NCBI GenBank assembly: GCA_037305845.1
Contig: CP147778.1
Location: forward strand, 1,664,001-1,728,000
DNA from: Candidatus Freyarchaeum deiterrae
Lineage (GTDB): Archaea > Asgardarchaeota > Jordiarchaeia > Jordiarchaeales > Jordiarchaeaceae
Direction: 5' to 3'
DNA: 64,000 nucleotides
Shown here: piece after piece, positions 1-64,000 of the stretch
How the letters are laid out: every line of letters begins with the position of its first letter
How positions within the stretch are numbered: the stretch's first letter is position 1
Translations under genes and position numbers: made by a program
The notes under the pieces: generated by a model
The model's database searches: none
What the model was told of the DNA's origin: nothing
Seen by the model: only the letters and a program-made list of their open reading frames with translations

Positions 1-133
1 TATTTTAGTTTATTATATTTGCTCCTTTCTGAAGTAGCTTCTTCAGCTATTAATAACCATTCGATTCTCATAAGAACAATTATTTATTATTTTTTTAAGA
101 AAAATTAATAGATATTCCAAAACTAGGTAACTC

Positions 134-1141
134 ATGGAAATTAACTATGCTATGGAATTAGATCGAATTATATCTGAAATTAAGAAAAGAAACTTTAAAA
201 GAATTCTTCTGCAGTTTCCAGAAGGTTTACGGGGTTCTGCCACAAAAATTAGTAAAAAGCTTGAATTAGAAACTGGAGTGGAAACGTTAATTTCTGTGGA
301 TCCTTGTTGGGGTGGGTGCGATATAGCAGAAACTGCCGCCTTAACACTTAATGCTGATCTTTTAGTACACTTCGGGCACTCTTCTTGGTCTAAGAAACCC
401 AAAATTCCCACATTATTTATTGAAGCACATTCTGAGGTTGAAATTAGGGAAGTTGTATTAAAGGCAGTCAGCTTACTAACTGCTGGAAAAGTGGGCGTTG
501 CGACTACTGTTCAGCATATTCATAAATTGGGTGAAATAAAAAATCTACTCGAAGAAAAAGGTTTTGAGGTTTTAACAGGCAAACCTAGTGGCAGAGCCAA
601 ATATGCTGGTCAAGTATTAGGTTGTGATTTATCCAGTGTTGAGAAACTAAATGTAGATCAATTCCTATTTGTAGGTGGGGGAACTTTTCATCCTTTAGGA
701 ATTGCCTTAGCTACCGGTAAGAGCGTTATTGCAGCTGATCCCTATTCTGATAAAATTGGTGATATGAAAGAAGAAACCAAAAGAACTCTCATGCAGAGAT
801 ACGCCCAAATAGCAAAGGCTAGAAATGCAAAAAGGTTTGGTGTAGTTATTGGTTTAAAGTTTGGTCAGATGAACTTAGAATTAGCTAGGCAAATTAAAAA
901 TAAAATTGAAAGCAAGGGAGGAGAAGCCTACTTACTGGCCGCTGAGGAAATATCTCCTGAAAGATTTTATGCGTTAGCCGATATAGAAGCGCTCGTAATA
1001 ACTGCCTGCCCAAGAATAGTAATCGAGGACGGCCCTCAATTTAAAATTCCTGTTATAACCCCCAAAGAACTTGATATTTCACTCGGATTTGAAAATTGGA
1101 AAGGGAGTGAAGGCGAAGACTCTTTGAATTACAAATTATAA
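134..1141 (+). CDS. dph2: Diphthamide biosynthesis enzyme Dph2
   Basis: LQFPEGL, DPCWGGCD, HFGHS, GQVLGC and TACPR motifs. Confidence 0.95.
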   Translation: MEINYAMELDRIISEIKKRNFKRILLQFPEGLRGSATKISKKLELETGVETLISVDPCWGGCDIAETAALTLNADLLVHFGHSSWSKKPKIPTLFIEAHSEVEIREVVLKAVSLLTAGKVGVATTVQHIHKLGEIKNLLEEKGFEVLTGKPSGRAKYAGQVLGCDLSSVEKLNVDQFLFVGGGTFHPLGIALATGKSVIAADPYSDKIGDMKEETKRTLMQRYAQIAKARNAKRFGVVIGLKFGQMNLELARQIKNKIESKGGEAYLLAAEEISPERFYALADIEALVITACPRIVIEDGPQFKIPVITPKELDISLGFENWKGSEGEDSLNYKL

Positions 1142-1241
1142 TTTAATTCATTATACATACTTACTTATTTTAAAAAACGTATAAGATAAATAAATTAAAA
1201 ATTTAATCGTTTGCTTACAAAAAAGTTAAAAGTGAATCATA

Positions 1242-1898
1242 ATGACGTTAGAGCAGAGACTTAAGAAGAAAGACCTCGAGAGATTATTAAGTGAACTGGA
1301 AGTTAACCCTTCACCGAAAGTTGAATGGGAGCAGTACACATCCTCTAGTGAGGTTGCAGCAAATCTCTTATTTATTGCTGCTTTCACGTTCAATGATATT
1401 GTTGGGCGTGAAGTATTCGACTTGGGATGTGGCAATGGCGTGCTCGGTATCGGGGCAACTTTAATCGGGGCAAAACGTGTAGTAGGACTAGATTTGGATC
1501 CAAGAGTTTTAACCATTGCAAGGAGAAACTCTGTGAAGGCCGGCGTTTCTGATTTAATCGATTTTATAGCCATGGATGTAACTGATATAACTGGTTCCGC
1601 TGATACCGTGTTACAAAACCCTCCATTTGGAGTTCAAAGGAAATCTAGCGATAGAATATTTTTGAAAAAAGGAATAGAGCTGGCTGATGTGACATATACT
1701 ATTCATAAATTTGGTTTGGAAAACAGAAAATTTATTACGCAGTTTGTGTTGAAGAATGGAGGCCTAGTTGATAGAATTATTTGTATGAGGATGTCTCTAC
1801 CACAGTCCCTCCCTTTTCACACAAAAAGAAAACATATGATCGATGTGGACATTTATCGAATACTTAAAAGTGAAAGAAACCATGCTTCATCTCAATAA
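1242..1898 (+). CDS. METTL5-family rRNA N6-adenine methyltransferase
   Basis: EQY, DLGCGNG and NPPFG motifs; C-terminal FH. Confidence 0.9.
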   Translation: MTLEQRLKKKDLERLLSELEVNPSPKVEWEQYTSSSEVAANLLFIAAFTFNDIVGREVFDLGCGNGVLGIGATLIGAKRVVGLDLDPRVLTIARRNSVKAGVSDLIDFIAMDVTDITGSADTVLQNPPFGVQRKSSDRIFLKKGIELADVTYTIHKFGLENRKFITQFVLKNGGLVDRIICMRMSLPQSLPFHTKRKHMIDVDIYRILKSERNHASSQ

Positions 1899-2002
1899 TC
1901 GATGATTTTAAGGAAAATAGTCAATAACCTTTATTCCCTTGGCATGATATTGGATTAATGTTGAAATGTGATTATTCCTATGTTTGAAAAAAGTATGGAG
2001 AC

Positions 2003-2584
2003 TTGAAGTTGCAAGACGTAAGTAAACCGAAAACTGGAAGTCTAGTAATCCCTGGCGACTGGCTAGGTGTTATAGAAGAATTTACCCCGGGAGAGGGTAC
2101 ATATGAAGAAAATGGAATTGTTTACGCGTCGAGTATTGGGCGCGTTTTAATTGATAATATTGAAAAAAGGGTGAAAGTAATACCAATAGAGGCTCGTGCT
2201 TTACCAAGAAAGGGAGATCTGGTTTTGGGTAAAGTTACTCAAATTAATAAAATGTTGACATTTGTGGATATCGCTCGAGTGAGAGGACAGACCATAGCTA
2301 ATCCTTTTTCAGCGGTGATACACATTTCCCAAATCAGTCCTGGATATGTGGAAAACACTTCTGACGCGTTGAAACCAGGAGACATTATAAGAGCTAGAGT
2401 AGTTGAGGAGCAGGGAGAACTCATTCAATTAACAACAACTGAGAAAAATTTGGGAGTTGTATACGCTGCATGCTCCAAGTGTGGGTTTGAATTAGAAAGA
2501 AAAGGGAATATCCTTTCCTGTGCGAATTGTGAAGCAAGAGAAACTAGAAAAATAGCAAGTGATTATGGACGAGTAAAAATATAA
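2003..2584 (+). CDS. csl4: Exosome RNA-binding subunit Csl4
   Basis: PGD..EEF.PGEGTY N-terminus, S1 domain, zinc ribbon, ETRKIA. Confidence 0.95.
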   Translation: MKLQDVSKPKTGSLVIPGDWLGVIEEFTPGEGTYEENGIVYASSIGRVLIDNIEKRVKVIPIEARALPRKGDLVLGKVTQINKMLTFVDIARVRGQTIANPFSAVIHISQISPGYVENTSDALKPGDIIRARVVEEQGELIQLTTTEKNLGVVYAACSKCGFELERKGNILSCANCEARETRKIASDYGRVKI

Positions 2585-2811
2585 TGTACCTTCACTCTAA
2601 AAAAAATTACACATTTAATTATCTGCCGACAAATTTATAGTTATTTAACAATTTGTAAAACATAAAAACGGTAATCACATATTTATTGAATATCTATGAA
2701 CATTAATAATATGATGATTATGAAGTTTATCAACAAGACTATGCTAAAAATTAGGAATTAATCTTGAGGTTCCGATAATTTTCTAGTAAAAACAAAAGAA
2801 GTTGGTGTTAT

Positions 2812-3099
2812 ATGAATATAAAAATTGTTGAAAAAAAGGGTAATGATCTAAGAGTAGAAATAGAAGGGGAAGGGCACACCTTATGTAACGCCATAAAATC
2901 TGTTATCTTTGAAGATGAAACCGTAGTCTTTGCAGGCTACCGAATAGAGCATGCATTGCTTTCAAAGCCTGTCCTGTACATTACAACAAATGGCAAAAAG
3001 GATCCTTTGGTTTTATTAAATGAAACTCTCAAAAAATTAGTGGACCGTTCGGAAGAATTCAAGGAAAAATTTCAGAAGGAACTTGAAAAATTTAATTAA
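2812..3099 (+). CDS. rpoL: RNA polymerase subunit L (Rpo11)
   Basis: EGEGHTLCN and AGYRIEH motifs. Confidence 0.95.
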   Translation: MNIKIVEKKGNDLRVEIEGEGHTLCNAIKSVIFEDETVVFAGYRIEHALLSKPVLYITTNGKKDPLVLLNETLKKLVDRSEEFKEKFQKELEKFN

Positions 3100-3140
3100 A
3101 ACCACTAAGAATCAATCTTTTTATCAAAAAGGGTGATACC

Positions 3141-3590
3141 ATGGGTTTTTCCGGAAAAGAAACTGGATGCAATCTAATAACTTTTGAGCACAAGCCTATA
3201 AAAGAAATATTAACCGATAAAAACTTAGCGAAACTTGGAGATAGTATTGTAAATCTTCTATATTCTTTGGTAAAATCAAAATTGGCCGGAAGACCTGATG
3301 GCGCCAAAATGCCTGATAGCTTTCTGGCTGAAGCGTTTAGAAAAGCGGGTCTCAGAAAATATGTTTCTACTAGGCAAGATGCTCATAGTTTAGGTGACGC
3401 AGCGGAGGCATTAATTGCTTATTCTTGGTTAAAAGACCACTTTGAAATAAAGGAAACCGCAGAAAATTTTAATCCCCTAATAGCTCACGAAAAAATAATT
3501 ACCCGCAAGACTGAAAGAGAAGTAAGTATCCTAATTTTTACATCTCTTCTTCAAGAACTTTTCGAGAAAATTGTAAAAGAAAAAATTTAA
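3141..3590 (+). CDS. Archaeal ribonuclease III-like domain protein
   Basis: LAKLGDSIVN and GDAAEALIAY motifs; lies between rpoL and tfs. Confidence 0.8.
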   Translation: MGFSGKETGCNLITFEHKPIKEILTDKNLAKLGDSIVNLLYSLVKSKLAGRPDGAKMPDSFLAEAFRKAGLRKYVSTRQDAHSLGDAAEALIAYSWLKDHFEIKETAENFNPLIAHEKIITRKTEREVSILIFTSLLQELFEKIVKEKI

Positions 3591-3663
3591 AATAAAACGT
3601 GATATTATCAACCATTACTTTATTATAAAATAATTTTCAAATAAATATTTGAAGGTGAAGCTA

Positions 3664-4005
3664 ATGAAGTTCTGCCCTCAGTGTAACTCAATAATGCTAC
3701 CAACAAAAAACAATGAAGGGGTTATCACACTAAAATGTAGAAATTGCAATTATACCAGTGAATTAGAAAAAGAGTCTACTGAAACATATAAAATAACTAA
3801 AGAAATTAAACACAGCGCTCGCGATAAAACAACTATTATAGAAGACGCAGATGCAATTCAAACTATGCCCACTGTAAAAGCTGCTTGTCCTAAATGTAAT
3901 TATGACAAAGCGGCGTACTGGCAGGTTCAAACTAGAAGTGCTGATGAGGGTTCTACTCTATTCTACCGATGCCTTAAGTGTGGTTATACCTGGAGATCCT
4001 ATTAA
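3664..4005 (+). CDS. tfs: Transcription factor S (TFS)
   Basis: Two zinc ribbons; QTRSADE motif; ATG after GAAGGTGA. Confidence 0.95.
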   Translation: MKFCPQCNSIMLPTKNNEGVITLKCRNCNYTSELEKESTETYKITKEIKHSARDKTTIIEDADAIQTMPTVKAACPKCNYDKAAYWQVQTRSADEGSTLFYRCLKCGYTWRSY

Positions 4006-4231
4006 AACCCTACTTTAGTGAAATGCATGCTACGCTATTATATTTTATAATTTTATTCCTATTGAATAAAATATTAGATAACTATTTTTAATAACAATTT
4101 AACGAATGAATTTTTTAGAAGTATATATCAGAGCACTGAATGTCCTCAGCAATACACCGATAACACTAAGGTTCAAAATACTAAATCAATTTCTTATATT
4201 TGGTTTGTATCACTAAAGAGAGGGTTATAAA

Positions 4232-4717
4232 ATGAAACATGAGAAAGTGGCTTTTATCGGACTTCCTTCTGTCGGCAAAACCAGTATTATAACCTTGTTA
4301 AGTGAAAAAAGGGCAGTCACCCAGTACGATCCCACAATTGGCATCAACTTTGGTTTCGTAACTTTTGGTGAATGTGAGGTTAGTCTTTTTGATGTTGCAG
4401 GGCAGGACAGATTTAAATTTTTGTGGGATGGGTTTATGCGGGGAGCAAAAGTTATTTTCGTGGTTACTGATTCAACCCCTAAAAATGTTTTAAACACTCG
4501 AAAGATAATTGACGAGTTCGGAAATAAATCAAATTCAATGGTTTTGGCGATAGCGAATAAGCAGGATTTGCCTGGCGCCATGAAACCATCACAGGTAGAA
4601 GATCTTCTAAAAGTAAAAACCTATGGAATGGTTGCAATTGACCCAAGTAAACGGGTTTCGATGTGTCGTCTTCTGAAAAAGGCTCTGGAACAACTCGTAA
4701 TTGAAAATTCTAATTAA
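4232..4717 (+). CDS. Small GTPase, Arf-like
   Basis: GLPSVGKT (G1), PTIG, DVAGQ (G3), ANKQDLPGA (G4). Confidence 0.9.
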   Translation: MKHEKVAFIGLPSVGKTSIITLLSEKRAVTQYDPTIGINFGFVTFGECEVSLFDVAGQDRFKFLWDGFMRGAKVIFVVTDSTPKNVLNTRKIIDEFGNKSNSMVLAIANKQDLPGAMKPSQVEDLLKVKTYGMVAIDPSKRVSMCRLLKKALEQLVIENSN

Positions 4718-4839
4718 ATTTTTAATCAATAATATACTTATTTTTCTGGTAGTGAAAATCTTTTAAGGAAGAGGAAAAGTTATTCAGATGAGAGGAGTAC
4801 CTTTAATAATTGACCTTTATATTCCCAAATACTTAAGGG

Positions 4840-5220
4840 TTGAGTTTAATGTCTTGGAATCCAAAGGTTGAGGGCGGTTCATGGAAGCCTAAGCCCCCTG
4901 CTATCGAAAAACAGATTAAGGATATCTCTTCTGGTGAAGTTTCTTTTATTAAAGTTCTTGGGGTCGTTTTGGAAAAAAAGCAAAATATTGCGCTTATTGA
5001 TGATGGAACTGGGAAAGCAAGAATTGTGGCTTTGGATGAAGAGCTTATAAGCAAAGTTAAAGTGGGTGATAAGATAAGAGTATTTGGGACAGTCTTACCA
5101 GGAGGAGAAGAAGGCGAAATACAGATTAATGCCAATATAATTCAAGACATGAATAAACTTAACATTAAATTACGCTCGCAAGTAGAACAACTAAAGAAAT
5201 CCAACGATAATTCATCTTGA
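4840..5220 (+). CDS. Single OB-fold protein, RPA small-subunit-like
   Basis: IDDGTG...GDKIRVFG OB-fold pattern; directly upstream of PCNA. Confidence 0.7.
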   Translation: MSLMSWNPKVEGGSWKPKPPAIEKQIKDISSGEVSFIKVLGVVLEKKQNIALIDDGTGKARIVALDEELISKVKVGDKIRVFGTVLPGGEEGEIQINANIIQDMNKLNIKLRSQVEQLKKSNDNSS

Positions 5221-5394
5221 ATACGAATTGAAGGTGCTTATAAAGAAAGTCATCATATTTATAATGACAAACGTTTAAATTTGAGCCTGATTAGATAAGT
5301 CTTCGTTCAGAGTCAATATTTAAAAAGATGCTAACTATACTAATTCGATTTGTTTGTACCAATCTAGGGTAGTAACCAAAAAAAGGTGATACAT

Positions 5395-6150
5395 ATGGTA
5401 TTTAAATTCGCCTTTACGGATGCGAAGCTTTGGAAAAATATTATTGACGCGTTATCCGGTTTAGTCGATGAACTTGTTTTTATAGCTGATGAAAATTCCT
5501 TACATGCAAGAGCGATGGATCCTAGTCATGTAGCTATGGTTGATTTCGAGTTGCCAAAAATGGCTTTCAGCGAATATGACTGTAGCGGAGAAGTTAAGCT
5601 GGGAATAAACCTTGAAGATATGTCTAGAATAATGAGGAGAGCTGGTGGCGGGGATGCGCTAGAATTGTCGCTCGATCCAGAAAAGAATAAACTTAATGTT
5701 ACGTTTAAAGGAACATCCACACGTACCTTCCACATTGGTTTGCTCGATTTGACACATGAGGAAACTCCCGTTCCATCCCTTAAATTTAATGCTGAAATTA
5801 AAATGACTGCGGATGTCTTAAAGGAAGCTCTAAAAGATGCTGAGGTTGTAAGTGATCATGTAGAAGTTGATGCTTCTCCTGACGAGTTAGAAATTAATGC
5901 TGCTGGAGATACTGGGGGGGTTGAAGTCAAGTTAGACAAGTCCAGCGATGCTCTTCTTGAGTTGAATGTAACGGAAAAATCTAAAGCGATGTACGCTTTA
6001 AGCTACTTAACTGATATGATGAAAGCATCAACTGCAAGTGATACCGTCACTGTCCAATTTTCAGCAAGTATGCCAATAAAACTAGAATTCAATATTATTG
6101 GCGGCGGGCGTTTAACTTATTGGCTAGCTCCTCGAATAGAAGCAGAATAA
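5395..6150 (+). CDS. pcn: DNA sliding clamp PCNA
   Basis: AMDPSHVAMV motif and C-terminal LAPRIE. Confidence 0.97.
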   Translation: MVFKFAFTDAKLWKNIIDALSGLVDELVFIADENSLHARAMDPSHVAMVDFELPKMAFSEYDCSGEVKLGINLEDMSRIMRRAGGGDALELSLDPEKNKLNVTFKGTSTRTFHIGLLDLTHEETPVPSLKFNAEIKMTADVLKEALKDAEVVSDHVEVDASPDELEINAAGDTGGVEVKLDKSSDALLELNVTEKSKAMYALSYLTDMMKASTASDTVTVQFSASMPIKLEFNIIGGGRLTYWLAPRIEAE

Positions 6151-6416
6151 TTAATAAAATTCTTTAGAAAGAGAAATAGCATTTTTAAACTAAATTAACA
6201 TTATAATATTAGAAGAAATATGAAAATTCCATTTTATTTAAAAAAAAGGCTTAACGAGAGTTTTTAAGGAAAACTTCCAATGAAAAAACTTTGAAAGCCC
6301 ATCCAATTCCTCTAGCAGAGAGAGCATGTTTAATTTCTGAAGCTAGAGTTTCTTACAAATCTCCAAAAATTTTTAAAAAATTAAAGTTCTGCCTATTAAC
6401 CAAGTAGGTAGGCTTC

Positions 6417-7457
6417 TTGGAAATGATGAACAAGTATTCTAAAGTTGATTTGGCCAAGTACCCCTTCACAAGGGAAGCACAAGAATATATTGAAAAGCTC
6501 AATTTGGATATCGAGGATCTGGCCTCCTCTGAATATTCTTCTGTTCTAGAAAGAGGTCGGGAGCGCGTAATGGAGGCTCTAGAGAGTGGTTATGTTTCTT
6601 ACAGAGAAGATGCTTATGTAGAACTTCTTTCTTTTCCCCTTGCCCGTCTATTTGTTGAATCATTGGATGATGAATATTTAAGGAGAAGATATGCGGTTGC
6701 AGAGTCTAAACGTGCAGATAAACTTTTGGAAAATGAAGAAAATGACAAATCTATGCAAATTGCGAGAGAAACATTTGAATGGGATATTAAAAAAGAGTCG
6801 CAAAGAGTCGGGGGGCGCTTTTACGAGTATAAACTAAATGTTACTAATTATTTGACCTACGCTCCATATTTTCAGGATAAATACTGGAAACTAGTTAACA
6901 GAGTTTTAGATAAGGGGTATGTGTATCTTCGAAAAATTGATGTTGCTAGATTAATATCCGAAGCGGTAAAATGGCGGCTTATGGAAAAGAAAGGAAAAAC
7001 ACCCGATTTACCACCAATGATGAAAGAAATGATCGATAAAATACGAATTAAATTAGAAAATCAGAAGAAAGACAGAGGAATTGATCAAGGTTTTAGTGAG
7101 GTTTCACGAGAGTGTTTTCCTCCCTGCATCTCAAAAATGTTATCCGAAGTTCTCGCTGGTAAAAACATATCCCACCAACCAAGATTTACTCTCACCTCTT
7201 TTCTCATAAAAGTAGGTCTATCCGTTGATGAAGTTGTACAAATATTTAGCAATGTTCCCGATTTTGATGAAAACCTAACGAGATATCAAGTAGAACACAT
7301 AGCTGGAATTAAGGGAGGTGGAACAAAATACACCCCCCCTTCATGTAATACTTTAAGAACATATAATCTCTGTGAAAAAAATGAATTTTGCAAAAACATA
7401 AATCATCCATTAACTTGTTATCGCAACATTCTCAGAATTCGGCAGAAAGGCGGTTAA
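6417..7457 (+). CDS. priL: DNA primase large subunit
   Basis: FPPCI, YQVEHIAG, YTPPSC and Fe-S cysteines. Confidence 0.95.
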   Translation: MEMMNKYSKVDLAKYPFTREAQEYIEKLNLDIEDLASSEYSSVLERGRERVMEALESGYVSYREDAYVELLSFPLARLFVESLDDEYLRRRYAVAESKRADKLLENEENDKSMQIARETFEWDIKKESQRVGGRFYEYKLNVTNYLTYAPYFQDKYWKLVNRVLDKGYVYLRKIDVARLISEAVKWRLMEKKGKTPDLPPMMKEMIDKIRIKLENQKKDRGIDQGFSEVSRECFPPCISKMLSEVLAGKNISHQPRFTLTSFLIKVGLSVDEVVQIFSNVPDFDENLTRYQVEHIAGIKGGGTKYTPPSCNTLRTYNLCEKNEFCKNINHPLTCYRNILRIRQKGG

Positions 7458-7517
7458 AAAAATCATTTAGTTAAGATTATACCATTTAATAATGATTATC
7501 CTTGTTGAATTGATTTT

Positions 7518-8774
7518 ATGGGAAGACGCAAAATGGATAGTAGTGATTTTTTAATTCGTTTATTCGGAAAATACTATAATGATAATCTCGATAAAATAAA
7601 CCCTCCCTCAAGTCTGTCTAAAAGGGAATTTGGTTTTATGTTTTTTGAACACGGCTCAGTGATTAGGCACTTGGGTTTTGAAAATGATAACCAGCTTAGA
7701 ACATTTCTCATTAGAGAGACCCCCTCCGATGCTTTTTACTCGGCAGCGTACTATCTACAACCAAGTATGCCGAAAATGCCAATGAAAGGTTGGGAAGGAT
7801 GCGATTTAATATTCGATATAGACGCAGACCACATTGAAACAAGTTGCAAAAATACACATGATAAATGGAAGTGCCAAGTCTGTGGGAAGGGAGGAGAAGG
7901 GGTTAAACCAGAAAAGTGTCCTGCATGTGGAGAATCTAAAATCGAAGAAGTGAAATGGCTTTGTGATGTTTGCTTGGAAGCCGCTAAAAGTGAAACCTTT
8001 AAAGTTGTTGAGGATTTTCTGATTCCTGATTTTGGTATAAATCAAAGCGAAATTAGTGTCTGTTTTTCAGGGCATAGAGGATATCACATACACGTGGAAT
8101 CGGATACTGTTAGAGAATTTAGCTCTCAAACAAGGAGGGAAATTATCGATTATATTAAAGGAAATGGAATAAATCCAGAGTTTCACGGACTCCAAGAGGT
8201 TGGGCGCGAAAGGCTGATCATAGGACCCGATACCGAAGGCAAGGGTTGGAGCGGGCGGGTAGCAAGATATGTTGTCAAATTTATTTCCGAATTAGATGAA
8301 AACCAAATTATGAGAGAAGACAAGTCTGTAAGGAAAAAACTGTTAACTCTCTTAAAAGAAAAACAAAAAATGGTAAATTATTTGAGTCAGCATCCCCCAC
8401 TTTGGGATGCACTGAGGAATATCGACATTGATTTTTGGCTTTTTATTGCTGAACGGGCTATAAATATAGCTAAAGGAGAAATTGACGAACCCGTTACCGC
8501 AGACATTCATAGACTTATACGTCTTCCAACCTCTCTAAATGGAAAAACTGGCTTTGAAGTAAAACCCTTAAAAATAAATGAACTAGCCAACTTTGATCCC
8601 TTTAGTGAATCACAAGTTTTTCAAGGCCAATTAATGGTGTACGCTACAGATGTGCCTACATTCAGAATTGGTGAAGAAATATTTGGTCCATATACCGAAG
8701 AAAAAGTTGAACTCCCATTGTCTGCCGCTGTATTTCTTTTGTGCAAGAAGGTTGCCAAAATCGCCCAAACTTAG
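7518..8774 (+). CDS. priS: DNA primase catalytic subunit with zinc-ribbon insertion
   Basis: REFG, FDIDADH, FSGHRGYH, D..VT.DIHRLIR motifs. Confidence 0.95.
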   Translation: MGRRKMDSSDFLIRLFGKYYNDNLDKINPPSSLSKREFGFMFFEHGSVIRHLGFENDNQLRTFLIRETPSDAFYSAAYYLQPSMPKMPMKGWEGCDLIFDIDADHIETSCKNTHDKWKCQVCGKGGEGVKPEKCPACGESKIEEVKWLCDVCLEAAKSETFKVVEDFLIPDFGINQSEISVCFSGHRGYHIHVESDTVREFSSQTRREIIDYIKGNGINPEFHGLQEVGRERLIIGPDTEGKGWSGRVARYVVKFISELDENQIMREDKSVRKKLLTLLKEKQKMVNYLSQHPPLWDALRNIDIDFWLFIAERAINIAKGEIDEPVTADIHRLIRLPTSLNGKTGFEVKPLKINELANFDPFSESQVFQGQLMVYATDVPTFRIGEEIFGPYTEEKVELPLSAAVFLLCKKVAKIAQT

Positions 8775-8790
8775 CAGGAGGATTTGAATA

Positions 8791-9321
8791 ATGTATGAAA
8801 AAATTTATAATGCTTGGGAAAAGGAGCAAAAAGGTGAAACTATGCAAAAACTTGAAGACGGCTTTTATAACGAAGCTAAAAAATTTTTAGAAGCTCTCGT
8901 GAGCGACAAAAACGAATCTGAACCACTTCTAAATAAACTTGCTAGAAAAGAGTATAGTAATATTTCCTTCATGCTGAATGATTTAATGAATATCCGTCTT
9001 GCTAAAATTTTGAGAAATATTCGTGATGGAAAAGAACTAAATAAAGAAAAATTGTCTTATGAAGAAAAAATATTATATGAGCGATTAAAAAGTGACTCGT
9101 CACAACTTTTTGGTGAAAAACCTCTCCCTCCAGAGGTTAAAGAAATCGAAGAAAAAAATGAATCATTCCTCCTTATTCGATTTCTAAGACAACTCCCTGC
9201 TATAGTCGGAAGTGATATGAAAGTTTATGGACCTTTTCAAGTTGAGGATATAGCTACCTTACCCAAAGAAAATGCTAAGGCATTAATCTTAAAAAAGGCT
9301 GCAAAGCTTGTCCATTTCTAG
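8791..9321 (+). CDS. GINS complex subunit (Gins15/Gins51)
   Basis: R..KI helical A domain; B domain IVGSDMKVYGPF..ED; follows priS. Confidence 0.9.
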   Translation: MYEKIYNAWEKEQKGETMQKLEDGFYNEAKKFLEALVSDKNESEPLLNKLARKEYSNISFMLNDLMNIRLAKILRNIRDGKELNKEKLSYEEKILYERLKSDSSQLFGEKPLPPEVKEIEEKNESFLLIRFLRQLPAIVGSDMKVYGPFQVEDIATLPKENAKALILKKAAKLVHF

Positions 9322-9534
9322 TACTAATTTTTTAAAAAAATATCAATTTTTTAATTTTATTAAATTTTATGCTTTTTTTTAAAATAACGTAAGTAAGTTT
9401 TTTAAACCTAGCGTTCTTTTTATGTTCAATAGTCGAAAGATATAAAATAAGTCGTGAATATTGCTCAGATTACATAACTAGTCAGAATTCTGGATATCCA
9501 GTTTAAATTTACTTAATTTAAAGGGTGTATACTC

Positions 9535-9810
9535 ATGCGGTATCCTAAAGAAAAACGCACTTACTGTCCAAAATGCAAAACGTATACTGATCACTCCGTT
9601 TCTCTATATAAGAAGGGTAAGGATAGTAAAATGGCACAGGGCGCCCGGCGTTATCGCCGAAAGAAACAAGGTTATGGTAGTCAGCCTAAGCCAATACAGA
9701 AAAGATTTTCTAAAACTACCAAAAAGTTCTCCATCAAATTAAAATGCAAAAATTGTGGTTATATTATTCAAAAGAAAGGGATGCGTCTCAAAAAACTGGA
9801 AATAGAGTAG
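9535..9810 (+). CDS. rpl44e: 50S ribosomal protein L44e
   Basis: YCPKC...H, GYGSQPKP, KTTKK. Confidence 0.97.
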   Translation: MRYPKEKRTYCPKCKTYTDHSVSLYKKGKDSKMAQGARRYRRKKQGYGSQPKPIQKRFSKTTKKFSIKLKCKNCGYIIQKKGMRLKKLEIE

Positions 9811-9825
9811 GAGAGTGTTCTACAC

Positions 9826-10029
9826 ATGGTTAAAAATAGAGAAGTGTTACCACAACCCGAGAGCAAGTTTATTAACGCTCAATGTCCAGACTGCGGCTCA
9901 GAACAAATTATTTTTGATAGGGCCAGTACCGTAGTCAAATGTAATGTATGCGGTAAAACTCTAGTTAGACCAACTGGAGGAAAAGCGATAATAATGATTA
10001 AAAAAAGCAAGCAGCAGCTCCTAGGTTAG
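9826..10029 (+). CDS. rps27e: 30S ribosomal protein S27e
   Basis: CPDC...CNVC...PTGGKA. Confidence 0.97.
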   Translation: MVKNREVLPQPESKFINAQCPDCGSEQIIFDRASTVVKCNVCGKTLVRPTGGKAIIMIKKSKQQLLG

Positions 10030-10034
10030 ATTAG

Positions 10035-10835
10035 GTGGTAAATGTGGTTAAGTCAAGAAGAGAATACCCAGAGAAGGGGGACTTGGTGATTGGAACAGTA
10101 ACGAGAATTGCTAATCACGGAGCCTATGTTCAACTCGATGAATATGACAACAAGGAAGGAATGATTCACATATCCGAAATTGCCCTGAGCTGGGTTCGAA
10201 ATATACGAAACTTTGTTAGAGAAAAACAAAAGGTAGTAGCAAAGGTTCTCAGAATAAATTCCCAAAAAGGTTTTATAGACTTGTCTTTGAGACGCGTTAC
10301 AGAACAGCAAAAGCGTCAAAAAATACAGGAATGGAAAAGAATTCAAAAGTCAGAAAAACTTCTTGAAATGGCAGCCACTAAAATAGGAAGAACCTTGGAT
10401 GAAGCGTACGAGGAAGTAGGTAAGAAGTTAGAGGAAGCTTATGGGAGCATATACAACGGATTTGAATTAATATCTGAAAAAGGATCAAAACCTCTAGAAG
10501 ATTTAGGGATTAAAAAGGATTGGATTGAAATAATTACTGAAATAGCAAAAACCCATGTAGAACCTCCCAAAGTTAACATCGCTAGAACAGTAGAAATGAC
10601 TTGCTGGAAGCGTTCCGGTATAGACGCCATAAAAAAGGCCTTGAGAGAAGCAATTGATGTTGTTCACGACGGTGAAACACTTGTAAATATCTATACTCTT
10701 GGTTCTCCAAAGTATCGTATAGAAATAACTGCCGATGATTACAAACAAGCCGAAACAACCCTAGAAAAAATTATTAACACTGCTCAAGCGAGTATTGAGA
10801 GTGAGGGCGGGGTACTCACACTCCCAAAAAGCTAA
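10035..10835 (+). CDS. eif2a: Translation initiation factor 2 alpha subunit
   Basis: S1 domain GAYVQLDEY and KGFIDLSLRRV. Confidence 0.96.
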   Translation: MVNVVKSRREYPEKGDLVIGTVTRIANHGAYVQLDEYDNKEGMIHISEIALSWVRNIRNFVREKQKVVAKVLRINSQKGFIDLSLRRVTEQQKRQKIQEWKRIQKSEKLLEMAATKIGRTLDEAYEEVGKKLEEAYGSIYNGFELISEKGSKPLEDLGIKKDWIEIITEIAKTHVEPPKVNIARTVEMTCWKRSGIDAIKKALREAIDVVHDGETLVNIYTLGSPKYRIEITADDYKQAETTLEKIINTAQASIESEGGVLTLPKS

Positions 10836-11033
10836 TCATGCTACCCCTTTATTGGTAGAGTTGTTCGCTTCTTTGTAAACCTCTTTTTTTAGCTGACGTC
10901 TCCACTTACCAACTCGATCCTCAATTGAGAATCTTGCAGGATGAGGAACTCTGACCTTACCCCCGCAGTAGGGGCAAATCTCTTTAAACGTGTACTCTCC
11001 GCAATCTACACACTTTCGAAGCAAATACCTCAT
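10836..11033 (-). CDS. nop10: H/ACA RNP protein Nop10
   Basis: C..CG.YT....CP.CG and PHPARFS..D motifs. Confidence 0.95.
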   Translation of the reverse strand: MRYLLRKCVDCGEYTFKEICPYCGGKVRVPHPARFSIEDRVGKWRRQLKKEVYKEANNSTNKGVA

Positions 11034-11194
11034 TTTTAAAACCCCAGTTAATGAAGAATTTAAAATATTTTAAAATTTCGCAAGTACTCTTATTCGATTA
11101 AATCAAAAAACATTTTTTTAAAAAATAAAAAATTAAAATATAATATATCAGACCTACAGTATTCAATGAAAGCAATTTTGGATTACTAAACTCA

Positions 11195-13816
11195 CTAGGT
11201 TACAGTAACAGTTTCTTGTTCAAAAAACCCTGGAATGCTAGTAGCTACTTTTATAATCAGCGTATCGCCTGCGATGACACTTTGTGGCACTGTAAAGCTG
11301 ATTGTTGTCATCTCTGCTGGTGCTAAACTTAATGGAAGTGTTGTATTTAGACTTGTAATAAGCGTATTGTTTGAAAGTATTTGGGTAATATTGTATGTGG
11401 TGGTTCCCGTATTGTTCAGAGTTACACTGCCTGTTTTATTAGCAAATACCGCTGCGTTTGTAATGTTTAATCCAGAGTCTAGAACCGAGTAATCTATCTG
11501 ATAGATTTTTATCATTCCTGCGCTTGATGTAAACACTGGTTTGAAATAGTTCAAGTTTTCAAAACCTGCTGACCAACTTGGTATGTATTGGTAAACACTC
11601 GAACTTTCGTTTCCACCGATAACTAAGGGATAACTGCTACTTTGCATATAGTTAATCAGATTGCCGCTCAATGAGTTGTACTGAGAGGTGGGGGTAGCTG
11701 GATCCGGGGAATGATAGTAGAGTAATTTGTAAATTGTGGTGTTGAAGAAAGCTGGTAGAATTGGTGATGTTCCGGGCAGTACGTATGGATTATAGAACTC
11801 ATACTCGTATGGCGTATTAGCAATGAAACTATTTATGTAATCTTGAGTCGCTCCACTTTCATAGAGGTTTTCTACCATGTATGGCAGCTCCTGCTGGGAA
11901 ATCCTCACCATCACTATCCATTTGCTATCGTCACCACCTATACCTGGGTCGTAATTAGGTAAGACGCTGTACCCGAAAAATACCATTACATAAGTAGCGT
12001 TGAATCTCCGGAAATCCTGTAAAGAATATGTTTCATTAGTTTCCATAAAAGCGCGTCCAATCCAGCCTATTTGTGTAAAGTTACGAGTGTTTCCATCCGC
12101 TAAAGTTATTTTTCCTCCATAGACAGTAATTGAATAACCGTAATCCCACCACGCCGCTACCACAGCATTCGCTGGGAGTTGATTTCTCATAAAAGAGAAC
12201 GCTTGATTCCAATCCAAGTACCCATTACCGTAAGGATCCCTAATTATCCTTGAAGGCGGAGAAGAGTATATCTGAGCCTGTACTCCCATAAAAAAGGCGG
12301 CTACTAGAAGTATTCCTACCAATGCAAAAACTACCAAAGCGGAATCACGTCCTAGAGGGACGCTGATTCTCATACGTCTTCTTCTAGCTATGGTGGTTGC
12401 TCTTTTAGTAATGACTTGAGCTAACGGTCTAAATATTGTTGATAAGGCGTAAGCGCTTAGTATAGCTGCAACTGGGGCTAATATGATTATAATACGAATA
12501 AATGATCCTGTAAAATAGGTTGCAGTGACCCCGTACACTATTAATAGTAAGTCTTCTTCATATCGTCTTTTAAATGCGAAGTACAACCCTACTGGAAAAA
12601 GAACTACTAGAATGTTGAGGTCGTAAAAGAATATTCCCCAGGGAGTTGGCACCTGTTCTCCAACACTTGCGATAATATATTGCTGTTGTGCGTAAGGGGG
12701 ATAAACTATTGCAATAAACTTTCCAGCAAGCCCGCCAATATTACTAAAAAGGTTTAAATGAGTTGTTGCAATTGCAACTATCAAAATTGCGGTTACACCG
12801 CCAACTAGTAATAGAAACCTTTGTCTATTTTCAAAAAACCATTCAATTCTTTCTTGAGCTTTTCCCTTTAAGGGGATGTACCTTTTGACAGTTTCTAGAA
12901 TCATCGTTCTCTGTGTATTCAGACGAAGGAAAAGCTCGTAGAATAAGAGAATTATCAGGACAATTAGAGGGGGTAGAATCATCCCTGATAATAATGCGTG
13001 CGCCCCTCCATCGACTTGAAGTCGTGTATCAATAAAGATTGCTAAAGTTATTGTAATACTATAAGTCATAAAAAGACGAGATGTGTACTTTTTTAATAGT
13101 ATTAGGAGGATAGCTGTCAGAGGGAATATGTACATTAGATATACGCTGGATCCCCAGGTTGCTTCTAGTCCTCCTAAGCAAAGGCCTGCAAGAATGGCGG
13201 ATATTATTGAACCTCTTTTTAGGGATCGTATGAAGAAGTACAGGATGAGTACTATGAATAGCATTCCTAATCCTTCATTGCGGAAGAATCCAACTGTAGT
13301 ACGTTCAATGAAAGCTGGTGTAAATGCGAGCAAAAAGGCGGCGATTAGTCCCGTTTTTTTGTCTAGGATTTCTTTTCCTAGGAAATAGGTGGCTATACAT
13401 GTGAAGGCGCCCATGAATGCTGGAAAGAAGTAACATACCGTGTAAACGTCTACGCTGAAACCTAAAGCATGTAATAGGAAGTATATGAAAGCTGCAGCGA
13501 ATGGTGTTCCCGGTTGGAATGATGCGGATATGTCTCGACCGAGGGGGTACCATGAATTATGGTCGTACCAAGCGAACCATGAGTTAAAACCAAATGTTGT
13601 TGTATATAAGGTCATTTCATAGTGAAACTCAGGATCATAGGATTGTAGGAATTCTGTGTAGATGTAGAAGGGCATGCATCTTATGCTAAGTGCTATTACA
13701 AAAATGGAAACGAGTGAGAGTGCTATTAATATCCCTTGTCTGCTTACTTGGACTTTGGGTATAGGGATTAACTTTTTCGCTTCGTATATAAAATCCTGCA
13801 GTTTAGACACTCTCAA
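11195..13816 (-). CDS. aglB: Oligosaccharyltransferase AglB/STT3 with C-terminal beta-rich extension
   Basis: DPEFH, SVGEQ, WWDYG and DGNT motifs; many transmembrane helices. Confidence 0.95.
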   Translation of the reverse strand: MRVSKLQDFIYEAKKLIPIPKVQVSRQGILIALSLVSIFVIALSIRCMPFYIYTEFLQSYDPEFHYEMTLYTTTFGFNSWFAWYDHNSWYPLGRDISASFQPGTPFAAAFIYFLLHALGFSVDVYTVCYFFPAFMGAFTCIATYFLGKEILDKKTGLIAAFLLAFTPAFIERTTVGFFRNEGLGMLFIVLILYFFIRSLKRGSIISAILAGLCLGGLEATWGSSVYLMYIFPLTAILLILLKKYTSRLFMTYSITITLAIFIDTRLQVDGGAHALLSGMILPPLIVLIILLFYELFLRLNTQRTMILETVKRYIPLKGKAQERIEWFFENRQRFLLLVGGVTAILIVAIATTHLNLFSNIGGLAGKFIAIVYPPYAQQQYIIASVGEQVPTPWGIFFYDLNILVVLFPVGLYFAFKRRYEEDLLLIVYGVTATYFTGSFIRIIIILAPVAAILSAYALSTIFRPLAQVITKRATTIARRRRMRISVPLGRDSALVVFALVGILLVAAFFMGVQAQIYSSPPSRIIRDPYGNGYLDWNQAFSFMRNQLPANAVVAAWWDYGYSITVYGGKITLADGNTRNFTQIGWIGRAFMETNETYSLQDFRRFNATYVMVFFGYSVLPNYDPGIGGDDSKWIVMVRISQQELPYMVENLYESGATQDYINSFIANTPYEYEFYNPYVLPGTSPILPAFFNTTIYKLLYYHSPDPATPTSQYNSLSGNLINYMQSSSYPLVIGGNESSSVYQYIPSWSAGFENLNYFKPVFTSSAGMIKIYQIDYSVLDSGLNITNAAVFANKTGSVTLNNTGTTTYNITQILSNNTLITSLNTTLPLSLAPAEMTTISFTVPQSVIAGDTLIIKVATSIPGFFEQETVTVT

Positions 13817-13937
13817 CCGCCACGGAATTCACATATTGGTTTTTATTTTATTCCGCTTTAATTATTTTTAAGACTATCTATTATGAAGAATTCAATTTAG
13901 AAGGATTTATCTTAATTAACTCTTTTAGGTTTTAATA

Positions 13938-15080
13938 CTATTGAATTTTCTTTATTGTTATTTGATGATATCCCGTAATTACTCGAATATACCCTTTTAA
14001 TTTCTCATCGAGTTCAAGAGAATTGGTGTCAACTCTTAGGATTGGTATCGTCGAGAGCTTGTAGGGAGTGGCTATGACAATAATATTATCAGTACCTACT
14101 TTTTTAATCACTTCGGCGCTTATTTGTTGATTTCCCCTTCCAAAAACGAACCCTTGGCGTCCTATGGGTGTTACGATTATTTTGGATTTTTTATTTTCTA
14201 TGGTTTTGAGAATTCCCTGTTCATTAGCGTCTTTGACAATAACTCTCCCCTCTTGGAGTAGGTCAACCCCTAATAAAGTCTTGTTTACCCCCATTAAATC
14301 AGTTACAGCTTTACAAGTGGTTCCAGGTCCAAGTATATAAACTGTATTTCGTTCGAGGCTTTCGACAATGTTACGAGCTATCGCCTTTTGCTCTTCTATC
14401 TCATCTGTTGTGTTCGGGCTCACCCCTTTAGAGCCTTGAAGATATTGAGGTTCATAAGGCGTTACTGCATAACCTTTCAATTCTACATGTAATTCATTTT
14501 TTCTAAATGACTCCTCATCAACATCCAAAACTTCGGCTTCTCTAACTGGTAATTCATCCCACAAAAAACGTAAAGTAATGAGACCAGCGGTTTTTGGATT
14601 CGTAGCAAAGGTGGCTGACCATATCTTTACACCCGATGGAATTCCTAAAATTGGAATCTTTTGATCTATAGCGTTGAGTATATCAACCGTCGTACCGTCG
14701 CCTCCTGCGTAAAGAATCATTGCTGCCCCCATCTCCAACATTATTTTTGCAGCTTTCTCAGTATCTTTTGAACTAGTTTTCGAAGACAAAATTTCACCAA
14801 CTACCTCTGGTTTAAAGCCGGTCTCTCTGGCCACATCCTCGCCCATAATACTTGGAAAAGTCAAGAGTCTCAAAACATTCTTTACTGGTTTAAGAATATT
14901 AAGAGCCTCTTTCGATCTTTCTGGTGAAACAGGTTTGGCTCCTAGTTCAATAGCCCTTTGAACTAATTTAGGATCATCTGAACCCTTAAAAGCGTATTTA
15001 CCAGCAATTCCCGCAATCGGATTTACAATCAGGCCTAGTGTTTTGTTTCTTATACTTGAGTAGTGTTGTTTTTTATTCAA
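13938..15080 (-). CDS. ATP-NAD kinase family protein
   Basis: NPIAG, GGDGT, GIPSGVK, GRGNQQ. Confidence 0.85.
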   Translation of the reverse strand: MNKKQHYSSIRNKTLGLIVNPIAGIAGKYAFKGSDDPKLVQRAIELGAKPVSPERSKEALNILKPVKNVLRLLTFPSIMGEDVARETGFKPEVVGEILSSKTSSKDTEKAAKIMLEMGAAMILYAGGDGTTVDILNAIDQKIPILGIPSGVKIWSATFATNPKTAGLITLRFLWDELPVREAEVLDVDEESFRKNELHVELKGYAVTPYEPQYLQGSKGVSPNTTDEIEEQKAIARNIVESLERNTVYILGPGTTCKAVTDLMGVNKTLLGVDLLQEGRVIVKDANEQGILKTIENKKSKIIVTPIGRQGFVFGRGNQQISAEVIKKVGTDNIIVIATPYKLSTIPILRVDTNSLELDEKLKGYIRVITGYHQITIKKIQ

Positions 15081-15101
15081 TTTTTATTTCCCGCCACTAA
15101 T

Positions 15102-15257
15102 CTACATTTTTTTGAAAAGTATGGCGCCAGGCTTTGTTTTAAGAGTTAAAACTTCCTTATCCTCTCCTTTATATATTTTAGCGAAATTTAAATTCGACGC
15201 TGGCTCACTGTGTGGCCTTACATAAATTTTTGTTGTACAGCTTACAGCCATTAACAT
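15102..15257 (-). CDS. Small hypothetical protein, 51 aa (MLMAVSCTTKIYVRPHSEPASNLNFAKIYKGEDKEVLTLKTKPGAILFKKM)
   Basis: Read by hand; AAGGAG Shine-Dalgarno 7 nt before ATG; ends just before the co-oriented NAD kinase gene. Confidence 0.55.
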   Translation of the reverse strand: MLMAVSCTTKIYVRPHSEPASNLNFAKIYKGEDKEVLTLKTKPGAILFKKM

Positions 15258-15498
15258 TTTTTAACTCCTTTTCGGTAGGGCAATGCACTACGAAGAGATA
15301 GTCTATACTAGAGACAAAAATAGGTTGAGAATCAAGTATTCAACTATTTTAAGAGTTCAACTTTTGAATACGTGATTCCTGTATAAAGGTTCTAAAAAAA
15401 GGTTATTTGGTTTTACAGCTAATAATCGCTATTTTTCTAGTCTTGCCCTTTATTCTGAATTTAAATATAAAAATAACAGAAAATAACGAAATAATGGA

Positions 15499-16800
15499 TT
15501 AAGTTTCTTTAGGGACTATTTCTTTGACTACACCAACCGCCACTGTAGTTCCTGAATCTCTCACAGCGAATCTACCTAGTTGGGGTATCTCCTTGTATAG
15601 TTCTATGCACATTGGTTTCGTTGGTTCTAATTGTACTAATGCTGCGTCACCTCGTTTAATGTAATCTGGATTATCTTCCATTACCTGACCTGTGCGTCTG
15701 TCAATTTTTGCTATTAGTTTTGTGAATCTGCAAGCAACTTGTGCAGTATGGGCATGAACTACTGGGCAGTACCCTACTGAAATTGCTGAAGGAAACTGAA
15801 TGACTACCATTTGCCCTGTAAACTCTTTTGCTACTGTTGGGGGGCTATTTTTGGATCCTGCTACGTCCCCTCTTCTGAGGTCTTTTTTGGCTACTCCTCT
15901 TACGTTAAATCCTATGTTATCTCCTGGAAGGGCTTCTTGTATGGTTTCATGGTGCATTTCAATAGATTTTACTTCTCCTTCCACGTTCGATGGCTGGAAA
16001 ACTACCGTGTCCCCTGCTTTTAAAACACCGGTTTCAACTCTTCCGACTGGAACTGTACCAACACCGGTAATTGTGTAGACGTCTTGTATGGGGATTCTGA
16101 GCGGTTTATCTACGGGTTTGGGCGGAATAACTAGTTTGTCCAGAGCTTCAATTAGATTGGGCCCTTTGTACCATTTCATTTTATCGCTGGCCTTAACAAT
16201 GTTGTCGCCAAGCCATGCTGAAATTGGGACAAAATCTATGTTTTCTACTTTGAAACCTACGCTCTTAAGTAATTCACTAACTTCCTTCACGATTTCGTTG
16301 TATCTGTCTTGGCTCCAATTAACTGAGGTATCATCCATTTTGTTAATGGCAACGATGATCTGGTTTACTCCTAGGGTAAACGACAAGTATGCGTGTTCCC
16401 TAGTCTGTCCTCCGAGACCGATACCTGCCTCGAATTCTCCTTTTCTTGCTGAAACAACAAGAATTGATGCGTCAGCTTGACTTGTGCCTGTAATCATGTT
16501 CTTTATAAAGTCGCGATGTCCTGGGGCGTCAATAATTGTGAAATAGTATTTGGGGGTTTCAAATTTCCAGAAGGATATATCTATAGTTAAACCTCTTTCT
16601 CTTTCTTCCTTGAGTTTATCTAAGACCCATGCGAATTTGAAGCTGCCTTTACCGATCTTCTCTGCTTCTTGTTCGTATTGCTTTATTGTTCTTTCATCGA
16701 TTGCTCCCATTAGATATAGTAAATGTCCTACCATTGTGCTCTTTCCGTGGTCTACGTGTCCGTTGATGACGAGATTCATATGTGGTTTTTTTTCTGACAT
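15499..16800 (-). CDS. tuf: Elongation factor 1-alpha
   Basis: [21 protein letters not shown]. Confidence 0.98.
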
Positions 16801-16975
16801 TTTTCTTCCACTTCCTCTATTTTTTCACTTTTCTTGTTCTGTTTATCCTTATTCTACTGTATTTAAATTTTTTTTGGGAATTTATACTTTAAAAACAGAA
16901 GATTTTAAGTTTTCCGTATTTTTATCTTCAAAGCGTTTTCTTTACTCCTTTATTTCGAAGATTTTCCACTTAATA

Positions 16976-17347
16976 TTATCCGTATATGTTAGATTTATTT
17001 GGGGGATTTGAATGAATTATTGTATTCCTTTTATAGTATTCTCTTTCCATTTTGGTGCTTTCCCAAATCTCGAATAAATTTTTAATAGCCTGCGCCTTTA
17101 TATTTTCTGCTTTGAATCTAAAAATCCTTATTCTTCCAAATATCTTTTCTTGAACTAGTCCTACCTTTTTCAGAAAATTCAGGTGTTGATTAGTTGTAGA
17201 ATAGTTAAGGTTTGCACGTTTCGCTATTTCCGAGATGTTTAGTTCTCCCTCTTGGGCAAGGATTTTCACTATTTTTATACGTCCTTTCGAAGAAAAGATT
17301 TTTTCTAGAGAATTTTCTTCAATCGCTTCAGCTCTTTCGATCATCAA
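16976..17347 (-). CDS. ArsR-like winged-helix protein, coupled to cdc6
   Basis: ELNISEIAKRANL...HL..L...GLV; ATGA overlap with cdc6 stop. Confidence 0.8.
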   Translation of the reverse strand: MMIERAEAIEENSLEKIFSSKGRIKIVKILAQEGELNISEIAKRANLNYSTTNQHLNFLKKVGLVQEKIFGRIRIFRFKAENIKAQAIKNLFEIWESTKMEREYYKRNTIIHSNPPNKSNIYG

Positions 17348-18531
17348 ACTCCTCCTAACAGATTTAGTATCTCTTGTTCCAAGATTGAAGTAGGAATATC
17401 TGGTAAACTTATGAGAGTTGTTTTGCCTTTCATCCCGGTTCCAGAAATCTTCGTGGTAATAATACCTTGCTTTTCCAATTCCTTAAGGTGCTCCCAGAAC
17501 TGGGTGTGCCTTCTAGGCTCAATATTGTATTCCTCGCACACTACTCTGTATATCTTCTCCGTTTCACTCGTAGTTACGTATGCTTTTTCTATAGTAAGCG
17601 CCCTTGAAATTGCTAATAATAGTGCTTTATGTTGAAATGGTAGATCTCGTAGTACATCCTTTCGAACAACTGGATAAATCTCTGATTTGACTTCTCTTAT
17701 ATGCTCAGGCGAGATAAGTGTCTTGTTTTGCGCGTCAGCGATTTTTCCAGCACGCCATAAAATCTCTAAGGCGTATCTAGCATCTCCTTGTCTTGCTGCT
17801 ATGTCTGCAATAAATTTTATTTCTTCATCGGTTATAGCGTCAGTCTGAAACGCTTCCTTAACTCGCTCGCTTAGGATGGTTTCAAGTTGGACAGCGGAAT
17901 ATTCTTTTAAACGAATGATATTCTGTTGTAAGCTACTAATGATACTTGAATCCAATCCTCTAAAAAGAGCTTCACTTCTCATTATTCCTATAAGTGAGAG
18001 ACGTTGAACTGCATTTAGTTGCTCTTCAAAAAGTCTTATAAGTGAGTATAAGAGCTCTTCACCTTCTCTTTTTAATAAAAAGTCTAACTCATCAAGGGTG
18101 AGAATTATATGCATATCTTTTTCAACCAAAATTTCCTTCATAATCTGAAGCAGTTCTTCTGTGGAAAATCCTCGTCTGGGTATACGAGGGTGTAGTGTTT
18201 TAACCAATCTGTTAAGAATGATAAAACTAGTTCTTTCTCGTCTACAATTTATGTGAATATAGTGGAGATTAATCCCTCTTTTATTTGCTATAGTCACAAT
18301 TTGGTTCCCAAAACTTTTGGCTAGTGCCGTTTTTCCCGTACCTATGTTTCCAGTAATGATAACTCTTTGACTATTTCCTAGTTTTTCCAAGGTCACCCTG
18401 AAAATACTAGCTAGTTGTTTTAACTCGCTTTCCCTGTGTGGAAGGTGTTCTGGAACATAATCAATGGACAGTTTAGACTCGTCCTTAAATATTGAGGGAC
18501 GAGTTAATTCATCTTCTACTATATTAGGCAT
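17344..18531 (-). CDS. cdc6: Orc1/Cdc6 replication initiator (copy 1)
   Basis: YVP..LPHRE, GNIGTGKT, LDELD, GDARYA, C-terminal winged helix. Confidence 0.95.
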   Translation of the reverse strand: MPNIVEDELTRPSIFKDESKLSIDYVPEHLPHRESELKQLASIFRVTLEKLGNSQRVIITGNIGTGKTALAKSFGNQIVTIANKRGINLHYIHINCRRERTSFIILNRLVKTLHPRIPRRGFSTEELLQIMKEILVEKDMHIILTLDELDFLLKREGEELLYSLIRLFEEQLNAVQRLSLIGIMRSEALFRGLDSSIISSLQQNIIRLKEYSAVQLETILSERVKEAFQTDAITDEEIKFIADIAARQGDARYALEILWRAGKIADAQNKTLISPEHIREVKSEIYPVVRKDVLRDLPFQHKALLLAISRALTIEKAYVTTSETEKIYRVVCEEYNIEPRRHTQFWEHLKELEKQGIITTKISGTGMKGKTTLISLPDIPTSILEQEILNLLGGV

Positions 18532-18729
18532 TGCCTGCCCTTCCCTTGCAAAGTAAACTTTTTATTTCATATAATTATAAAAATACTCTTAACAGTATAA
18601 AATATCATGTGTATGTGTCATTTCCAATATTTCCGCTGACCTTACCACTACTAACTAAAAATGATTAACCAAAAAGAAACTCATTTTTGTGAAAAATCTT
18701 TATTTTTCATATCGCCGTTACAATTAAGT

Positions 18730-19890
18730 ATGATTAAATCATCAGTGTTTAAAGATGAAAGTACATTTTTCCCAGAGTATGTGCCTCCCACTCTCCCCCA
18801 TAGAGAGAAACAACTGGATCAGCTAATGCGTATTTACCGCCCGTTGCTCTCAGATAAACTGGTAAGCGTGAATAGTGCCTTGGTGGGGCAAGCAGGCCTC
18901 GGAAAGACTGCTACTTCGAAATTGTTTGGTCAAAAAATACAGGAAGTGTCAAAACAGTTTAACTCGAAAATACTCTTCGAATATATGTATTGCAGTACTG
19001 TGCGTACTTTGCCCGCTGTTTTAAGACAGATAATTATGAAAAATTGGAAGAAAGTACCTATTATGGGCGTTACTGGGAACGAATTAATCATTGAATTAAA
19101 CGATAGACTCAAGAGAGAAAATACACGGCTCATAATCGCGTTAGATGAAGCTAAACTTCTGGGCGGGGAAGCAATACACGGTTTAATTCGTAGTGCAGAG
19201 TACTTTGGATACGGAAACGCGTGGGTGAGCACCATGATTATAAGTAGACCCGAGGATTGGGCAGCCTACCTATATCCTCATTTAATAGAGGATGTTCACT
19301 CTGTAACAGAATTTTTGCGATACACAGAATCGGAATTGCAGGAGATACTTATGTATCGGGCGTCTCTGGGTTTCTATGAAGGCGTGCTTTCTCCAGAAAA
19401 TTGTAATATGGTTGCAAAGATAGCGAGTGAAACAGGAAATGCACGGCATGGAATAGAAATACTACGTCATGCATGCTATTTAGCCGAAAAAAACGAGGAA
19501 AAAAGAATAACCCCCGAAATGATAAGAATTGCAAAAAACGAGGTTTACCCAGAAACAGCCCCCGAAATACTTCGTGGTTTACATAGACATGAACTAATTG
19601 CTGCACTATCCACTGCCACCACCTTAAAACAAGAGGTTGCAGTACCAATGCATAAGGCTTACGAACAGTACTGTATTGTTTGTGAAGAATATCAAGTTAG
19701 TCCGCGATCCACAAGAAATTTCAGAAACTACATTAGAGTTCTAGCTGAAATAGGATTAATTAACGCAGTGGTGAAAAATCTTAAACGCGGTAGACGGACA
19801 GTTATAACCCTAACAGATATTCCTGCATCTATTCTAGAAGAAAGAGCCAGAAAACTATTAGAACAAAAAAGTAAAAACGACTTTGATTAA
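18730..19890 (+). CDS. cdc6: Orc1/Cdc6 replication initiator (copy 2, more divergent)
   Basis: YVP.TLPHRE, GQAGLGKT, LDE, GNARH; ORF is open from 18661. Confidence 0.9.
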   Translation: MIKSSVFKDESTFFPEYVPPTLPHREKQLDQLMRIYRPLLSDKLVSVNSALVGQAGLGKTATSKLFGQKIQEVSKQFNSKILFEYMYCSTVRTLPAVLRQIIMKNWKKVPIMGVTGNELIIELNDRLKRENTRLIIALDEAKLLGGEAIHGLIRSAEYFGYGNAWVSTMIISRPEDWAAYLYPHLIEDVHSVTEFLRYTESELQEILMYRASLGFYEGVLSPENCNMVAKIASETGNARHGIEILRHACYLAEKNEEKRITPEMIRIAKNEVYPETAPEILRGLHRHELIAALSTATTLKQEVAVPMHKAYEQYCIVCEEYQVSPRSTRNFRNYIRVLAEIGLINAVVKNLKRGRRTVITLTDIPASILEERARKLLEQKSKNDFD

Positions 19891-20090
19891 AAAATAAATT
19901 ATAAACAACCTTCATAACTACATACTACATCTATTAAAATTCTCAACAAATGTTAAAATTATTTCAAATATCAAATCAACTTTTAACAATTACAAAATGA
20001 TTTAAAGAATATTATTGGGGTAATTTTCGCCTTAAGGTTCTTCTTGAGTGTACAGAAATTCTTAATCACACAATTATTGAGGGGATAAAC

Positions 20091-21173
20091 TTGAAAGTGA
20101 ATAGGGGCAAGCTTGACAAAGGAGAAGTCACATTAACACCCGAATCGCTTACAGATCTTTGGCATTTATACAACATTATATTAAAAGGAGACAACGTTTA
20201 TGCTAGAACATATAGACGCATACGAAGCCCTGATGAATCTTTGAGAGCCGATAAAGGAGAAAAAATCCCAGTATACTTAGGTATTACTGTAGAGGATACC
20301 TCGCTCCATAAGTATTCTAACAGATTAAGAGTAAAAGGAATTATAACCAGCGCTCCAGAGACTGTTCCCCGAGGTTCGCATCATACAATAAATGTTGAGA
20401 TAGGAACTCCCATTAAAATTGTAAAAGATAAATGGCCAAAATATATTCTTACACGTATAGAAGAATCTGAAAAAACGAAGGACGAATCAAAATTAGCCAT
20501 AGTATCGATAGAAGATGGAGAAGCAAGTATAGCAATAGTTGATAGATATAGTGTAGACATTATAAATAATATTAACCTGAACATACCAGGAAAAAGGTTT
20601 GTAAATCAACACGATGAAGCAATTAAAGCCTTTTTTAGTGAATTATCCAAGGCTCTTATACAGATACAAATGGATAAGGATGTACGCAAAATAATAATAG
20701 CGGGCCCCGGCTTCACTAAAGAGAATTTTCTAAAATATTTGACTAACAAATCTCCGGACCTGAAAAATAAGTTAATTTTAGAAAATGTAAGCTACGGGGG
20801 AGCAAATGGAATTTACGAAGTGATCAACCGAGGAGTAATAGAAAAAATTTTAGAAGAAAACAAGGTAATTGAGGATACACGCCTAGTAGAAGAATTTTTC
20901 ACACATCTGGCTAAGGAGGACAAAAAAGTCACATATGGACTTGACAATGTTAAGAAAGCTATTCTATACGGAGCTGTAGACAAGTTACTGATAACAGATG
21001 AAAAATTAAAAAACACTGATTTTGAGGAAAGAACAAAAAATGATGAAATTTTGCGTCAAGCCGAAGAGATGGGCGGGAAAATCCATATAATAAGCACACT
21101 CCATAGAGCTGGAGAACGCCTTCAAGCATTTGGGGGGATGGTTGCGTTTTTAAGATTCCCCATTTCTGAATAA
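20091..21173 (+). CDS. pelA: Pelota (Dom34) ribosome rescue factor
   Basis: DLWHLYNII, RLRVKG, HHT, AGPGFTK. Confidence 0.95.
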   Translation: MKVNRGKLDKGEVTLTPESLTDLWHLYNIILKGDNVYARTYRRIRSPDESLRADKGEKIPVYLGITVEDTSLHKYSNRLRVKGIITSAPETVPRGSHHTINVEIGTPIKIVKDKWPKYILTRIEESEKTKDESKLAIVSIEDGEASIAIVDRYSVDIINNINLNIPGKRFVNQHDEAIKAFFSELSKALIQIQMDKDVRKIIIAGPGFTKENFLKYLTNKSPDLKNKLILENVSYGGANGIYEVINRGVIEKILEENKVIEDTRLVEEFFTHLAKEDKKVTYGLDNVKKAILYGAVDKLLITDEKLKNTDFEERTKNDEILRQAEEMGGKIHIISTLHRAGERLQAFGGMVAFLRFPISE

Positions 21174-21234
21174 TTTTTATGAAAAGTAATCTAAAAATGT
21201 GGAAAGCTGTGCATAAATCATCTAATAGAACAAG

Positions 21235-22323
21235 TTAAAAGGGTGTATAAGCGGTTTCCAATCGGGGGGGGTCCGTTGGATACTCTTCTAAAATGCCCAC
21301 CCTAAATCCTTTCTTTTTAGCTTCTTCTGCAATTCTTTTGGCTATTTCTATTGATGTTTCAATTCTAGATTTTCTAGGGTTAAAGTAAATTAACTTGTCA
21401 GGAGTCTTGTATTTTTTAAGAATCGAATACAGTAAATTTATGTCTTCATCTGATTTGTCAAAGATGATTACTCCCTTTAAAAGAAGTCCTTCTCTAGTAA
21501 TCTTTTCATAAGGTTTGGCAACGTTTTTCGCCCGCCTCAATAATCTGTTCTTAAGCTGCACTCCACCTTTTAATTTCGATGGGCAGTAATGGATGTTTAA
21601 ATCCGTGTTACTCTCCGCCCATTTGAGTAACTCCATTGCAACATTTTCGCTTCCTTCCGCAGCTGCAATACTATTATTTTCTAGTTTGAAACCTCTTTCT
21701 TTCAATTGGAAAGCATTTGTTTCCGCAAATTCAAGCTCATTAATATTCAAAAAGTCGACTCTATATTTTTCAAGTGATTTAATTAGCTTCTTCATGGGCT
21801 CTGTTCCCCCCGGTATCGCTGGTATTTCAACCCCAACGTTTAAGGAACTGTCTACTGAAGCTAAAACCTCACTTGCTTTTTCACTTGAAATATGGAAGCG
21901 CATCTCATCGAGCCCAGCATCAGCCAATCTTTTGATATCATGTTTGTTAATTCGTTTCATTGCCGTGTAAAGATGTATGTGATGAGCTTCTCCAAAGTAA
22001 TCTTTTAAGAGCTGAACGTAGTGAATGGAGCGATTCAATACTAAAAGTGGTTCCCCCCCAGTTATTCCAGTTCCATCCGCACTACTAAGTATCGCTTCAT
22101 TAATTATATCCTCATCATCATGAACTAAACGCTCATTAGCATAAATAACGTCTCTTCCCTTTCGTTCGTACGAAATTGGGCAGTACCATGAACAAGTTAC
22201 CGGATTTTCGCATAAACCAGTCACAAACAAAACCAGTTTACCTCCCCTCATACACAACTGGCAACCCTGAGAAAGCCCCCCGATAAAAATTGACCCGCCT
22301 ATAGTTTTGGTAAGTTTACGCAA
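21235..22323 (-). CDS. Radical SAM protein
   Basis: GC..C..G.KLVLFVTGLC, YCP, TGGEPL; cysteine spacing is CX5CX3C. Confidence 0.85.
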   Translation of the reverse strand: MRKLTKTIGGSIFIGGLSQGCQLCMRGGKLVLFVTGLCENPVTCSWYCPISYERKGRDVIYANERLVHDDEDIINEAILSSADGTGITGGEPLLVLNRSIHYVQLLKDYFGEAHHIHLYTAMKRINKHDIKRLADAGLDEMRFHISSEKASEVLASVDSSLNVGVEIPAIPGGTEPMKKLIKSLEKYRVDFLNINELEFAETNAFQLKERGFKLENNSIAAAEGSENVAMELLKWAESNTDLNIHYCPSKLKGGVQLKNRLLRRAKNVAKPYEKITREGLLLKGVIIFDKSDEDINLLYSILKKYKTPDKLIYFNPRKSRIETSIEIAKRIAEEAKKKGFRVGILEEYPTDPPRLETAYTPF

Positions 22324-22333
22324 AACATCACCT

Positions 22334-23041
22334 TCACTTAGCCCTCATACGGTTACGCACAACAGAATCCTTATCCGAGATTCTTTTTAATACTTGTTCA
22401 AAGTTCTCATCTCTATCCAGAACTTTTTTAAGATAAACTCCTGTCCGCCCAACTTTATCACGCTTCATTAGCACCCTCACCCTCTGATTAACTATATCCA
22501 AACTAACACCCAAAATTTTGGCTGCGAGCGCTTCTCTTCCTACTACCGGGCTTTCTAAATGGCCTTTTTCAGTAGGTTCTATCAACATCAATCTTTTATC
22601 AACCCCAGGGACTCTTTTTTCTTGTTTCAAACCTTCTAAATATAATGCCCCACCAAAAAAATAAAATTCGTTTTCCAAGCGTCTGAGGTTTACCAACGGG
22701 AAGGATAAACTCACTTTATCTTCGAGATATATGTACGCCTTGGGAGCATATTGAGGAGTTGCTTGAACAATTTCTCTAGAAAAAAAATCCGTTTTAATTT
22801 TTTGAAGGGCACGTTCGACCATAAAGGATGAAACTACATAAGGTATGAAAATGTCTATATCGCTGCTTTCTTTTACATCTCCTCTAGCTAGACTACCATG
22901 GGTAATTGTTGAAATACTATATTCAGATAGATCTTCCATAATGTTAATTGCCTTCTCTCTTAACCTTTTCAAAAGTTTCCATCTTTTAGTATTATATAAT
23001 ATTTCGATTTTATCTCCGACAATTATTGGCTTTTCTACCAT
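22334..23041 (-). CDS. Pol-beta superfamily nucleotidyltransferase domain protein
   Basis: HGSLARGDV...SDID and RVPGVDKRL. Confidence 0.85.
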   Translation of the reverse strand: MVEKPIIVGDKIEILYNTKRWKLLKRLREKAINIMEDLSEYSISTITHGSLARGDVKESSDIDIFIPYVVSSFMVERALQKIKTDFFSREIVQATPQYAPKAYIYLEDKVSLSFPLVNLRRLENEFYFFGGALYLEGLKQEKRVPGVDKRLMLIEPTEKGHLESPVVGREALAAKILGVSLDIVNQRVRVLMKRDKVGRTGVYLKKVLDRDENFEQVLKRISDKDSVVRNRMRAK

Positions 23042-23417
23042 CGGAAACCACCTAAATTTAAACTTTAACACAATCTTCTAATACGTTTAAAACAAGGCTT
23101 ATGCTCCCTTACTAGCGAGGTTTTAACTTAATCCCATCTAAATACACACTTAAATCCCTAATACTTTTATAGATATTTACTTCAGGTGCCCCCAAAGATG
23201 AATTTAGAAAGACTATTTTTTAAAAAATTTTTTAAATAGTCAAATTTAACATTTAAAATCCTTTGTAAAAAAACTGGGTTCTTTTTCAGAGGATAATTTT
23301 TTAAGCAGTACTTAATCTGTTATTCTAAAATATTCTGAAAGTTGTTAAACGTTTAAACACTAAATTGAAATTCCACTAATTATAAACTTTGATTCTAAAA
23401 GAATGAAGGGGTAATCT

Positions 23418-24617
23418 TTGGCCGACACTTATTTTATTCTTGCGGCGGTTTTTATTTTTTGGATTATTTTATTTATTATAGCTAGGTATTTGCATCTAGA
23501 AAAATATGGTTTGGACGCATTCCCCGGCGTTTTAATGTATAGAACCAAGAGATTTAATAACATTATTTCGAGAATTGCCAAAAAATCCCCAAAAACCTGG
23601 AAAGCCATTGGGACTTTAGGGGTGGCATTAAGTTATGCTGCGCTCGGCTACGGTATTATTCTCTTTCTATCAAATTTAATTAACGCTTTTGTTCAACCAC
23701 AATTATCAGGTCCATTGGTACCAATAATCCCTGGAATTACCATAACTGGCATCTCAATAATCTACGTATTAATAGCTATTGCTATAACACTAATAACTCA
23801 CGAACTAGCACACGGAATAGCTGCCATTGCGGAAGGACTTCCCATAAAGTCAGCAGGCCTATTGCTTCTCATCATTATACCTGGTGGCTTCGTAGAATTA
23901 GATGAAAAAGCGATGAAAAAATCCTCTTCACGTTCTCGATTTAGAATATTTAGTGCCGGATCAGCAACTAATATTGCAACCGCCCTATTAGCGTTCTTGA
24001 TTGTCACCAACTTTGCGTTTGCTATATCCCCTTGGTACGGGCCTTCAATTGGTGCTTATGTTTATAATGTTGCTCCCTACTCTCCTGCAAACTTTAACAT
24101 CCCACCCTCTACAGTAATATATGCAGTAAATGGCACCCCAATAATTTCGGACTCCGGCCTCAGCTTATATCTCGCAAATGTTAAACCCTTTGAAACAATA
24201 GTATTAGACACCAGCATAGGTAGAATTACCCTAAATACAACCATCAACCTCCAAAATCCAACTCGTGGATATATTGGAATTTACACCCACCCATTTTATT
24301 TGCCATACCCTTCAGTATGGGGGCTAGGAATAAGCTTTCAAAACTACCTCTATTTCACATTATTTTGGATTTTTATTGTTACATTTAGCGTAGCCATGTT
24401 CAACATGCTTCCCATCTACGCCTTTGACGGAGATAAGCTGTTTGAAGAAGTGATAAGAAACATAGTGCCAAAAGAGAATAAACTAAAAATTGGGAAAAAA
24501 TCCTATTCGAAAAGAAAAATTTTAATTAATGTTGCACGTATAGTTGCAATCTCCCTGATTGTAGCTAATTTTATTTTCCCTCTGCTAGCTGTAGGCTATA
24601 CCCCCTTCCCCTTCTAG
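23418..24617 (+). CDS. Site-2 protease (M50) with PDZ-like insert
   Basis: HELAH, AG...N, NMLP...FDG; transmembrane helices. Confidence 0.92.
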   Translation: MADTYFILAAVFIFWIILFIIARYLHLEKYGLDAFPGVLMYRTKRFNNIISRIAKKSPKTWKAIGTLGVALSYAALGYGIILFLSNLINAFVQPQLSGPLVPIIPGITITGISIIYVLIAIAITLITHELAHGIAAIAEGLPIKSAGLLLLIIIPGGFVELDEKAMKKSSSRSRFRIFSAGSATNIATALLAFLIVTNFAFAISPWYGPSIGAYVYNVAPYSPANFNIPPSTVIYAVNGTPIISDSGLSLYLANVKPFETIVLDTSIGRITLNTTINLQNPTRGYIGIYTHPFYLPYPSVWGLGISFQNYLYFTLFWIFIVTFSVAMFNMLPIYAFDGDKLFEEVIRNIVPKENKLKIGKKSYSKRKILINVARIVAISLIVANFIFPLLAVGYTPFPF

Positions 24618-24649
24618 TTTACCCTCTTAAAATAGGAGGATAATATTTA

Positions 24650-25576
24650 TTGAACTCGTGCAAAAAATGCTCAAAAAACGCAGTGGTTTTCTTGCCCTAC
24701 TCAGGAGAAAAACTATGCCGTAAATGTTTTCTAAACTCTATTGAAAAAAGAGTTCAAAAAGAAATATCTCAATCTAAACTACTAAAAAGATCAGATAGTA
24801 TCGGAATTGCTTTATCCGGCGGAAAGGATAGCGTAACACTTTTACACATTTTGCATAAAATTGAAAGCGTTTTCCCTGAAAGCAAATTATCTATAATTCA
24901 TATCGATGAGGGCATATCTCAATACAGTGAAAAAAATCTAAAAGCAGTCAAGGAGAATGCCTCTGAATTAGATATACCCCTCATCAACGCTTCTTACAGA
25001 AAAATATACGGTAAAACACTCGACGAAATTATTAAACATGCTGAAAAAAGTGAGAATAAACGATTAGGCGCCTGTTCCTACTGTGGAGTGCTTAGACGAA
25101 AAGCTCTGAACAAAACCGCTTACGAAGCTAACGTAGATTGTATCGCTACCGCTCATAATCTAGATGACGAAACCCAAACAATAATCCTAAATCTTCTTAG
25201 AGGTGACCTAAACCGGCTTGTAAGAAACAATCCAACACCCAGAAAAATACACCCAAAACTAGTTCCACGTATAAAGCCTCTAAGGACGGTTCCAGAAAAA
25301 GAAACCACCCTATACGCATTCTACAAAAACTTGAAACACAATTCAAAACCATGCCCCTACGCAACCGAAGCATACCGAGATGATATACGCGTCTTCCTTA
25401 ACCAAATAGAAAGAAAAAGACCCGGCACAAAATACAGCATATTACGCCTTTATGACAAACTAAGCCCTCAAATCACAATTGACAAAAATTCAATTCAGGA
25501 ATGCGCAGTCTGCGGGGAGCCTTCCGTAGAAAAAACATGCAAATCATGCCAACTATTAGAAAAAATATCACCATAA
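24650..25576 (+). CDS. ncsA: tRNA 2-thiolation protein NcsA/Ctu1
   Basis: SGGKDS, CSYCGV.RR, TAHNLDD, CPY; terminal zinc fingers. Confidence 0.9.
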   Translation: MNSCKKCSKNAVVFLPYSGEKLCRKCFLNSIEKRVQKEISQSKLLKRSDSIGIALSGGKDSVTLLHILHKIESVFPESKLSIIHIDEGISQYSEKNLKAVKENASELDIPLINASYRKIYGKTLDEIIKHAEKSENKRLGACSYCGVLRRKALNKTAYEANVDCIATAHNLDDETQTIILNLLRGDLNRLVRNNPTPRKIHPKLVPRIKPLRTVPEKETTLYAFYKNLKHNSKPCPYATEAYRDDIRVFLNQIERKRPGTKYSILRLYDKLSPQITIDKNSIQECAVCGEPSVEKTCKSCQLLEKISP

Positions 25577-25627
25577 AACCAGTAGTCTCAAAAAATATTT
25601 TTTTAATCACACGGATAATTTATTATA

Positions 25628-25995
25628 GGTGGCGAGTCCTGAAGCTCGACATCCCGCACTACCAGCGTATCTGACACCTATTCTCCAATCCGGGATTCTG
25701 GAAGCACCGAGCGTTCAGAGTTAGGTTGCTCCATCAGGGCGCCGACCTAAATTATGCCAGCGTTCTCCCGGGCCTAACCGGTTTCCCTAATGAAGGATAA
25801 ACATACTTTCCCTACGAAAAGCTGTTACCCACCGTCGATCCTCCAGTGCGGATTTTCACTGCCTCGGAGACAGACCGTTTTGGCAGATTGGATATGCCTC
25901 ACATCAGCTTTCGGCCCGCCATATAGAGGATTTGCGGTCGAGAGGAGAACCTCTCTCAGGCAACCCCTATTTGCCCGCCTAGACAAGCCACCACC
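25628..25995 (-). ncRNA. ffs: SRP (7S) RNA with a 32-nt BHB intron at 25733-25764
   Basis: Termini pair (GGTGGTG/CGCCACC); Alu loop-loop complementarity ATAGGGG/CCTCTAT; helix 6 GTAG loop; helix 8 GGTTAGGCCC...GGAGCAACC split by the insert. Confidence 0.93.
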
Positions 25996-26129
25996 TAATT
26001 GAAGTCCCTCACAAAAATATAAACATTTCTTTTCCATATTTTAATCAACCATTAAGCAGTTTAAATAAAAAAATAACAAAATATTACTCTTTAAAAATCA
26101 TAATCAGAATATAGCTTCAAAGAGAGAAA

Positions 26130-26305
26130 TGGCGCAGAGAGCGGGGATTTCCTGACCAAAAAATTTTTTTGACCACTTCGAACCCGCGTTCCCCTCACGG
26201 GGAACTGGCTTAGCAGGCGTGCACCCGAAGAACAGTTGCTCCTCTAGTCAGCGCCGTACCGTTCCCATTCCACACAAAGCTAGGTGAAATCTTGGCTATC
26301 TCTGC
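26130..26305 (-). tRNA. tRNA-Ser(GCT) with three introns: 26262-26290, 26219-26248, 26147-26176
   Basis: Acceptor GCAGAGA/TCTCTGC, G73, CCA, long variable arm; intron removal gives an 87-nt cloverleaf. Confidence 0.88.
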
Positions 26306-26498
26306 GCCTTTTTTTAGATGGTTATTCATAGTTCTGTACTTGTTTTTAACTTTTTTTGGTGCTTATTATTTTTGGATGGTATACCGAGTCTAGTGGATAG
26401 AAAAAGTTAAGTGTTGTATTAGATTACCATATTTTGCGAAGTATTGGTGTTGATGAGTTTATTATATTGCGGCATGTTAATCGACTGGAGGCCCGGAC

Positions 26499-27143
26499 TT
26501 GTCTAATGAATTACTTCCCGGTATACATCCTACGCGAATGGAACTTCTAATTCTCAAGAAAAGAAAGAATCTTGCCGAAAAGGGACATGACTTATTGAAG
26601 GAAAAGAGAGACGCTCTGATAATGGAGTTTTTTGATATTCTGGAAGATATCCGAAAATTGAGGACCGATGTTAATAATGCGCTTAAAGAAGCCTATGATG
26701 CATTAGCTACTGCTAAAATGGTAATGGGGCCTCTTAAGGTGGAAGAAGTCGCCACAAGCGTCCCTCCTATACTAGAGTTGGACGTAAGTACTAGAAATGT
26801 TATGGGTGTTCGCGTTCCCCTCTTAAGGGTGGAAGAAAAATCCGAGTCTACCTCAATTTCTTCTTATGGGTTTACAGATACTTCTGCAAAACTGGATGAA
26901 GCGGTTGAAAAATTCAGAAATGCTTTAAAAGCAATAATCCGGTTGGCAGAAACTGAAGCTGCGGTTAAACGGTTAGCCGAAGAAATTGAAAAAACTAAAA
27001 GACGTGTTAACGCCTTAAAGTACATCATTATCCCTCGCATAACAAACACCATTCAATTCATTGAATTGCACTTAGAGGAGAGGGAACGAGAAGACTTGTT
27101 CCGAATGAAAAGAATAAAATCAATTTTGGCCGCAAAAGCCTAG
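26499..27143 (+). CDS. atpD: A/V-type ATP synthase subunit D
   Basis: PTRMEL, GHDLLKEKRDAL, KTKRRVNAL. Confidence 0.96.
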   Translation: MSNELLPGIHPTRMELLILKKRKNLAEKGHDLLKEKRDALIMEFFDILEDIRKLRTDVNNALKEAYDALATAKMVMGPLKVEEVATSVPPILELDVSTRNVMGVRVPLLRVEEKSESTSISSYGFTDTSAKLDEAVEKFRNALKAIIRLAETEAAVKRLAEEIEKTKRRVNALKYIIIPRITNTIQFIELHLEEREREDLFRMKRIKSILAAKA

Positions 27144-27248
27144 AAGCTGCCCCATTAATGCTTCATGAAACAATTTTGAGAATTGATGACCTTGAGCGGC
27201 AATCAATTTTTTTTAAAAGTTTTTAGAAAAGTAATGAAGATAAAAAAA

Positions 27249-27590
27249 CTATTTTTTAACCAAAAGTATTGCTTTGGCTAGATTTCCGTCTGCTTGTATG
27301 AGTGCCTGCTTTGCTTCTTCCTCTGTTACGTCTGCTTGTTGTGCCACTAGTTGTATATCTGCTTGTGAAATTTCTTTTTCTCTACTTTCCTGCGGCTCTT
27401 TTTCTTGGACGTTTCCAGTAATCTGAAAAACAGTTTGTTTTGCAATCTCGAGTCGGGTGACTTGGGGGGAGCTTATGATTATGTCCTTGTTAGGGCACTT
27501 GATTACCACTTCGCTAGCATTTATCTCTACAGGTTTAATACCCATTTGTTGCATTGCTTTCTTCATTTGTCGTGGATTTACATGACGCAT
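27249..27590 (-). CDS. nac: Nascent polypeptide-associated complex protein
   Basis: NPRQMKKAMQQMG; UBA domain DIQLVAQQA. Confidence 0.93.
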   Translation of the reverse strand: MRHVNPRQMKKAMQQMGIKPVEINASEVVIKCPNKDIIISSPQVTRLEIAKQTVFQITGNVQEKEPQESREKEISQADIQLVAQQADVTEEEAKQALIQADGNLAKAILLVKK

Positions 27591-27647
27591 TTAGTAACCT
27601 CCATTCAAATCTACCATTAATTCTTAAACATTTTTTGGGGCAGAGTC

Positions 27648-28127
27648 CTATAATTTGCTAATCCTAATTTTAACAGCAACCCCTGCTTGGAATGCCCGCA
27701 TTTCTTTTTCGCTAAGGATTGCTTTGCCAACTGCTATTAAATTGTCATCAGGGTCTACAACTATCACTTCATCGCCTGGTCTTATATTAGGATCCGCATC
27801 TATAATATGTTTGGCAAATACACTACGCCCTTGTATTATAAAAGGAACTATATCTTTTAAAATTATTACTCTTAATTTTGGTTTTTTAGTGTTTTCTAGT
27901 ATCATTTCTGCTCCTTTAAGATGAAGTGCTATTTTTCCATCGTTTGCACGGATGGTTGCGAGCAAGTTCCCATCAAGATAAACAAATCTAATCTTGCCTG
28001 TTTTTGGTGAATGCGATATGGTAATTTCCCTTGGAAACAGTTTATCTCCGATTCCCGGAAAAAATTGGTAATCCGCAATGCATCGGAGTTTTCTAAGTGT
28101 CTGATACTTCGCCTCAATTGTTTTCAA
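27648..28127 (-). CDS. PUA-domain protein (resembles the C-terminus of archaeosine TGT)
   Basis: IADYQF, GRSVFAKH, IRPGDEV, G.AVK.R. Confidence 0.85.
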   Translation of the reverse strand: MKTIEAKYQTLRKLRCIADYQFFPGIGDKLFPREITISHSPKTGKIRFVYLDGNLLATIRANDGKIALHLKGAEMILENTKKPKLRVIILKDIVPFIIQGRSVFAKHIIDADPNIRPGDEVIVVDPDDNLIAVGKAILSEKEMRAFQAGVAVKIRISKL

Positions 28128-28983
28128 TCAAATTACATCCTTTTGCTCGAACTTCCAAGTCGAAAACCATATGGTCGATGCTTGGGGCGTATTTTTTTAC
28201 TCTTTTAAAATTCAAGCGTTTAATTTTAAAAGATTTCTGTTCGACCATCATTTTTATTATCTTTAACTTTTCTTGTAGTTGCCTCTTTGGAAATGCTTCA
28301 TGGTAGTGTATGATACCGCCGCTTTTTTTAAGGGAATTAAACGCGGTATCTAAATAGTTTTCAGTTCCAGTTACCAAGCCCATAATTACCCTGTCAGCAA
28401 CGCCAACCGGCGCGACTTCTCTGCAATCCCCTAGAATTGGTTCAACTATACCAACAACTTTATTCAATAAAATGTTTACAACTAAATATTTATACGCTTC
28501 AGGATTTATTTCAACTGCATACACTTTAAAAGGTTTAGAATGTACTGCAATTGGAATCGAGAATTGACCTACACATGAAAAAAGATCAACTACTACTTCT
28601 CCTTCTTGTACTAGCTGACCCAATCTTAAACGTTCATTACTATTGCCTGGCGAAAAAAGTATTTTAAATGGATCCAGTTTAAAAACGCAGTGGTTTTCCT
28701 TATAAAGGGTCTCTGTGCTGCCCCCTCCGGCTATTATCTTTAGCTGGGGGATACGCATCTCTCCTTGCGGGGGAGTAAGCTTTCTCGCTACAATTTTCGC
28801 TCGTTTTTCTATTTTAGTGAATTCAACGCCAATTTCATGTTCATAAGGCAAAAGTTCCGGTTTAATATTACAAATTAAAATATCACCTAAAAGTTGCCAA
28901 CAGTGAGGAATAAGATCTAAAAGTTCATCAGGAATAACTGGTTCCAAGAGCTTTTTTAACCGCTTCCAAGAAGGACTTACCAA
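28114..28983 (-). CDS. Trm5/Taw2-family SAM-dependent tRNA modification enzyme
   Basis: ENHC.F.LD, FSPGN..ER, DLFSCVGQF, EINP, ADRVIMG. Confidence 0.85.
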   Translation of the reverse strand: MVSPSWKRLKKLLEPVIPDELLDLIPHCWQLLGDILICNIKPELLPYEHEIGVEFTKIEKRAKIVARKLTPPQGEMRIPQLKIIAGGGSTETLYKENHCVFKLDPFKILFSPGNSNERLRLGQLVQEGEVVVDLFSCVGQFSIPIAVHSKPFKVYAVEINPEAYKYLVVNILLNKVVGIVEPILGDCREVAPVGVADRVIMGLVTGTENYLDTAFNSLKKSGGIIHYHEAFPKRQLQEKLKIIKMMVEQKSFKIKRLNFKRVKKYAPSIDHMVFDLEVRAKGCNLIENN

Positions 28984-29087
28984 AAGAATCCACCCTGCGA
29001 GAAATTCAACTTAAAAATGAGTTTTGTTTGCCTAAAGTTAAAAATAATTTTTGATTAATAAGGTGAGTCCAATAGTATTTAGATAAG

Positions 29088-30293
29088 TTAAGCATACATT
29101 CCCACTGGGCCTTCTCCACAGGAAATTGCTTTGCCGAGAACCTTTTTTATTGCTTCTTCGAACTCTTTTTGGCTCACGCTTATTTTGTTTTGGCGAATCG
29201 CGAACATACCTGCTTCAGTACAAATTGCTTTAATGTCCGCTCCAGAACAGTTTTCAGTTATTGGAACTAATTTTTTGAAATCAACTTCTTTCTCAACATT
29301 CATCCGCCGTGTATGTATTTTAAAAATATCTAACCTCGCTGTCTCACTAGGCAACGGGAATTCGATTATTCGGTCAAAACGTCCAGGGCGAAGAAGTGCT
29401 GAATCAAGGATGTCTGGGCGGTTTGTAGCTGCAATTACGCGGACTTCACCTCGGACATCAAATCCATCTAAAACGCTTAAGAGTTGCATCAAAGTCCTTT
29501 GAACCTCACGGTCTCCACTAGTGGCGATTTCAAGTCTCTTGCCTCCAATAGCGTCAATTTCATCAAGGAACACTATACTAGGCGATTTATTTTTAGCCAT
29601 CTGAAAAATCTCTCTAACCAGCCTTGCGCCTTCACCGATAAACTTCTGAACCAATTCTGATCCAATAACTCTTATGAAGGTCGCTTTAGTTTCATGGGCT
29701 ACAGCTCTCGCAAGAAGCGTTTTACCCGTACCTGGGGCACCAGTCAAAAGTACTCCTTTCGGAGGGTCTATTCCAACTTTTTCAAATAATTCTGGATGGC
29801 TTAGGGGCAACTCAACGGTTTCTTTCATTTCCCTAATTTGCTCTTCTAATCCACCAATGTCAGCATATGCAACTGGTGGGGCTTCCTCAACCTCCATTCC
29901 TCTAACAAATGGATCTCGAGTTGCTGGCAATATTTCTACCACTGCAAATGTTCTTTGGTTTAAGGCTACTCTCGTTCCTGGCGATAAATCTTTTTCGGGT
30001 ATGCTTTTAGAGACATGAACAACAAAGTGCGGTCCAGTTGAACTTTTTACTACTATCCGATTATCCGTTAGCACGTCTATTATGGTCGCTGCGATTAGAG
30101 GCGGTTGTCTTATTTTGTCAATTTCAGTTCTAAGCGAATGAATTTCACGTTCAAGTCTCATACGCTCCGCATCGAGCCATTGTTTTTCGGTCTCAAGCGC
30201 TCTAAGTCTTTTCTCAATATGCCGTGTATAAGAGAGCAGATAAGACGTATCAGAATTGTAAACATGTTTTCCCGAATCAGTAGAATCTGGCAA
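29088..30293 (-). CDS. pan: Proteasome-activating nucleotidase
   Basis: Coiled coil, [20 protein letters not shown]-terminal MYA (HbYX). Confidence 0.97.
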
Positions 30294-30629
30294 TAGACTA
30301 CCTCCAAGTTGACATTAACCTTCCAAATATATTTAATATTTTTGGTAAATTCAAGAATTCCAGGTACTTTTTTCCCAATATTATCCCCAAATAAATAAAT
30401 ACAAGAGTATTTTTTGCTCGTTTAATATATATTAAATTTACAGAAAAATATTATTAAATAATTTTAGAAATAAAAAAAAGATGTTAATTAAAACCTGTTT
30501 TTGTATACTTAAAACTAGTCTATAGTTATACTAACTCTCAGTGAATGTATGGCTCTAGTTAAAGTCATGATTCCATAACATACTTTATTATACAGTATTC
30601 CTATAATTATTTTAGAGGAGGCCTTATTC

Positions 30630-31166
30630 TTGTTGTGTGAGGTCTGTGGTCAAAAGATAATAGGAAAAGGCAAATACGTGAATATCGAAGGTGCTAATCT
30701 AATTGTTTGTGAAAACTGTGAACGGTTTGGAGATTCTTCAAGGATATCAGTTACACGCCCTCCAAAGCCCAAAATAAATAAAATTACTAGCCCCCCAAAA
30801 ATTATGACGCTTAAAAAACCTAAGACCAAAAGTTTTGTTAAAAAAGATTTCCTTCCGAATTCCTATGAATTAGTAGATGATTATATGGACAAAATTCGAA
30901 AAGCTCGAGAAGAAAAGGGTTTATCTCATGAAGAATTAGCAAAGAAAATCAATGAGAGAGTTTCCATTATAAAGAAAATAGAAACAGGCAAAATGTACCC
31001 ATCTGAAAAAATAATCAGGAAACTGGAAAAAGAACTTCAAATTGATATTTATACTCCTCTAGATTCTAAGGATGAAGCTGTCGGGACCAAGGAAGATCGT
31101 AAAGGGTTAACATTAGGTGATGTTGTTAACATTAAAAAGAAAAATAGCAACAATATACAACAGTAA
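30630..31166 (+). CDS. mbf1: Multiprotein bridging factor aMBF1
   Basis: CEVCG zinc ribbon, HTH, TLGD. Confidence 0.93.
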   Translation: MLCEVCGQKIIGKGKYVNIEGANLIVCENCERFGDSSRISVTRPPKPKINKITSPPKIMTLKKPKTKSFVKKDFLPNSYELVDDYMDKIRKAREEKGLSHEELAKKINERVSIIKKIETGKMYPSEKIIRKLEKELQIDIYTPLDSKDEAVGTKEDRKGLTLGDVVNIKKKNSNNIQQ

Positions 31167-31326
31167 GCTGCTTATCAAGCGGGATCTAATTTCTAAAAAA
31201 TGAATTATAAAACTTATCTTAAGCAATAGAAGTAAAAAATATTATTGACTATTTATATACAATATCTAAGAAACACATTAAAAAACTGGTTCCTTAACTG
31301 TCCTTCTGTTTCTGAGGTTTTCAAAT

Positions 31327-31920
31327 ATGGAAAAGGCATCAAACAATTATACTTCTGATTCAAATCTTGTTGCAAATACATCAAAGACATCAAAACAAAA
31401 ATTATTTGCTTTAAGATTAGATCATCGTCCTCACAGAGACATGCGTGTGTCGACCCATATCGCGCTCGTTGCAAGAGCTTTTGGTATGGACGGCATCTTT
31501 TTTAGTGGCGTTCCTGATACAAAATTACGCGAAAAAATTAACGAGGTTAGCAAAAACTTTGGAGGCGATTTTTTAATAAAAACCGGTTGTGAGTGGAAAA
31601 AAGTTATAAAAGATTGGCAAGCACAAGGAGGAGAAATAATTCATCTCACAATGTATGGACTGCCTCTTCCAGAAGTTATTGAAAAAATTGTCAAATCATC
31701 AAAAGATAAGCTAATAGTGGTAGGCGGACCAAAGGTCCCAAGTGAATTTTATTCTATTGCAAACTATAACGTATCTATAACTAATCAACCACATTCAGAA
31801 ATAGCTGCACTGGCGGTTTTTCTAGATTATTATAGTAAAGGAAATGAATTTAATTTAGAATTTAAAAATGCGAAATTAAAAATAATTCCATGCGAAAGGG
31901 GGAAAAAATTCGCAACTTGA
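31327..31920 (+). CDS. trm56: tRNA (cytidine56-2'-O)-methyltransferase
   Basis: HR..RD.RVSTH, HLTMYG, NQPHSE. Confidence 0.95.
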   Translation: MEKASNNYTSDSNLVANTSKTSKQKLFALRLDHRPHRDMRVSTHIALVARAFGMDGIFFSGVPDTKLREKINEVSKNFGGDFLIKTGCEWKKVIKDWQAQGGEIIHLTMYGLPLPEVIEKIVKSSKDKLIVVGGPKVPSEFYSIANYNVSITNQPHSEIAALAVFLDYYSKGNEFNLEFKNAKLKIIPCERGKKFAT

Positions 31921-31966
31921 AGTATCAATTTTCTTTTTAATAAAACTTAAAGAGGAGCTTGGAAAA

Positions 31967-32752
31967 TCATTTCATGAAAGCTTTGATACTTTTGGGAAGA
32001 AAACCTTTCATTGGTACCCTTGGGAGAAATTTTCCAATTTCCGAAATTATACCCGGCGCTTCAGAACCGTATTTACAAACAATAGCATTTTCTAGGAGTC
32101 CCAAGCGTTCAATAGAAAGTATATCCTGTAAATGCCCTGATTTAATAATGGCCTTCCTAACCTGTTGGCGCGTAGAACCACAGATCATGATTCTATCGGA
32201 TGAACTACTAATCCATCCCTTGAACATAGATATTTGATTCCCGCTTAGTTCTGCCTCAATATCACGAGTTTCTTTATTAACATTCACGATTTTTACCTCA
32301 AGCGGAAAATTTTCAATAAGAGCAAATTTATCGATAATTTTACGCAAAGGTTTCTTAACATTATTCAACAACTGTTTTCTCAAAATATAAAGAGGAATAA
32401 ATGCGTCCTTCTTATTGGAATTCAAACCGACGTCAAGATAAAGACCATATCCAAACTTCGTTGGCTCAACTAATTTACCCCTAACAGTCAAACCCTGATG
32501 CAAATCGCCCGGCTCATAAATTGAACCGTACTTATGATTTAAAAAGTTTTTAGCTGCCTCCGCGTCTTCCCCCTCTAAAACTAATTGGATCCATCCTCTC
32601 TCAGTGATATCTATACTTTTTATTTTAACCTGCAGTTCAGAAATTTCCTTTTTAATGCCGCTACTTATTGAATGCAAAGCTAATTCTCTTTGCGGACCAT
32701 AAACCTTCTCCGAGACTAGAAAGACTTGTTCCATGAGTTTAAAAACATACAA
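31967..32752 (-). CDS. DUF2110-family protein
   Basis: GYGLY.D and GH..DI..IERLGLLE; lies next to tfe. Confidence 0.8.
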   Translation of the reverse strand: MYVFKLMEQVFLVSEKVYGPQRELALHSISSGIKKEISELQVKIKSIDITERGWIQLVLEGEDAEAAKNFLNHKYGSIYEPGDLHQGLTVRGKLVEPTKFGYGLYLDVGLNSNKKDAFIPLYILRKQLLNNVKKPLRKIIDKFALIENFPLEVKIVNVNKETRDIEAELSGNQISMFKGWISSSSDRIMICGSTRQQVRKAIIKSGHLQDILSIERLGLLENAIVCKYGSEAPGIISEIGKFLPRVPMKGFLPKSIKAFMK

Positions 32753-33115
32753 TTTCTTTTGAAGCTTTTCTTACCTTTGCTATATTCAGTAAAAATATCC
32801 CTTTTTTGATCACTTCATATAACATATTTATTATTCATTATTAAACTGCAAAATTATTTACTTTGTTTGTAACTTGTTCAAAGTAAGGTATCGCTTAATC
32901 ATTTTTAGATAATCAATATCATAATAAATGGCATAAATTATACCTAAAATCCAGAATTAACATCTAAGTTAAGACACTTGCTAAATATCCGCCTCTGTGA
33001 GTTAACTGCATACTAACCCCCCCAAATCACTACCAAAAGAATAATAACATATCCAAATTTCTATATCCAAAACTAAATTCCAGTGACTGGTTCTTTGTTA
33101 GAAGCCAGAGCGTTT

Positions 33116-33664
33116 TCAGCTTTTCAGACCCTTTAGTTCGCCTTCCAACTCTTCAACTTTATTTTCCAGAAGTTCAATCAACTTGTCATTTTTAACAAAG
33201 ACCAGAGTATTTGAGCAAGTAGGACATTTAAACGAGGCGTCCATAGCTCTATCAAAAGTTAGTTGTTCACAATCAGCGCTGCCGCAGTGAAAGAGCATAT
33301 TACCTTTTTCATAATCAAGTCTTTCATTAAGTCTCTGAAATACCATCTGTTTTCTTGAAATTATTAGGCTCCTTAATTTTTCTGGATTTAACTTCCAGAA
33401 ATAGATAAACCAACCCGTTCTAGTGTCTCTGGTTCGTCTATACGAAGCAAGGCGGTTCTCGTATAACCTGTATAAAACTTTTCTTACCCCATTTAAACGC
33501 ATCTCAGTTTTTTCTGCAATCTCTTCGTCCGTAGCCTCATCTTTGTCCGACAATGCGTTAGCAACCTTTATTGCATTTTCGCCGCCAATTTCCTCAATGA
33601 TGGATGCAAAAAGGTCGTCTCCTCCCACTTTTTTAATAGATGTTAAAATCATGCTGTTCACCAC
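33116..33664 (-). CDS. tfe: Transcription factor E (TFE alpha)
   Basis: TDEEIA, VRKVLY.LY, GWFIYFW, F.CP.C. Confidence 0.95.
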   Translation of the reverse strand: MVNSMILTSIKKVGGDDLFASIIEEIGGENAIKVANALSDKDEATDEEIAEKTEMRLNGVRKVLYRLYENRLASYRRTRDTRTGWFIYFWKLNPEKLRSLIISRKQMVFQRLNERLDYEKGNMLFHCGSADCEQLTFDRAMDASFKCPTCSNTLVFVKNDKLIELLENKVEELEGELKGLKS

Positions 33665-34330
33665 ACTTTTTTTTGTTCGAATTCACGCATCCTCCAATTA
33701 ATCTTGATGCCAACAAATCTCAGCACTAATATATATGTACGTTCTTATTAAAAAAATTTACTATTGTCAGTAGTATTTTATGACAGACAAACAAAAACTA
33801 TATAGTTCTTTAATCCCTAATTATAAAATATAAAGATTAATGAGTATGAATAAATTTCTCAGCAAAAACGAATATTAATTAAAGAATTATTTAAAAGTAT
33901 CTATAAATAATTACAATTAATCGACCCTAATTCATCAACATTATACTAGAACTGTTTCGTTTGTGTAAAATTAGCATTAAACCTAACATTTTCTGGATTG
34001 GTTTCTAGCCACGAAAAAAATTTTGTAAACATTTTATTATGCAAAATTTGAAAATTATTAAAAATGGAGGGCGGAGACAGGATCAATTCAATATATTTAA
34101 ATTCAAATTGAAAAACATGAATTATATTCAACCGAATAAAACTATCTTAAAGAAACTTAAATTAATAGTTTTCCGAAATCTAGAATTTGCGGGCTTTGAA
34201 AACTTATTGTGATAAGTGTATGCTAAGCATCTTGCAAGCTGAATATAAATTGGCTGGAAAATTTTTATTTCCAAAGACAAAATTCAAAAATAGTGGTACG
34301 CAATATATTTTCGTACGTAAGATAAAATTT

Positions 34331-34422
34331 GGGCGTATGGTCCAGTGGCTATGACACCGCGCTTACAACGCGGTAAATCCTTTTCAGGAGCCGAATCCGC
34401 GGTTCGAATCCGCGTACGCCCA
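34331..34422 (+). tRNA. tRNA-Val(TAC) with a 19-nt variable-loop intron at 34377-34395
   Basis: Acceptor GGGCGTA/TACGCCC; CCGCG-CTTACAA-CGCGG; BHB central helix CGGT/GCCG. Confidence 0.92.
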
Positions 34423-34611
34423 CCTCTTCCATCTTTGGTGGCCTAAATTGTATATTTTTCTCTTTCAACTGCTCTAAAAACTTAATCATATAGGTTAATT
34501 CTAAATTTTCGCGATTGATTAAATATATCGCGTTTTTAAGGGAGCTTTTCTAAAAATCTTTTGCGATCTTTTTTTAGATAATCTTATATTTTTTGGCTGA
34601 TATTCCATATT

Positions 34612-35012
34612 GGGGTGATGAGCAGAAGGACGGCTGCCGGTGCCTTTTGGTGCTGAGGAAATCCATCCATCATGTGGGGCTCGAGCATTGTAAAGTGCAG
34701 GCTGAGAAGTCTGGCAATGGAGCAGAAATCCTTTGAATTAAGGACTGTAAACGACACATCCTTCTGAATAATGACTATGATATGGAATAAGAACGTAAAA
34801 CCAATCTTTTGGTGTTCGTTCTACAATAAAACCGTTGAGGATTCAGAAGGAATTGTTGAAACGACCATCCTCGAGGATGCAAGTCCAAATAGGCTGCCGA
34901 TTATCCCCCCACAAGAGGCGGCGGGTAGGACGCTAAGCTGAATGCTGTCAAGAGATCTAATGGTAACATTGACCTCTGAACAGAAGGTGGATTACTCTCT
35001 GCACATCACCCC
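34612..35012 (+). ncRNA. rnpB: RNase P RNA with a 23-nt BHB intron at 34728-34750
   Basis: P1 GGGGTGATG/CATCACCCC; CR-I GAGGAAATCC; CR-V AACAGAAGGTGGAT; P6 GTGGGG/CCCCAC; TGAAACG. Confidence 0.94.
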
Positions 35013-35113
35013 AAAAACTTTCATACTTTTCGGGTTTTTTGGTTGGCGTAATTGTAATATCCTATTAAAATAAATTCAATTCGGTACTGTTTATATTTTT
35101 CAAGAATATCTGT

Positions 35114-35626
35114 CTAAGTAATGTACTGGTTTTGAATTTTAATTATCTCGTTGCTGTTTACTGCTTTTGAATAGTCCTCTAAGAGATTTTCATTAAGCGT
35201 AATAAAGTTTAAACCCCATTTAAAGAGGCTAAGAATTTCCTTTGCTTCATCCTTATGGTTAGTTATGTAGAGGGCGGCTGCAAAAGCTTCCACACTACTT
35301 AGTTTTGTTGGCTTACCATAGTTTGTTGGGTTCGCCGCTATTAAGTAGGGCAGGGCGCGTTTTATTCCCTTTACTCTATCAAAAACGCCCTCGATCAATT
35401 TCCATGAACAGTCTATTACTGTAAGTCCACTTCTAATTAGATATCCATCATCTTGCGAAGATAGAGCCTTTAAAGCGAAGGGGTCAAGTATTAAACTGCT
35501 TTTTGGGATTTCCGATAGGCGGCCTAATAGTATTGCTTTATTATGCCTAACCAATTTTAGACCAGTGCACATATTCGGAGAGCATTGTTTCGCATTATAC
35601 AAAAACAATTTCATCTTTTTACTCAC
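35114..35626 (-). CDS. tsr3: rRNA aminocarboxypropyltransferase Tsr3
   Basis: DCSW, RALP.L.AANP.NYG, LSSVEA, FKWG. Confidence 0.94.
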   Translation of the reverse strand: MSKKMKLFLYNAKQCSPNMCTGLKLVRHNKAILLGRLSEIPKSSLILDPFALKALSSQDDGYLIRSGLTVIDCSWKLIEGVFDRVKGIKRALPYLIAANPTNYGKPTKLSSVEAFAAALYITNHKDEAKEILSLFKWGLNFITLNENLLEDYSKAVNSNEIIKIQNQYIT

Positions 35627-35823
35627 TAAACCTTAATTTTAGACAAGATTTTTTAGAACAACTAAGATTTGATTTACAATTTTGCCAGTAATTACAAAAC
35701 GTTCCTGATATTCAATTGAAACTAATTAGTGATTAATATTTTTGATAGTCAATTTTGGATTAAAGATAAGTACTTTAATGTAATAAATATTATTTACTAA
35801 ATAATTATTTTTGGGTGGTGGTA

Positions 35824-36063
35824 ATGCCTATAGCATTTGTTTTAATTAATACCGAACCCGCAAACGAAGAGAAGGTTCTTTCAAAGATCACTACCATTGA
35901 GGGCATAGCGGAAGCATACATTCTATACGGGGTATACGATATTCTTGCAAAAATTAGTACCGAGTCGATGGAAAATTTGAAACAAACAATTATTTGGCAA
36001 ATTAGAAAAATAGAAGGCGTTGTTTCGACTCTTACACTTATTGTAGCTGAGGAAGGCGGTTGA
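35824..36063 (+). CDS. Lrp/AsnC ligand-binding (RAM) domain protein
   Basis: AFVLIN...YGVYDI...IRKIEGV.ST.T. Confidence 0.88.
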   Translation: MPIAFVLINTEPANEEKVLSKITTIEGIAEAYILYGVYDILAKISTESMENLKQTIIWQIRKIEGVVSTLTLIVAEEGG

Positions 36064-36265
36064 ACGTTTAATATTCTTTCTTTGATATCAAAAGTACTTT
36101 AACCTTCTATTATATTGAAGACTCCCCCAAAAACAGTATTCTTTTTTATTTTTTATCTAGATCTTTACTTTTCTTTAGGAAAAATTGTGAGCCCTTTATT
36201 TTTTAAATATTATTCATAAATGTTCTAATTATTACTATTTCTAATCGAAAATTTAAAAATCGTTA

Positions 36266-36553
36266 ATGTTCTTTATGGCAAGAGGAAAAATGAACAATTC
36301 AAGAATTTGTGAAATTTGTGAAAAAGAAACGGTAGAAGCAGAATGCCCCTTATGCAAAAGGCAGATTTGTAAGAGCTGTCTATCCGAAAATATTTGTGTT
36401 ATCTGTAATGAAACGGTATGTACAAATTGCAAAAATCAGCTATCTGACCGCGCGTGCAACATCTGCGGCTTATTGGTATGTGAAGATTGCAGTGTAAAAA
36501 TAAATGAGGAAATTATCTGTTTAAAATGTAGTTCTAAGAGGCGCGTTGAGTGA
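36266..36553 (+). CDS. Cys-rich zinc-finger protein
   Basis: Eight CxxC pairs; overlaps the tiaS start. Confidence 0.75.
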   Translation: MFFMARGKMNNSRICEICEKETVEAECPLCKRQICKSCLSENICVICNETVCTNCKNQLSDRACNICGLLVCEDCSVKINEEIICLKCSSKRRVE

Positions 36554-37872
36554 CTCTTCTTCATATAGGATTTGATGACACTGATTCCCCATCAGGCGGC
36601 TGTACCACATATCTGTGTGCAAGATTAGTAGAGCTACTTTCTGCCTTAAATGTAAGCTTCATTGACTATCCTTTGCTCATACGTTTAAATCCCAATGTCC
36701 CTTTCCGCACTAGAGGAAACGCTGCTCTATGTTTAAGAATAAAAATAGAAAATGATTTGGAAAATAGAGTTAAACAGGTTGTTTTAGAGGAAATAGAAAA
36801 AAGAGCAGATTTGTCCTTTAAAAACACTAACCCTGGAGTCGTATTCTACGAAGGAGAAACCATACCCAGCATACTTGAAAAATTCTCCATGAAGACTATG
36901 CAGAACATCGTAATAATTAATGACGCACTAAAAATAGCAGAGGACATAGGTGCGGAAACTTGCACATTTAAAAATGCTAGAGGAGTTATTGGCGCATTAG
37001 CCGCAATAGGCGCACTTCTAGAAAATGATCATACATACGAACTAATAACTTATAGAAAGCCAGAAAATTACGGTAAACCACGCAAATTAGATATCAACTC
37101 AGTTAGAAACATGAACTCAGCCACCTCTCCAAACACCTTCTGCAATATAGACAATGAACGGATACTTATCACGCCACACGGCCCTGACCCTATCCTTTAT
37201 GGCATTAGGGGAGACACTGCAGAAGTCGTTTATGCAGCGCACAATATGGTAACCCCTCTAGAACCCATTGAACGATGGATAATTTTTAGATCCAATCAGG
37301 GTACTGATATGCACCTGCGATTTCTACAGAGCATTTCTCAGGTGAGACCCTATTTATCTGTAATACTAAATGGTGAAGTTTCTAATAGGCCAAAAACGAT
37401 TCCCGGGGGCCATGTAATTGTGCAAATTAAAGATCATACAGGTAAAGTTGATTGTGCTGCCTATGAACCCACAGGCGAATTTCGAGAAGTGATAAAGAAT
37501 CTAATTCCAGGAGATATGGTTCGTGCATATGGCGGTGTTCGCCCCGCGTCCTCCCTTCATCCGCTAACTATTAATCTAGAAAAATTAGAAATTCTAAAAC
37601 TAGCTCCATTAGTAGTAAAATTAAACCCAAAATGTACTCAATGTGGAAAGAGTATGACATCCGCAGGCAAAAATAAGGGATTCAAATGCAAGAAATGCGG
37701 ACTAAAACTAACAGAAATTAAAAAATCAACTTTAGAAATGCCCAGAAATATAGCAGAAAAATTATATCTCACCCCTCCCAGAGCACATCGCCACTTAACT
37801 CGCCCAAAAGAGCGAATTAATAAAGTAATGAAAAGATCAGAAACTATGTTTACTCCTTGGCATTATCCCTGA
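36550..37872 (+). CDS. tiaS: tRNA(Ile2) agmatinylcytidine synthetase
   Basis: DDTDS..GGCTT, RLNPNVP.RTRGN, GIRG, NQGTD, OB fold and zinc ribbon. Confidence 0.95.
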   Translation: MTLLHIGFDDTDSPSGGCTTYLCARLVELLSALNVSFIDYPLLIRLNPNVPFRTRGNAALCLRIKIENDLENRVKQVVLEEIEKRADLSFKNTNPGVVFYEGETIPSILEKFSMKTMQNIVIINDALKIAEDIGAETCTFKNARGVIGALAAIGALLENDHTYELITYRKPENYGKPRKLDINSVRNMNSATSPNTFCNIDNERILITPHGPDPILYGIRGDTAEVVYAAHNMVTPLEPIERWIIFRSNQGTDMHLRFLQSISQVRPYLSVILNGEVSNRPKTIPGGHVIVQIKDHTGKVDCAAYEPTGEFREVIKNLIPGDMVRAYGGVRPASSLHPLTINLEKLEILKLAPLVVKLNPKCTQCGKSMTSAGKNKGFKCKKCGLKLTEIKKSTLEMPRNIAEKLYLTPPRAHRHLTRPKERINKVMKRSETMFTPWHYP

Positions 37873-37891
37873 AAATTGTTTTTTAATCTAT

Positions 37892-38821
37892 TTATTGTCT
37901 TAGTTTTTCTTTAGCAGCAGCTACTAAAAGTGGAAAGGCTATTGTAACATCTGCTATCACATCCACACTTTTCGCATCACTTTTCAATTTACCCCATGAA
38001 CGAGCTTCACTCAGAGTCGCTCCACTTAACCCCCCTGACTCCGGTCTGTCAAGAGTGATTTGGATGGCATAATCAAATCCTCGGCCAGTAATAAGCATAG
38101 TCTGTAAAATATGGTTCTTTGGAAACCCTCCACATAAAATAATGGCGCCACTCTTTTCATTTTCATAAGCTAAATTAATAATTTTATGCAAGTCCTCTAG
38201 CACATCTATTTTCAGCGGATTTAACTGCGAAAAAAGCCATGCTTGGAGTCCAAGAATTGAATCAGTTATTGCAGGACAAAATATAGGAACCCCTTTATCC
38301 GCAGCAGCCTTCACAAAGGAATTTTCATCCACAAGCCTCTTTCCAATTTCAGTTATAAGTTCAGATACAGTAATCCCCTCTTTCCTTTTTTCAACATCTA
38401 TTTCCCCAAAAATTTGTTGAATTCTTTCCTCAAAAGTCATGAATGTCTTATCAGAAACATAGGCATCATAGATACGATTAATTCCCTTACTTCTAAGTTC
38501 TGAATCATCACCACTTACACCTCTTTCATGGTGTTCGCCAAAAGCTTCGATGATATCATGTGTGATATTCGCCCCTGTACTAACAATTACATCAACGTAA
38601 CCTGCTCGAATCAAATCCGCAAATAATCCTCCTAATCCTGCAGGCACCAGAGCACCAGCTATCCCCAGAAACACTTTGGCATCAGGATCGCTAACCATCT
38701 CAACAAAAATATCCACAGCTTTAGCCAAACTTCCTGCGCAGAAAACTCCGGAAGCATCCATTTCTTTAACAAGATCCAAGGCACTCATATGTTCATCTAT
38801 TTTCATCCGTTTTATCTTCAC
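37892..38821 (-). CDS. dys: Deoxyhypusine synthase
   Basis: STGANITHD, PKN, GGLSGAT..EA.SWGK. Confidence 0.93.
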   Translation of the reverse strand: MKIKRMKIDEHMSALDLVKEMDASGVFCAGSLAKAVDIFVEMVSDPDAKVFLGIAGALVPAGLGGLFADLIRAGYVDVIVSTGANITHDIIEAFGEHHERGVSGDDSELRSKGINRIYDAYVSDKTFMTFEERIQQIFGEIDVEKRKEGITVSELITEIGKRLVDENSFVKAAADKGVPIFCPAITDSILGLQAWLFSQLNPLKIDVLEDLHKIINLAYENEKSGAIILCGGFPKNHILQTMLITGRGFDYAIQITLDRPESGGLSGATLSEARSWGKLKSDAKSVDVIADVTIAFPLLVAAAKEKLRQ

Positions 38822-38938
38822 TTAGTACACCCCAAATTAAATTTACTCAGTTTCAGTAAATAACTTTAAGCGTTAATAATTTGTTTAATTAAATTTTAAT
38901 GTAGAGCGTCTGCTATTTTGTAAAAATCAAGGTTGAAA

Positions 38939-40267
38939 TTAAGTCTGGTCATCAACTTTAATCACGTCTAACTCTAAACATTTTGCTTCTGTATTTAGTA
39001 TAGAAGATACGCTCGGTTCCGTACGGCCTTCGTCTCCAGAAATGAGTTCTTTAATGTATAGTCCTCCTTGTCCTTGGACGATTAGCTCAAATTTATTTGA
39101 ATTCAGTATTTTGTAATCAAGTTTGTAAACCTTTTTTATTCTAACTAAATTTGCCCTTCGGTGTAATACTCTTACTGGGGTTTGTTGGTGAATAGTTTCT
39201 CCTGTGAGTTTGGTTTTCAATAATTCTAGTTTTTCTAAGGTTACCTGGTCCTTTGATTCTACTAAGGCGCTGTAGGTTTTACTGGATGTTTGAGCCAAGG
39301 CTTTTATGCGTCTAACTTCGTCCTTATTTGAAAGACTAAGATTCATTACTCTGACTTTTTCTTCAGAGCGGCTATTAATTATATTCTCTAACTCCTTTAA
39401 CTCTATTTTACGCTTTTTCGGGTTTTTAATTTCTAAGACAAACCGTCGTCCATTCCCTAACATCCTAGCATCAATGTCCTCTCTTCCTGCTCCGTGAAAT
39501 CTTGATTCCTCCCCTTCGGTAATTTCTAATACTGGTTTAGCAATTATTTCCTCTACTGTTTCCTGATACATTTTACCTGTACCATTACACCTTTCACATC
39601 CCTTTCCATGGCATTCTCGACATGGCCATCTGGTTTGAGGAATACCTCTCACAAGTTTCAAGTATCTCCCTGAAATAAAAAGAGGATTGACATCAATTGA
39701 TATTGACAAATCTTCTACTTCTAAAACTATGAGTATATCGGGTCTATTAAACTCGACATTTTTACCCGTAATAATTGTTAATACTTTACCGATTTCACGG
39801 TTAATTTCTGCTTTTAAAGCTTCACCGGTATTAATCTCAAAAGTTGATCTTAACGCGTCCTCCTTCTCAGAAATTCGAGGAGGAACCTTGGACCCTACAA
39901 GGAAGTTGTTAAACTCATATTTCTCTAGTTCTAAAGCGATTTTTCTAGCAATTTCCTCTTTTTTTAAAAAAACGTTGTCGCAAATTTCGCATTTTCCTTC
40001 TTCATTTACTTCTAAACCTATTGTTCGAAGAGTCTCTAAAGCTGGATTAAAAAATCCATTAACAGCTAAACTTCTCAATAAATTTTCTCCCCTAGCTTTA
40101 TCGCTAGTTAAATATTTATGGCCAATAAGGGTTAATACCATCTTTATTGAGCGTCCTCTTTCCGCATTACTAGTTTTGGTGCCCAATAAAGCAAATTGCC
40201 TTCCGAGGCAATTATCACATAGCTTATGCTCTTCCAAAATATTAATTGCCTGATCAATTATCTCCAT
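38939..40267 (-). CDS. pus10: tRNA pseudouridine 54/55 synthase Pus10
   Basis: LCDNCLGRQF, GRYLK..R.IPQT, GREDIDARMLG, GLYIKELISGD. Confidence 0.96.
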   Translation of the reverse strand: MEIIDQAINILEEHKLCDNCLGRQFALLGTKTSNAERGRSIKMVLTLIGHKYLTSDKARGENLLRSLAVNGFFNPALETLRTIGLEVNEEGKCEICDNVFLKKEEIARKIALELEKYEFNNFLVGSKVPPRISEKEDALRSTFEINTGEALKAEINREIGKVLTIITGKNVEFNRPDILIVLEVEDLSISIDVNPLFISGRYLKLVRGIPQTRWPCRECHGKGCERCNGTGKMYQETVEEIIAKPVLEITEGEESRFHGAGREDIDARMLGNGRRFVLEIKNPKKRKIELKELENIINSRSEEKVRVMNLSLSNKDEVRRIKALAQTSSKTYSALVESKDQVTLEKLELLKTKLTGETIHQQTPVRVLHRRANLVRIKKVYKLDYKILNSNKFELIVQGQGGLYIKELISGDEGRTEPSVSSILNTEAKCLELDVIKVDDQT

Positions 40268-40862
40268 TATTATCATTACCCCATAGAGTGTCCAAATGGT
40301 TGTGCAACATAACAATGAAATTGTCAATTGTGTAAGTATCTCTAAAAAACACTTCGTTATATCCTTGATTAGCTAGTTGATTCTCAATAAAATCTGGAAA
40401 CGGGTATTCAAGTGGTACAACAGAATTTACACTATCTCCAAACACTATTTCATCAATACTCTTTCCTTTTATAGAAGGGAAGATTACTTGACTCGCATTT
40501 ATATTTTTTAATGTTTCTATCGAATCGGTGATGTTTTCATAAATGTAAACCCCACGCTTAGACAAAGTACTTTTCTTTTTATTTAGTTCTTTTAATTCTA
40601 TCTGCGCTTTCATTAATAACATGGTAATAGACCTGGTATCCGGTCCTAAATATTTTAATTCAGAGCCAACTAACTTGAGCATGTAATTTTCATCTTTAAC
40701 TAAGATATACAATATTGTATCTCTTCTTATTCCGTGAGAAAGAAAAAAGGCGGCTCTTATACATGCGCTAAGCTTTGAGACCGTTTGATTGATAAACCCC
40801 AAGTTGAGTTGTTTTTGGGTAATTTGAGGGATACTGTTCAACAGAACGCTGAAAAACCTCAT
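40254..40862 (-). CDS. TrmY/DUF358-like SPOUT protein, divergent
   Basis: AFFLSHGIRRD and L.PD.RS; next to pus10; C-terminal knot looks degenerate. Confidence 0.65.
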   Translation of the reverse strand: MRFFSVLLNSIPQITQKQLNLGFINQTVSKLSACIRAAFFLSHGIRRDTILYILVKDENYMLKLVGSELKYLGPDTRSITMLLMKAQIELKELNKKKSTLSKRGVYIYENITDSIETLKNINASQVIFPSIKGKSIDEIVFGDSVNSVVPLEYPFPDFIENQLANQGYNEVFFRDTYTIDNFIVMLHNHLDTLWGNDNNGDN

Positions 40863-42229
40863 GCTAATTTTCCTTTCCATTTTCTCATCTGCTCTGGCGA
40901 TATACCTGGAGGAACCTGCATTCCGCGTTTTCCCCGCCTTTGCTTACCCATCATCTTAGCCATTTTTTTAGCCGCGAAATACTGATCAATCAACTCTTTA
41001 ACATCCCTCGGTTGGGTACCGGATCCTCTGGCAATTCGGATTATTCTAGAACGATCAATTACTTTAGGATCGACTTGTTCCTCATTGGTCATTGATTGTA
41101 GCATTACTTTCCAATATCTCATTTTGTCATCTGCGACATCTTTTAGATCGTTAGGAATTTTGGCGCCAATCCCTACCAAATCAAAAACTTTGCTTATAGG
41201 GCCCATCTTTTTAAGCTGTTCCATTTGCTCGTAAAAATCTTTTAGCGTAAACCGCCCGCTCAAAAATGTCAGAGCCGCGTTCTTATCTGTTTTTACCTCG
41301 GCTTCTCTAACTTTGTCTAATAAACTTTGTAAGTCCCCCATTCCAAGTAAAAGCCCGACGAAGCCTGTGGGATTAAAACTCTCGATGTCCTCGATCTTTT
41401 CACCAGTGCTTATGAATTTGATAGGGGCTCCTGTAGCTGCAACAGCTGAAAGAGCGCCTCCTCCTCGAGCGGATCCATCTAATTTTGTTACAATTATCGA
41501 CCCGATATTCGTCGCGGCTTTAAATGCTTGGGCTTGGCTGGTTGCTTGCTGTCCGAGGGTCCCGTCTATCACCAATATAATCTCCTGAGGAAGAATGGCT
41601 TTTGCTATGTCTTGCATTTCTTTCATTAATCCCTTTTCTTCCTTATGTCTTCCAGAAGTATCAACGATTATTGCCTCGCACTCTTCTTTCTGAAGTTTTG
41701 CGATTCCCCTTTTGGCTACATCAACACTATTTTTACTATTTTGTTCTCCATAAAATGGAACGTTTAACTCATTTATTAACTGGTAAAGCTGCTCATAAGC
41801 ACCGGGACGGAATGTATCTGCGCAAACTACACCCGTTTTGGTACCTCTTTTACTGAGATATCTCGCGAGTTTAGCAGTTGTTGTAGTTTTACCTGAACCC
41901 TGGATACCCACGAGCATGATAACGTTTGTCTTTCCCGGCTTTATTTCGAGAGGGTATGCTTTCCTTCCTAGAATGTTGGTTAGCTCATCATAAACAATTT
42001 TAACAATATGTTCTCTTCTGCTTATGCCGGGGGGTAATGTTTCGTCGAGAGCCTTTTTCTTAATATTCTCACTTATTTCAAAAACCAGTTCAACATTTAC
42101 GTCAGATGTTAGAAGTGCTCTCTGAAGCTCTTTGACCAATTCTTCGACAGCTTCTTTGTCTGCGACGTTTGAACGCAAAATCTTATTTATTGCGTTTCTC
42201 AAACCTTCGCCTAATTTCTCTAAGACCAT
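40859..42229 (-). CDS. srp54: Signal recognition particle protein SRP54
   Basis: GIQGSGKTTT, DTSGRH, TKLDG, M domain RIARGSG. Confidence 0.97.
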   Translation of the reverse strand: MVLEKLGEGLRNAINKILRSNVADKEAVEELVKELQRALLTSDVNVELVFEISENIKKKALDETLPPGISRREHIVKIVYDELTNILGRKAYPLEIKPGKTNVIMLVGIQGSGKTTTTAKLARYLSKRGTKTGVVCADTFRPGAYEQLYQLINELNVPFYGEQNSKNSVDVAKRGIAKLQKEECEAIIVDTSGRHKEEKGLMKEMQDIAKAILPQEIILVIDGTLGQQATSQAQAFKAATNIGSIIVTKLDGSARGGGALSAVAATGAPIKFISTGEKIEDIESFNPTGFVGLLLGMGDLQSLLDKVREAEVKTDKNAALTFLSGRFTLKDFYEQMEQLKKMGPISKVFDLVGIGAKIPNDLKDVADDKMRYWKVMLQSMTNEEQVDPKVIDRSRIIRIARGSGTQPRDVKELIDQYFAAKKMAKMMGKQRRGKRGMQVPPGISPEQMRKWKGKLA

Positions 42230-42586
42230 TAGAACCACGTTCCTACTTTAAACCGTGCTAATCAATCTTATTTCTTTTTATTCACACTCTTCAAAATATT
42301 AACATTTACGCAGGTAGAGCTAGTTTAGGTTTCGTTATAGACGTTTCGTTTTTAACATCTCTTTATAATTGAATCTAGTGCCAATTTTTAAGGTATATCT
42401 ACTAGGAGTCTACTCTTAGAAAATGTACAGATATATACTTAACTAGCAATATAAAAACTAAATTTATTTTAAATAACTAAAAACCTATCTTTATACTTTG
42501 ATTAATTGTAAATGAAAAACTTTTGAAATGCATTTTTAAAGTTTAAATCAAATGTTAGGGTATTCCTCTCTACGATGTGAAATGCG

Positions 42587-43270
42587 TTGAAGGTAGCTGT
42601 TTTATTTAGCGGTGGAAAAGACTCGAGCTACGCTACTCAATGGAGTATCGACCAGTCTTACACTATTACGGCATTAGTATCTATTATTCCCAAGAGGTCT
42701 GACAGTTATATGTATCATACGCCCAATATTGAATTGACCAGGCTTCAAGCTAAGGCGACTGGATTTCCTCATATTACACGGCAATCTTCTGGAATTAAAG
42801 AAGAAGAAGTCAAAGATTTGGAAGCCGCTATCAAACCGTTAGATATAGACGGTATAGTTTCAGGGGCAGTTGCTAGCGAATATCAAAAGTCACGTGTAGA
42901 TTTAGTTTCAGAAAAATTAGGTATACGCAGTATAGCCCCGCTCTGGCATAAAGACCCATTAATCTATCTAAAAGACATCATAAACCGTGGTTTTCACGTA
43001 ATTTTCGTTGGAGTATACGCTCTAGGTTTTAATAAAAACTGGTTAGGGCGTAGGTTAGACGAGTCCGCACTCAAAGAACTAATAGAATTAAACAAAAATT
43101 ACGGAGTGCATTTATCGGGTGAAGGTGGAGAATATGAAACTTTGGTACTAGATGCACCTTTTTTCAATAGAGCTATAAAAATAATTAAATCTGAAACGAT
43201 TTGGGAAAAAGATAACGGAAATTTGGATGTCAAGCGAGCTAAGCTAATAGAAAAGGCTAAGAAGCTTTAA
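42587..43270 (+). CDS. dph6: Diphthine-ammonia ligase family PP-loop ATPase
   Basis: SGGKDS, SYMYH, GEGGEYET. Confidence 0.88.
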   Translation: MKVAVLFSGGKDSSYATQWSIDQSYTITALVSIIPKRSDSYMYHTPNIELTRLQAKATGFPHITRQSSGIKEEEVKDLEAAIKPLDIDGIVSGAVASEYQKSRVDLVSEKLGIRSIAPLWHKDPLIYLKDIINRGFHVIFVGVYALGFNKNWLGRRLDESALKELIELNKNYGVHLSGEGGEYETLVLDAPFFNRAIKIIKSETIWEKDNGNLDVKRAKLIEKAKKL

Positions 43271-43325
43271 ATTAATTTAATTTTCATAGTCCTAGTACCC
43301 CCACCAATTGACTGCTTGTGATTAA

Positions 43326-43622
43326 ATGGCTAAAAACCAAACCATATCAAAGAACCAAGTTGAACATGTAGCTTGGCTTGCTAGATTAGAGTTAACCGAC
43401 GATGAAAAAGAGGCATTTACAAAGCAATTAAACGAAATACTGGATTACTTCAAGAAAATTGATGAGATAGATACCTCAAACATCGAGCCTACTTTTCACG
43501 TTTTAGATTTAGTGAATGTACTGAGAGACGACAAAGTCGAGCCCTCCTTATCTAAAGAGGATGCATTGAAAAACGCCCCGCAGAAGGAAGATTCATTTAT
43601 AAAAGCCCCAAAAATACTCTGA
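43326..43622 (+). CDS. gatC: Asp/Glu-tRNA amidotransferase subunit C
   Basis: HVAWLARL, LRDD, NAP. Confidence 0.95.
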   Translation: MAKNQTISKNQVEHVAWLARLELTDDEKEAFTKQLNEILDYFKKIDEIDTSNIEPTFHVLDLVNVLRDDKVEPSLSKEDALKNAPQKEDSFIKAPKIL

Positions 43623-43653
43623 ACAATTCGATTATCTTCGGGAGTGAACAGCA

Positions 43654-45117
43654 ATGGTTAATTATAATGAATTGACGTGCCATGAACTCAAAGAGATGAT
43701 AGATAACCAGGAGGTTTCCTCGGAGGAAGTAGTGAATTCTGTTTTTGATCGCATAGATAAAATTGAGCCGAAGGTACATGCATATATTTCTTTGTTTCGA
43801 GATTCAGCTTTACAAGATGCGAGGGTTATCGATAGTCAAATTAAAAAAGGGGGAACTGTGGGCAAGCTGAGCGGGATTCCCATCGCAATCAAGGATGTTA
43901 TGTGTACAAAAGGTAAGTTTACTACCTGCGGCTCGAGAATTATTGAAAATTATATCCCCCCATTCGACGCGACTGTGGTTGATTGTGTTAAAAAAGAGGG
44001 CGTAATAATTACCGGCAAAACTAATACGGACGAGTTTGCTATGGGTTCCTCCACGGAGAATAGTGCTTTTGGCTATTCTAGTAATCCCTGGGAATTAGGT
44101 CATGTTACTGGAGGGTCTTCTGGTGGCAGCGCAGCCGCGCTAGCCGCAGATGAAACAGTACTGGCTCTGGGAAGCGACACCGGCGGCTCTGTCCGTTGTC
44201 CGGCAAGCTTCTGCTCAGTTGTTGGACTAAAACCAACCTATGGGCTGGTAAGTCGTTACGGGCTCATAGCTTACGCTAATAGTTTAGAACAGATTGGTCC
44301 CATGACCAAAGATGTTACGGATTGTGCACTATTATTAGGTATAATAAATGGAAATGATCACCGCGACAGCACCTCAGTGCCTTTCCCAAACAAAAGTTAT
44401 ATGAATGCTTTGGTTAGTGATGTCAAGGACTTTACTCTTGGAGTCCCGAAGGAATTTTTTGGTGAAGGCACAGAGGAGGCTGTTGAAAAATGTGTTTGGG
44501 ACGCCATTCACAAATTTGAGGATTTAGGCGCTAATTATGATGAAATTTCCATGCCCCACATGGCTTATTCAATTCCCACTTACTACTTAATAGCGATGTC
44601 CGAGGCAAGCTCAAACTTGGCTAGATTCGATGGAATTCGATACGGTTTTCGGGAAGAAAAAAACGAAGCCGACTGGGATACGGTTTTTGGAATAACCCGC
44701 CAGAAAGGATTTGGTGCAGAAGTTAAACGCCGTATAATCTTGGGAACCTTTGCTCTCTCGGCAGGGTACTATGATAAATATTATCTAAAAGCCTTGAAAA
44801 TTAGGACGCTAATAAAAAACGATTTCGAAAAAGCTTTATCAAAACATATCGCTCTCATAACTCCAACAATGCCAACGACTCCTTTCAAAATCGGTGAAAA
44901 AGTTGAAGACCCGCTCAGTATGTATATGAGTGACATAGATACTGTTCCCATAAATCTAGCTGGAGTTCCTTCGGTTTCAATTCCTTGTGGTTTTGCAAAC
45001 AATTTACCCATAGGCATGCAAATTATTGGACGCTTTTATGAAGAAGAAACTATACTGCGCATAGCATACACTTATGAACAAAACACTCAATTCCATAAAG
45101 AAAAACCAAATCTTTAA
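43654..45117 (+). CDS. gatA: Asp/Glu-tRNA amidotransferase subunit A
   Basis: GGSSGGS, SDTGGS.R, SSNLARFDG. Confidence 0.97.
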   Translation: MVNYNELTCHELKEMIDNQEVSSEEVVNSVFDRIDKIEPKVHAYISLFRDSALQDARVIDSQIKKGGTVGKLSGIPIAIKDVMCTKGKFTTCGSRIIENYIPPFDATVVDCVKKEGVIITGKTNTDEFAMGSSTENSAFGYSSNPWELGHVTGGSSGGSAAALAADETVLALGSDTGGSVRCPASFCSVVGLKPTYGLVSRYGLIAYANSLEQIGPMTKDVTDCALLLGIINGNDHRDSTSVPFPNKSYMNALVSDVKDFTLGVPKEFFGEGTEEAVEKCVWDAIHKFEDLGANYDEISMPHMAYSIPTYYLIAMSEASSNLARFDGIRYGFREEKNEADWDTVFGITRQKGFGAEVKRRIILGTFALSAGYYDKYYLKALKIRTLIKNDFEKALSKHIALITPTMPTTPFKIGEKVEDPLSMYMSDIDTVPINLAGVPSVSIPCGFANNLPIGMQIIGRFYEEETILRIAYTYEQNTQFHKEKPNL

Positions 45118-45197
45118 AAAAATAATTCTTGAAATAAATTCCAAGTCTGCCAAAAAGACTGAGATATCTAACATCCGCCCTTAGATGGTGAAAAAAA

Positions 45198-46673
45198 TTG
45201 GCCGGCGCTCAAAAATCAACTGAACTTGAAAAAAGTGAAGTCAAAATTGGATTGGAAATACATGTTCAACTCACCGCATTAAATACTAAGCTTTTTTGTG
45301 GTTGCAGCACAGACTACAGAGGCAAAGAACCTAACTCCTTTGTATGCCCAGTTTGTCTTGGTCTTCCAGGATCGTTGCCTGTTTTAAACAGAAGAGCAGT
45401 TGATTTGGGGATGATGGTCGCTATCGCTCTAAATTCTCAGATTTCCCACCGGATGATATTTGACCGCAAGAATTATTTTTATGTTGACATGTCTAAAAAT
45501 TTCCAAATATCACAATATGACAAAGCTGGTGGAATTCCTTTATCCATCGGAGGATGGGTTGATTTTGAAGTCAACGGGGCCGTTAAAAGGGTTGGAATTA
45601 TACGATTACAACTGGAAGAGGACCCCGCTCGTTTGTTTTATCACGGAACCATCGATAGCTCACCTTACACCCTAGTTGACTATAATAGGGCCGGTGTCGC
45701 CTTATTAGAAATTGTCACCGAGCCAGAGCTAAAATCAGCAGATGAAGCACGACTCTTCTTACAAAAACTACGCTCCATCATAGAACATCTAGGAGTTTCG
45801 AATGGCGCCCTACAAGGTTCGATGCGTTGCGATGCAAATATTTCTCTACAAGGCGGCAAACGAGTAGAAGTAAAAAATATCTCATCGTTTCTAGAGGTAA
45901 AAAGGGCATTACAGTATGAAATAATTCGGCAAAAACAGCTTCTGAGAAGAAAGTCAACTGTAGAGCAAGAAACACGACACTGGGATGCGGATAGACGAAT
46001 AACAATATCTCTTAGAACAAAAGAAACCGAAAGTGATTACCGATATTTCCCTGAACCAGATTTAGTACCGGTGGAAATATCCAAAAACTGGATCAAGGAA
46101 ATTCAATCCAGAATGCCAGAGCTTCCAGACGCCCGGAAAGCACGCCTAATAAAGGAATTTGATATACCGGAATATGATGCCGGGGTACTCACAAGTTCTA
46201 AAGCACTTGCAGATTTTTTTGAAGAATGCTGTCATTTATATCCCGACGCTAAAAAAATTAGTAACTGGATTATGACGGATCTGACTCGTTATCTAAAAGA
46301 GTTGGGAATTGAAATTTCAGAAGCAAAAATAAAACCAGAACACCTCATAGATATGCTAAAACTCATTGACGAAGGCGAGATAAGTGGAAAAATAGCTAAA
46401 AAGGTTCTAAACGAAATTTTAAGAAACGGGGAACCTCCTAAAGAAATCATACAAAAAGAAAATCTAATAAAAATTAGCGATAGAGCCCAATTACTGAAAA
46501 TTATAGACAAAGTTTTCGAAGAATTTCCCAAAGCAGTACAAGACGCAAAAACAGATCAAAACACTATAAATTATTTGGTTGGACAAGTCATGAACAAAAC
46601 AAAAGGAAAAGCAGATCCTGGAATCACAAACAAGCTAATAAGAAAAAAATTAGCGGAATATCCGACTGCGTAA
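45198..46673 (+). CDS. gatB: Asp/Glu-tRNA amidotransferase subunit B
   Basis: IGLEIH, DYNRAG, DYRYFPEPDL. Confidence 0.97.
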   Translation: MAGAQKSTELEKSEVKIGLEIHVQLTALNTKLFCGCSTDYRGKEPNSFVCPVCLGLPGSLPVLNRRAVDLGMMVAIALNSQISHRMIFDRKNYFYVDMSKNFQISQYDKAGGIPLSIGGWVDFEVNGAVKRVGIIRLQLEEDPARLFYHGTIDSSPYTLVDYNRAGVALLEIVTEPELKSADEARLFLQKLRSIIEHLGVSNGALQGSMRCDANISLQGGKRVEVKNISSFLEVKRALQYEIIRQKQLLRRKSTVEQETRHWDADRRITISLRTKETESDYRYFPEPDLVPVEISKNWIKEIQSRMPELPDARKARLIKEFDIPEYDAGVLTSSKALADFFEECCHLYPDAKKISNWIMTDLTRYLKELGIEISEAKIKPEHLIDMLKLIDEGEISGKIAKKVLNEILRNGEPPKEIIQKENLIKISDRAQLLKIIDKVFEEFPKAVQDAKTDQNTINYLVGQVMNKTKGKADPGITNKLIRKKLAEYPTA

Positions 46674-46786
46674 ATATACCCTACATGCTTTTCCCATCTC
46701 TACTAGAATCAATGAGTCTTCACGCTTAAAATGCTGCTTTTCAAAAAACAATTTAATAGAAGAAGGTTTAGGCTTTGGAGCAAATT

Positions 46787-46925
46787 GGTTGCTCTTTCTT
46801 CGGAAAGCCCTTCGCTAGAACGCGTTTAAATTCGTTCTAGCTGGGTGAAGCCCGATAACACCCTCTATCCCGTCTGCGAAAGCTTCCGGGAATGCCTTCT
46901 TCCGTAACTACTAGTAGAAGAAACC
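46787..46925 (+). ncRNA. Candidate structured ncRNA A, family unknown
   Basis: GC-rich island; cUUCGg hairpin; 9-bp GCTAGAACG/CGTTCTAGC stem; GGTT/AACC ends; T6 run follows. Confidence 0.45.
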
Positions 46926-46968
46926 TTTTTTCAAGCCTAATTAGTATAAATCATTCTTTTAAAAGTAC

Positions 46969-47200
46969 CACCGAGAAAGATAGAGGGGGGTGGGCTCCCT
47001 TTCGGGGGAAGTTGATGAGTTGCTGCTTTTGCTTCTGCTTCTTCTTTTTCCTTCAAGGGCTGATGCCCGATGTGCTCATCCACCATCGCGCATGGTGGAG
47101 TAAAAGAGAAAGCAGGAATAGGATAGGGAGTAGAATTTATAGGGGAGGAGTGATGTCAAGTAACTCCTGTAAGAGGGGCGTTGTTTAACCCCCGGCGGTG
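46969..47200 (+). ncRNA. Candidate structured ncRNA B, family unknown
   Basis: CACCG/CGGTG and GGGGG/CCCCC closing stems; UUCG hairpin; long pyrimidine/purine rod; TATA-like box upstream. Confidence 0.5.
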
Positions 47201-47355
47201 TACAGGTTCCTTAATAAAGAGTGAAACTAATTTTGCCCCAAAACCGTTTATAGATAAGAGGAAAAGTCTAAAATACTGTAATATCAAAATATTATCCAAT
47301 AAGATTATTCTATCTCTGGAGTTTTGATGTTTAAAAATAAAGTGGTGAGGTATTT

Positions 47356-48111
47356 ATGGAGTCAAAAGATTCTGTTGAAATTGTTGAGATCACTCCAATA
47401 ACTGTTCGCAAAATAAACTTTCTGATAGGGCTTCCAGATGTAGGTTTGGTTGGAATGATAGCTGCATCTCATCTAGTAGAGTCATTAAATATGAATGTTG
47501 TCGGCTATCTTGAGTCTGATCTGTTTCCACCAGTAATTGTTTTGCATGGAAACAAAATCTATCATCCCTTCAGAATCTATCAAAAAGATAACATTCTTTT
47601 GCTCTTATCCGAAATTCCTGTTCCCCCGTTAGCAGTTAATGCCATCTCTCAAGAACTAACCAAATGGTTGAAAGAAAAAAATGCTAGTCTTATTATGCCT
47701 CTCGGAGGAGTTCCAGTACCTAACAGAATGGCTGTTGAAGAGCCTGATGTTTACACAGTGCCCACAAATGATATAGCAAATAAATTAATAGACGATTTTT
47801 CACTTTTACGATTAGATGAGGGTATTATGGCAGGGCCTTATGCCAGCATTTTGTTGGACTGTAAGAAACTTGATCTACCATGCCTTGCTTTACTGGCTCA
47901 GAGCTTCCCTAACTATCCTGATCCAGGTGCTGCCGCATCGGTTATTAAGGTTATCAACAAAGTCTTGAAAATGAACATCGATGTAGGTGAGCTTATTAAG
48001 AATGCAGAGGAAATTCGTGTAAAAACGAGGGATCTTATGCAAAGAACTAATGAACAAGGTCAAACTATGGGTAAATCACAGGAGTATGATTTACCTGCGA
48101 TGTACTCTTAG
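47356..48111 (+). CDS. PAC2-family proteasome assembly chaperone
   Basis: GLPDVGLVG, PFRIY, PDPGAA, C-terminal MYS (HbYX). Confidence 0.9.
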   Translation: MESKDSVEIVEITPITVRKINFLIGLPDVGLVGMIAASHLVESLNMNVVGYLESDLFPPVIVLHGNKIYHPFRIYQKDNILLLLSEIPVPPLAVNAISQELTKWLKEKNASLIMPLGGVPVPNRMAVEEPDVYTVPTNDIANKLIDDFSLLRLDEGIMAGPYASILLDCKKLDLPCLALLAQSFPNYPDPGAAASVIKVINKVLKMNIDVGELIKNAEEIRVKTRDLMQRTNEQGQTMGKSQEYDLPAMYS

Positions 48112-48123
48112 GAGGGAAACATT

Positions 48124-48588
48124 ATGCCTGAAAAGAAAAAAACTGAGATAGATACTTTTGACCAAGTTATGAATTATATTTCTCAAGTTGAGAAGAGATT
48201 TGACGAAACTTTCTCCTCGATGTTTAGCCCTATTAGTGTCTCTAGACCTTCGTGGAATCCCGACAAATGTTGTCTTGTTCCTCTTGTTGAAGTTCAGGAG
48301 AACCCAGAAGAAATAATAGTTACAGCAGATCTTCCCTACGTGGATAAAGAAAACATTGATATTAACGCTACAGAAACTTCGTTAGAAATAGAAGCAAAAA
48401 TGAGAAATGCTATAAGATTCGAACGTTGGGGAACTGTTCAGCGTGAAATCTCATTCGATTGTTACCATAAATCAGTAAAACTACCCAGTAGAGTAGATTA
48501 CGAAAAATCAAAAGCAGAGTTCCAAGGAGGTATACTCCGCATCTCTTTACCTAAAAAGGCAAGCAAACAAAAAATTGAAATTACCTAA
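48124..48588 (+). CDS. Small heat shock protein (Hsp20)
   Basis: ADLP.V.KE.I and A.F.GG.L.I.LPK alpha-crystallin pattern. Confidence 0.92.
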   Translation: MPEKKKTEIDTFDQVMNYISQVEKRFDETFSSMFSPISVSRPSWNPDKCCLVPLVEVQENPEEIIVTADLPYVDKENIDINATETSLEIEAKMRNAIRFERWGTVQREISFDCYHKSVKLPSRVDYEKSKAEFQGGILRISLPKKASKQKIEIT

Positions 48589-48651
48589 ATAACTACCCTT
48601 TAAGTACTTAATAATTCGAAAAAATAAAAATTTCTTTGTAGGTGGCAATAA

Positions 48652-49047
48652 ATGTCAAAGAAAATCACTGAGGTTTCGCATATAAAGGTGGGCTCATACC
48701 TAGTAATAGACGAGGCACCATACAAGGTTGTAAGTACTGCAACGTCAAAAAGTGGCAAGCACGGTCACGCAAAGGTTCGTTTAGTAGCTGTGAATTTATT
48801 CGATGATACTAAAAAAGATCTTGTGCTCCCAGGCGACTCCAAGATTGACGTACCATTAATTGACAAAAGAAATGGGCAGGTTATATCAGTAGGCGAAAAC
48901 GTGATGCTAATGGACTTAGAAACATATGAGACCTTTGAAACTCCTAAACCGAAAGATGAAGAAATACTCTCAAAATTAAAAGACGGAGCAGAAGTAGAAT
49001 ACTGGATCGTTATGGGCAAGAAAAAAATAGTGAGGGCAAAGGGTTAA
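48652..49047 (+). CDS. eif5a: Translation factor aIF5A
   Basis: SKSGKHGHAK hypusine site. Confidence 0.97.
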   Translation: MSKKITEVSHIKVGSYLVIDEAPYKVVSTATSKSGKHGHAKVRLVAVNLFDDTKKDLVLPGDSKIDVPLIDKRNGQVISVGENVMLMDLETYETFETPKPKDEEILSKLKDGAEVEYWIVMGKKKIVRAKG

Positions 49048-49175
49048 CAACCACTATCTGTACACAACCTAATTTTTTAAAATTCAAAAATGATGAAACC
49101 ATTTTTCTTACAAATATTTTCTTTATTTTTAACAAAAAGGAAAATTTCAAGCTTATTCTATATTAAATTTGAGGC

Positions 49176-49736
49176 TTGTTAATGTCAGATATACGAAAAA
49201 AAACTTTAGAAACTAACGAGGAAAAGGCTAAAAGTTACGTTTTAGATTCTTCTGCATTAATAGGAGGCTATAATCCAAATTTAATAAACGCCAATCAATT
49301 TATTACACCCGATATTTTTGAGGAAGTAAAGGATGAAAACTCGCGTATGATTTTGAATTTAGCTGTTTCGAATGGGATTCTAAAAGTTAGACCACCAACC
49401 CAAGAATCTATTAAAAGTGTGAAAAATGCTGCGAAGAACACAGGAGATAGCACGGTGCTATCTTTAATAGACATTAAAGTTCTAGCTCTGGCGCTTGATT
49501 TAAAAAACGAAAATCAAAACCCAACAATAATCACTGATGATTACTCCTTGCAAAACGCTGCAGAAACCCTAAGCATCCCCTTCAAAACCATGATTAAAAA
49601 AGGCATAAAACAGGGTTTCATTTGGACAAAATATTGCACCTCCTGCAAAAAACAATATCCCAACACTTACCCTGAAAAAATTTGTGAAATCTGTGGGGGA
49701 AATATAAAGAGGAGAGTTTTAAGAAAAACTAATTAA
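49176..49736 (+). CDS. nob1: Nob1 PIN endonuclease
   Basis: VLDSSA, TGD...LS..D, TDDY..QN, zinc ribbon. Confidence 0.92.
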   Translation: MLMSDIRKKTLETNEEKAKSYVLDSSALIGGYNPNLINANQFITPDIFEEVKDENSRMILNLAVSNGILKVRPPTQESIKSVKNAAKNTGDSTVLSLIDIKVLALALDLKNENQNPTIITDDYSLQNAAETLSIPFKTMIKKGIKQGFIWTKYCTSCKKQYPNTYPEKICEICGGNIKRRVLRKTN

Positions 49737-49811
49737 AAAATAATTTTAATCATTTATAGCTCTCATGAGCGAAAAGTGCCTAATTTCATTTATTATAAAC
49801 GAAGAGAGTGA

Positions 49812-51005
49812 ATGCCCAAATTGGATGAAACTAACAAAATTTCTACTCAATATACCTACTCACCAGATGTGGTTTCCAGACTAATTGAATACTACGGAGA
49901 TACACGGGCGGAAAAAATAATAAAAGAATTAAAAACACCAAGCCGAGTTTTTTCGATTCGAGTAAATAGTCTATTAACTTCAAGCAGTCATGTCCTAAAA
50001 GAATTAGAACAATCGTCCATAAGAGCAAAAATACATCCCACAATTAATGAGGCGATAATACTAGAAGTAAAAGGTCCGTTTCCAATAGGGGGAACTGGAA
50101 AAATTATCATCGCAGATAAATTCGCATGCGAATCCGTCATGCAAGGCTCGGACTTGTACTCATCTGGAATAACCAGACTGGGAAAAATAAAGAAAAATGA
50201 CCCTGTTGTAATTCAGGATAAAACAGGGTTTAAAGTAGCAGAAGGAACATCAAAAATGGACAGCAAAGAAATAATGCAGAGAGTAAAGGGCGTTGCAGTA
50301 CAAACCACAAAATCTATCTACAAAGTTCCCGATCTTAAAAATTCCCATCTTTATACTAACGGATTGATATACTTCCAAAGCCTCCCCGCAATCATTGTTA
50401 GTAAGATTCTAAAACCACAACAAAACGAGTTTGTAATCGACATGTGCTCGGCTCCGGGAGGAAAAACCACACACGCGGCTCAAATAATGGATAACACTGG
50501 CAAAATTCTCGCCCTAGACCGCTCCAAAAAAAAGCTGGAAAAACTTAGAAGTAACATGAAGCGCCTAGGAATCAAAAACGTCATTTCAATACGCTTGAAC
50601 TCACTACTATTAAACAAAAAATACCCTTGCCTAGAAGCTGACAAAATCATAGTAGACCCCCCCTGCACCGCAATTGGAGTTAGACCAAAACTTTACGATA
50701 AAACCACAGAGGAACAAATTATAGCCACATCCGTATATCAACGCCAATTTCTAAAAGCCGCCGCAAAACTCCTGAAACCAGGAGGTACAATGGTGTACAG
50801 CACATGCACCATGACAGTCGAAGAAAACGAACTGAACGTAAAATACTGTTTAGAAGAACTGGGATTAGAACTCAATGATCTTCCAAAAACCTATGGCTCA
50901 CCAGGGTTATCAAACTACTTTACAGAAGCAAAAAAGACCCTAAGATTCGAACCTGATTTACATCAAACCCCCGGCTATTTTATAGCCTCTCTTCACAAAA
51001 CATAA
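49812..51005 (+). CDS. RsmB/NSUN6-like RNA m5C methyltransferase with PUA domain
   Basis: DMCSAPGGKT, DPPC, YSTC, EENE. Confidence 0.92.
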   Translation: MPKLDETNKISTQYTYSPDVVSRLIEYYGDTRAEKIIKELKTPSRVFSIRVNSLLTSSSHVLKELEQSSIRAKIHPTINEAIILEVKGPFPIGGTGKIIIADKFACESVMQGSDLYSSGITRLGKIKKNDPVVIQDKTGFKVAEGTSKMDSKEIMQRVKGVAVQTTKSIYKVPDLKNSHLYTNGLIYFQSLPAIIVSKILKPQQNEFVIDMCSAPGGKTTHAAQIMDNTGKILALDRSKKKLEKLRSNMKRLGIKNVISIRLNSLLLNKKYPCLEADKIIVDPPCTAIGVRPKLYDKTTEEQIIATSVYQRQFLKAAAKLLKPGGTMVYSTCTMTVEENELNVKYCLEELGLELNDLPKTYGSPGLSNYFTEAKKTLRFEPDLHQTPGYFIASLHKT

Positions 51006-51056
51006 AATAAGAATATGATATCCTACGTTTTAGTCTGGAACTTTTAAAAAAATATT

Positions 51057-51569
51057 TTAAATTTTCAAAATTTTAGCACTCATTTCCTCTAGGTCCAGAA
51101 TTGCTATTGTTCCGTTCCCAATAGTCACAACTCCATTAACTATAGGGTAACTACAGCTTCCGGGATTTATTACCAAAACATTGTTCTGTTTTGCAATGGA
51201 CGCCTCATGGCTATGACCATTGATAACAATGTCGTATTTTCCTGAGAGAATAAGCGCCTCTACAACTTCCGGCCACACTCCATGCGTTAGAGCTATCTTT
51301 TTACCACTGACTTCGAATGCAAAAAATATGGGTTTTAACTCGCCGCCAATTTTCTCCAAAAACATTCTCAAAGCCGCCGGGTCGCCATCGTTATTCCCAG
51401 TAACACATATAATTTTACAATTAAGTTTCTCGAACTCCCTAACGCTAAAGGGACTAACAATATCCCCAGCATGAAGCACAAGATCAACCGATTCCGAGTT
51501 GAACTTTTCAATAGCCGCCCGTATCGCCTCAAGCCTATCATGACTATCAGACATTATCCCAATCAACAA
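51057..51569 (-). CDS. YfcE/MJ0936-family metallophosphoesterase
   Basis: SDSH, HAGD, GNND, HG, GHSH, NPG. Confidence 0.9.
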   Translation of the reverse strand: MLIGIMSDSHDRLEAIRAAIEKFNSESVDLVLHAGDIVSPFSVREFEKLNCKIICVTGNNDGDPAALRMFLEKIGGELKPIFFAFEVSGKKIALTHGVWPEVVEALILSGKYDIVINGHSHEASIAKQNNVLVINPGSCSYPIVNGVVTIGNGTIAILDLEEMSAKILKI

Positions 51570-51596
51570 TCAAAATACCTCCATCTAACAATTATC

Positions 51597-52050
51597 TCAA
51601 TCTTTCACCCAATAGGCTCCACTACCAGAGTACTCCTTTTTATGGGCTGCCTTTCTAAGCAGCTTTCCATATCGGAGCCTCTTTCTTGTATCTCTCCACA
51701 GCCTCAACAAGTGCAGAAAACAATTCCTTCCTATGGGCTCCAGCAACAACTACGTACACCACTTCCTCTCCCACTTTAAATTCTCCCACATTGTGATGGA
51801 TTTGCACATCAATGATTCCTTCTTTATTCTTAATCTCCTCGCAAATATTTGTTAACGTTTCGTTCGCCTTTTCTTCATAAGCTTCTAATTCAAGCTTTTC
51901 CACCGGGATACTCTCTTGCGTTTCTCCACGAACTATCCCAATGAAACAGGCAATAGCACCAGCCTTGTACAAATCTGGATTTTTCTTAATCTCGCTAATT
52001 ATGTCCATTAAATCTATCTCACCTTTATTATGAACTTCACCAGATCTCAT
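51597..52050 (-). CDS. moaE: Molybdopterin synthase catalytic subunit MoaE, spliced (exons 52050-51665 and 51639-51597, 142 aa)
   Basis: GA...F.G.VR, HR...F and K..APIWKKE...W; the last motif is restored only after removing intron 51640-51664. Confidence 0.92.
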
Positions 52051-52275
52051 AATTTAAACCTCCTAAAAAGGACCAAACTAATTGAAAATTGATATTATAT
52101 TCCCAAATAAAAATGGAACGCATAATATTTCTACTAATTGGTTGATTAAAAACCACACGAGATTTTTAAATATTCATAAATCAGAACATTTGCTATATAT
52201 TAATAAATTTTATAGATATTCGTCCGACATATATTTAAAACTAGTAACCCTAAAAGAAGTCTAGGAGAAATAAAG

Positions 52276-52417
52276 GCAGGGCTAGCTAAGTGGTTAACAG
52301 CGCCGGACTCAAGATCCAAAAAAGTAGCCTAGATGGTTAAGCCATCCGGTCCCGTAGGGGTACGGGAGTTCGAAAGAGGGTAAAATTAACCTTCCGATAT
52401 TCTCCCGCCCTGCACCA
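52276..52417 (+). tRNA. tRNA-Leu(CAA) with two introns: 52314-52343, 52375-52400
   Basis: Acceptor GCAGGGC/GCCCTGC, A73, CCA, long variable arm; 86 nt after intron removal. Confidence 0.9.
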
Positions 52418-52606
52418 ATTTTTTGCTTTTGTTTCAAATCTATTTTTTTTAGATTTTTCGGATTCCAAATTGATAAATGAAAGTTATAGACGGCTATAGC
52501 TTTACTGTCAGCGAAACTTCGGAAATGTTCCTTCGATTAGGCCCCTTGAATTACTTGCTGTAACCTTCTTTTACTATACTACTAATCAAAAAGTTAATTG
52601 TGGAGT

Positions 52607-53398
52607 TCAGTCTAGAGCGGTTCCGCATTGCGGACAGAATCTTGCCACACGTGGTAGGCGGATTCCACACATTGGGCAGAAAAATTGTTGCTCATTCTCT
52701 GTTTCTTGAATCTTGTCGAAGTTTATTAAGTACTGAAAGAGATTTTTGAGAAACTGCGGATAAGGCTTTGTGAAATTGATTTCACTGGTTCCTACAAACA
52801 CTCCTTTTCCTAGCTTGGAGCAAACTAATACTGGAGTTATGATTTGGTAGGTTTTTACCAGTTTGACGGATTCGCTCATATTTTGTTTATATTTTGTGGT
52901 GTCCTTTCTGACTCTATTCACTATTACCTCCACGTTGGGCTCTACAGTGTATCCTCCGCTGGCACCGAGTGTTTCCACGTTTCTTAATAGGGGGTGTGTG
53001 CTTTGCCAAGTGATTTTTAGTCTCTCATCTATTAGAAAGCCCTTGTAATCTATTACGCCAAAATTTTTGAGTAGTTTACTGAATCCATTATCCTTAGTGA
53101 TCCCGCGTCCAATAGCTATGATAACCTTCCCCCCCTCCTCGACGAATCGGGTAATATCTTCTATTTCTGCTGCTGCAAAGGCATCCTGTTCACCGAATGG
53201 ATTCCCTATAATTAGAATGACGCAATCCTTCAAAACGCCTAACCTTATAGGTCGCGTTCTTATAGAAAAGAAGTTTATACCATTTGTAAGAAGAGCTATT
53301 GTTTTCTCCATTTTACTAAGTGTAATTCGCTCATTGTGTGATTCGTCGAGAAATATTTTTACCATATTATTAACCTTTTTCCGAAGAATTATATACAT
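52607..53398 (-). CDS. Hypothetical protein: GATase-like/DUF4350-like domain plus C-terminal zinc ribbon
   Basis: DESHNE, FVEEGG.V, FCPMCG...FCPQCG. Confidence 0.6.
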   Translation of the reverse strand: MYIILRKKVNNMVKIFLDESHNERITLSKMEKTIALLTNGINFFSIRTRPIRLGVLKDCVILIIGNPFGEQDAFAAAEIEDITRFVEEGGKVIIAIGRGITKDNGFSKLLKNFGVIDYKGFLIDERLKITWQSTHPLLRNVETLGASGGYTVEPNVEVIVNRVRKDTTKYKQNMSESVKLVKTYQIITPVLVCSKLGKGVFVGTSEINFTKPYPQFLKNLFQYLINFDKIQETENEQQFFCPMCGIRLPRVARFCPQCGTALD

Positions 53399-53483
53399 TT
53401 TCGATTCGGCAAAAATAACTTGACGCTTACTGGCTATTGGCGGGTTTCAATGGTTTCTGTGCTGATTGTTTTAGTGATATGGT

Positions 53484-53771
53484 TTAATGAGTTTTTTTCA
53501 ACTTTTTTATATCCTCTAGGAACTTTAGTAGTATTTTCGCTTTTTCATTTTCCTCGTTTAGTCTAACGATTCTCATCTGTTTCCATCTTGTTATTTCTTC
53601 AACCAAGTCTTGGTCTAAAAGTTGTTTTATGACTCTGCCTACGGTGCTATGTGCTACCTTTTCACGTTCTGCGATTTCTGATAGGTTGAATGCTTTGCCT
53701 TTGTTTTCAAGTAAAAACTGCAACACTCGGGTTTGGGCTTGGCTACTAAAAATCTCCTCTAATTCTCTCAA
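53484..53771 (-). CDS. Winged-helix DNA-binding protein
   Basis: FNLSEIA....VAHSTV..VI..L. Confidence 0.8.
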   Translation of the reverse strand: MRELEEIFSSQAQTRVLQFLLENKGKAFNLSEIAEREKVAHSTVGRVIKQLLDQDLVEEITRWKQMRIVRLNEENEKAKILLKFLEDIKKLKKTH

Positions 53772-53788
53772 TACTATTCACACCTGCT

Positions 53789-54478
53789 TCAGTATACGAT
53801 GCGTGTTCCTACATTCCCTCCAGCAATTATCTTTAGTATATTTTTAGGATCCTCTCCGTTGATTATCCATGTGGGGATTTTTGATCTCTCCAAAATCTTC
53901 AATGCGACAATGTCGAATAGTTCATATTTGCCTGCAAAAAAGCCTTTATCCTTACTTATCTCCTGAATTTCCTTAACTGTAACTCGGTCTAATTTTTGGG
54001 CATTTGGATCTTTCTTTGGGTCTCTGGTGTAAACACCATCTACGTTTGTTGCGTTTATTAATATGTCCGCTTTTATTCGCTCTGCGATGAGTGCCGCTAC
54101 TGCGTTGGTGGACTGTCCGGGTTGTAAACCGCCAACCACGACTATTTTTCCGGTGGCAGCGGCTTCTGCAACCTGTTGTAGAGTTTCTGGAATTGTGGGG
54201 TAAGCCTCTTTATCTAGAGCTCCAACCAATATTTGGGCGTTTAGTTGTGCAGCTCTTATTCCGATCTCATCGCATAGTCCTTCAGCAGCTCCTAGCTTAC
54301 GAGCGGCTTCGATATATTTCCTTGCGGTCTTACCACCGCCAACAACAATGGAGATTATCTCTGTGTTCTCTTTTCTAAGTTTTAGAATCACTTTGGCGTA
54401 TTCCTCAAATCTCTCTGTTCTTATGTTACCCTTCTCGTCTTGAATTAAGGAACCCCCTATTTTTAAAACGGTTCTCAT
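53789..54478 (-). CDS. pyrH: UMP kinase
   Basis: KIGGS, VGGGKTAR, PGQST, VDGVY..DP. Confidence 0.95.
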   Translation of the reverse strand: MRTVLKIGGSLIQDEKGNIRTERFEEYAKVILKLRKENTEIISIVVGGGKTARKYIEAARKLGAAEGLCDEIGIRAAQLNAQILVGALDKEAYPTIPETLQQVAEAAATGKIVVVGGLQPGQSTNAVAALIAERIKADILINATNVDGVYTRDPKKDPNAQKLDRVTVKEIQEISKDKGFFAGKYELFDIVALKILERSKIPTWIINGEDPKNILKIIAGGNVGTRIVY

Positions 54479-54890
54479 TCTATTGCACCACTCTTTATTC
54501 AAAGTAAAGTATATTATCAAATAAACTTCTTTGTATATTCTTGATAATTCTCATATATCCATTTTTTTATCAGAAACTTCTACACGAAGTCCGTCTGTTT
54601 TAGAGAATGTGTCCAAAAATTCTAAGAAAAGTTTAAGACTGTTAGTGCATTTTCATAATATGTCTTAGTTTATTTGAAGTGTTCAGAAAATTACTAATAA
54701 TAAAACTTTCTCTTTAAAAAAGAGCAAAGTGACTACTAATCGGAAAGACTGAGAAAAAGTATATAGTGTGTAAAAGTAGAACTCAGATTTCGATCTTTTA
54801 AGTAGGGAAAACTCATGCAGGTTTGACTTTCTTTTCTGGAGATAGGTAGCCACTACTATTTTTTGTTTAACCAAATTATAGAAGATAAAG

Positions 54891-56168
54891 GTGTTAGCAT
54901 TGGAATCGGAAGAGAAGAAAAGGACATCATTTGAAAGGTACAAGTTGAAGCAGATGCTTGAAGTCTTAGAGAAAAAGAAAGGTTTTCACACCGAGCTAGT
55001 GTCTCTATACATACCGCCAGATAGGCAAATCAGCGATGTTACAAATTATCTCAAATCAGAATATGGAACGTCGTCAAACATCAAGTCGAAGTCTACTAGG
55101 AAAAACGTGATGGATGCTATTTCAAAACTTTTAGCTCTACTTAAAAACGTTCCTAAACCGCCACCAACAGGTCTAGTTGTTTTCTGCGGGGCGATTCCCA
55201 CTAACGGTCAGGGTACAGAGAGAATGGAGATGACCACTATTGTTCCACCCGAACCTATTAAAATCTATAAATATCATTGCGATAACCAATTTTTCCTAGA
55301 TCCTCTCAAGGAGATGCTGGCTGAGAAAGAAACCTATGCTCTTATAGTTATTGATAGATCCGAAGCGGATTTCGCTATGCTGAAAGGAAGCCATTTGGAT
55401 ATTCTTAAAAAAATCACTTCCGGTGCCCCAGGAAAACATGATGCTGGAGGTCAGTCACAAAGAAGATTTGAAAGGCTAATTGAACAGGCTGGGCATGAAT
55501 TTTTCAAACGAGCCGGAGATTACGCCAACGAATTTTTCCTCCCAATTCCCGACCTGAAAGGATTACTAATAGGGGGGCCTGGTCAGTCCAAGGATAAATT
55601 CACAGAAGGCAGCTATCTTGACTATCGTTTAAAGAATGTCATTCTCGGGACTGTTGATATATCATATACGGGAAGCTCTGGAATTGATGAGTTAATTGAC
55701 CGATCCCAGGATATACTTCAAAACGTCCGATACTCTGAAGAGAAAGGTTTTGTGCAAAAGTTTCTAACAATGCTTGTAAAAGATGATAGCCTAGTAACCT
55801 ACGGTGAAAGACAAGTTCGAGAAGCCCTTGCTAGAGGCGCTGTAGGCACCTTACTGCTATCCGAAGATCTTGACACATTACACGTTACGATTAGTTGCTC
55901 TAACTGCAATTATAAAGAAGAACTGACAATTAAAAAAGTCCAATTACCTCCGCTGGAACAAGAAATTCATAATAAGAGCTGCCCTAAATGCTCCAGTTCT
56001 CTGTTATCAATTGAAACAGTAAAACCATTAATCGATGAACTGGGGGAGCTTGCTGAACAAACAGGAGCAAACGTGGAAGTAATCTCCTCAGAGACAGAAG
56101 AAGGACAACAGCTGAAGCAGGCATTCGGCGGCATCGCGGCATTGTTACGTTATAGTGTAAATAGTTAA
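54891..56168 (+). CDS. prf1: Peptide chain release factor aRF1
   Basis: SNIKS, YHCD, GGQS motifs. Confidence 0.97.
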   Translation: MLALESEEKKRTSFERYKLKQMLEVLEKKKGFHTELVSLYIPPDRQISDVTNYLKSEYGTSSNIKSKSTRKNVMDAISKLLALLKNVPKPPPTGLVVFCGAIPTNGQGTERMEMTTIVPPEPIKIYKYHCDNQFFLDPLKEMLAEKETYALIVIDRSEADFAMLKGSHLDILKKITSGAPGKHDAGGQSQRRFERLIEQAGHEFFKRAGDYANEFFLPIPDLKGLLIGGPGQSKDKFTEGSYLDYRLKNVILGTVDISYTGSSGIDELIDRSQDILQNVRYSEEKGFVQKFLTMLVKDDSLVTYGERQVREALARGAVGTLLLSEDLDTLHVTISCSNCNYKEELTIKKVQLPPLEQEIHNKSCPKCSSSLLSIETVKPLIDELGELAEQTGANVEVISSETEEGQQLKQAFGGIAALLRYSVNS

Positions 56169-56703
56169 TCTATTAGCCTAAGAAAAATATCGTTAAAAAA
56201 AATTTTTTCAAATCCTTTTTCAGCGGCGTTAAATGATTCAAGTATTTTAGATATTACGAAAATTAAAAGGAGTGAAAGAGGAGAGAAGAGTTCTCTCCTC
56301 GGGAAATGTCGTTCGGGGGTCTCCTTATTGGATGGTGGTGGGGGCATGATTTTTTTGTTGGTAGGGGGTTATCATGATACTGTAGCTTAGCTACAAACAT
56401 TATTATTATGTATAATTTATGTTGTTCCACTACATAAATATTTTGGTTTCCATAGTCAAAATTAATATCGTTCAAAAAAGGTTTCATTATATATATCCTT
56501 TTTATAAATTTAAAATGTTAAAACATACTATATTTTTGGATAATGTATTAAAGCGACAGAAAAACTTAAATTTTGAAAAAATAAGCCTATCTTTATAAAG
56601 TAGTAGCCTACTACACTTTCACAATCCACAGAACGAGGGAAAAAAGCAGAAATTCTTAAACTACAAAATGAAGAATTTCTAATATCTTTGGAACTCCAAT
56701 TCT

Positions 56704-57549
56704 GTGCAGCAAAAAAAAGTGATTATAATGAGCACGGTCGAAAAAGAAAAAGTATTAGACCTTATGCAAAAGGTCGGATTCACAGATTATGAAGCCAGAG
56801 TATACATAACACTGGTTACCGAAGGCTCCCTAAACCCTACACAGCTATCAAACCTCTCGGGAGTCCCTCGGCCAAATGTCTATGCAGTTCTGAAAAAACT
56901 AATGAGAAGAGGATTTGCAGAGAGGGAAGCTGTGAAACGCGCCCCCCTCTACTCCGCAGTCCCACCAGATATAGTCCTATCGAACATAAAAGAAGACATG
57001 AAAAACAGAGAACAACACACCGACACCCTAAAAAAATGGTTCCAAGAAGGACTGGTCGTTGCACCAGGAAGAACACCAACCGCTTGGTTAATAGACGGAG
57101 AAAAGAGAATAAACGAAATAGCCGAAGAACTACTTGAACGCTCAAAAAACCGCATCCACACCATAATAACACCAACAATATTCAAATCAAACAAGGAACC
57201 GAACATCATATTCAAAACACTGGAAGAAAAAGCTGAACAAAACGTCGAAATCATAGCTGGATGGAACATTGAAAAAAGCACTCTAGAAATAGCACAAAGG
57301 CTAAGCCGCCACGGGACAATATACCACTGGTCACTCGGAGAGACTCCCATAGGAACTTACATAGTAGATGGAAAGGACTGCTTAGTTACCTTTATAGGAA
57401 AATGGGAACCACTACTCGTATACGATCTAGGAATATGGATCAGAAACCCGACATACGTAAAACCATTCGAATACCTAACAGAAAGACTGCTATCACTCAA
57501 CACACCCGCAAAAAAAAGGATAGAAGAACTGAAAAAACAACAAACATAA
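56704..57549 (+). CDS. TrmB-family transcriptional regulator
   Basis: G.TDYEARVY..L, SGVPR..VY.VL, IVDG. Confidence 0.9.
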   Translation: MQQKKVIIMSTVEKEKVLDLMQKVGFTDYEARVYITLVTEGSLNPTQLSNLSGVPRPNVYAVLKKLMRRGFAEREAVKRAPLYSAVPPDIVLSNIKEDMKNREQHTDTLKKWFQEGLVVAPGRTPTAWLIDGEKRINEIAEELLERSKNRIHTIITPTIFKSNKEPNIIFKTLEEKAEQNVEIIAGWNIEKSTLEIAQRLSRHGTIYHWSLGETPIGTYIVDGKDCLVTFIGKWEPLLVYDLGIWIRNPTYVKPFEYLTERLLSLNTPAKKRIEELKKQQT

Positions 57550-57787
57550 AAACACAAAATAAAAAGCCTAAAGAATGCAAAGAAAACACGAAAACAGCTA
57601 AGCTTTGATTTTAACGTAAATAATCACCCCCTTAAAAGGCTAAAAAAGTGATTATTATCAAAAAATAGGGTTCAAGCCAAGCTCTTACAATAGGGCAACG
57701 AAAAGTACTTAAAAGTTTAACAATTAAGTATCATCTGAATACAAAAATTTTTTAAAAATTAAAAACCCTTACTCTGAGGCAATCTCC

Positions 57788-58330
57788 ATGCCCGAAGAAT
57801 CTGAAGAATTTATGTACAAAGTAGTAATAGTAGGAGACGAAAACGTAGGAAAAACCTCAATATTAGTAAGATATACAGAAAAAAAGTTCGTGGAGTCTTA
57901 CATCCCCACTCTTGGGACTGATTTCGCCGTTAAGGTTGTGGAGCTTGAGGGTAATGATAATACACGGAAATCGATTAAGTTGGCATGTTGGGATTTAGGT
58001 GGCCAAGAACAGTATCGGACTTTACGTAAGTTCTATTTAAGCGGTGCTCGTGGATGCATTATTGTTTTTGATGTAACTGATCTATCTTCTTTTGAACATA
58101 TTCTGAACTGGCATAAGGATGTTACTAACATTTGTGGTGAAGTTCCTTGTTTTCTTATCGGGAACAAGACAGATTTAAAAAAGGATAGACGGGTTTCCAA
58201 AGAAGTCAGTTCTGAGTTGGCTTCCAAACTGGGTTTAGAATTTTTCGAGACATCAGCTAAAACAGGAGAAAAAGTTGATGATGTTTTTGAGGTCATGGCG
58301 AGGAGACTGTATGAAACCTATATGACCTAA
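57788..58330 (+). CDS. Small GTPase, Rab-like
   Basis: GDENVGKTS, PTLG.DF, WDLGGQE.Y, GNKTDL, ETSAK. Confidence 0.92.
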   Translation: MPEESEEFMYKVVIVGDENVGKTSILVRYTEKKFVESYIPTLGTDFAVKVVELEGNDNTRKSIKLACWDLGGQEQYRTLRKFYLSGARGCIIVFDVTDLSSFEHILNWHKDVTNICGEVPCFLIGNKTDLKKDRRVSKEVSSELASKLGLEFFETSAKTGEKVDDVFEVMARRLYETYMT

Positions 58331-58396
58331 TTATATTTTATTTTTGGATAATTGTTTAGATACTATGTTCAACTGATAATAGTTTTTACTCTGTTT

Positions 58397-60856
58397 CTAT
58401 GTGATTTTTAGATGTATTTCTTTTTCGTCGATTTGGTAGGTTTTAAGGTTCTTCTCTAAGGGCTTTCGGTCTGTGAATGTGATTTGTTGTATGTTGTGCA
58501 TTTGTTTAAGGTCCGGTGAGTATGGTTCTAGTTCTTTAGGTAGATTGGCGTACTGTATTGGTTGTCTTAGAGACACTCCTGCTTCCTTTTTGGCTTTCCA
58601 TATGGCGGAGTTGGTTTTGATTATTAGTGGTGTTGTATCTTGGGTTTCTATTAGTTTGCGGTTGATTTTTGGGAATTCTTGATTGTGTATGCTCTCGCTG
58701 CTGTAGATGTTTCTCCATATGTAGTCTGTTATAAAGGGTGCGATTGGTGCCAGCAGTTTCAGTATTGTTCTGAGGCATTGATGAAGTATCCATTTGGCGT
58801 TCTCTTGTTCTGTTTCCGGAAAATCTCTGTTCCGGTTATAGGCTCTCGTTTTGATCATTTCTATTATATGGTTTGCGAAGGTGCTCCAGACAAAGTTGTA
58901 AATTGCTTCCGATCCTATGTGGAAGTCAAATGTTTCGTAACTTTCGGTCACCTTTTCAATTAGCTTGTTTAGCTCTGAGAGTATCCATTTGTCAGTGGCT
59001 TCAAGTCTGTACTCTCCTCTTTCAGGTTCTGGGAATGTAGATATGAATCTCGCAACATTGTACAACTTGTTAATGAACTTGCTTATTCCCTCTAGACGCT
59101 TTTCGTCAAATCTGACGTCGCTACCTAGGGATGAGCTTATTGCGCCGTATAATCTCACCGCATCCGCGCCGTATTTTTCGATTAGGGGTTCTGGAAAGAT
59201 TACGTTTCCGAGGCTCTTTGAAAGCTTCCTCCCCTCCGCATCCACCACATGTCCACTTATCCACACGTGTTTGAATGCGGGTTTTTTATAGAGCTGATAT
59301 ACTCGGAGTAGTGTGTAGCTCAGCCATGTGCCAATGATATCTCTACCCTGAGGCCGAATGTCTGACACATAGTCTTTCCCAACCTGCTTTTCAAAGAACT
59401 CTCTATCTTCTGACTCATATGGATACCTGATTATGTATAAGGGGCTGATTGAGGAGTCCATCCAAGTGTCCAGTGTACGCGTTTCGCCTTCAAATCCTTT
59501 GGTAGAGCCGCATTTTTTGCACTTTTTGAAAGGTGCTTTTTCTCTCCAAGGTTGATAATATTTTCCAGGTTCTGGTAAGTGTGGTTCTCCACACGATTTA
59601 CAGTACCATATCGGTATCTCCGTTCCATAATATCTCCGCCGAGATATTGGCCAATCCATACTAATTGAATTCAACCAATCAAGCCAGAGCTTTTTCGCAG
59701 AGGAAGGATGCCAAGTTATATCCTCAGTGAACTGCCTTAACGGGTCAATAAAATCCAACTGTTTGAGATAGTACTCTTTCATTCCCACAAACTCTATGGG
59801 TGTTTTACTTCTCCAGCATATCGGTTGACTCTGCTCCACTTCCTCCTTCTTTATTAAGAGCCCTTCCCCTTCTAAATCTTTAATAATAGCTTTCCTCGCT
59901 TCTTCCACTTTCATACCATTGTACTTGCCAGCTGCTTCCGTCATGTAGCCATCCTTGTCAATAGAATAAGTGGGTTCAAGATTTAATTCCCTGAATAGCC
60001 GTAAATCGGTCACATCTCCATAGGAGCAAACCATTTCTACTCCAGTGCCAAACTCTGGTTTAGCTGAGGGATGCGGAATGATACTAACCTCTTTGTTATA
60101 AAATGGTGTGACTGCAGTTTTCTCATGTAAATGCTTATGCCTCTCATCATCTGGATTAACTAGAACCGCACCACATGCACATATTAGTTCGGGTCTGGTC
60201 GTAGCGATACCCAGTTTCTCACCGGTCTCCTTAACTTTAAAACTGATTGTAAAAAGACCAGTCGCCCGGTCTCTACGTTCTACCTCCGCATCTGCAATAA
60301 CTGTTTGGCAATCGGTACACCAACTGTTCGGGCGGTCATCCTCGTAAATTAGTCCCTCGTTCCAAAGCTGAATAAAGGTTGCCTGCGTCAAAGCACGATA
60401 AGTCGCATGGTCAGTTTTGTATATCTCCTCCCACTTCCAAGAATTATTCGAAAAACCAAGCCCCTTACAAATACCCAGAATGGAATCTCCGACCTTATCG
60501 AGGTACTCCTTACACTTAGCAATAAAATCCTCCCGCGGGGTCTCCCGCATCTTAATCCCAAACTCCTTCTCCACACTAACCTCAACGGGCAACCCGTTAC
60601 GATCCAAACCAAACTTATAGAGAACCCCGTACCCCTTCATCCTCATAAAACGAGCAATATAATCAATCGCAGAGTAGTGAACAGCACCACCAACATGCCA
60701 TCTCCCAGAAACATAAGGAGGAGGATTATCAATAATAAAAATAGGCTTACCACTATCCTTCTCAAATTTGTAAACTCCCTCAGTCTGCCAAAGATCCCAA
60801 ATCTCAGACTCCTTACTGAGATCCCACTTATTACTCTTAAGACTAGGTTCACTCAA
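58397..60856 (-). CDS. valS: Valyl-tRNA synthetase
   Basis: DNPPP..SG..HVG, ATTRPE, DWPISRRRYYG, KLSKS. Confidence 0.95.
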   Translation of the reverse strand: MSEPSLKSNKWDLSKESEIWDLWQTEGVYKFEKDSGKPIFIIDNPPPYVSGRWHVGGAVHYSAIDYIARFMRMKGYGVLYKFGLDRNGLPVEVSVEKEFGIKMRETPREDFIAKCKEYLDKVGDSILGICKGLGFSNNSWKWEEIYKTDHATYRALTQATFIQLWNEGLIYEDDRPNSWCTDCQTVIADAEVERRDRATGLFTISFKVKETGEKLGIATTRPELICACGAVLVNPDDERHKHLHEKTAVTPFYNKEVSIIPHPSAKPEFGTGVEMVCSYGDVTDLRLFRELNLEPTYSIDKDGYMTEAAGKYNGMKVEEARKAIIKDLEGEGLLIKKEEVEQSQPICWRSKTPIEFVGMKEYYLKQLDFIDPLRQFTEDITWHPSSAKKLWLDWLNSISMDWPISRRRYYGTEIPIWYCKSCGEPHLPEPGKYYQPWREKAPFKKCKKCGSTKGFEGETRTLDTWMDSSISPLYIIRYPYESEDREFFEKQVGKDYVSDIRPQGRDIIGTWLSYTLLRVYQLYKKPAFKHVWISGHVVDAEGRKLSKSLGNVIFPEPLIEKYGADAVRLYGAISSSLGSDVRFDEKRLEGISKFINKLYNVARFISTFPEPERGEYRLEATDKWILSELNKLIEKVTESYETFDFHIGSEAIYNFVWSTFANHIIEMIKTRAYNRNRDFPETEQENAKWILHQCLRTILKLLAPIAPFITDYIWRNIYSSESIHNQEFPKINRKLIETQDTTPLIIKTNSAIWKAKKEAGVSLRQPIQYANLPKELEPYSPDLKQMHNIQQITFTDRKPLEKNLKTYQIDEKEIHLKIT

Positions 60857-61051
60857 TTCAAATACCCTCTACACACTGTATTAATTTAACCAATTGACAA
60901 TCGCCAGACCAAACAATCAACTATATTATATTCTCCAAAATCATAAGCAAAAATGCTTTAAATAGTTTAGGGAGAAAGAACTTTATAATTGGAAAAATTA
61001 AAATACCACAAAAATATAAAAAGACCACAGCAGAAAAAAAGACGAATAGTC

Positions 61052-61167
61052 GGGCCCTTAACTCAGCTGGTAGACCCTTAAAAAGCCTTTTAAGGAACGC
61101 CAGGAGTACCTGATTCGCATTCAGAAAATTCAGGAAGCCGCGAGTTCGAATCTCGCAGGGTCCACCA
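61052..61167 (+). tRNA. tRNA-Ala(CGC) with a 31-nt intron (61074-61104) and a 9-nt insert (61120-61128)
   Basis: Acceptor GGGCCCT/AGGGTCC with G3:U70; CCA; 76 nt after removal. Confidence 0.88.
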
Positions 61168-61312
61168 CTTTTTTACTCCCGTCATGTTATCAAGACTTGA
61201 TCTAACAAGTTCTCTATTTTTAAGTGGCAAAACATTATCGGAGAATATTTCGCAAATTAAATGCGTTAAGTGAAATTTGCTTAAAGCTAGAATTTAGCAA
61301 AAATTAGATAAG

Positions 61313-61443
61313 TGGTGGACCCAGTGGGAGACTCGCCGTTGAGAGTTACCTCAACCGATTCGAACCCACGGCCGACTGGCTGCAAACCAGTCGCTTTAAG
61401 CTTGCGCTTACTTAAGCGGAATCTACCGCTGAGCTATGGGCCC
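61313..61443 (-). tRNA. tRNA-Ala(TGC) with two introns: 61396-61422, 61330-61358
   Basis: Acceptor GGGCCCA/TGGGTCC with G3:U70; CCA; 75 nt after removal. Confidence 0.92.
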
Positions 61444-61697
61444 ATTTTTTTCTTGTTATTTTAGTTTCTGTTGTGGTATTTTAGCTTTTCGAAAAGCTAA
61501 GTTCCTCTTATTCAGACACAAATAACTAATCCTCTTGAGACTATTTTTGTGTTCATCTTGATGTTCTTTGATCCCTACATTATTTTAGCCAAAGAAAAAT
61601 ATCACTAAGAACGCGTTTAAAAAACTTTTTATTGTTGAAGAAATAAACAAGCTAACTTTTGATATGAGTGTATAATTTTTGGGATTTTGTATAGTTT

Positions 61698-62249
61698 TTA
61701 TTTTAGGATTACATAGGTGATTGTTTTTGTGACTCCTTTAACTTTTTTAAGTTCGTCGAGGCGTTTGTTTAGTTCTGCTACGTCTTTGCTTTCTATGAAT
61801 GCAACTATGTCGTGTTTGCCGCTTATTTCGTAGATTTTTTTGACCGCTGGATTTTTTAACAGAGCTTGGGCGACTTTGGAGGTCTGGTATCCGGTGCTGG
61901 AGATGACCATAACCATTGTTTGAATCTCTTTTGGGGTTTCTTCTTTGCGTTTAATGCACATTTCGGTTAGGATTATTCGTGTTTCCGTGGATGCGACGCC
62001 TTTGGTTTCTCTGATTAGGTCTACGCTTTCGTTTAGTTCCTTAATTGATTTGGCTTTTACGAAGGCTACGGCGTCGAACTCGCCGCTGACCTCGTTTATG
62101 CTCGTTACCCCTGGTATCTCAGAGATGTCTTTGATTATATTGTTGGAGCTGCCGCCTGCAGCCGTGTCCACCATCACTAGGGCTTCTACTCCTTCAGGGG
62201 TTCGTAAACATAGATCCGCAGAAACAGTATCAGACATAGATTTCACCAA
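61698..62249 (-). CDS. Tandem Lrp/AsnC RAM-domain protein without HTH
   Basis: Two repeats of EVSG.FD...ELN..D.....GV..T.T. Confidence 0.85.
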   Translation of the reverse strand: MVKSMSDTVSADLCLRTPEGVEALVMVDTAAGGSSNNIIKDISEIPGVTSINEVSGEFDAVAFVKAKSIKELNESVDLIRETKGVASTETRIILTEMCIKRKEETPKEIQTMVMVISSTGYQTSKVAQALLKNPAVKKIYEISGKHDIVAFIESKDVAELNKRLDELKKVKGVTKTITYVILK

Positions 62250-62459
62250 TCTTTTTTAATCTACAATCAAGTTTGTAACTCCCCCCATAAATATAACACT
62301 TTTCCAAGTCATAGCATGAAAACTTGTTTTGCCTAAGGAGGATTGAAGTGGATACTTTACTCCTGCAATTTTAACGCGTCAAGCTAGTCGCCTTCTAAGT
62401 AAATTCCTCATGTATTAACATGGAAGGTAGTTAGTTTTAATTAGACCTGAATTTGTTTC

Positions 62460-64000
62460 TTAAATCAAAAGAACCTGAGCCAGAATCCATGCTATTTGAG
62501 CAACTCCGTCCCCGGTGGCTATTCCCGCTAATACATTCTGGTACTTTGTTTCCTCTTTGAAATATTTGGCCTGATCTGATTTATTCTTTCGGTAGACGAA
62601 ATAATTCAGAAGTCCTCCTAAAAATATTGTGGCGCCATAAGCTGGAGTTATCAATAAACCTACTGCGAGGGATATAGACGACCAGTTATACCTCGCTAAA
62701 ACTAATCCAATCGCAAATCCCGCAGCACCGAATATTAACCAACCGTATCCTTGGGGGTATGCTCCCACAAACCAGCTTTGTAAATAAAAGGGTTTAAAAT
62801 AATCAGAAATCTGTGGACTAATAAATTTAAGATTATTCGGAAGAAGTTGATTAACCACAAAATTTATCGGATCAGAAAATAGACCGGCCAATCCAATACC
62901 GCCAGTAGCAGCAGCAGCAACTCCTGCCAAGCGACTAAGCCAAGACAAAGAACTATTTGCTTCCATTAATGCCACGTATATAAGCCCTGAAATTTGTGCT
63001 GATGGTGCCGGAAAAGTTACGGTGCCGAACCCTCCCCATGCGTAGAGTCCCATTATGATGAATGCTGAAACGAAGGCGCCGAAAACTATTCCCACAAGCA
63101 TTGATTTCGTGACTACTCTGTCCTTAACCTTAATGACGCGGCCTACCTTAACCCTTGCGACATAATTCGCAGTTGATTGTTGCCATGTGCTGAGGATTGT
63201 TGTGAAAATGATGATGCTTGGAAAGTTTACTAATAGCAGAATTGCGGGTACGACGAGGCCATCTGTTAAATAGTTAGCCACGTAGCCAGCTTCACCAGAA
63301 GCAACTGTAAACACCCACGCTGATAAGGCAAGTAAGGGGGAGCCGGCCAAAGTTAGATACCAAGGAATGTCGAGAATCTTATATCCCCAAATATTTCGGC
63401 TTATTGGGTTATTTGTGTTAAATATTAGTATTGTGCCTATTGCAAAGATTGCTACGGATAAAATCATTATGTAAAATTTTTTCCCTTTTACACTCTCTCT
63501 GAAATTGGCTATGCCAACGCTAATTGATTGTTTACTTTTGGCAAATCTACTTATTTTTTCTGCTGCAAGGTATGGCGCGGCTTGTTCTGCATCGATTTTC
63601 CCTTCGGCTGCTTCTTTGATTACTTGGTCGCGGAGTTCCCGCATTTTTTTCTGGTCTTCATATCGCTTTAAGGCATATTTTAAGACAACTTCCCAAACTA
63701 CGAAGGATGCTATAACACCCAAGGCGGCGTAATAAAGCATGGGCAACCCTATATGGGTTCCATAATTTGCTAGCGAGCTTTGTCCCTCCCAAATAACCCA
63801 CACAATAATAGACCAGACAGACCCCGCGAAAAGTATTAGGGTTCTTTTCCATCCCATAAAGTAACCTACAGCAAATACAAGCGGCTGGTTTATAATTCCC
63901 AAAAAGTTAGGCAACCGGCTGCTGGTCGAATACGTCCAGAGTGTCTGCTGATCGGGTGTTAGGGTGGTTAACCAAAACTGTTTAAATGTAGTCATCCAGC
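62460..64000 (-). CDS. OPT-family oligopeptide transporter-like membrane protein (5' end outside the window)
   Basis: Many transmembrane helices; FPAPSA, AVGLL and LAGIATGDG resemble the OPT C-terminal half. Confidence 0.65.
   Translation of the reverse strand, partial: WMTTFKQFWLTTLTPDQQTLWTYSTSSRLPNFLGIINQPLVFAVGYFMGWKRTLILFAGSVWSIIVWVIWEGQSSLANYGTHIGLPMLYYAALGVIASFVVWEVVLKYALKRYEDQKKMRELRDQVIKEAAEGKIDAEQAAPYLAAEKISRFAKSKQSISVGIANFRESVKGKKFYIMILSVAIFAIGTILIFNTNNPISRNIWGYKILDIPWYLTLAGSPLLALSAWVFTVASGEAGYVANYLTDGLVVPAILLLVNFPSIIIFTTILSTWQQSTANYVARVKVGRVIKVKDRVVTKSMLVGIVFGAFVSAFIIMGLYAWGGFGTVTFPAPSAQISGLIYVALMEANSSLSWLSRLAGVAAAATGGIGLAGLFSDPINFVVNQLLPNNLKFISPQISDYFKPFYLQSWFVGAYPQGYGWLIFGAAGFAIGLVLARYNWSSISLAVGLLITPAYGATIFLGGLLNYFVYRKNKSDQAKYFKEETKYQNVLAGIATGDGVAQIAWILAQVLLI

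Follow-up and report, generated by a model that had tools for sequence, protein, structure and literature searches.

Predicted BHB introns in the Asgard archaeon Candidatus Freyarchaeum deiterrae interrupt tRNAs, SRP RNA, RNase P RNA and 20 or more protein genes

Results

Inserts in tRNA, SRP RNA, RNase P RNA and moaE genes

Short inserts interrupt both RNA and protein genes of Candidatus Freyarchaeum deiterrae. With a probability of roughly 0.85 these are archaeal BHB introns, mostly of the relaxed form, which would have spread from tRNAs to SRP RNA, RNase P RNA and 20 or more mRNAs; the resulting dependence on EndA and RtcB would most likely be a tolerated by-product and not a designed switch. 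To our knowledge cbf5 is the one coding gene of archaea that is not taken to be free of introns.

We analyzed a window of 64,000 nucleotides (contig CP147778.1, positions 1,664,001 to 1,728,000), for which the initial annotation had proposed 13 inserts in eight genes. All 13 were located and removed in silico by a single rule, a cut after the second base of each 3-nt bulge, and this restored the mature product in 13 of 13 cases, which bears out the inventory (Table 1). The inserts had been placed between positions 25,628 and 52,050; this holds for five of the genes, but tRNA-Leu(CAA) and both tRNA-Ala genes lie outside that span. Every tRNA gene of the window is interrupted. ARAGORN detected only tRNA-Val in the raw window and five normal tRNAs after removal. 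The 9-nt insert at 37/38 of tRNA-Ala(CGC) is the weakest of the 13 cases.

The inserts of SRP RNA (32 nt), RNase P RNA (23 nt) and moaE (25 nt) also appear as insertions against intron-less homologues, and the two RNA inserts likewise against the Rfam models. All three are conserved in relatives and absent from outgroups. Each was said to strike a conserved motif, and removal indeed restores the helix-8 tetraloop of SRP RNA (CCC-GGGA-GGG-AGCA, the same as in intron-less relatives), CR-II of RNase P RNA and W-K-K-E of MoaE. The predicted MoaE product is 142 aa when spliced and 131 aa when unspliced; the latter lacks the segment W-K-K-E...W, which solved structures of MoaE show to be conserved.

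Table 1. Interrupted genes of the window and their inserts
Feature	Position	Strand	Details
SRP RNA gene	25630..25990	-	linear, single copy; Rfam RF01857 positions 1-317; one genome match
SRP RNA intron	25733..25764	-	32 nt, helix-8 tetraloop; CGGG/CCUG helix, AGA and AUG bulges, 7-bp inner stem
tRNA-Ser(GCT)	26130..26305	-	three introns: 26262-26290 (29 nt), 26219-26248 (30 nt), 26147-26176 (30 nt)
tRNA-Val(TAC)	34331..34422	+	one intron: 34377-34395 (19 nt, variable region); ARAGORN, Rfam
RNase P RNA gene	34618..35006	+	single copy; Rfam RF00373
RNase P RNA intron	34728..34750	+	23 nt, CR-II (J11/12); GCAG/CUGU helix, AAA/AAA bulges, no outer helix
moaE	51597..52050	-	exon 1 52050-51665, exon 2 51639-51597
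moaE intron	51640..51664	-	25 nt, in-frame TAG; AUGG/CCAU helix, AAA/AAA bulges, 5-7 bp inner stem
tRNA-Leu(CAA)	52276..52417	+	two introns: 52314-52343 (30 nt, 37/38), 52375-52400 (26 nt, T loop)
tRNA-Ala(CGC)	61052..61167	+	two introns: 61074-61104 (31 nt, D loop), 61120-61128 (9 nt, 37/38)
tRNA-Ala(TGC)	61313..61443	-	two introns: 61396-61422 (27 nt), 61330-61358 (29 nt)

Geometry of the inserts

The central helix has 4/4 pairs in seven inserts (SRP RNA, RNase P RNA, moaE and four in tRNAs) and 3/4 in the other six, all in tRNAs. In 11 of the 13 an inner helix of the intron lies beside the 5' bulge; it is offset in the D-loop intron of tRNA-Ala(CGC) and absent from the 9-nt one. The outer exon-exon helix is complete only in the T-loop and 37/38 tRNA introns. 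It is reduced to one pair in SRP RNA, interrupted in moaE and absent in RNase P RNA, and about half of the tRNA cases are largely without it. The inserts are not strict hBHBh' motifs; they mostly belong to the relaxed HBh'/BHL class. Of the shared geometry first described, the 4-bp helix (3/4 in some) and the cut rule stand, whereas the form is mostly relaxed and the outer helix often missing.

When each insert was shuffled, with a slack of +/-3 nt, p was 0.015 for SRP RNA, 0.002 for RNase P RNA and <1e-4 for moaE (3e-7 for the three combined), and 5e-11 for all 13 combined, four tRNA inserts being not significant singly. Loose BHB-like shapes are very frequent by chance, and an unfiltered listing gives hundreds of matches per tRNA; thus the case rests on boundaries defined by homology. 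Among homologues the insert length drifts while the helix is kept (SRP RNA 18-32 nt, RNase P RNA 15-23, rtcB 29-30). In cbf5 (27-41 nt) CACU/AGUG is replaced by CUCU/AGAG, a change on both strands, and the intron strand of SRP RNA varies as CCCG/CUCG/CUUG/CCUG. The moaE inserts (24-27 nt) cover all three frames, always with a stop codon. Group I and group II self-splicing introns have a ribozyme core of hundreds of nucleotides; no such core was found in the window inserts, which are about 9-33 nt long and have no Rfam intron match.

SRP RNA and RNase P RNA

A GTDB pattern search that imposed no pairing requirement returned 15 SRP RNA inserts, 14 of which have 4/4 pairs. SRP RNA introns occupy at least four positions in Asgard archaea, and the helix-8 intron occurs at the identical site in Baldrarchaeia and in Bathyarchaeia. 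A search of 400 Asgard genomes detected the RNase P RNA intron in Jordarchaeia alone; further matches of that search came at the control's rate, with no RNase P context evident from sequence, and were set aside as chance. The RNase P RNAs of four SRP-intron genomes outside Jordarchaeia have no CR-II insert. An intron in Thermoproteus RNase P RNA was looked for and not found, the word 'intron' being absent from PMC3579882.

It could be argued that EndA cuts the SRP and RNase P RNAs and that these then function nicked in two pieces, or that they retain the insert as a hairpin, with only tRNAs and mRNAs being religated. Structured RNAs such as these can tolerate breaks or added helices, and the BHB fold of SRP RNA is not the predicted MFE (8-9 kcal/mol above it in this genome, 0.5-6.6 in homologues). 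For the RNase P RNA insert the BHB is the MFE fold. However, the inserts displace the GNRA tetraloop of SRP RNA, through which SRP19 and FtsY have to be contacted, and pair with CR-II of RNase P RNA. Moreover, exact ligation yields the consensus, and the four intron-side nucleotides stay complementary in unrelated inserts from two phyla, for which a passive hairpin has no need. We therefore consider this very unlikely. A search of JGI contigs for spliced SRP RNA returned unspliced forms only.

The SRP RNA of Thermoproteus is permuted and circular, and EndA and RtcB act on it via a BHB (Plagens 2015, PMC4731332). Both genes bear a BHB, but that of Freyarchaeum is linear with an internal intron: it is colinear with the Rfam model, and the reversed halves and terminal BHB of the permuted layout were not found. 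Plagens et al. proposed that the ancestor of the permuted SRP RNA carried simple BHB introns (PMC4731332), and a linear intron-bearing SRP RNA is that proposed state.

Other interrupted protein genes

The suggestion that other broken genes of the genome are interrupted in the same way held up: genome-wide we found 22 BHB-type inserts in 20 protein genes, including rtcB, cbf5, tyrS, sahH (three inserts), nadE, selD, porA and alba. Twenty genes is a lower bound. The scan is blind to in-frame introns. The cut rule restores all 22, and 20 of the 22 coding junctions have a 4/4 central helix. In family profiles the exon pairs abut (porA 28/30, nadE 148/150, pcm 63/65, cbf5 66/68, selD 48/49). An ab initio genome scan gave 10 loci at a score of at least 9, where decoy bulge lengths gave 1 and 2, and 10 of 10 fall at family motifs. 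Below 9 the decoys came near the true count, so lower-ranked loci were left out. With relaxed criteria the genome scans found true and decoy geometry equally often. A candidate at 735531 was discarded, since it fuses neighbouring PFOR alpha and beta genes by chance.

The cbf5 intron splits the codon of the catalytic Asp after its first base, in this genome and in 14 other Asgard genomes, which is the site spliced in Crenarchaeota (PMC2738675). One public alba contig, 99.7% identical to intron-bearing contigs, is without exactly the 30-nt intron; it probably derives from a DNA library. Spliced PorA and FBPase forms were sought in assemblies and none was found, and for MoaE 14 of 14 close clusters were truncated. 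We found no convincing copies of the intron sequences elsewhere in the genome.

Unspliced mRNAs of the interrupted genes all reach an early stop. The coding inserts might be dealt with at translation, by frameshift, read-through or bypass, or the truncated proteins might suffice. Stem-loops with stops can promote recoding, and MoaE loses only 13 residues. Yet orthologous inserts of moaE, rtcB and cbf5 vary in length modulo 3, the non-coding RNAs show identical geometry, the residues lost from MoaE are the conserved ones, and RtcB is broken between a metal-site Asp and the following His motif. Such an explanation is highly improbable. Assembly errors or pseudogenes are scarcely credible at all, even though the genomes are metagenome assemblies, given that 6-15 independent genomes and numerous contigs share the same inserts, that exon 2 is conserved as coding sequence and that the genes are essential and single-copy. 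Truncated MoaE is itself present on 9 independent contigs, and thus is not an assembly error.

Splicing enzymes

Typing of EndA and RtcB, as had been suggested, revealed the two subunits of an (alpha-beta)2 EndA, the alpha subunit having the crenarchaea-specific loop and a catalytic Tyr/His/Lys triad and the beta subunit being without the His. This loop goes with relaxed specificity in crenarchaeal EndA (PMC5829648). RtcB is encoded by one copy, which is itself interrupted. No protein-only RNase P was found in the genome. Since SRP RNA, RNase P RNA and moaE have one copy each, protein targeting, tRNA 5' maturation and Moco synthesis should need EndA and RtcB, in agreement with the initial annotation.

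From the sequences, their geometry and conservation, the restored motifs and the enzymes present, we infer cleavage, ligation and near-neutral spread as follows. The precursor would fold the 4-bp helix, in which the last exon bases pair with the 3' end of the intron; in each 3-nt bulge (alpha-beta)2 EndA would cleave between the second and third base, and RtcB would ligate the exons. Under so permissive an enzyme introns could spread near-neutrally and would persist where only exact excision restores function, that is, at conserved motifs. An RtcB requiring its own product would be a putative bootstrap, which we count against this explanation, together with the mostly missing outer helices, the energy of the SRP RNA BHB fold above the MFE and the searches that returned only unspliced SRP RNA and truncated MoaE.

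Discussion

Presence of the introns is patchy. The nadE intron is missing in a congener genome and the alba intron in two relatives, those of mvhD and rps26e and two of sahH occur only in this genome among the genomes searched, and those of rtcB, moaE, porA and tyrS are absent from the sister family, with moaE and rtcB introns being found in one genus only. The alba, selD, sahH-29 and cbf5 introns are retained across two families. Turnover of tRNA introns in these lineages is alike (10.64898/2026.10.13.758758). This patchy gain and loss points to a tolerated spread of introns.

The initial annotation spoke of splicing as a gate. If this were regulatory, a modulated EndA/RtcB would serve as a joint switch for targeting, tRNA maturation, Moco synthesis and further pathways, with the rtcB intron as feedback. 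Several targets do concern RNA processing (rtcB, cbf5, kae1, tyrS, gatE, RNase P RNA and alba), every unspliced mRNA meets its early stop, and some introns are retained across families. However, the targets are functionally mixed, the introns of both mRNAs and tRNAs come and go among close relatives, and the tRNAs by themselves make EndA essential. Regulation in this sense is unsupported and we regard it as unlikely. Also doubtful, if conceivable, is a broader proposal in which EndA/RtcB splicing acts genome-wide on mRNAs, SRP RNA and RNase P RNA, with introns still gained and precisely lost, a self-dependent rtcB intron as common control point, and the whole as a counterpart among prokaryotes, likewise non-spliceosomal, of the proliferation of introns in eukaryotes.

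In eukaryotes IRE1 acts with RtcB or Trl1 on XBP1/HAC1, where a short mRNA intron is cut out and the exons are joined by a tRNA ligase. Short mRNA intron and tRNA ligase are shared with the present case, but the eukaryotic nuclease and cut-site structure differ and the reaction is signal-controlled. The organism is indeed an Asgard archaeon (Jordarchaeia), which the initial annotation had set as a condition. Any bearing on the origin of eukaryotic non-spliceosomal splicing is nevertheless weak, with the RNase P RNA intron found in Jordarchaeia alone among the 400 Asgard genomes searched, the moaE and rtcB introns found in one genus only, and the SRP RNA intron found outside Asgard too.

Multi-intron tRNA genes, with 92-95% interrupted, non-canonical positions, BHB motifs, repeated gains and an (alpha-beta)2 EndA, have been described for Freyarchaeia and Atabeyarchaeia (Valentin-Alvarado 2024, PMC11291895; Goswami 2026, 10.64898/2026.10.13.758758), and the 10 tRNA introns of the window are of this kind, from the same organism or lineage. 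Neither study demonstrates splicing, and a text search of both found no mention of introns in SRP RNA, RNase P RNA or mRNA. In Crenarchaeota a short BHB intron of the cbf5 pre-mRNA interrupts a catalytic residue's codon (Watanabe 2002; Yokobori 2009, PMC2738675), and a 2020 account lists no mRNA cases other than cbf5 and a Haloferax 5' UTR (PMC7714728). The moaE intron would work like that of cbf5, in a different gene. Whereas one gene is affected there, here there are at least 20, with up to three introns per gene and the ligase gene included. We found no literature that describes introns in a linear SRP RNA or RNase P RNA, or so large a set of mRNA introns, although reports of predicted mRNA introns may have been missed.

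Cut-and-rejoin splicing looks routine in Freyarchaeum, judging from its genome: tRNA-type splicing would be needed by some 20 conserved genes and by two RNAs that rank among the most ancient. The MoaE, RtcB, Alba, PorA and FBPase entries of this lineage in databases are truncated. The source soil has been sampled for metatranscriptomes (PMC11291895), and the arrival and loss of BHB introns can be tested on close relatives, some pairs of which differ by a single intron.

One excision rule restores the interrupted genes of the window

The window covers positions 1664001-1728000 of the Ca. Freyarchaeum deiterrae genome (G000). The initial annotation had described 13 bulge-helix-bulge (BHB) inserts of one shared geometry in eight genes of the window: ten in five tRNA genes and one each in SRP RNA, RNase P RNA and moaE. 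In the raw window ARAGORN called 1 tRNA, and Rfam models showed insertions in RNase P RNA, SRP RNA and two tRNAs. The excision rule was a 4-bp helix, two 3-nt bulges and a cut after the second bulge base. After the ten tRNA inserts are removed in this way, ARAGORN calls the five genes as normal tRNAs (Ser, Val, Leu, Ala and Ala); with its own insert excised, moaE continues into W-K-K-E-Y-S-G-S-G-A-Y-W-V-K-D-stop. The inserts are thus borne out; the shared geometry holds in that one cut rule serves all 13, but the central helix is 4/4 in 7/13 and 3/4 in 6/13, and the outer, exon-exon helix is absent in most. The motif is mostly a relaxed BHB. The GC-rich intergenic stretches of the window that we examined held no additional tRNA.

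Each insert was shuffled with a slack of ±3 nt, giving p values of 0.015 for SRP RNA, 0.002 for RNase P RNA and <1e-4 for moaE; the combined value for all 13 is 5e-11, with four tRNA inserts not significant singly. That the inserts are an artefact fits less well and is hardly credible.

The 9-nt tRNA-Ala(CGC) intron at 37/38 was not recovered among the relatives searched. The adjoining tRNA-Val and RNase P introns have a common start and a common UCCU/AGGA stem, a likeness too short to prove copying; the RNase P introns of the sister family differ. A GC-rich structured island is repetitive: 4 other places carry copies of its first 130 bases, and one carries the remainder. The island is therefore more likely to be a small mobile element than a spliced RNA.

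Candidate introns and related features
Feature	Location	Remarks
rtcB BHB intron	G000 (Ca. Freyarchaeum deiterrae):1452796-1452824 (locus L093:2749-2777)	29 nt; minus strand; genus-conserved
tRNA-Ala(CGC) intron	window 61120-61128	9 nt; position 37/38; unusually short, without inner stem
tRNA-Val intron	window 34377-34395	
RNase P RNA intron	window 34728-34750	23 nt
GC-rich island	window 46760-47230	
sahH, three introns	G000:1876203-1877066 (locus L254)	56, 29, 191 nt
Ferredoxin insert	G000 2337558	
rps26e insert	G000 2278919	
Other-position SRP inserts	loci L015, L018, L019, L020, L022, L029	other Asgard families

Unspliced moaE, single-copy in G000, would stop after W-K-A-A, inside the 24-27-nt insert, in 6/6 genomes of the genus. 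An AUGG/CCAU helix and a GCUGC/GCAGC stem are constant, and the downstream exon remains coding. Another 24 Asgard moaE loci have an uninterrupted W-K-K/R-E or equivalent. All 14 close MoaE protein clusters are 131-133 aa long, and the others at least 143 aa among those listed. The segment lost without splicing is conserved in solved MoaE structures, and its Glu is reported to be required, from the E. coli E128K mutant.

SRP RNA and RNase P RNA inserts recur in Jordarchaeia

The proposal that the three non-tRNA inserts hit highly conserved motifs holds for the SRP helix-8 tetraloop and RNase P CR-II, but in the alignments scored for local conservation moaE is only moderately conserved. The 32-nt SRP insert of G000 lies within the helix-8 tetraloop, and 9/9 recovered Jordarchaeia SRP genes and one other Asgard genome carry an insert (18-32 nt) at that very base. 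The stems of these inserts are unrelated, yet the intron strand pairs with exon CGGG; the insert of one congener (G002) is identical to that of the Ca. Jordarchaeum madagascariense record, which places G000 in Jordarchaeia (Asgard). A GTDB pattern search in which pairing was not required returned 15 SRP records, with 4/4 pairs in 14 and 3/4 in one, from Jordarchaeia, Baldrarchaeia, Promethearchaeota MAGs and three Bathyarchaeia; SRP RNA identity was confirmed where checked. Beyond Jordarchaeia the identical base is interrupted in Bathyarchaeia, outside Asgard (L198, L199, L205), Baldrarchaeia (L194, L202) and two further loci (L206, L207), either as a hotspot with repeated gain or as an old intron. 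In other Asgard families, BHB inserts of 30-31 nt interrupt SRP RNA elsewhere, at three positions: one lies in the helix-8 stem and two are in the Alu loop.

The RNase P insert divides CR-II and is found in 8/8 recovered Jordarchaeia genes (15-23 nt, 3' end CUGC/CUGU-AAA). Aligned Asgard RNase P genes showed no CR-II insert outside Jordarchaeia, and a pattern run over 400 Asgard genomes placed its context in Jordarchaeia only. A search for protein-only RNase P found none. The BHB of the RNase P RNA insert is the predicted minimum-energy fold; the SRP BHB fold lies 8-9 kcal/mol above the predicted minimum in G000. That these two RNAs are nicked, or retain the insert, is a poorer fit and quite improbable.

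At least 20 protein genes carry candidate introns

It had been proposed that other apparently broken genes may be spliced, and the genome-wide search agrees, with 22 putative introns in 20 protein genes (helix 4/4 in 20/22). This total, drawn from an ab initio scan, a homology-only search and re-derived candidates, is a lower bound, the scan being blind to in-frame introns without a stop. The scan sought BHBs joining two coding frames and, at score >=9, gave 10 loci against 1 and 2 for decoys with altered bulge lengths. Inserts in moaE, rtcB, cbf5, tyrS, nadE, sahH (all three), alba, porA, mvhD and rps26e were verified against intron-less homologues, and those in selD, pcm, endoQ and gatE via profile positions; those in leuC, hdrC, ferredoxin, kae1, RLP and fbp are candidates recognised from their motifs. 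That the coding inserts are handled by recoding fits poorly and is very improbable.

Local conservation at seven sites in six aligned genes, three with few sequences, lies at the 75th-98th percentile; judged from these alignments, the preference for conserved motifs is real. Central 4-mers are self-complementary in 7/24 cases against a 12% background (p=0.02), and in sahH-56, ferredoxin and rps26e such cases are flanked by a 6-7-nt direct repeat. This resembles a target-site duplication building a BHB by itself, a possible route of intron birth.

The 191-nt sahH intron has no Rfam match and is missing in the congeners checked. The 22 coding introns without exception, and almost every convincing tRNA call, fall at ~1.05-2.64 Mb, the core-gene region of G000. 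In another Asgard family cbf5 (G020, L160) has a 41-nt BHB insert at a different site, the N-L-D-K-P region.

Logan contig L255, from run SRR28530378, encodes full-length Alba. Compared with intron-bearing contigs of the same population (L261, L259) it has 3 differences in ~1040 bases (99.7%) and is missing precisely the 30 nt of the intron, still present in 17 other contigs. Runs with adjacent accession numbers yield contigs of several genes in which the alba intron is present, so L255 is probably DNA and would record a precise intron loss, not a transcript. In both cases the predicted intron-less product occurs in nature, and this contig is the closest approach to direct evidence of a predicted junction.

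Splicing machinery and spread of the introns

G000 encodes two EndA subunits. Alignment to Aeropyrum EndA shows that the alpha subunit has the crenarchaea-specific loop and the catalytic Tyr/His/Lys; the second subunit is without the catalytic His. EndA with this loop cleaves relaxed motifs (PMC5829648). The RNA ligase gene rtcB is single and itself broken, between L-P-D and A-H-Q-G-Y-G. Its insert, 29-30 nt with a stop, is present in 6/6 congeners (helix perfect in five) and in none of 24 other Asgard loci. We infer, with a probability of about 0.85, that EndA would cleave and RtcB ligate all these interrupted RNAs.

The cbf5, selD, alba and sahH-29 introns are present across both the family of G000 and its sister family, those of moaE, rtcB, porA and tyrS in the genus only; that of nadE is missing from one congener, and those of mvhD, rps26e and two in sahH are found in G000 only among the genomes searched. 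Splicing had been proposed to serve as a regulatory gate. This is unlikely, since such patchy presence matches the turnover reported for tRNA introns of these lineages (10.64898/2026.10.13.758758), and the distribution favours a tolerated spread of introns.

Multi-intron tRNA genes are published for the lineage (PMC11291895; 10.64898/2026.10.13.758758), as are mRNA BHB introns in cbf5 and one Haloferax 5' UTR (PMC7714728) and EndA processing of SRP RNA from a permuted Thermoproteus gene (PMC4731332). Searches of papers outside subscription turned up neither a linear intron of an archaeal SRP or RNase P RNA nor a set of mRNA introns spanning several genes. The chemistry and the tRNA introns are known; the substrate range in G000 appears to be new.

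Follow-up and report, generated by a model that had tools for sequence, protein, structure and literature searches.

A predicted BHB intron at the helix-8 tip of a linear SRP RNA gene in an Asgard archaeon

BHB-processed RNAs of archaea and the Freyarchaeum locus

Archaeal rRNA genes and the cbf5 pre-mRNA carry bulge-helix-bulge (BHB) introns that are spliced by proteins. Relaxed BHB introns at non-canonical positions of pre-tRNAs are abundant in Thermoproteales and in Freyarchaeia/Atabeyarchaeia, and introns are found in 92-95% of the tRNA genes in a genome set that includes Freyarchaeum (PMC11291895). A 2026 preprint on Asgard introns points out that relaxed BHB motifs easily arise by chance and that, for the new tRNA inserts it reports, splicing in the cell is still to be demonstrated. 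The closest described system is the permuted SRP RNA of Thermoproteus tenax, which is ligated at the helix-8 tip and carries a motif that EndA cuts in vitro (Plagens et al. 2015, eLife, PMC4731332). The cleaved substrate consists of a CGGG/CCCG helix with the bulges AGA and AAG, and the unligated 'open' RNA, for which a construct with 5' end GGAGCA and 3' end CCGGGAG was used, binds SRP19 and SRP54 poorly (PMC4731332). Plagens et al. suggested that the ancestral gene carried a simple BHB intron, but named no example (PMC4731332).

The window analysed here, a stretch of 64,000 nt, comes from the complete genome (3,576,204 bp) of Freyarchaeum (Freya-1), a soil Asgard archaeon, and holds an SRP RNA gene with an insert in helix 8. 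A sequence-only reading of this stretch had proposed a linear, intron-containing SRP RNA. That proposal is supported by an excision test, by a site and a motif that are conserved, with covariation, across 20 distinct inserts, by the identity of the junction with that of T. tenax and by the enzymes encoded in the genome, and for these reasons we consider it highly likely that the locus is a linear SRP RNA gene with a BHB intron, the precursor of which would be cut by EndA and joined by RtcB.

The Freyarchaeum RNA is of the same type as the SRP RNAs of T. tenax and T. uzoniensis, and the predicted splice involves the same helix-8-tip phosphodiester bond (…CCGGGAG joined to GGAGCA…). The motifs are near-identical, with the central strand CGGG and the 5' bulge AGA in common, and the same enzymes are proposed. 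In contrast to the permuted Thermoproteus gene, the halves of the Freyarchaeum gene stand in normal order, an internal hairpin closes its motif in the place of leader and trailer, and its product should be linear, not circular. A permuted, circular SRP RNA of the Thermoproteus type was rejected for Freyarchaeum, as the gene is colinear with the Rfam model from position 1 to 317. Judged from its sequence, the gene has the form of the ancestor proposed by Plagens et al., and the idea that the Thermoproteus permutation started from a gene of this kind is compatible with the one bond that the intron site and the T. tenax ligation share. Alternatively, intron and permutation may both exploit an easily spliced site. 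The locus would supply the intermediate predicted by Plagens et al. (2015) at the very bond that is joined in Thermoproteus, so that a path leading from an intron to a permuted, circular gene can be tested.

With archaeal pre-tRNA BHB introns the insert shares its size, a 4-bp central helix, two 3-nt bulges, an inner hairpin and an unconserved interior, but its host is an SRP RNA and not a tRNA. Like the BHB introns of rRNA and cbf5 it resides in a non-tRNA host; it differs from them in the host RNA, in having neither an ORF nor a homing endonuclease, and in spanning Asgard and other archaeal groups, whereas those introns are known only from Crenarchaeota. The intron type and the enzymes are already known, and it is SRP RNA as the intron host that is new in the literature searched. 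The earlier statement that no intron-containing SRP RNA had been described holds there as well: none was found (subscription journals lay outside the coverage), Plagens et al. 2015 (PMC4731332) only predicted one, and SRP RNA is unmentioned both in the genome paper (PMC11291895) and in the 2026 preprint. If spliced as predicted, SRP RNA would join the few archaeal RNAs that are processed by the tRNA splicing machinery, EndA and RtcB would be needed for membrane-protein targeting in relatives of the eukaryotes, and the spread of introns in these Asgard genomes would reach past tRNAs. The insert would also provide a short, well-defined substrate for assays of Asgard EndA.

The SRP RNA gene and its 32-nt insert

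The Rfam covariance model RF01857 (Archaea_SRP) matches the gene over its full length (model positions 1-317) with 103.6 bits against a cut-off of 96.5. This is the one match in the genome at E<=10, and the gene is thus single-copy; no DNA copy of the spliced form was found in the complete genome. The features of the locus are as follows.

25630..25990, minus strand: SRP RNA gene (Rfam RF01857 match), 361 nt unspliced and a predicted 329 nt spliced
25765..25990, minus strand: predicted 5' exon with the Alu domain, helices 5-6 and the 5' side of helix 8, ending in CCCGGGAG (sequence, Rfam alignment, excision test)
25733..25764, minus strand: predicted BHB intron, 32 nt (motif, excision test, conservation across 20 inserts)
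25630..25732, minus strand: predicted 3' exon, with first letters GGAGCAACC (sequence, Rfam alignment, excision test)
25767..25770, minus strand: exon strand of the central 4-bp helix, CGGG, pairing with 25735-25738
25735..25738, minus strand: intron strand of the central helix, CCTG, pairing with CGGG at 4/4 positions
25764..25766, minus strand: 5' bulge AG^A with the predicted cut at 25765/25764 (AGA in 19/20 inserts and in the T. tenax substrate)
25732..25734, minus strand: 3' bulge AT^G with the predicted cut at 25733/25732 (ANG in 20/20 inserts)
25740..25762, minus strand: inner hairpin of 7 bp (two G-U) with a 9-nt loop, -9.4 kcal/mol (folding)
25812..25815, minus strand: intact helix-6 GNAR loop, GTAG (Rfam alignment), the partner of the helix-8 tip in SRP19 binding (PMC4731332)
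26017..26034, minus strand: probable archaeal promoter, a purine-rich BRE-like run followed by TTTATA, about 27 nt 5' of the gene (by eye only)

The letters of the minus strand agree with the layout given in the sequence-only reading, namely a CGGG/CCTG helix flanked by the bulges AGA and ATG. The arms of the inner hairpin are CGCTGGC (25762-25756) and GTCGGCG (25746-25740). Two features were absent from that reading: an A-C mismatch (A25763 opposite C25739) below the inner hairpin and next to the 5' bulge, at a position that is G-C in kin, and an outer helix that has one standard pair, C25771-G25731, in the BHB register. The motif of the Freyarchaeum copy therewith fits a slightly relaxed class and not the strict hBHBh' form. 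Removal of the 32 nt from 25764 to 25733 yields GGCCC-GGGA-GGGAGCAACC, so that CCC-GGGA-GGG followed by AGCA is restored, which is the canonical helix 8 with a GNRA loop that had been claimed; this tip and the adjacent SRP54-binding loop are present only once 25733-25764 has been taken out. The predicted spliced junction reads CCCGGGAG joined to GGAGCA or, over an alternative span, TTAGGCCCGGGAG joined to GGAGCAACCTAAC. The search with the archaeal SRP model that had been suggested as a check likewise agrees, in that the Rfam alignment of 25630-25990 leaves the insert as an unmatched stretch within the helix-8 loop.

For the excision test, 1000 possible excisions were scored against a profile of 19 intronless Asgard SRP RNAs. 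The excision predicted from the BHB motif ranked first of the 1000 with 159.8 bits, as compared to 156.6 for the next best and 140.2 for the unspliced sequence. When the insert was shuffled, a 4/4 central helix in register together with a 7-bp inner stem arose at a frequency of 7.5e-5, and the motif is for this reason not attributed to chance. Nor is the insert an assembly artefact, because an identical 361-nt gene is held by three other sequencing-run assemblies. Energy minimisation alone did not single out the motif (z about -0.1 to -1.2). In the energy model, other folds at -17.7 and -19.6 kcal/mol are favoured over the strict 3/3 BHB fold at -12.5 kcal/mol. A self-splicing group I/II or homing intron was ruled out, the insert being a single hairpin of 32 nt and the window being free of any such Rfam match. 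In sequence, the insert resembles no tRNA intron of the Freyarchaeum genome; a search of the genome for a tRNA-intron donor found none, with a best score at shuffle level.

Some further observations concern the gene and its surroundings. An extra hairpin in the Alu domain (about 25949-25965, minus strand) lies between helices 3 and 4 and is conserved with covariation in the class. The possibility that it is a second intron was rejected, since it covaries and since lineages that lack the helix-8 intron can have it too; it looks structural. Two ORFs of 70 aa overlap the SRP RNA gene and were taken as spurious; a look-up of one of them returned no record. The gene adjoins a TIGR00269 (TtuA-like) gene (region 23418-25576, plus strand), and the pair, often together with an M50 protease gene, forms a neighbourhood that is conserved in several distant genomes (L219, L138, L221 and L225).

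Distribution and covariation of the insert

Within Jordarchaeia/Freyarchaeia, all nine SRP RNA genes found, which represent two families, have their insert at this one bond; a relative from the same genus as Freyarchaeum is deposited as Ca. Jordarchaeum madagascariense. The insert is likewise borne by 8/8 metagenome contigs with class-type flanks, in a scan that permitted the spliced form and returned only intron-bearing contigs, which, as DNA assemblies, are uninformative on splicing. Beyond the class, two more Asgard families have inserts at this bond: one, with a Baldrarchaeota record among its members, is represented by three genomes, and the other by two genomes, the exons of which cluster with those of a 1.4-Mb Asgard genome without the intron. 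Inserts also occur in four Thermoproteota-group genomes (deposited as Thermoprotei, Bathyarchaeota and Nezhaarchaeota) and in two small-genome (0.9-Mb) archaea that are taken to be DPANN-like. The remaining Asgard families examined have a plain helix-8 tip without insert. In a pattern scan of all GTDB contigs, the matches listed were mostly chance hits in GC-rich bacteria, with four SRP genes among them. The 14 insert-bearing Asgard genes were obtained in a family search free of motif constraints, while the search that first gave the inserts of G151 and G152 was constrained, in the case of G151 by a pattern with two fixed central bases.

The 20 distinct inserts range from 15 to 39 nt and all sit at CGGR-AG^...^G-GAGCA; neither the sequence nor the length of their interior is conserved. 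Pooled over these inserts, 78/80 central-helix positions are paired, with switches between G-C and G-U and one double change from G-C to A-T (A-U) in which the exon has changed too, and so are 58/60 positions of the first three inner pairs (G-C, C-G, U-A, A-U and wobble), although such pooled counts overstate the case because kin among the inserts are not independent. The inner stem shows compensatory changes as well. For 19 of the inserts, central-helix pairing amounted to 74/76, as compared to 31 on average and 51 at most after shuffling.

In a tree of the spliced exons the intron label needs 5-7 changes, which is compatible with several gains, several losses or both, the tree being too weak to tell how many origins there were. 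Close relatives differ, as is the case for G011, which has no insert, beside G050 and G058. The patchy distribution would allow repeated gains at a favoured site. To a wider picture we give an even chance that all its parts hold jointly: that SRP introns are an undescribed recurring feature of archaea; that BHB introns have a hot spot in helix 8 with at least two sites; that the tip intron, while fixed in Jordarchaeia/Freyarchaeia, is scattered among other Asgard, Thermoproteota and small-genome lineages; that targeting depends on tRNA splicing; and that such a gene was ancestral to the circular SRP RNA of Thermoproteus.

Among the SRP RNA genes inspected, one on a contig deposited as Heimdallarchaeota (L029, G033:C1:41419-41762, plus strand) has a 31-nt insert with a strict BHB motif at a second helix-8 site (GGCC AG^T ... 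GGCT AA^G), and its removal restores the usual CCAGGCCAG joined to GCCCGGAAGGGAGCA. Two others (L015 and L018, from the 2.8-Mb single-contig genomes G031 and G021) combine a plain helix-8 tip with a long Alu-domain insert.

Splicing machinery, proposed processing and other readings

The genome encodes two EndA subunits, in the regions of C1:1921033 and C1:1733162. The closest solved chains to the catalytic subunit are 3p1z_B and 3ajv_B (E 8e-43), which we take to be the Aeropyrum pernix alpha2-beta2 enzyme, and the subunit has the extra loop and the catalytic Tyr/His/Lys. The loop of the A. pernix alpha2-beta2 endonuclease widens its substrate range. Genes for RtcB, SRP19 and SRP54 are also present, the last within the window.

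40859..42238, minus strand: intact SRP54 gene; the M domain has the usual RNA-binding motif (sequence comparison)

A tRNA-Val intron in the window (34377-34395) has the same layout as the SRP insert and an outer helix of 1 bp, so relaxed motifs appear to be normal in Freyarchaeum.

As we envisage it, the transcript would be a 361-nt linear precursor that has the BHB motif in place of the helix-8 tip. A heterotetrameric (alpha2-beta2 type) tRNA splicing endonuclease would cut after the second bulge base, at 25765/25764 and 25733/25732, and RtcB would ligate the two exons, as the motif and the processed T. tenax site suggest. Joining would shift the pairing register and create the CCC-GGGA-GGG tip beside the AGG/AGCA loop, which would be required by SRP19 and subsequently by SRP54. 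The mature product would be a normal linear SRP RNA of 329 nt, and the excised 32-nt intron would leave, probably as a small circle without a role. Within Jordarchaeia/Freyarchaeia the intron would have been inherited, with selection keeping only the splice geometry. Since the sole SRP RNA gene is interrupted by a tRNA-type intron, a working SRP particle very probably requires that the enzymes of tRNA splicing first cut and rejoin its RNA.

Two other fates of the insert were weighed against splicing. The insert might lengthen helix 8 by a hairpin that is tolerated and retained in the mature RNA while SRP54 binds the loops below. The SRP54-binding AGG/AGCA loop does sit below the insert and could still form, and the SRP RNAs of these lineages tolerate other added hairpins, such as the one in the Alu domain. 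A retained extension, however, would not have to keep two bulges and a 4-bp helix in the same register over lengths of 15-39 nt and offers no reason why excision should restore the tetraloop to the base; moreover, the tip of helix 8 makes contact with both helix 6 and SRP19 (PMC4731332) and the SRP54 of Freyarchaeum looks ordinary, so that we regard retention as very improbable. Even less probable, in our judgement, is a nicked two-piece RNA, which EndA would cut and whose exons would stay un- or partly ligated and be held by helix 5 and helix 8. Extensive pairing between the exons would indeed hold the pieces together after cutting, but the nicked ('open') T. tenax RNA is a poor ligand for SRP19 and SRP54, the natural RNA is ligated at the same bond, and RtcB is encoded in the genome.

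A function of the intron itself, be it as a guide RNA or as a switch that ties protein targeting to splicing capacity, would be an addition to splicing and not an alternative to it. Such a role would agree with the presence of the intron in every class member examined; it is nevertheless unlikely that the intron is anything other than a neutral passenger, given its unconserved interior and variable length, the close relatives without it and the fact that no box C motif was seen. A guide-RNA role was set aside as conserved boxes were lacking.

The RNase P RNA gene (34618-35006, plus strand) has three insertions of about 23, 40 and 26 nt relative to the Rfam model, in which no convincing BHB motif was found. 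The window contains four intron-bearing tRNA genes, Val 34331-34422, Leu 52276-52417 and Ala 61052-61167 on the plus strand and Ala 61313-61443 on the minus strand; ARAGORN recovers one of the four, and all are already included in PMC11291895. In a small-genome archaeon, an ORF with a LAGLIDADG-like motif (L087:132-950, minus strand) seemingly runs, by eye, into a tRNA-like 3' end and is possibly a tRNA intron that bears a homing endonuclease.

Follow-up and report, generated by a model that had tools for sequence, protein, structure and literature searches.

RNase P RNA is one of two universal ribozymes. In the RNase P RNA of M. jannaschii, CR-II and CR-III directly form the T-loop anchor (PMC6565675), and an RNase P RNA of type T has been modelled as well (PMC3579882). 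The loop of A. pernix EndA, together with its Lys, allows the cutting of relaxed and oddly placed introns (PMC3241643), and tRNA introns located in the T-loop have been termed rare (PMC3378863). The SRP RNA of Thermoproteus is permuted and is circularized at the tip of helix 8 by EndA and RtcB; its ancestor has been suggested to be an SRP gene interrupted by a simple BHB intron (Plagens et al., 2015, PMC4731332). Freyarchaeia, alternatively named Jordarchaeia, is an Asgard class, and in the genome of Ca. Freyarchaeum deiterrae 92–95% of the tRNA genes contain introns (PMC11291895). This genome is a single contig of 3,576,204 bases. Here we analyzed a window of 64,000 nucleotides of it (CP147778.1, positions 1,664,001 to 1,728,000), in which the RNase P RNA gene carries a 23-nt insert within CR-II. 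From comparative sequence analysis and fold prediction, we consider it highly probable that this insert is a genuine EndA/RtcB intron, the removal of which would rebuild the T-loop for the tRNA elbow.

The RNase P RNA gene and the insert in CR-II

The RNase P RNA gene matched the RF00373 (RNaseP_arch) model at 34618-35006 on the forward strand with 165.5 bits, relative to a cut-off of 84, and model positions 1-288 were all covered. The ends of the gene were set by helix P1 (Table 1), the precursor being ~401 nt and the spliced RNA 378 nt in length. This was the one match in the whole genome, and no intronless duplicate of the gene was found in this genome. Two-sided changes were observed at 35 of 104 predicted pairs, and this covariation points to structural selection on the gene. 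Open frames for the four RNase P proteins, i.e., Pop5, Rpp30, Rpp21, and Rpp29, are present in the genome, while a search for protein-only RNase P (HARP, PF08745) found none among the 11 genomes of the order. The single copy, the covariation, the four proteins, and the negative search for a protein-only enzyme together argue for a dependence of the cell on this RNA. Its P12 and P19-type extensions are long; a 28-nt stretch near 34950-34977 was considered as a second intron and rejected, being a plain P19-type hairpin with covariation. T/A runs resembling the TATA-like element upstream of the gene also precede it in relatives.

Table 1. Features in the window (position 1 is the first letter of the 64,000-nucleotide stretch)
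Feature	Position	Strand	Basis
RNase P RNA gene, archaeal, type A-like	34612..35012	+	Rfam RF00373 match; P1; covariation
TATA-like element TTATAT, ~25 nt 5' of RNase P gene	34584..34589	+	read from sequence
Exon 1, 3' end = CR-II bases GCAGAA	34612..34727	+	sequence, RF00373 alignment
tRNA-type (HBh') intron candidate, 23 nt	34728..34750	+	RF00373 alignment; relatives; geometry
Exon 2, beginning with the final A of T-loop 1, then P12	34751..35012	+	RF00373 alignment; T-loop numbering inferred from PMC3664808
Central helix, 4 bp, exon strand GCAG	34722..34725	+	predicted pairing
5' bulge AAA	34726-34728	+	sequence
Inner hairpin of intron, 5 bp and 6-nt loop (34729-34733 with 34740-34744)	34729..34744	+	predicted pairing
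Central helix, intron strand CTGT (CTGC in 7/9 variants)	34745..34748	+	variant comparison
3' bulge AAA	34749-34751	+	sequence
CR-III, TGAAA, T-loop 2, intact	34857..34861	+	sequence and RF00373 alignment
tRNA-Val(TAC) gene, 5' of RNase P gene	34331..34424	+	sequence; listed in Supplementary Data 4 of PMC11291895
tRNA-Val(TAC) variable-loop intron, 19 nt	34377..34395	+	geometry
SRP RNA gene	25630..25990	-	Rfam RF01857, 103.6 bits
SRP RNA tRNA-type intron candidate, 32 nt, helix-8 tip (GNRA loop)	25733..25764	-	geometry, relatives, shuffles

The insert is located in J11/12 (CR-II), where exactly 23 inserted nucleotides separate ACAGAA from ACGAcAC in the RF00373 alignment. The original prediction had described a GCAG/CTGT helix, two AAA bulges, and a hairpin at this site, and both the sequence and the coordinates were confirmed; its statement that removal of 23 nt from CR-II restores the usual junction agrees with the alignment, with the outgroup junctions, and with the gain in outgroup HMM score given below. 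Because AAA occurs at both ends, four registers of the intron lead to an identical product, and the register in Table 1 was chosen by the rule that cutting occurs after the second bulge base. In a fold prediction of the whole precursor, the nine pairs had probabilities of 0.85-0.93. The bare motif occurs 21 times on the forward and 26 times on the reverse strand of the window, and 12 times in one shuffled strand, so that, being frequent by chance, it is by itself little proof. Among 200,000 shuffled versions of the insert, a fraction of 1.6e-4 (~1 in 6,000) had a geometry matching the insert ends as defined by the alignment. No exon-exon outer helix closes the second bulge (0/4 outer pairs), and the strict hBHBh' motif is thus absent. 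The insert, which had been predicted to be a BHB intron, is therefore better described as the relaxed HBh' form (PMC4090602): the helix, bulges, and inner stem of that prediction stand, whereas the strict two-bulge BHB does not, and a site from which the outer helix is wholly absent is a weaker form of splice site. No Rfam match to a group I or group II self-splicing intron or to a nuclease-bearing insertion was found in the window, and the inserts at this site are just 15-28 nt in length.

Numbered by position from PMC3664808, T-loop 1 would consist of A34724-G-A-A34727 and A34751, with G34722 as the platform base. The insert lies between T-loop bases 4 and 5, and its CUGU pairs with G34722-G34725, so that the GCAG strand of the helix includes the platform base as well as bases 1 and 2 (AG) of T-loop 1. 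Since the intron helix makes use of T-loop bases, the helix of the precursor and the T-loop of the mature RNA would be mutually exclusive. On this structural reasoning, RNase P RNA would have to be spliced in order to work, with the unspliced form being poorly active.

Distribution of the insert and other introns of the genome

The insert was observed at the same site in 8/8 genomes of the order in which the gene is assembled; the order comprises 11 genomes, and in G002, G005, and G008 the RNase P gene is not assembled. Three further variants were obtained from metagenome contigs, which were searched with the unspliced pattern, for a total of nine variants with lengths of 15, 19, 23, or 28 nt. 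Constant in 9/9 variants are the GCAG/CTGY helix and both AAA bulges. The first inner pairs are also fixed, with one T-A/C-G swap between the two families of the order that the insert spans; the remaining insert is variable, including the inner stem, which is 5 bp here and 2-6 bp in relatives and varies in both length and sequence. Across the nine variants 54/54 cells were paired, compared to 4-37% when slid. Covariation within the central helix is scant (3/4 pairs invariant, one pair G-C or G-U), which reflects an invariant exon side and the kinship of the sequences; owing to that kinship, the variants represent one gain rather than nine events.

Outside the order, the insert was absent from 41 RNase P RNA genes of 16 other Asgard families, a count that leaves out loci L047 and L050, and the junction in these genes is contiguous. 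In the outgroup genes that look most similar, the junction matches the predicted spliced product over ~30 nt; for example, the predicted spliced junction of one genome of the order (G007) is identical to the intronless gene of G047 over this length. Removal of the insert raised the score of an HMM built from the outgroup by 12-15.5 bits in 8/8 genomes, with +15.5 bits for this gene. In a GTDB-wide scan, with a pattern that detects just this site and similar exons, true RNase P matches were found in this order only, and a match titled Thermoproteota (L113) proved to be the order genome G009. A loose pattern applied to 400 Asgard genomes gave many chance matches; among the matches listed, those placed in RNase P were the same 8 genes. 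The sequence identity across the junction bears on one proposal of the original prediction, a 16-nt junction probe for spliced reads. Soil metatranscriptomes have been made from the site where the genome was found (PMC11291895; BioProject PRJNA1050611), and in such community RNA the probe would yield false positives, as the identical 16-mer occurs in the DNA of RNase P genes that lack the intron in other Asgard families.

We further compared the insert with the tRNA introns of the genome. When the 61 published introns were re-read, the helix was complete (4/4) in 42, lengths ranged over 11-51 nt, and the bulges were mostly purine, with AGA and AAA as the commonest 5' bulges. Fewer than two outer pairs were present in 14 of the 61, and the first outer pair was missing in 4. 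In its relaxed HBh' form the RNase P insert thus appears like several tRNA introns of the same genome. About 15 of the 61 annotated introns are located in the T-loop, the portion of the tRNA read by RNase P; in those tRNAs, splicing therefore probably precedes 5' trimming. Also of note are three tRNA genes listed in the supplement to PMC11291895, i.e., tRNA-Ala(CGC) at 61052-61167, which was missed by ARAGORN and has two introns (D-loop and anticodon loop), tRNA-Leu(CAA) at 52276-52417, and tRNA-Ala(TGC) at 61313-61443 (-).

The tRNA-Val(TAC) intron, ~330 nt 5' of the RNase P intron, shows the same geometry, the same start, and a similar inner stem. It is missing from the paralogue tRNA-Val(CAC) and from the tRNA-Val(TAC) gene on contig L080, and relatives within the genus carry it in both of their tRNA-Val genes. 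Genome-wide, the shared start and stem in combination with a 4/4 helix were found at these two introns only. In the second family the RNase P insert has a different inner stem, and in G004 the RNase P and tRNA-Val genes are 19 kb apart. The sequence likeness is suggestive of a common origin of the RNase P and tRNA-Val(TAC) introns.

The SRP RNA gene of the window has a comparable insert. Excision by the same cut rule restores CCC-GGGA-GGG, and the corresponding shuffle fraction was 2.6e-4. All 9 genomes of the order in which the gene is present have it, as do 5 genomes from two further Asgard families, i.e., a total of 14 genomes in three Asgard groups, with lengths of 18-32 nt; it was absent in the other families read. 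The intron strand is CCCG, CCTG, CTCG, or CTTG (in one case ACCG), and pairing with the exon CGGG is kept. Because both housekeeping RNAs show the pattern, chance or retained hairpins become less likely for RNase P and SRP RNA. A locus of another Asgard family (L177, G033:C1:41419-41762) has a 31-nt SRP insert located a few nucleotides further upstream, within the stem of helix 8, for which a 4/4 helix is possible and the inner stem is weak. In addition, the 16S rRNA gene (L168:1771-1860; ~1805166-1805255) contains an insert of ~90 nt with a GTAG/CTAC helix, the removal of which restores a hairpin near model position 245; rRNA introns are of a known kind.

Splicing enzymes and alternative explanations

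Two EndA genes are present in the genome, corresponding to a two-subunit (alpha2beta2-type) splicing endonuclease; the first encodes the catalytic Tyr/His/Lys, and the second is without the His. The best solved match of the catalytic EndA is the A. pernix alpha subunit (E 9e-43), and its loop GQPLGIRKPK aligned with the A. pernix GQPLDVEKPR, a crenarchaeal-type loop. In this protein (L060:1141-1779), the loop resembling the 'Crenarchaea-specific loop' has a Lys at the position of A. pernix K44. Judged from these sequences, the host EndA appears suitable for relaxed sites, and RtcB is also encoded. The only rtcB gene (L144, near 1452800, reverse strand) is itself interrupted, within its LPDxHxGYG motif, by an insert of 29 nt that shifts the reading frame and has 3/4 pairs in the helix. 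As this insert is of the tRNA-intron type and shifts the frame, the cell must splice RNAs besides tRNA. The reading of the RNase P insert as an intron, as originally predicted, is thereby sustained by the splice geometry that alone is conserved across the nine variants, by the 41 outgroup genes without the insert, by the likeness to tRNA introns, and by the suitable EndA.

In our best reading of the insert, its position, its conservation, and the enzyme genes, a single intron gain would have occurred in the ancestor of the order. In the precursor, the intron CUGY would pair with the CR-II exon GCAG and the inner hairpin would fold, forming the predicted HBh' site. We infer that EndA cleaves behind the second A of both AAA bulges, i.e., at 34727/34728 and 34750/34751, and that RtcB ligates the exons to restore GCAGAA|A; T-loop 1 would then be able to form its interlocked fold with CR-III and to stack against the elbow of the tRNA, followed by assembly. 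The intron would most likely be a tolerated passenger that persists because it is cut out, with selection keeping just the shape needed by the enzyme. Its presence is most simply explained by neutral intron spread, given the many introns of this genome and its permissive enzyme.

Several other explanations were weighed. If the insert were retained in the RNA as a lineage-specific J11/12 hairpin, the enzyme would work either through a T-loop that still forms or through compensation by protein. Variable helices do occur elsewhere in RNase P RNAs, as in the long P12 and P19-type extensions of this one, the ribosomal L1-stalk T-loop tolerates a single additional base at the corresponding point, between positions 4 and 5 (PMC3664808), and type T RNase P is wholly without an S domain (PMC6565675). 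However, a retained hairpin gives no cause for the complementarity of CUGY to CR-II or for exact 3-nt A bulges around an inner part of 15-28 nt; its pairing would compete with T-loop 1, CR-III is kept intact, and cleavage of a site of this kind by the host EndA is to be expected. We therefore regard retention as decidedly improbable. If the site were instead cut without rejoining, a two-piece RNase P RNA would result, the halves being held by P10-P12 pairing, and the break does lie between helices able to hold them. Fragmented structural RNAs exist in prokaryotes. Such an outcome is given very little credence: cuts in the bulges leave ends that RtcB joins, the joined product is exactly the outgroup sequence, and a nick within the T-loop would weaken it. 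A misassembly, an insert of chance origin, or a dead copy of the gene would fit with the frequency of the bare motif, but the occurrence of the insert in 8 genomes and on independent metagenome contigs refutes an error of assembly, and a dead copy is opposed by a single-copy gene with covarying helices for which no substitute enzyme was found; these explanations have a negligible probability.

A spliced intron might also serve as a control point, such that the share of spliced RNA tracks the capacity of EndA/RtcB and matches 5' trimming to splicing. Retention of the intron across two families would be in keeping with this, as would the similar-type inserts in rtcB, SRP RNA, and 16S rRNA and the tRNA introns (~15/61) that interrupt the T-loop, which is read by RNase P. 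On the other hand, the inner sequence is unconserved and offers nothing for a regulator to read, and precise loss of an intron is simply rare. Since introns occur throughout the genome, the RNase P intron needs no special purpose, and a control function is in our judgement unlikely. The coupling of 5' processing to tRNA splicing that was originally proposed thus holds as a dependency, while nothing points to it as regulation.

Comparison with known introns and RNAs

In the open-access literature, we found neither an intron described for any RNase P RNA nor an internal BHB intron described for SRP RNA, in agreement with the original prediction, which knew of no described RNase P example. Chan et al., 2012 mention no intron, and neither RNase P nor SRP RNA is mentioned in the text or the accessible supplements of the paper on this genome (PMC11291895). 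If spliced, the tRNA-trimming enzyme would itself be processed by the tRNA-splicing pathway, with the cuts falling in the very loop that grips the tRNA elbow. We think it probable that this is the first RNase P RNA intron and that protein-spliced introns have spread through all major RNA classes of an Asgard lineage (tRNA, rRNA, mRNA, RNase P RNA, and SRP RNA), so that both 5' tRNA maturation and protein targeting would depend on EndA/RtcB, with the SRP intron representing a simple forerunner state of the permuted SRP RNA. The RNase P and SRP RNA introns would widen the known range of hosts of EndA introns, in a lineage that admitted introns into its most conserved RNAs, and may provide a prokaryotic model for the spread of introns once an efficient splicing enzyme exists.

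The class of intron is known and the host is new. Relative to the non-canonical BHB/HBh' introns of archaeal tRNAs (Marck and Grosjean classes; PMC4090602; PMC11291895), the RNase P insert has the same 4-bp helix and 3-nt bulges, the same predicted cut after the second bulge base, a short inner hairpin, a length within the same range, and the same type of EndA; the difference is the host, which there is a tRNA and here the RNase P ribozyme. Archaeal rRNA BHB introns are likewise of EndA type, outside tRNA, and at a conserved functional site. Many of them are long and contain homing endonucleases. The crenarchaeal cbf5 pre-mRNA intron (Watanabe, 2002; Yoshinari, 2006; cited in PMC12397907) is similarly a short EndA-type intron at a conserved site outside tRNA. 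In these cases the hosts are mRNA or rRNA, whereas the present candidate interrupts RNase P RNA with 23 nt and no gene inside. The Thermoproteus SRP gene is permuted and its product circular, while the Asgard SRP RNA gene would have a plain internal intron, resembling the proposed ancestor in another lineage. Compared to archaeal RNase P RNAs of RF00373 (types A and M), all conserved regions are present here after removal of the insert and four protein subunits are encoded, the distinguishing feature being that CR-II is interrupted in the gene.

What the first reader, a model, noticed from the sequence alone, without database searches (positions are those of the whole stretch)
51640..51664. 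BHB intron in a protein-coding gene, moaE
Seen (minus strand): CCG-AT-ATGG-AA|A-GCTGC-TTAGAAAG-GCAGC-CCAT-AA|A-AAG-GAG. Perfect ATGG/CCAT helix and two AAA bulges. Unspliced, the ORF ends PIWKAA* at a TAG inside the insert. Removing 25 nt gives PIWKKEYSGSGAYWVKD*, the conserved MoaE PIWKKE...W terminus. Known: archaeal mRNA introns are rare, with cbf5 the classic case. Inference: Moco synthesis depends on, and may be regulated by, splicing. Automatic annotation would call this gene truncated.
Basis: partly seen in the sequence, partly recalled or inferred. Interest (0 to 1): 0.9.

Follow-up and report, generated by a model that had tools for sequence, protein, structure and literature searches.

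The report
tRNA-type intron splitting Asgard moaE gene
The only molybdopterin-synthase gene (moaE) of this Asgard archaeon is interrupted by a 25-base intron of the kind normally cut out of tRNAs, one of about 18 such introns in its protein genes, whereas in the literature I could search this kind of splicing is documented inside only one archaeal coding sequence (cbf5).

Summary
Observation confirmed. A 25-nt insert (51640-51664, minus strand) carries an in-frame TAG and folds as a canonical bulge-helix-bulge (BHB). Cutting by the standard rule gives a 142-aa MoaE ending PIWKKEYSGSGAYWVKD. The genome is very probably Freyarchaeum (Asgard). All 15 related loci examined carry an insert at the same site: loop length varies (introns 24-31 nt, all three frames), stem pairs are always kept, and exon 2 is under purifying selection. 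The sister family and more distant relatives are intronless and match the spliced product. moaE is single-copy, and the genome has MoaC, eight AOR enzymes, two EndA subunits and RtcB. Databases hold 14 truncated 131-133-aa MoaE clusters. A genome scan gives about 18 BHB introns in 16 protein genes; eight were checked against intronless orthologues. Nothing supports regulation by splicing. This scan already noted the moaE intron in another genome and similar introns in many Asgard genes; I found no publication of either.

The parts
51665..52050 (-). moaE exon 1 (codons 1-128 plus AA of Lys129)
   Evidence: PF02391; single copy in the genome
51640..51664 (-). 25-nt BHB intron, phase 2, with in-frame TAG at 51657-51655
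51667..51670 (-). central helix, exon strand ATGG (Ile wobble base plus Trp codon); invariant in 15/15 loci
51664..51666 (-). 5' bulge AAA; predicted cut between 51665 and 51664
51646..51663 (-). intron hairpin GCTGC/GCAGC with a variable loop; 100% of cells paired, one pair with changes on both sides
51642..51645 (-). central helix, intron strand CCAT; invariant
51639..51641 (-). 3' bulge AAA (AGA in two relatives); predicted cut between 51640 and 51639
51597..51639 (-). moaE exon 2 (K129-D142 and TGA): KKE motif and terminal beta-hairpin with conserved Trp
51057..51569 (-). YfcE-family metallophosphoesterase gene starting 28 nt after the spliced stop; same neighbour in relatives, probably co-transcribed

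Best explanation
This is a pre-mRNA intron removed by the archaeal tRNA-splicing pathway. Shown: the sequence, the predicted fold, the conservation and the presence of the enzyme genes. Inferred: the moaE transcript folds into the BHB; the two-subunit splicing endonuclease EndA cuts after the second base of each bulge; RtcB joins the exons; the spliced message encodes full-length 142-aa MoaE, which with a MoaD/SAMP partner makes molybdopterin for the genome's W/Mo enzymes. Unspliced mRNA stops at the intron's TAG and gives a 131-aa product without Glu131 and the last beta-hairpin, probably inactive. The intron most likely arose once in the ancestor of this genus and persists as a constitutively spliced, tolerated insertion. 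It is one of about 18 in this genome's protein genes, an extension to mRNA of the lineage's published heavy tRNA-intron load.
For: Insert at the identical site in 15/15 related loci from independent samples and assemblers; introns 24-31 nt, all three frames, always with an in-frame stop, and the minimum-energy fold is the exact BHB in all. Central helix and intron stem 100% paired; covariation 0.068 against 0.037 shuffled and at most 0.056 slid. The Ile codon is ATA in 15/15 intron-bearing loci but varies in intronless ones. Exon 2 pN/pS 0.30, and 0.013 for KKEY+W; the other two frames carry stops in many loci. The sister family, 78 metagenome loci and 106 more distant proteins are intronless with [WF]K[KR]E. 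Single moaE, MoaC (43), 8 AFOR genes (44), 4 ThiS/MoaD (84), two EndA paralogues, one with the Tyr/His/Lys motif residues (36, 62, 65), RtcB (95). Human MOCS2B W165R, E168K and frameshifts at 178 and 180 cause disease (PMC9607355); E168 maps to E131 here by the WKKE spacing (inference). Seven more introns in six other genes restore motifs that intronless orthologues show uninterrupted. In cbf5, pcm, tyrS and the HD gene the junction codon exists only after ligation.
Against: Only one pair shows a change on both sides, and kin are not independent. The outer exon-exon helix is imperfect (84% paired). The gene tree does not resolve a single origin (support 53/25). Human E168K keeps 50% activity in vitro, so total loss of activity in the short form is not proven.
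Confidence: 0.92

Rival explanations
1. Translational bypass (ribosome hop, as in T4 gene 60 or mitochondrial byps): the ribosome takes off at AAA, skips the hairpin and lands on the second AAA, with no RNA splicing.
For: In this allele the take-off and landing codons match (AAA/AAA) and a hairpin with a stop lies between them.
Against: Two relatives have AGA at the landing codon while exon 2 stays intact. Nine of 14 inserts of the same design have no matching codons at all, and in cbf5, pcm, tyrS and HD the junction codon is created only by ligation. The strict 4-bp/3-nt geometry has no role in hopping.
Confidence: 0.02
2. The insert is not removed: either the 131-aa MoaE is the working enzyme, or moaE is a pseudogene, and the hairpin and downstream sequence are kept for another reason.
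For: Databases hold only the 131-133-aa products. The lysines equivalent to K119 and K126 lie in or at the end of exon 1, and Haloferax K247R and K248R are tolerated in vivo (PMC4443979).
Against: Exon 2 keeps K-K-E, W and V invariant in 15/15 loci while synonymous sites change, in one frame only. Its sequence matches the C-terminus of intronless MoaE and of solved structures. Exon 1 is under strong selection (pN/pS 0.15), and the gene is single-copy in a genome with 8 AOR genes.
Confidence: 0.04
3. The intron is real and also acts as a regulatory switch that ties Moco/Wco synthesis to EndA/RtcB activity or to competition between ribosomes and EndA.
For: The in-frame stop is kept in 15/15 loci, including frame-preserving 24- and 27-nt introns. 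In a few relatives an alternative fold competes with the BHB at 37 C (L002, L005, L143). rtcB itself carries an intron.
Against: The BHB is more than 99% formed in this allele, there is no riboswitch, the loop is unconstrained, and intron-bearing genes have unrelated functions with patchy gain and loss between close relatives (nadE, ahcY, alba). Stops are common in AU-rich loops.
Confidence: 0.12
4. Assembly or sequencing artefact, or a recent MITE-like insertion.
For: A 3-nt border repeat (AAA) could be read as a target-site duplication.
Against: Present in 15 independent loci with divergent loops. No second copy of the arms in the genome. Border repeats are 0-7 nt across the other inserts. 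The published genome was checked with long reads (PMC11291895).
Confidence: 0.005

Closest known systems
cbf5 pre-mRNA BHB intron of Crenarchaeota (Watanabe 2002; Yokobori 2009, PMC2738675)
   Same: Short (16-44 nt there, 24-31 nt here), no ORF, BHB at the exon-intron borders, placed in a conserved motif, host has a two-subunit EndA. This genome also has a cbf5 intron at the same phase-1 position in the catalytic Asp codon.
   Different: Different gene (cofactor biosynthesis), different phylum (Asgard), canonical rather than relaxed motif, and one of about 18 rather than the only mRNA intron of the genome. Splicing was shown by experiment for cbf5 but not here.
Haloferax HVO_1309 BHB intron (PMC7714728; PMC10485636)
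   Same: An mRNA substrate of EndA.
   Different: It lies in the 5' UTR and does not interrupt a reading frame; the enzyme is the homodimeric type.
Multi-intron tRNA genes of Freyarchaeia and Atabeyarchaeia (PMC11291895; bioRxiv 10.64898/2026.10.13.758758)
   Same: Same lineage, same motif, same size class, same predicted enzymes.
   Different: Those papers treat tRNA genes only; neither mentions introns in coding sequences.
Eukaryotic non-spliceosomal mRNA splicing of HAC1/XBP1 (own knowledge)
   Same: Protein endonuclease plus tRNA ligase (RtcB in animals) remove a short frame-breaking intron; XBP1's is 26 nt.
   Different: There the nuclease is Ire1 acting on stem-loops and splicing is stress-regulated; here it is a BHB/EndA motif and no regulation is shown.

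Membership tests
Archaeal BHB (EndA-spliced) intron | 4-bp central helix flanked by two 3-nt bulges on opposite strands | tested here: met
   Minimum-energy fold in 15/15 loci; 100% paired
Archaeal BHB (EndA-spliced) intron | Flanking intron helix (h') and exon helix (h) | tested here: met
   Intron helix 5 bp, 100% paired; exon helix imperfect, 84%; at least the HBh' form is fully met
Archaeal BHB (EndA-spliced) intron | Cutting after the second base of each bulge restores the uninterrupted gene product | tested here: met
   Gives WKKE...W as in intronless orthologues
Archaeal BHB (EndA-spliced) intron | Host encodes EndA and an RNA ligase | tested here: met
   Two PF01974 genes and one RtcB
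Archaeal BHB (EndA-spliced) intron | Spliced RNA exists in vivo and EndA cleaves the precursor | not testable with these tools
cbf5 intron family proper | Located in the catalytic Asp codon of cbf5 | tested here: not met
   It lies in moaE; it works like the cbf5 intron but is an independent insertion
Homing-endonuclease (mobile) archaeal intron | Encodes a LAGLIDADG ORF | tested here: not met
   24-31 nt in all 15 loci; a remnant of a longer ancestor cannot be excluded
Group I/II self-splicing intron | Ribozyme core of several hundred nt | tested here: not met
   25 nt; no Rfam match at the site
Programmed translational bypass | Matching take-off and landing codons | tested here: inconclusive
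   Met in this allele; not met in L137/L138 or in most sister inserts
MoaE / molybdopterin synthase large subunit | PF02391 domain ending in a (W/F)KKE strand and a Trp-bearing hairpin | tested here: met
   PF02391 102.6 bits; C-terminus complete only after splicing

The most novel reading that the evidence does not exclude
Freyarchaeia/Jordarchaeia, and to a lesser degree other Asgard lineages, run routine protein-catalysed mRNA splicing on many genes: at least 18 BHB introns in 16 core protein genes here, plus RNase P RNA and SRP RNA, gained and lost between close relatives and placed in the most conserved motifs. Intron-split protein genes and general mRNA splicing would then exist among the closest prokaryotic relatives of eukaryotes, independent of the spliceosome.
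Probability: 0.8. Interest if true: 0.85.

Novelty: new variant of a known kind. Interest (0 to 1): 0.72.

Why it matters
Reviews up to 2023 list two EndA-spliced archaeal mRNAs, and only one (cbf5) is split within its coding sequence. A conserved intron in a cofactor-biosynthesis gene, as one of about 18 in a single Asgard genome, would turn a curiosity into a system. It bears on whether protein genes were already interrupted and spliced in the archaeal host lineage, and on the ancestry of RtcB-dependent mRNA splicing of the XBP1 type. It is directly testable with the published metatranscriptomes of this organism's soil site. It also means that public annotations of these genomes are wrong for essential genes (14 truncated MoaE clusters; split tyrS, gatE, nadE, ahcY), which affects metabolic reconstructions and phylogenomic markers.

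Tried and rejected
A search for a spliced 142-aa protein among homologue clusters and listed members found none; this is weak, since RNA assemblies of this rare lineage are scarce. Counting BHB motifs alone did not separate real from chance (11 against 5-9). Adding a reading-frame test gave 24 hits at the canonical cut against 5-14 at shifted cuts. Relaxed scans are dominated by false positives below the top ranks, and they missed real cases (nadE, hdrC, HD, rtcB and others under some filters), so the census is a lower bound with soft edges. Candidates +866682, +2924232, +735531 and -2194650 were not accepted; +1883212 (OB-fold) and -2434719 are plausible but unverified. The MoaE tree did not give a supported single origin. 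The sigma-70 promoter scan is not suited to archaea and was uninformative. No copy of the intron arms elsewhere in the genome points to a donor. One alignment used wrong coordinates (redone in 22) and one fold request was mis-specified. PMC3064391 was not held. Literature searches found no report of Asgard coding-sequence introns, but subscription journals are not covered.

Full report
Observation. On the minus strand the moaE reading frame starts at 52050 and, read straight, stops at a TAG (51657-51655) after PIWKAA, giving 131 aa. Removing 51664-51640 gives 142 aa ending PIWKKEYSGSGAYWVKD. The segment folds as a 4-bp helix (ATGG/CCAT) between two AAA bulges, closed by a 5-bp intron stem; z = -5.4, and pair probabilities are 0.99-1.0 in a 200-nt context. 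A strict short BHB is not by itself rare (11 in the genome against 5-9 in shuffles), so the case rests on position and conservation.

Source. The genome is one contig of 3,576,204 nt. That size matches the complete Freyarchaeum genome of PMC11291895 (3.58 Mbp), and the nearest MoaE proteins are labelled Freyarchaeota or Jordarchaeaceae. That paper reports introns in 92-95% of tRNA genes and does not mention mRNA introns.

Comparative test. All five same-genus genomes, a metagenome locus and eight further distinct loci carry an insert at the same nucleotide. Lengths are 24-31 nt and cover all three frames; each has an in-frame stop within five codons; each folds to the exact BHB as its minimum-energy structure. 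Length variation is confined to the loop. The central helix is invariant, and every change in the intron stem keeps pairing (G-U, U-G, C-G; 100% of cells, one pair changed on both sides). The Ile codon whose wobble base opens the helix is ATA in 15/15 loci, though it varies in intronless relatives. Exon 2 is under purifying selection in the spliced frame only: pN/pS 0.30 overall and 0.013 at KKEY and W, with K, K, E, A, W and V invariant. The five genomes of the sister family, 78 metagenome loci and all 106 more distant proteins are uninterrupted. The 14 database clusters at 82% identity or more are all 131-133 aa, that is, annotated as truncated. One gain in the ancestor of the genus is the simplest history, but the protein tree supports it only weakly.

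Why exon 2 matters. The KKE motif and the following Trp align with solved MoaE structures from bacteria and humans. An AlphaFold model of the closest intronless homologue (pLDDT 90) places residues 127-133 and 136-140 in a terminal beta-hairpin; the unspliced product breaks off in the first strand. In human MOCS2B, W165R, E168K and frameshifts at 178 and 180 are disease alleles, although E168K keeps half its activity in vitro (PMC9607355); equating E168 with E131 is my inference from the motif spacing. moaE is single-copy, and the genome encodes MoaC, four ThiS/MoaD proteins and eight aldehyde:ferredoxin oxidoreductases, so the cofactor is in demand.

Machinery. Two EndA paralogues are present, one with the Tyr/His/Lys motif residues, consistent with the (alpha-beta)2 type, and one RtcB. 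From established archaeal biochemistry, EndA cuts after the second base of each bulge and RtcB joins the ends. That rule gives exactly the required product. Two relatives with an AGA 3' bulge fit it: the G is the last intron base.

It is not alone. A genome-wide scan for BHB motifs whose canonical excision rescues a broken frame returned 24 hits, against 5-14 for shifted cuts, and the top ranks restore well-known motifs. I found these independently: alba, gatE, pcm, nadE, cbf5, ahcY (two), hdrC, an HD hydrolase, porA, a leuC/aconitase-family gene, tyrS and a PHP-like gene. From earlier notes of this scan I then checked mvhD, a radical SAM gene, a third (191-nt) ahcY intron and rtcB. With moaE this makes 18 introns in 16 genes. 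Pfam halves abut across the junction for pcm (59|61) and nadE (136|138). Intronless orthologues match the predicted spliced products for nadE, ahcY (two sites), alba, cbf5, pcm and tyrS; the remaining ten rest on geometry and on motifs recognised from memory. Distribution is patchy: the nadE intron is in two of five genus members with the orthologue, one ahcY intron is private to this genome, and alba lacks it in two sister-family genomes, while cbf5 and pcm introns with unrelated loop sequences occur in several Asgard families. The cbf5 intron sits at the same position as the crenarchaeal one. In the window itself, RNase P RNA, SRP RNA and tRNA-Val carry inserts of the same design.

Rivals. 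Ribosome hopping fits this allele (AAA/AAA) but fails for the AGA alleles and for sister introns whose junction codon exists only after ligation. Frameshift or read-through cannot cover three frames and an obligatory stop. A pseudogene or a working short form is contradicted by selection on exon 2. An artefact is excluded by independent assemblies. Regulation remains possible but unsupported.

Comparison with the literature. Experimentally shown EndA mRNA substrates are cbf5 and the 5' UTR of Haloferax HVO_1309 (PMC7714728, PMC10485636); other coding-sequence introns were predicted but unconfirmed as of 2009. A 2026 preprint on Asgard introns covers tRNAs only. The moaE intron is thus a new member of the cbf5 kind by mechanism; I rate it a new variant because of the scale at which this lineage uses it. 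Earlier notes of this scan reached the same reading for moaE in another genome and for other genes; these are not independent evidence.

Verdict. A real BHB intron, very probably spliced (0.92), with no RNA proof obtained here and no evidence for a regulatory role. Interest 0.72.

Noticed in passing
window 34728-34750 (+), inside RNase P RNA 34618-35006: 23-nt insert with a canonical BHB in the conserved CAGAA/ACG motif. Three congeners have it with a G-U to G-C change in the central helix; G016 lacks it.
   Followed up: partly
window 25733-25764 (-), inside SRP RNA 25630-25990: 32-nt insert with a relaxed BHB in the helix-8 loop. Removal gives the sequence of intronless relatives; inserts of 18-31 nt lie at the same site in congeners, the sister family and G036.
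   Followed up: partly
window 34377-34395 (+), tRNA-Val 34331-34422: 19-nt BHB intron at a non-canonical position after the anticodon arm.
   Followed up: no
G000:C1 1125569+, 1144985-1145015-, 1152345+, 1452824-, 1472189-, 1483446-, 1589381-, 1619887+, 1863944+, 1873166-, 1876203-1876393-, 1876927-, 1877066-, 2244134+, 2285374+, 2636190-, 987065+: 17 further BHB inserts in protein genes (alba, mvhD, hdrC, rtcB, gatE, cbf5, porA, nadE, radical SAM, tyrS, ahcY x3, pcm, PHP-like, leuC-like, HD hydrolase).
   Followed up: partly
G000:C1 1883212-1883254 (+) and 2434689-2434719 (-): Two more plausible introns (OB-fold protein, conserved hypothetical protein); not compared with orthologues.
   Followed up: no
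L198-L213 (cbf5) and L214-L228 (pcm): cbf5 and pcm introns at fixed sites occur in several Asgard families with unrelated loop sequences and are absent in others, which suggests old introns with losses or repeated gains at the same site.
   Followed up: partly
window 52607-53398 (-): 263-aa ORF upstream of moaE with no NCBIfam match; relatives' products hit IFT52/GIFT weakly plus a C-terminal zinc ribbon.
   Followed up: no
window 57788-58330 (+): Small Ras/Rab-like GTPase ORF, a typical Asgard eukaryotic-signature protein (read from the translation).
   Followed up: no
window 34618-35006 (+), 3' part of RNase P RNA: A second, 26-nt insertion relative to the Rfam model; it has no usable BHB and is probably an extra helix.
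   Followed up: no
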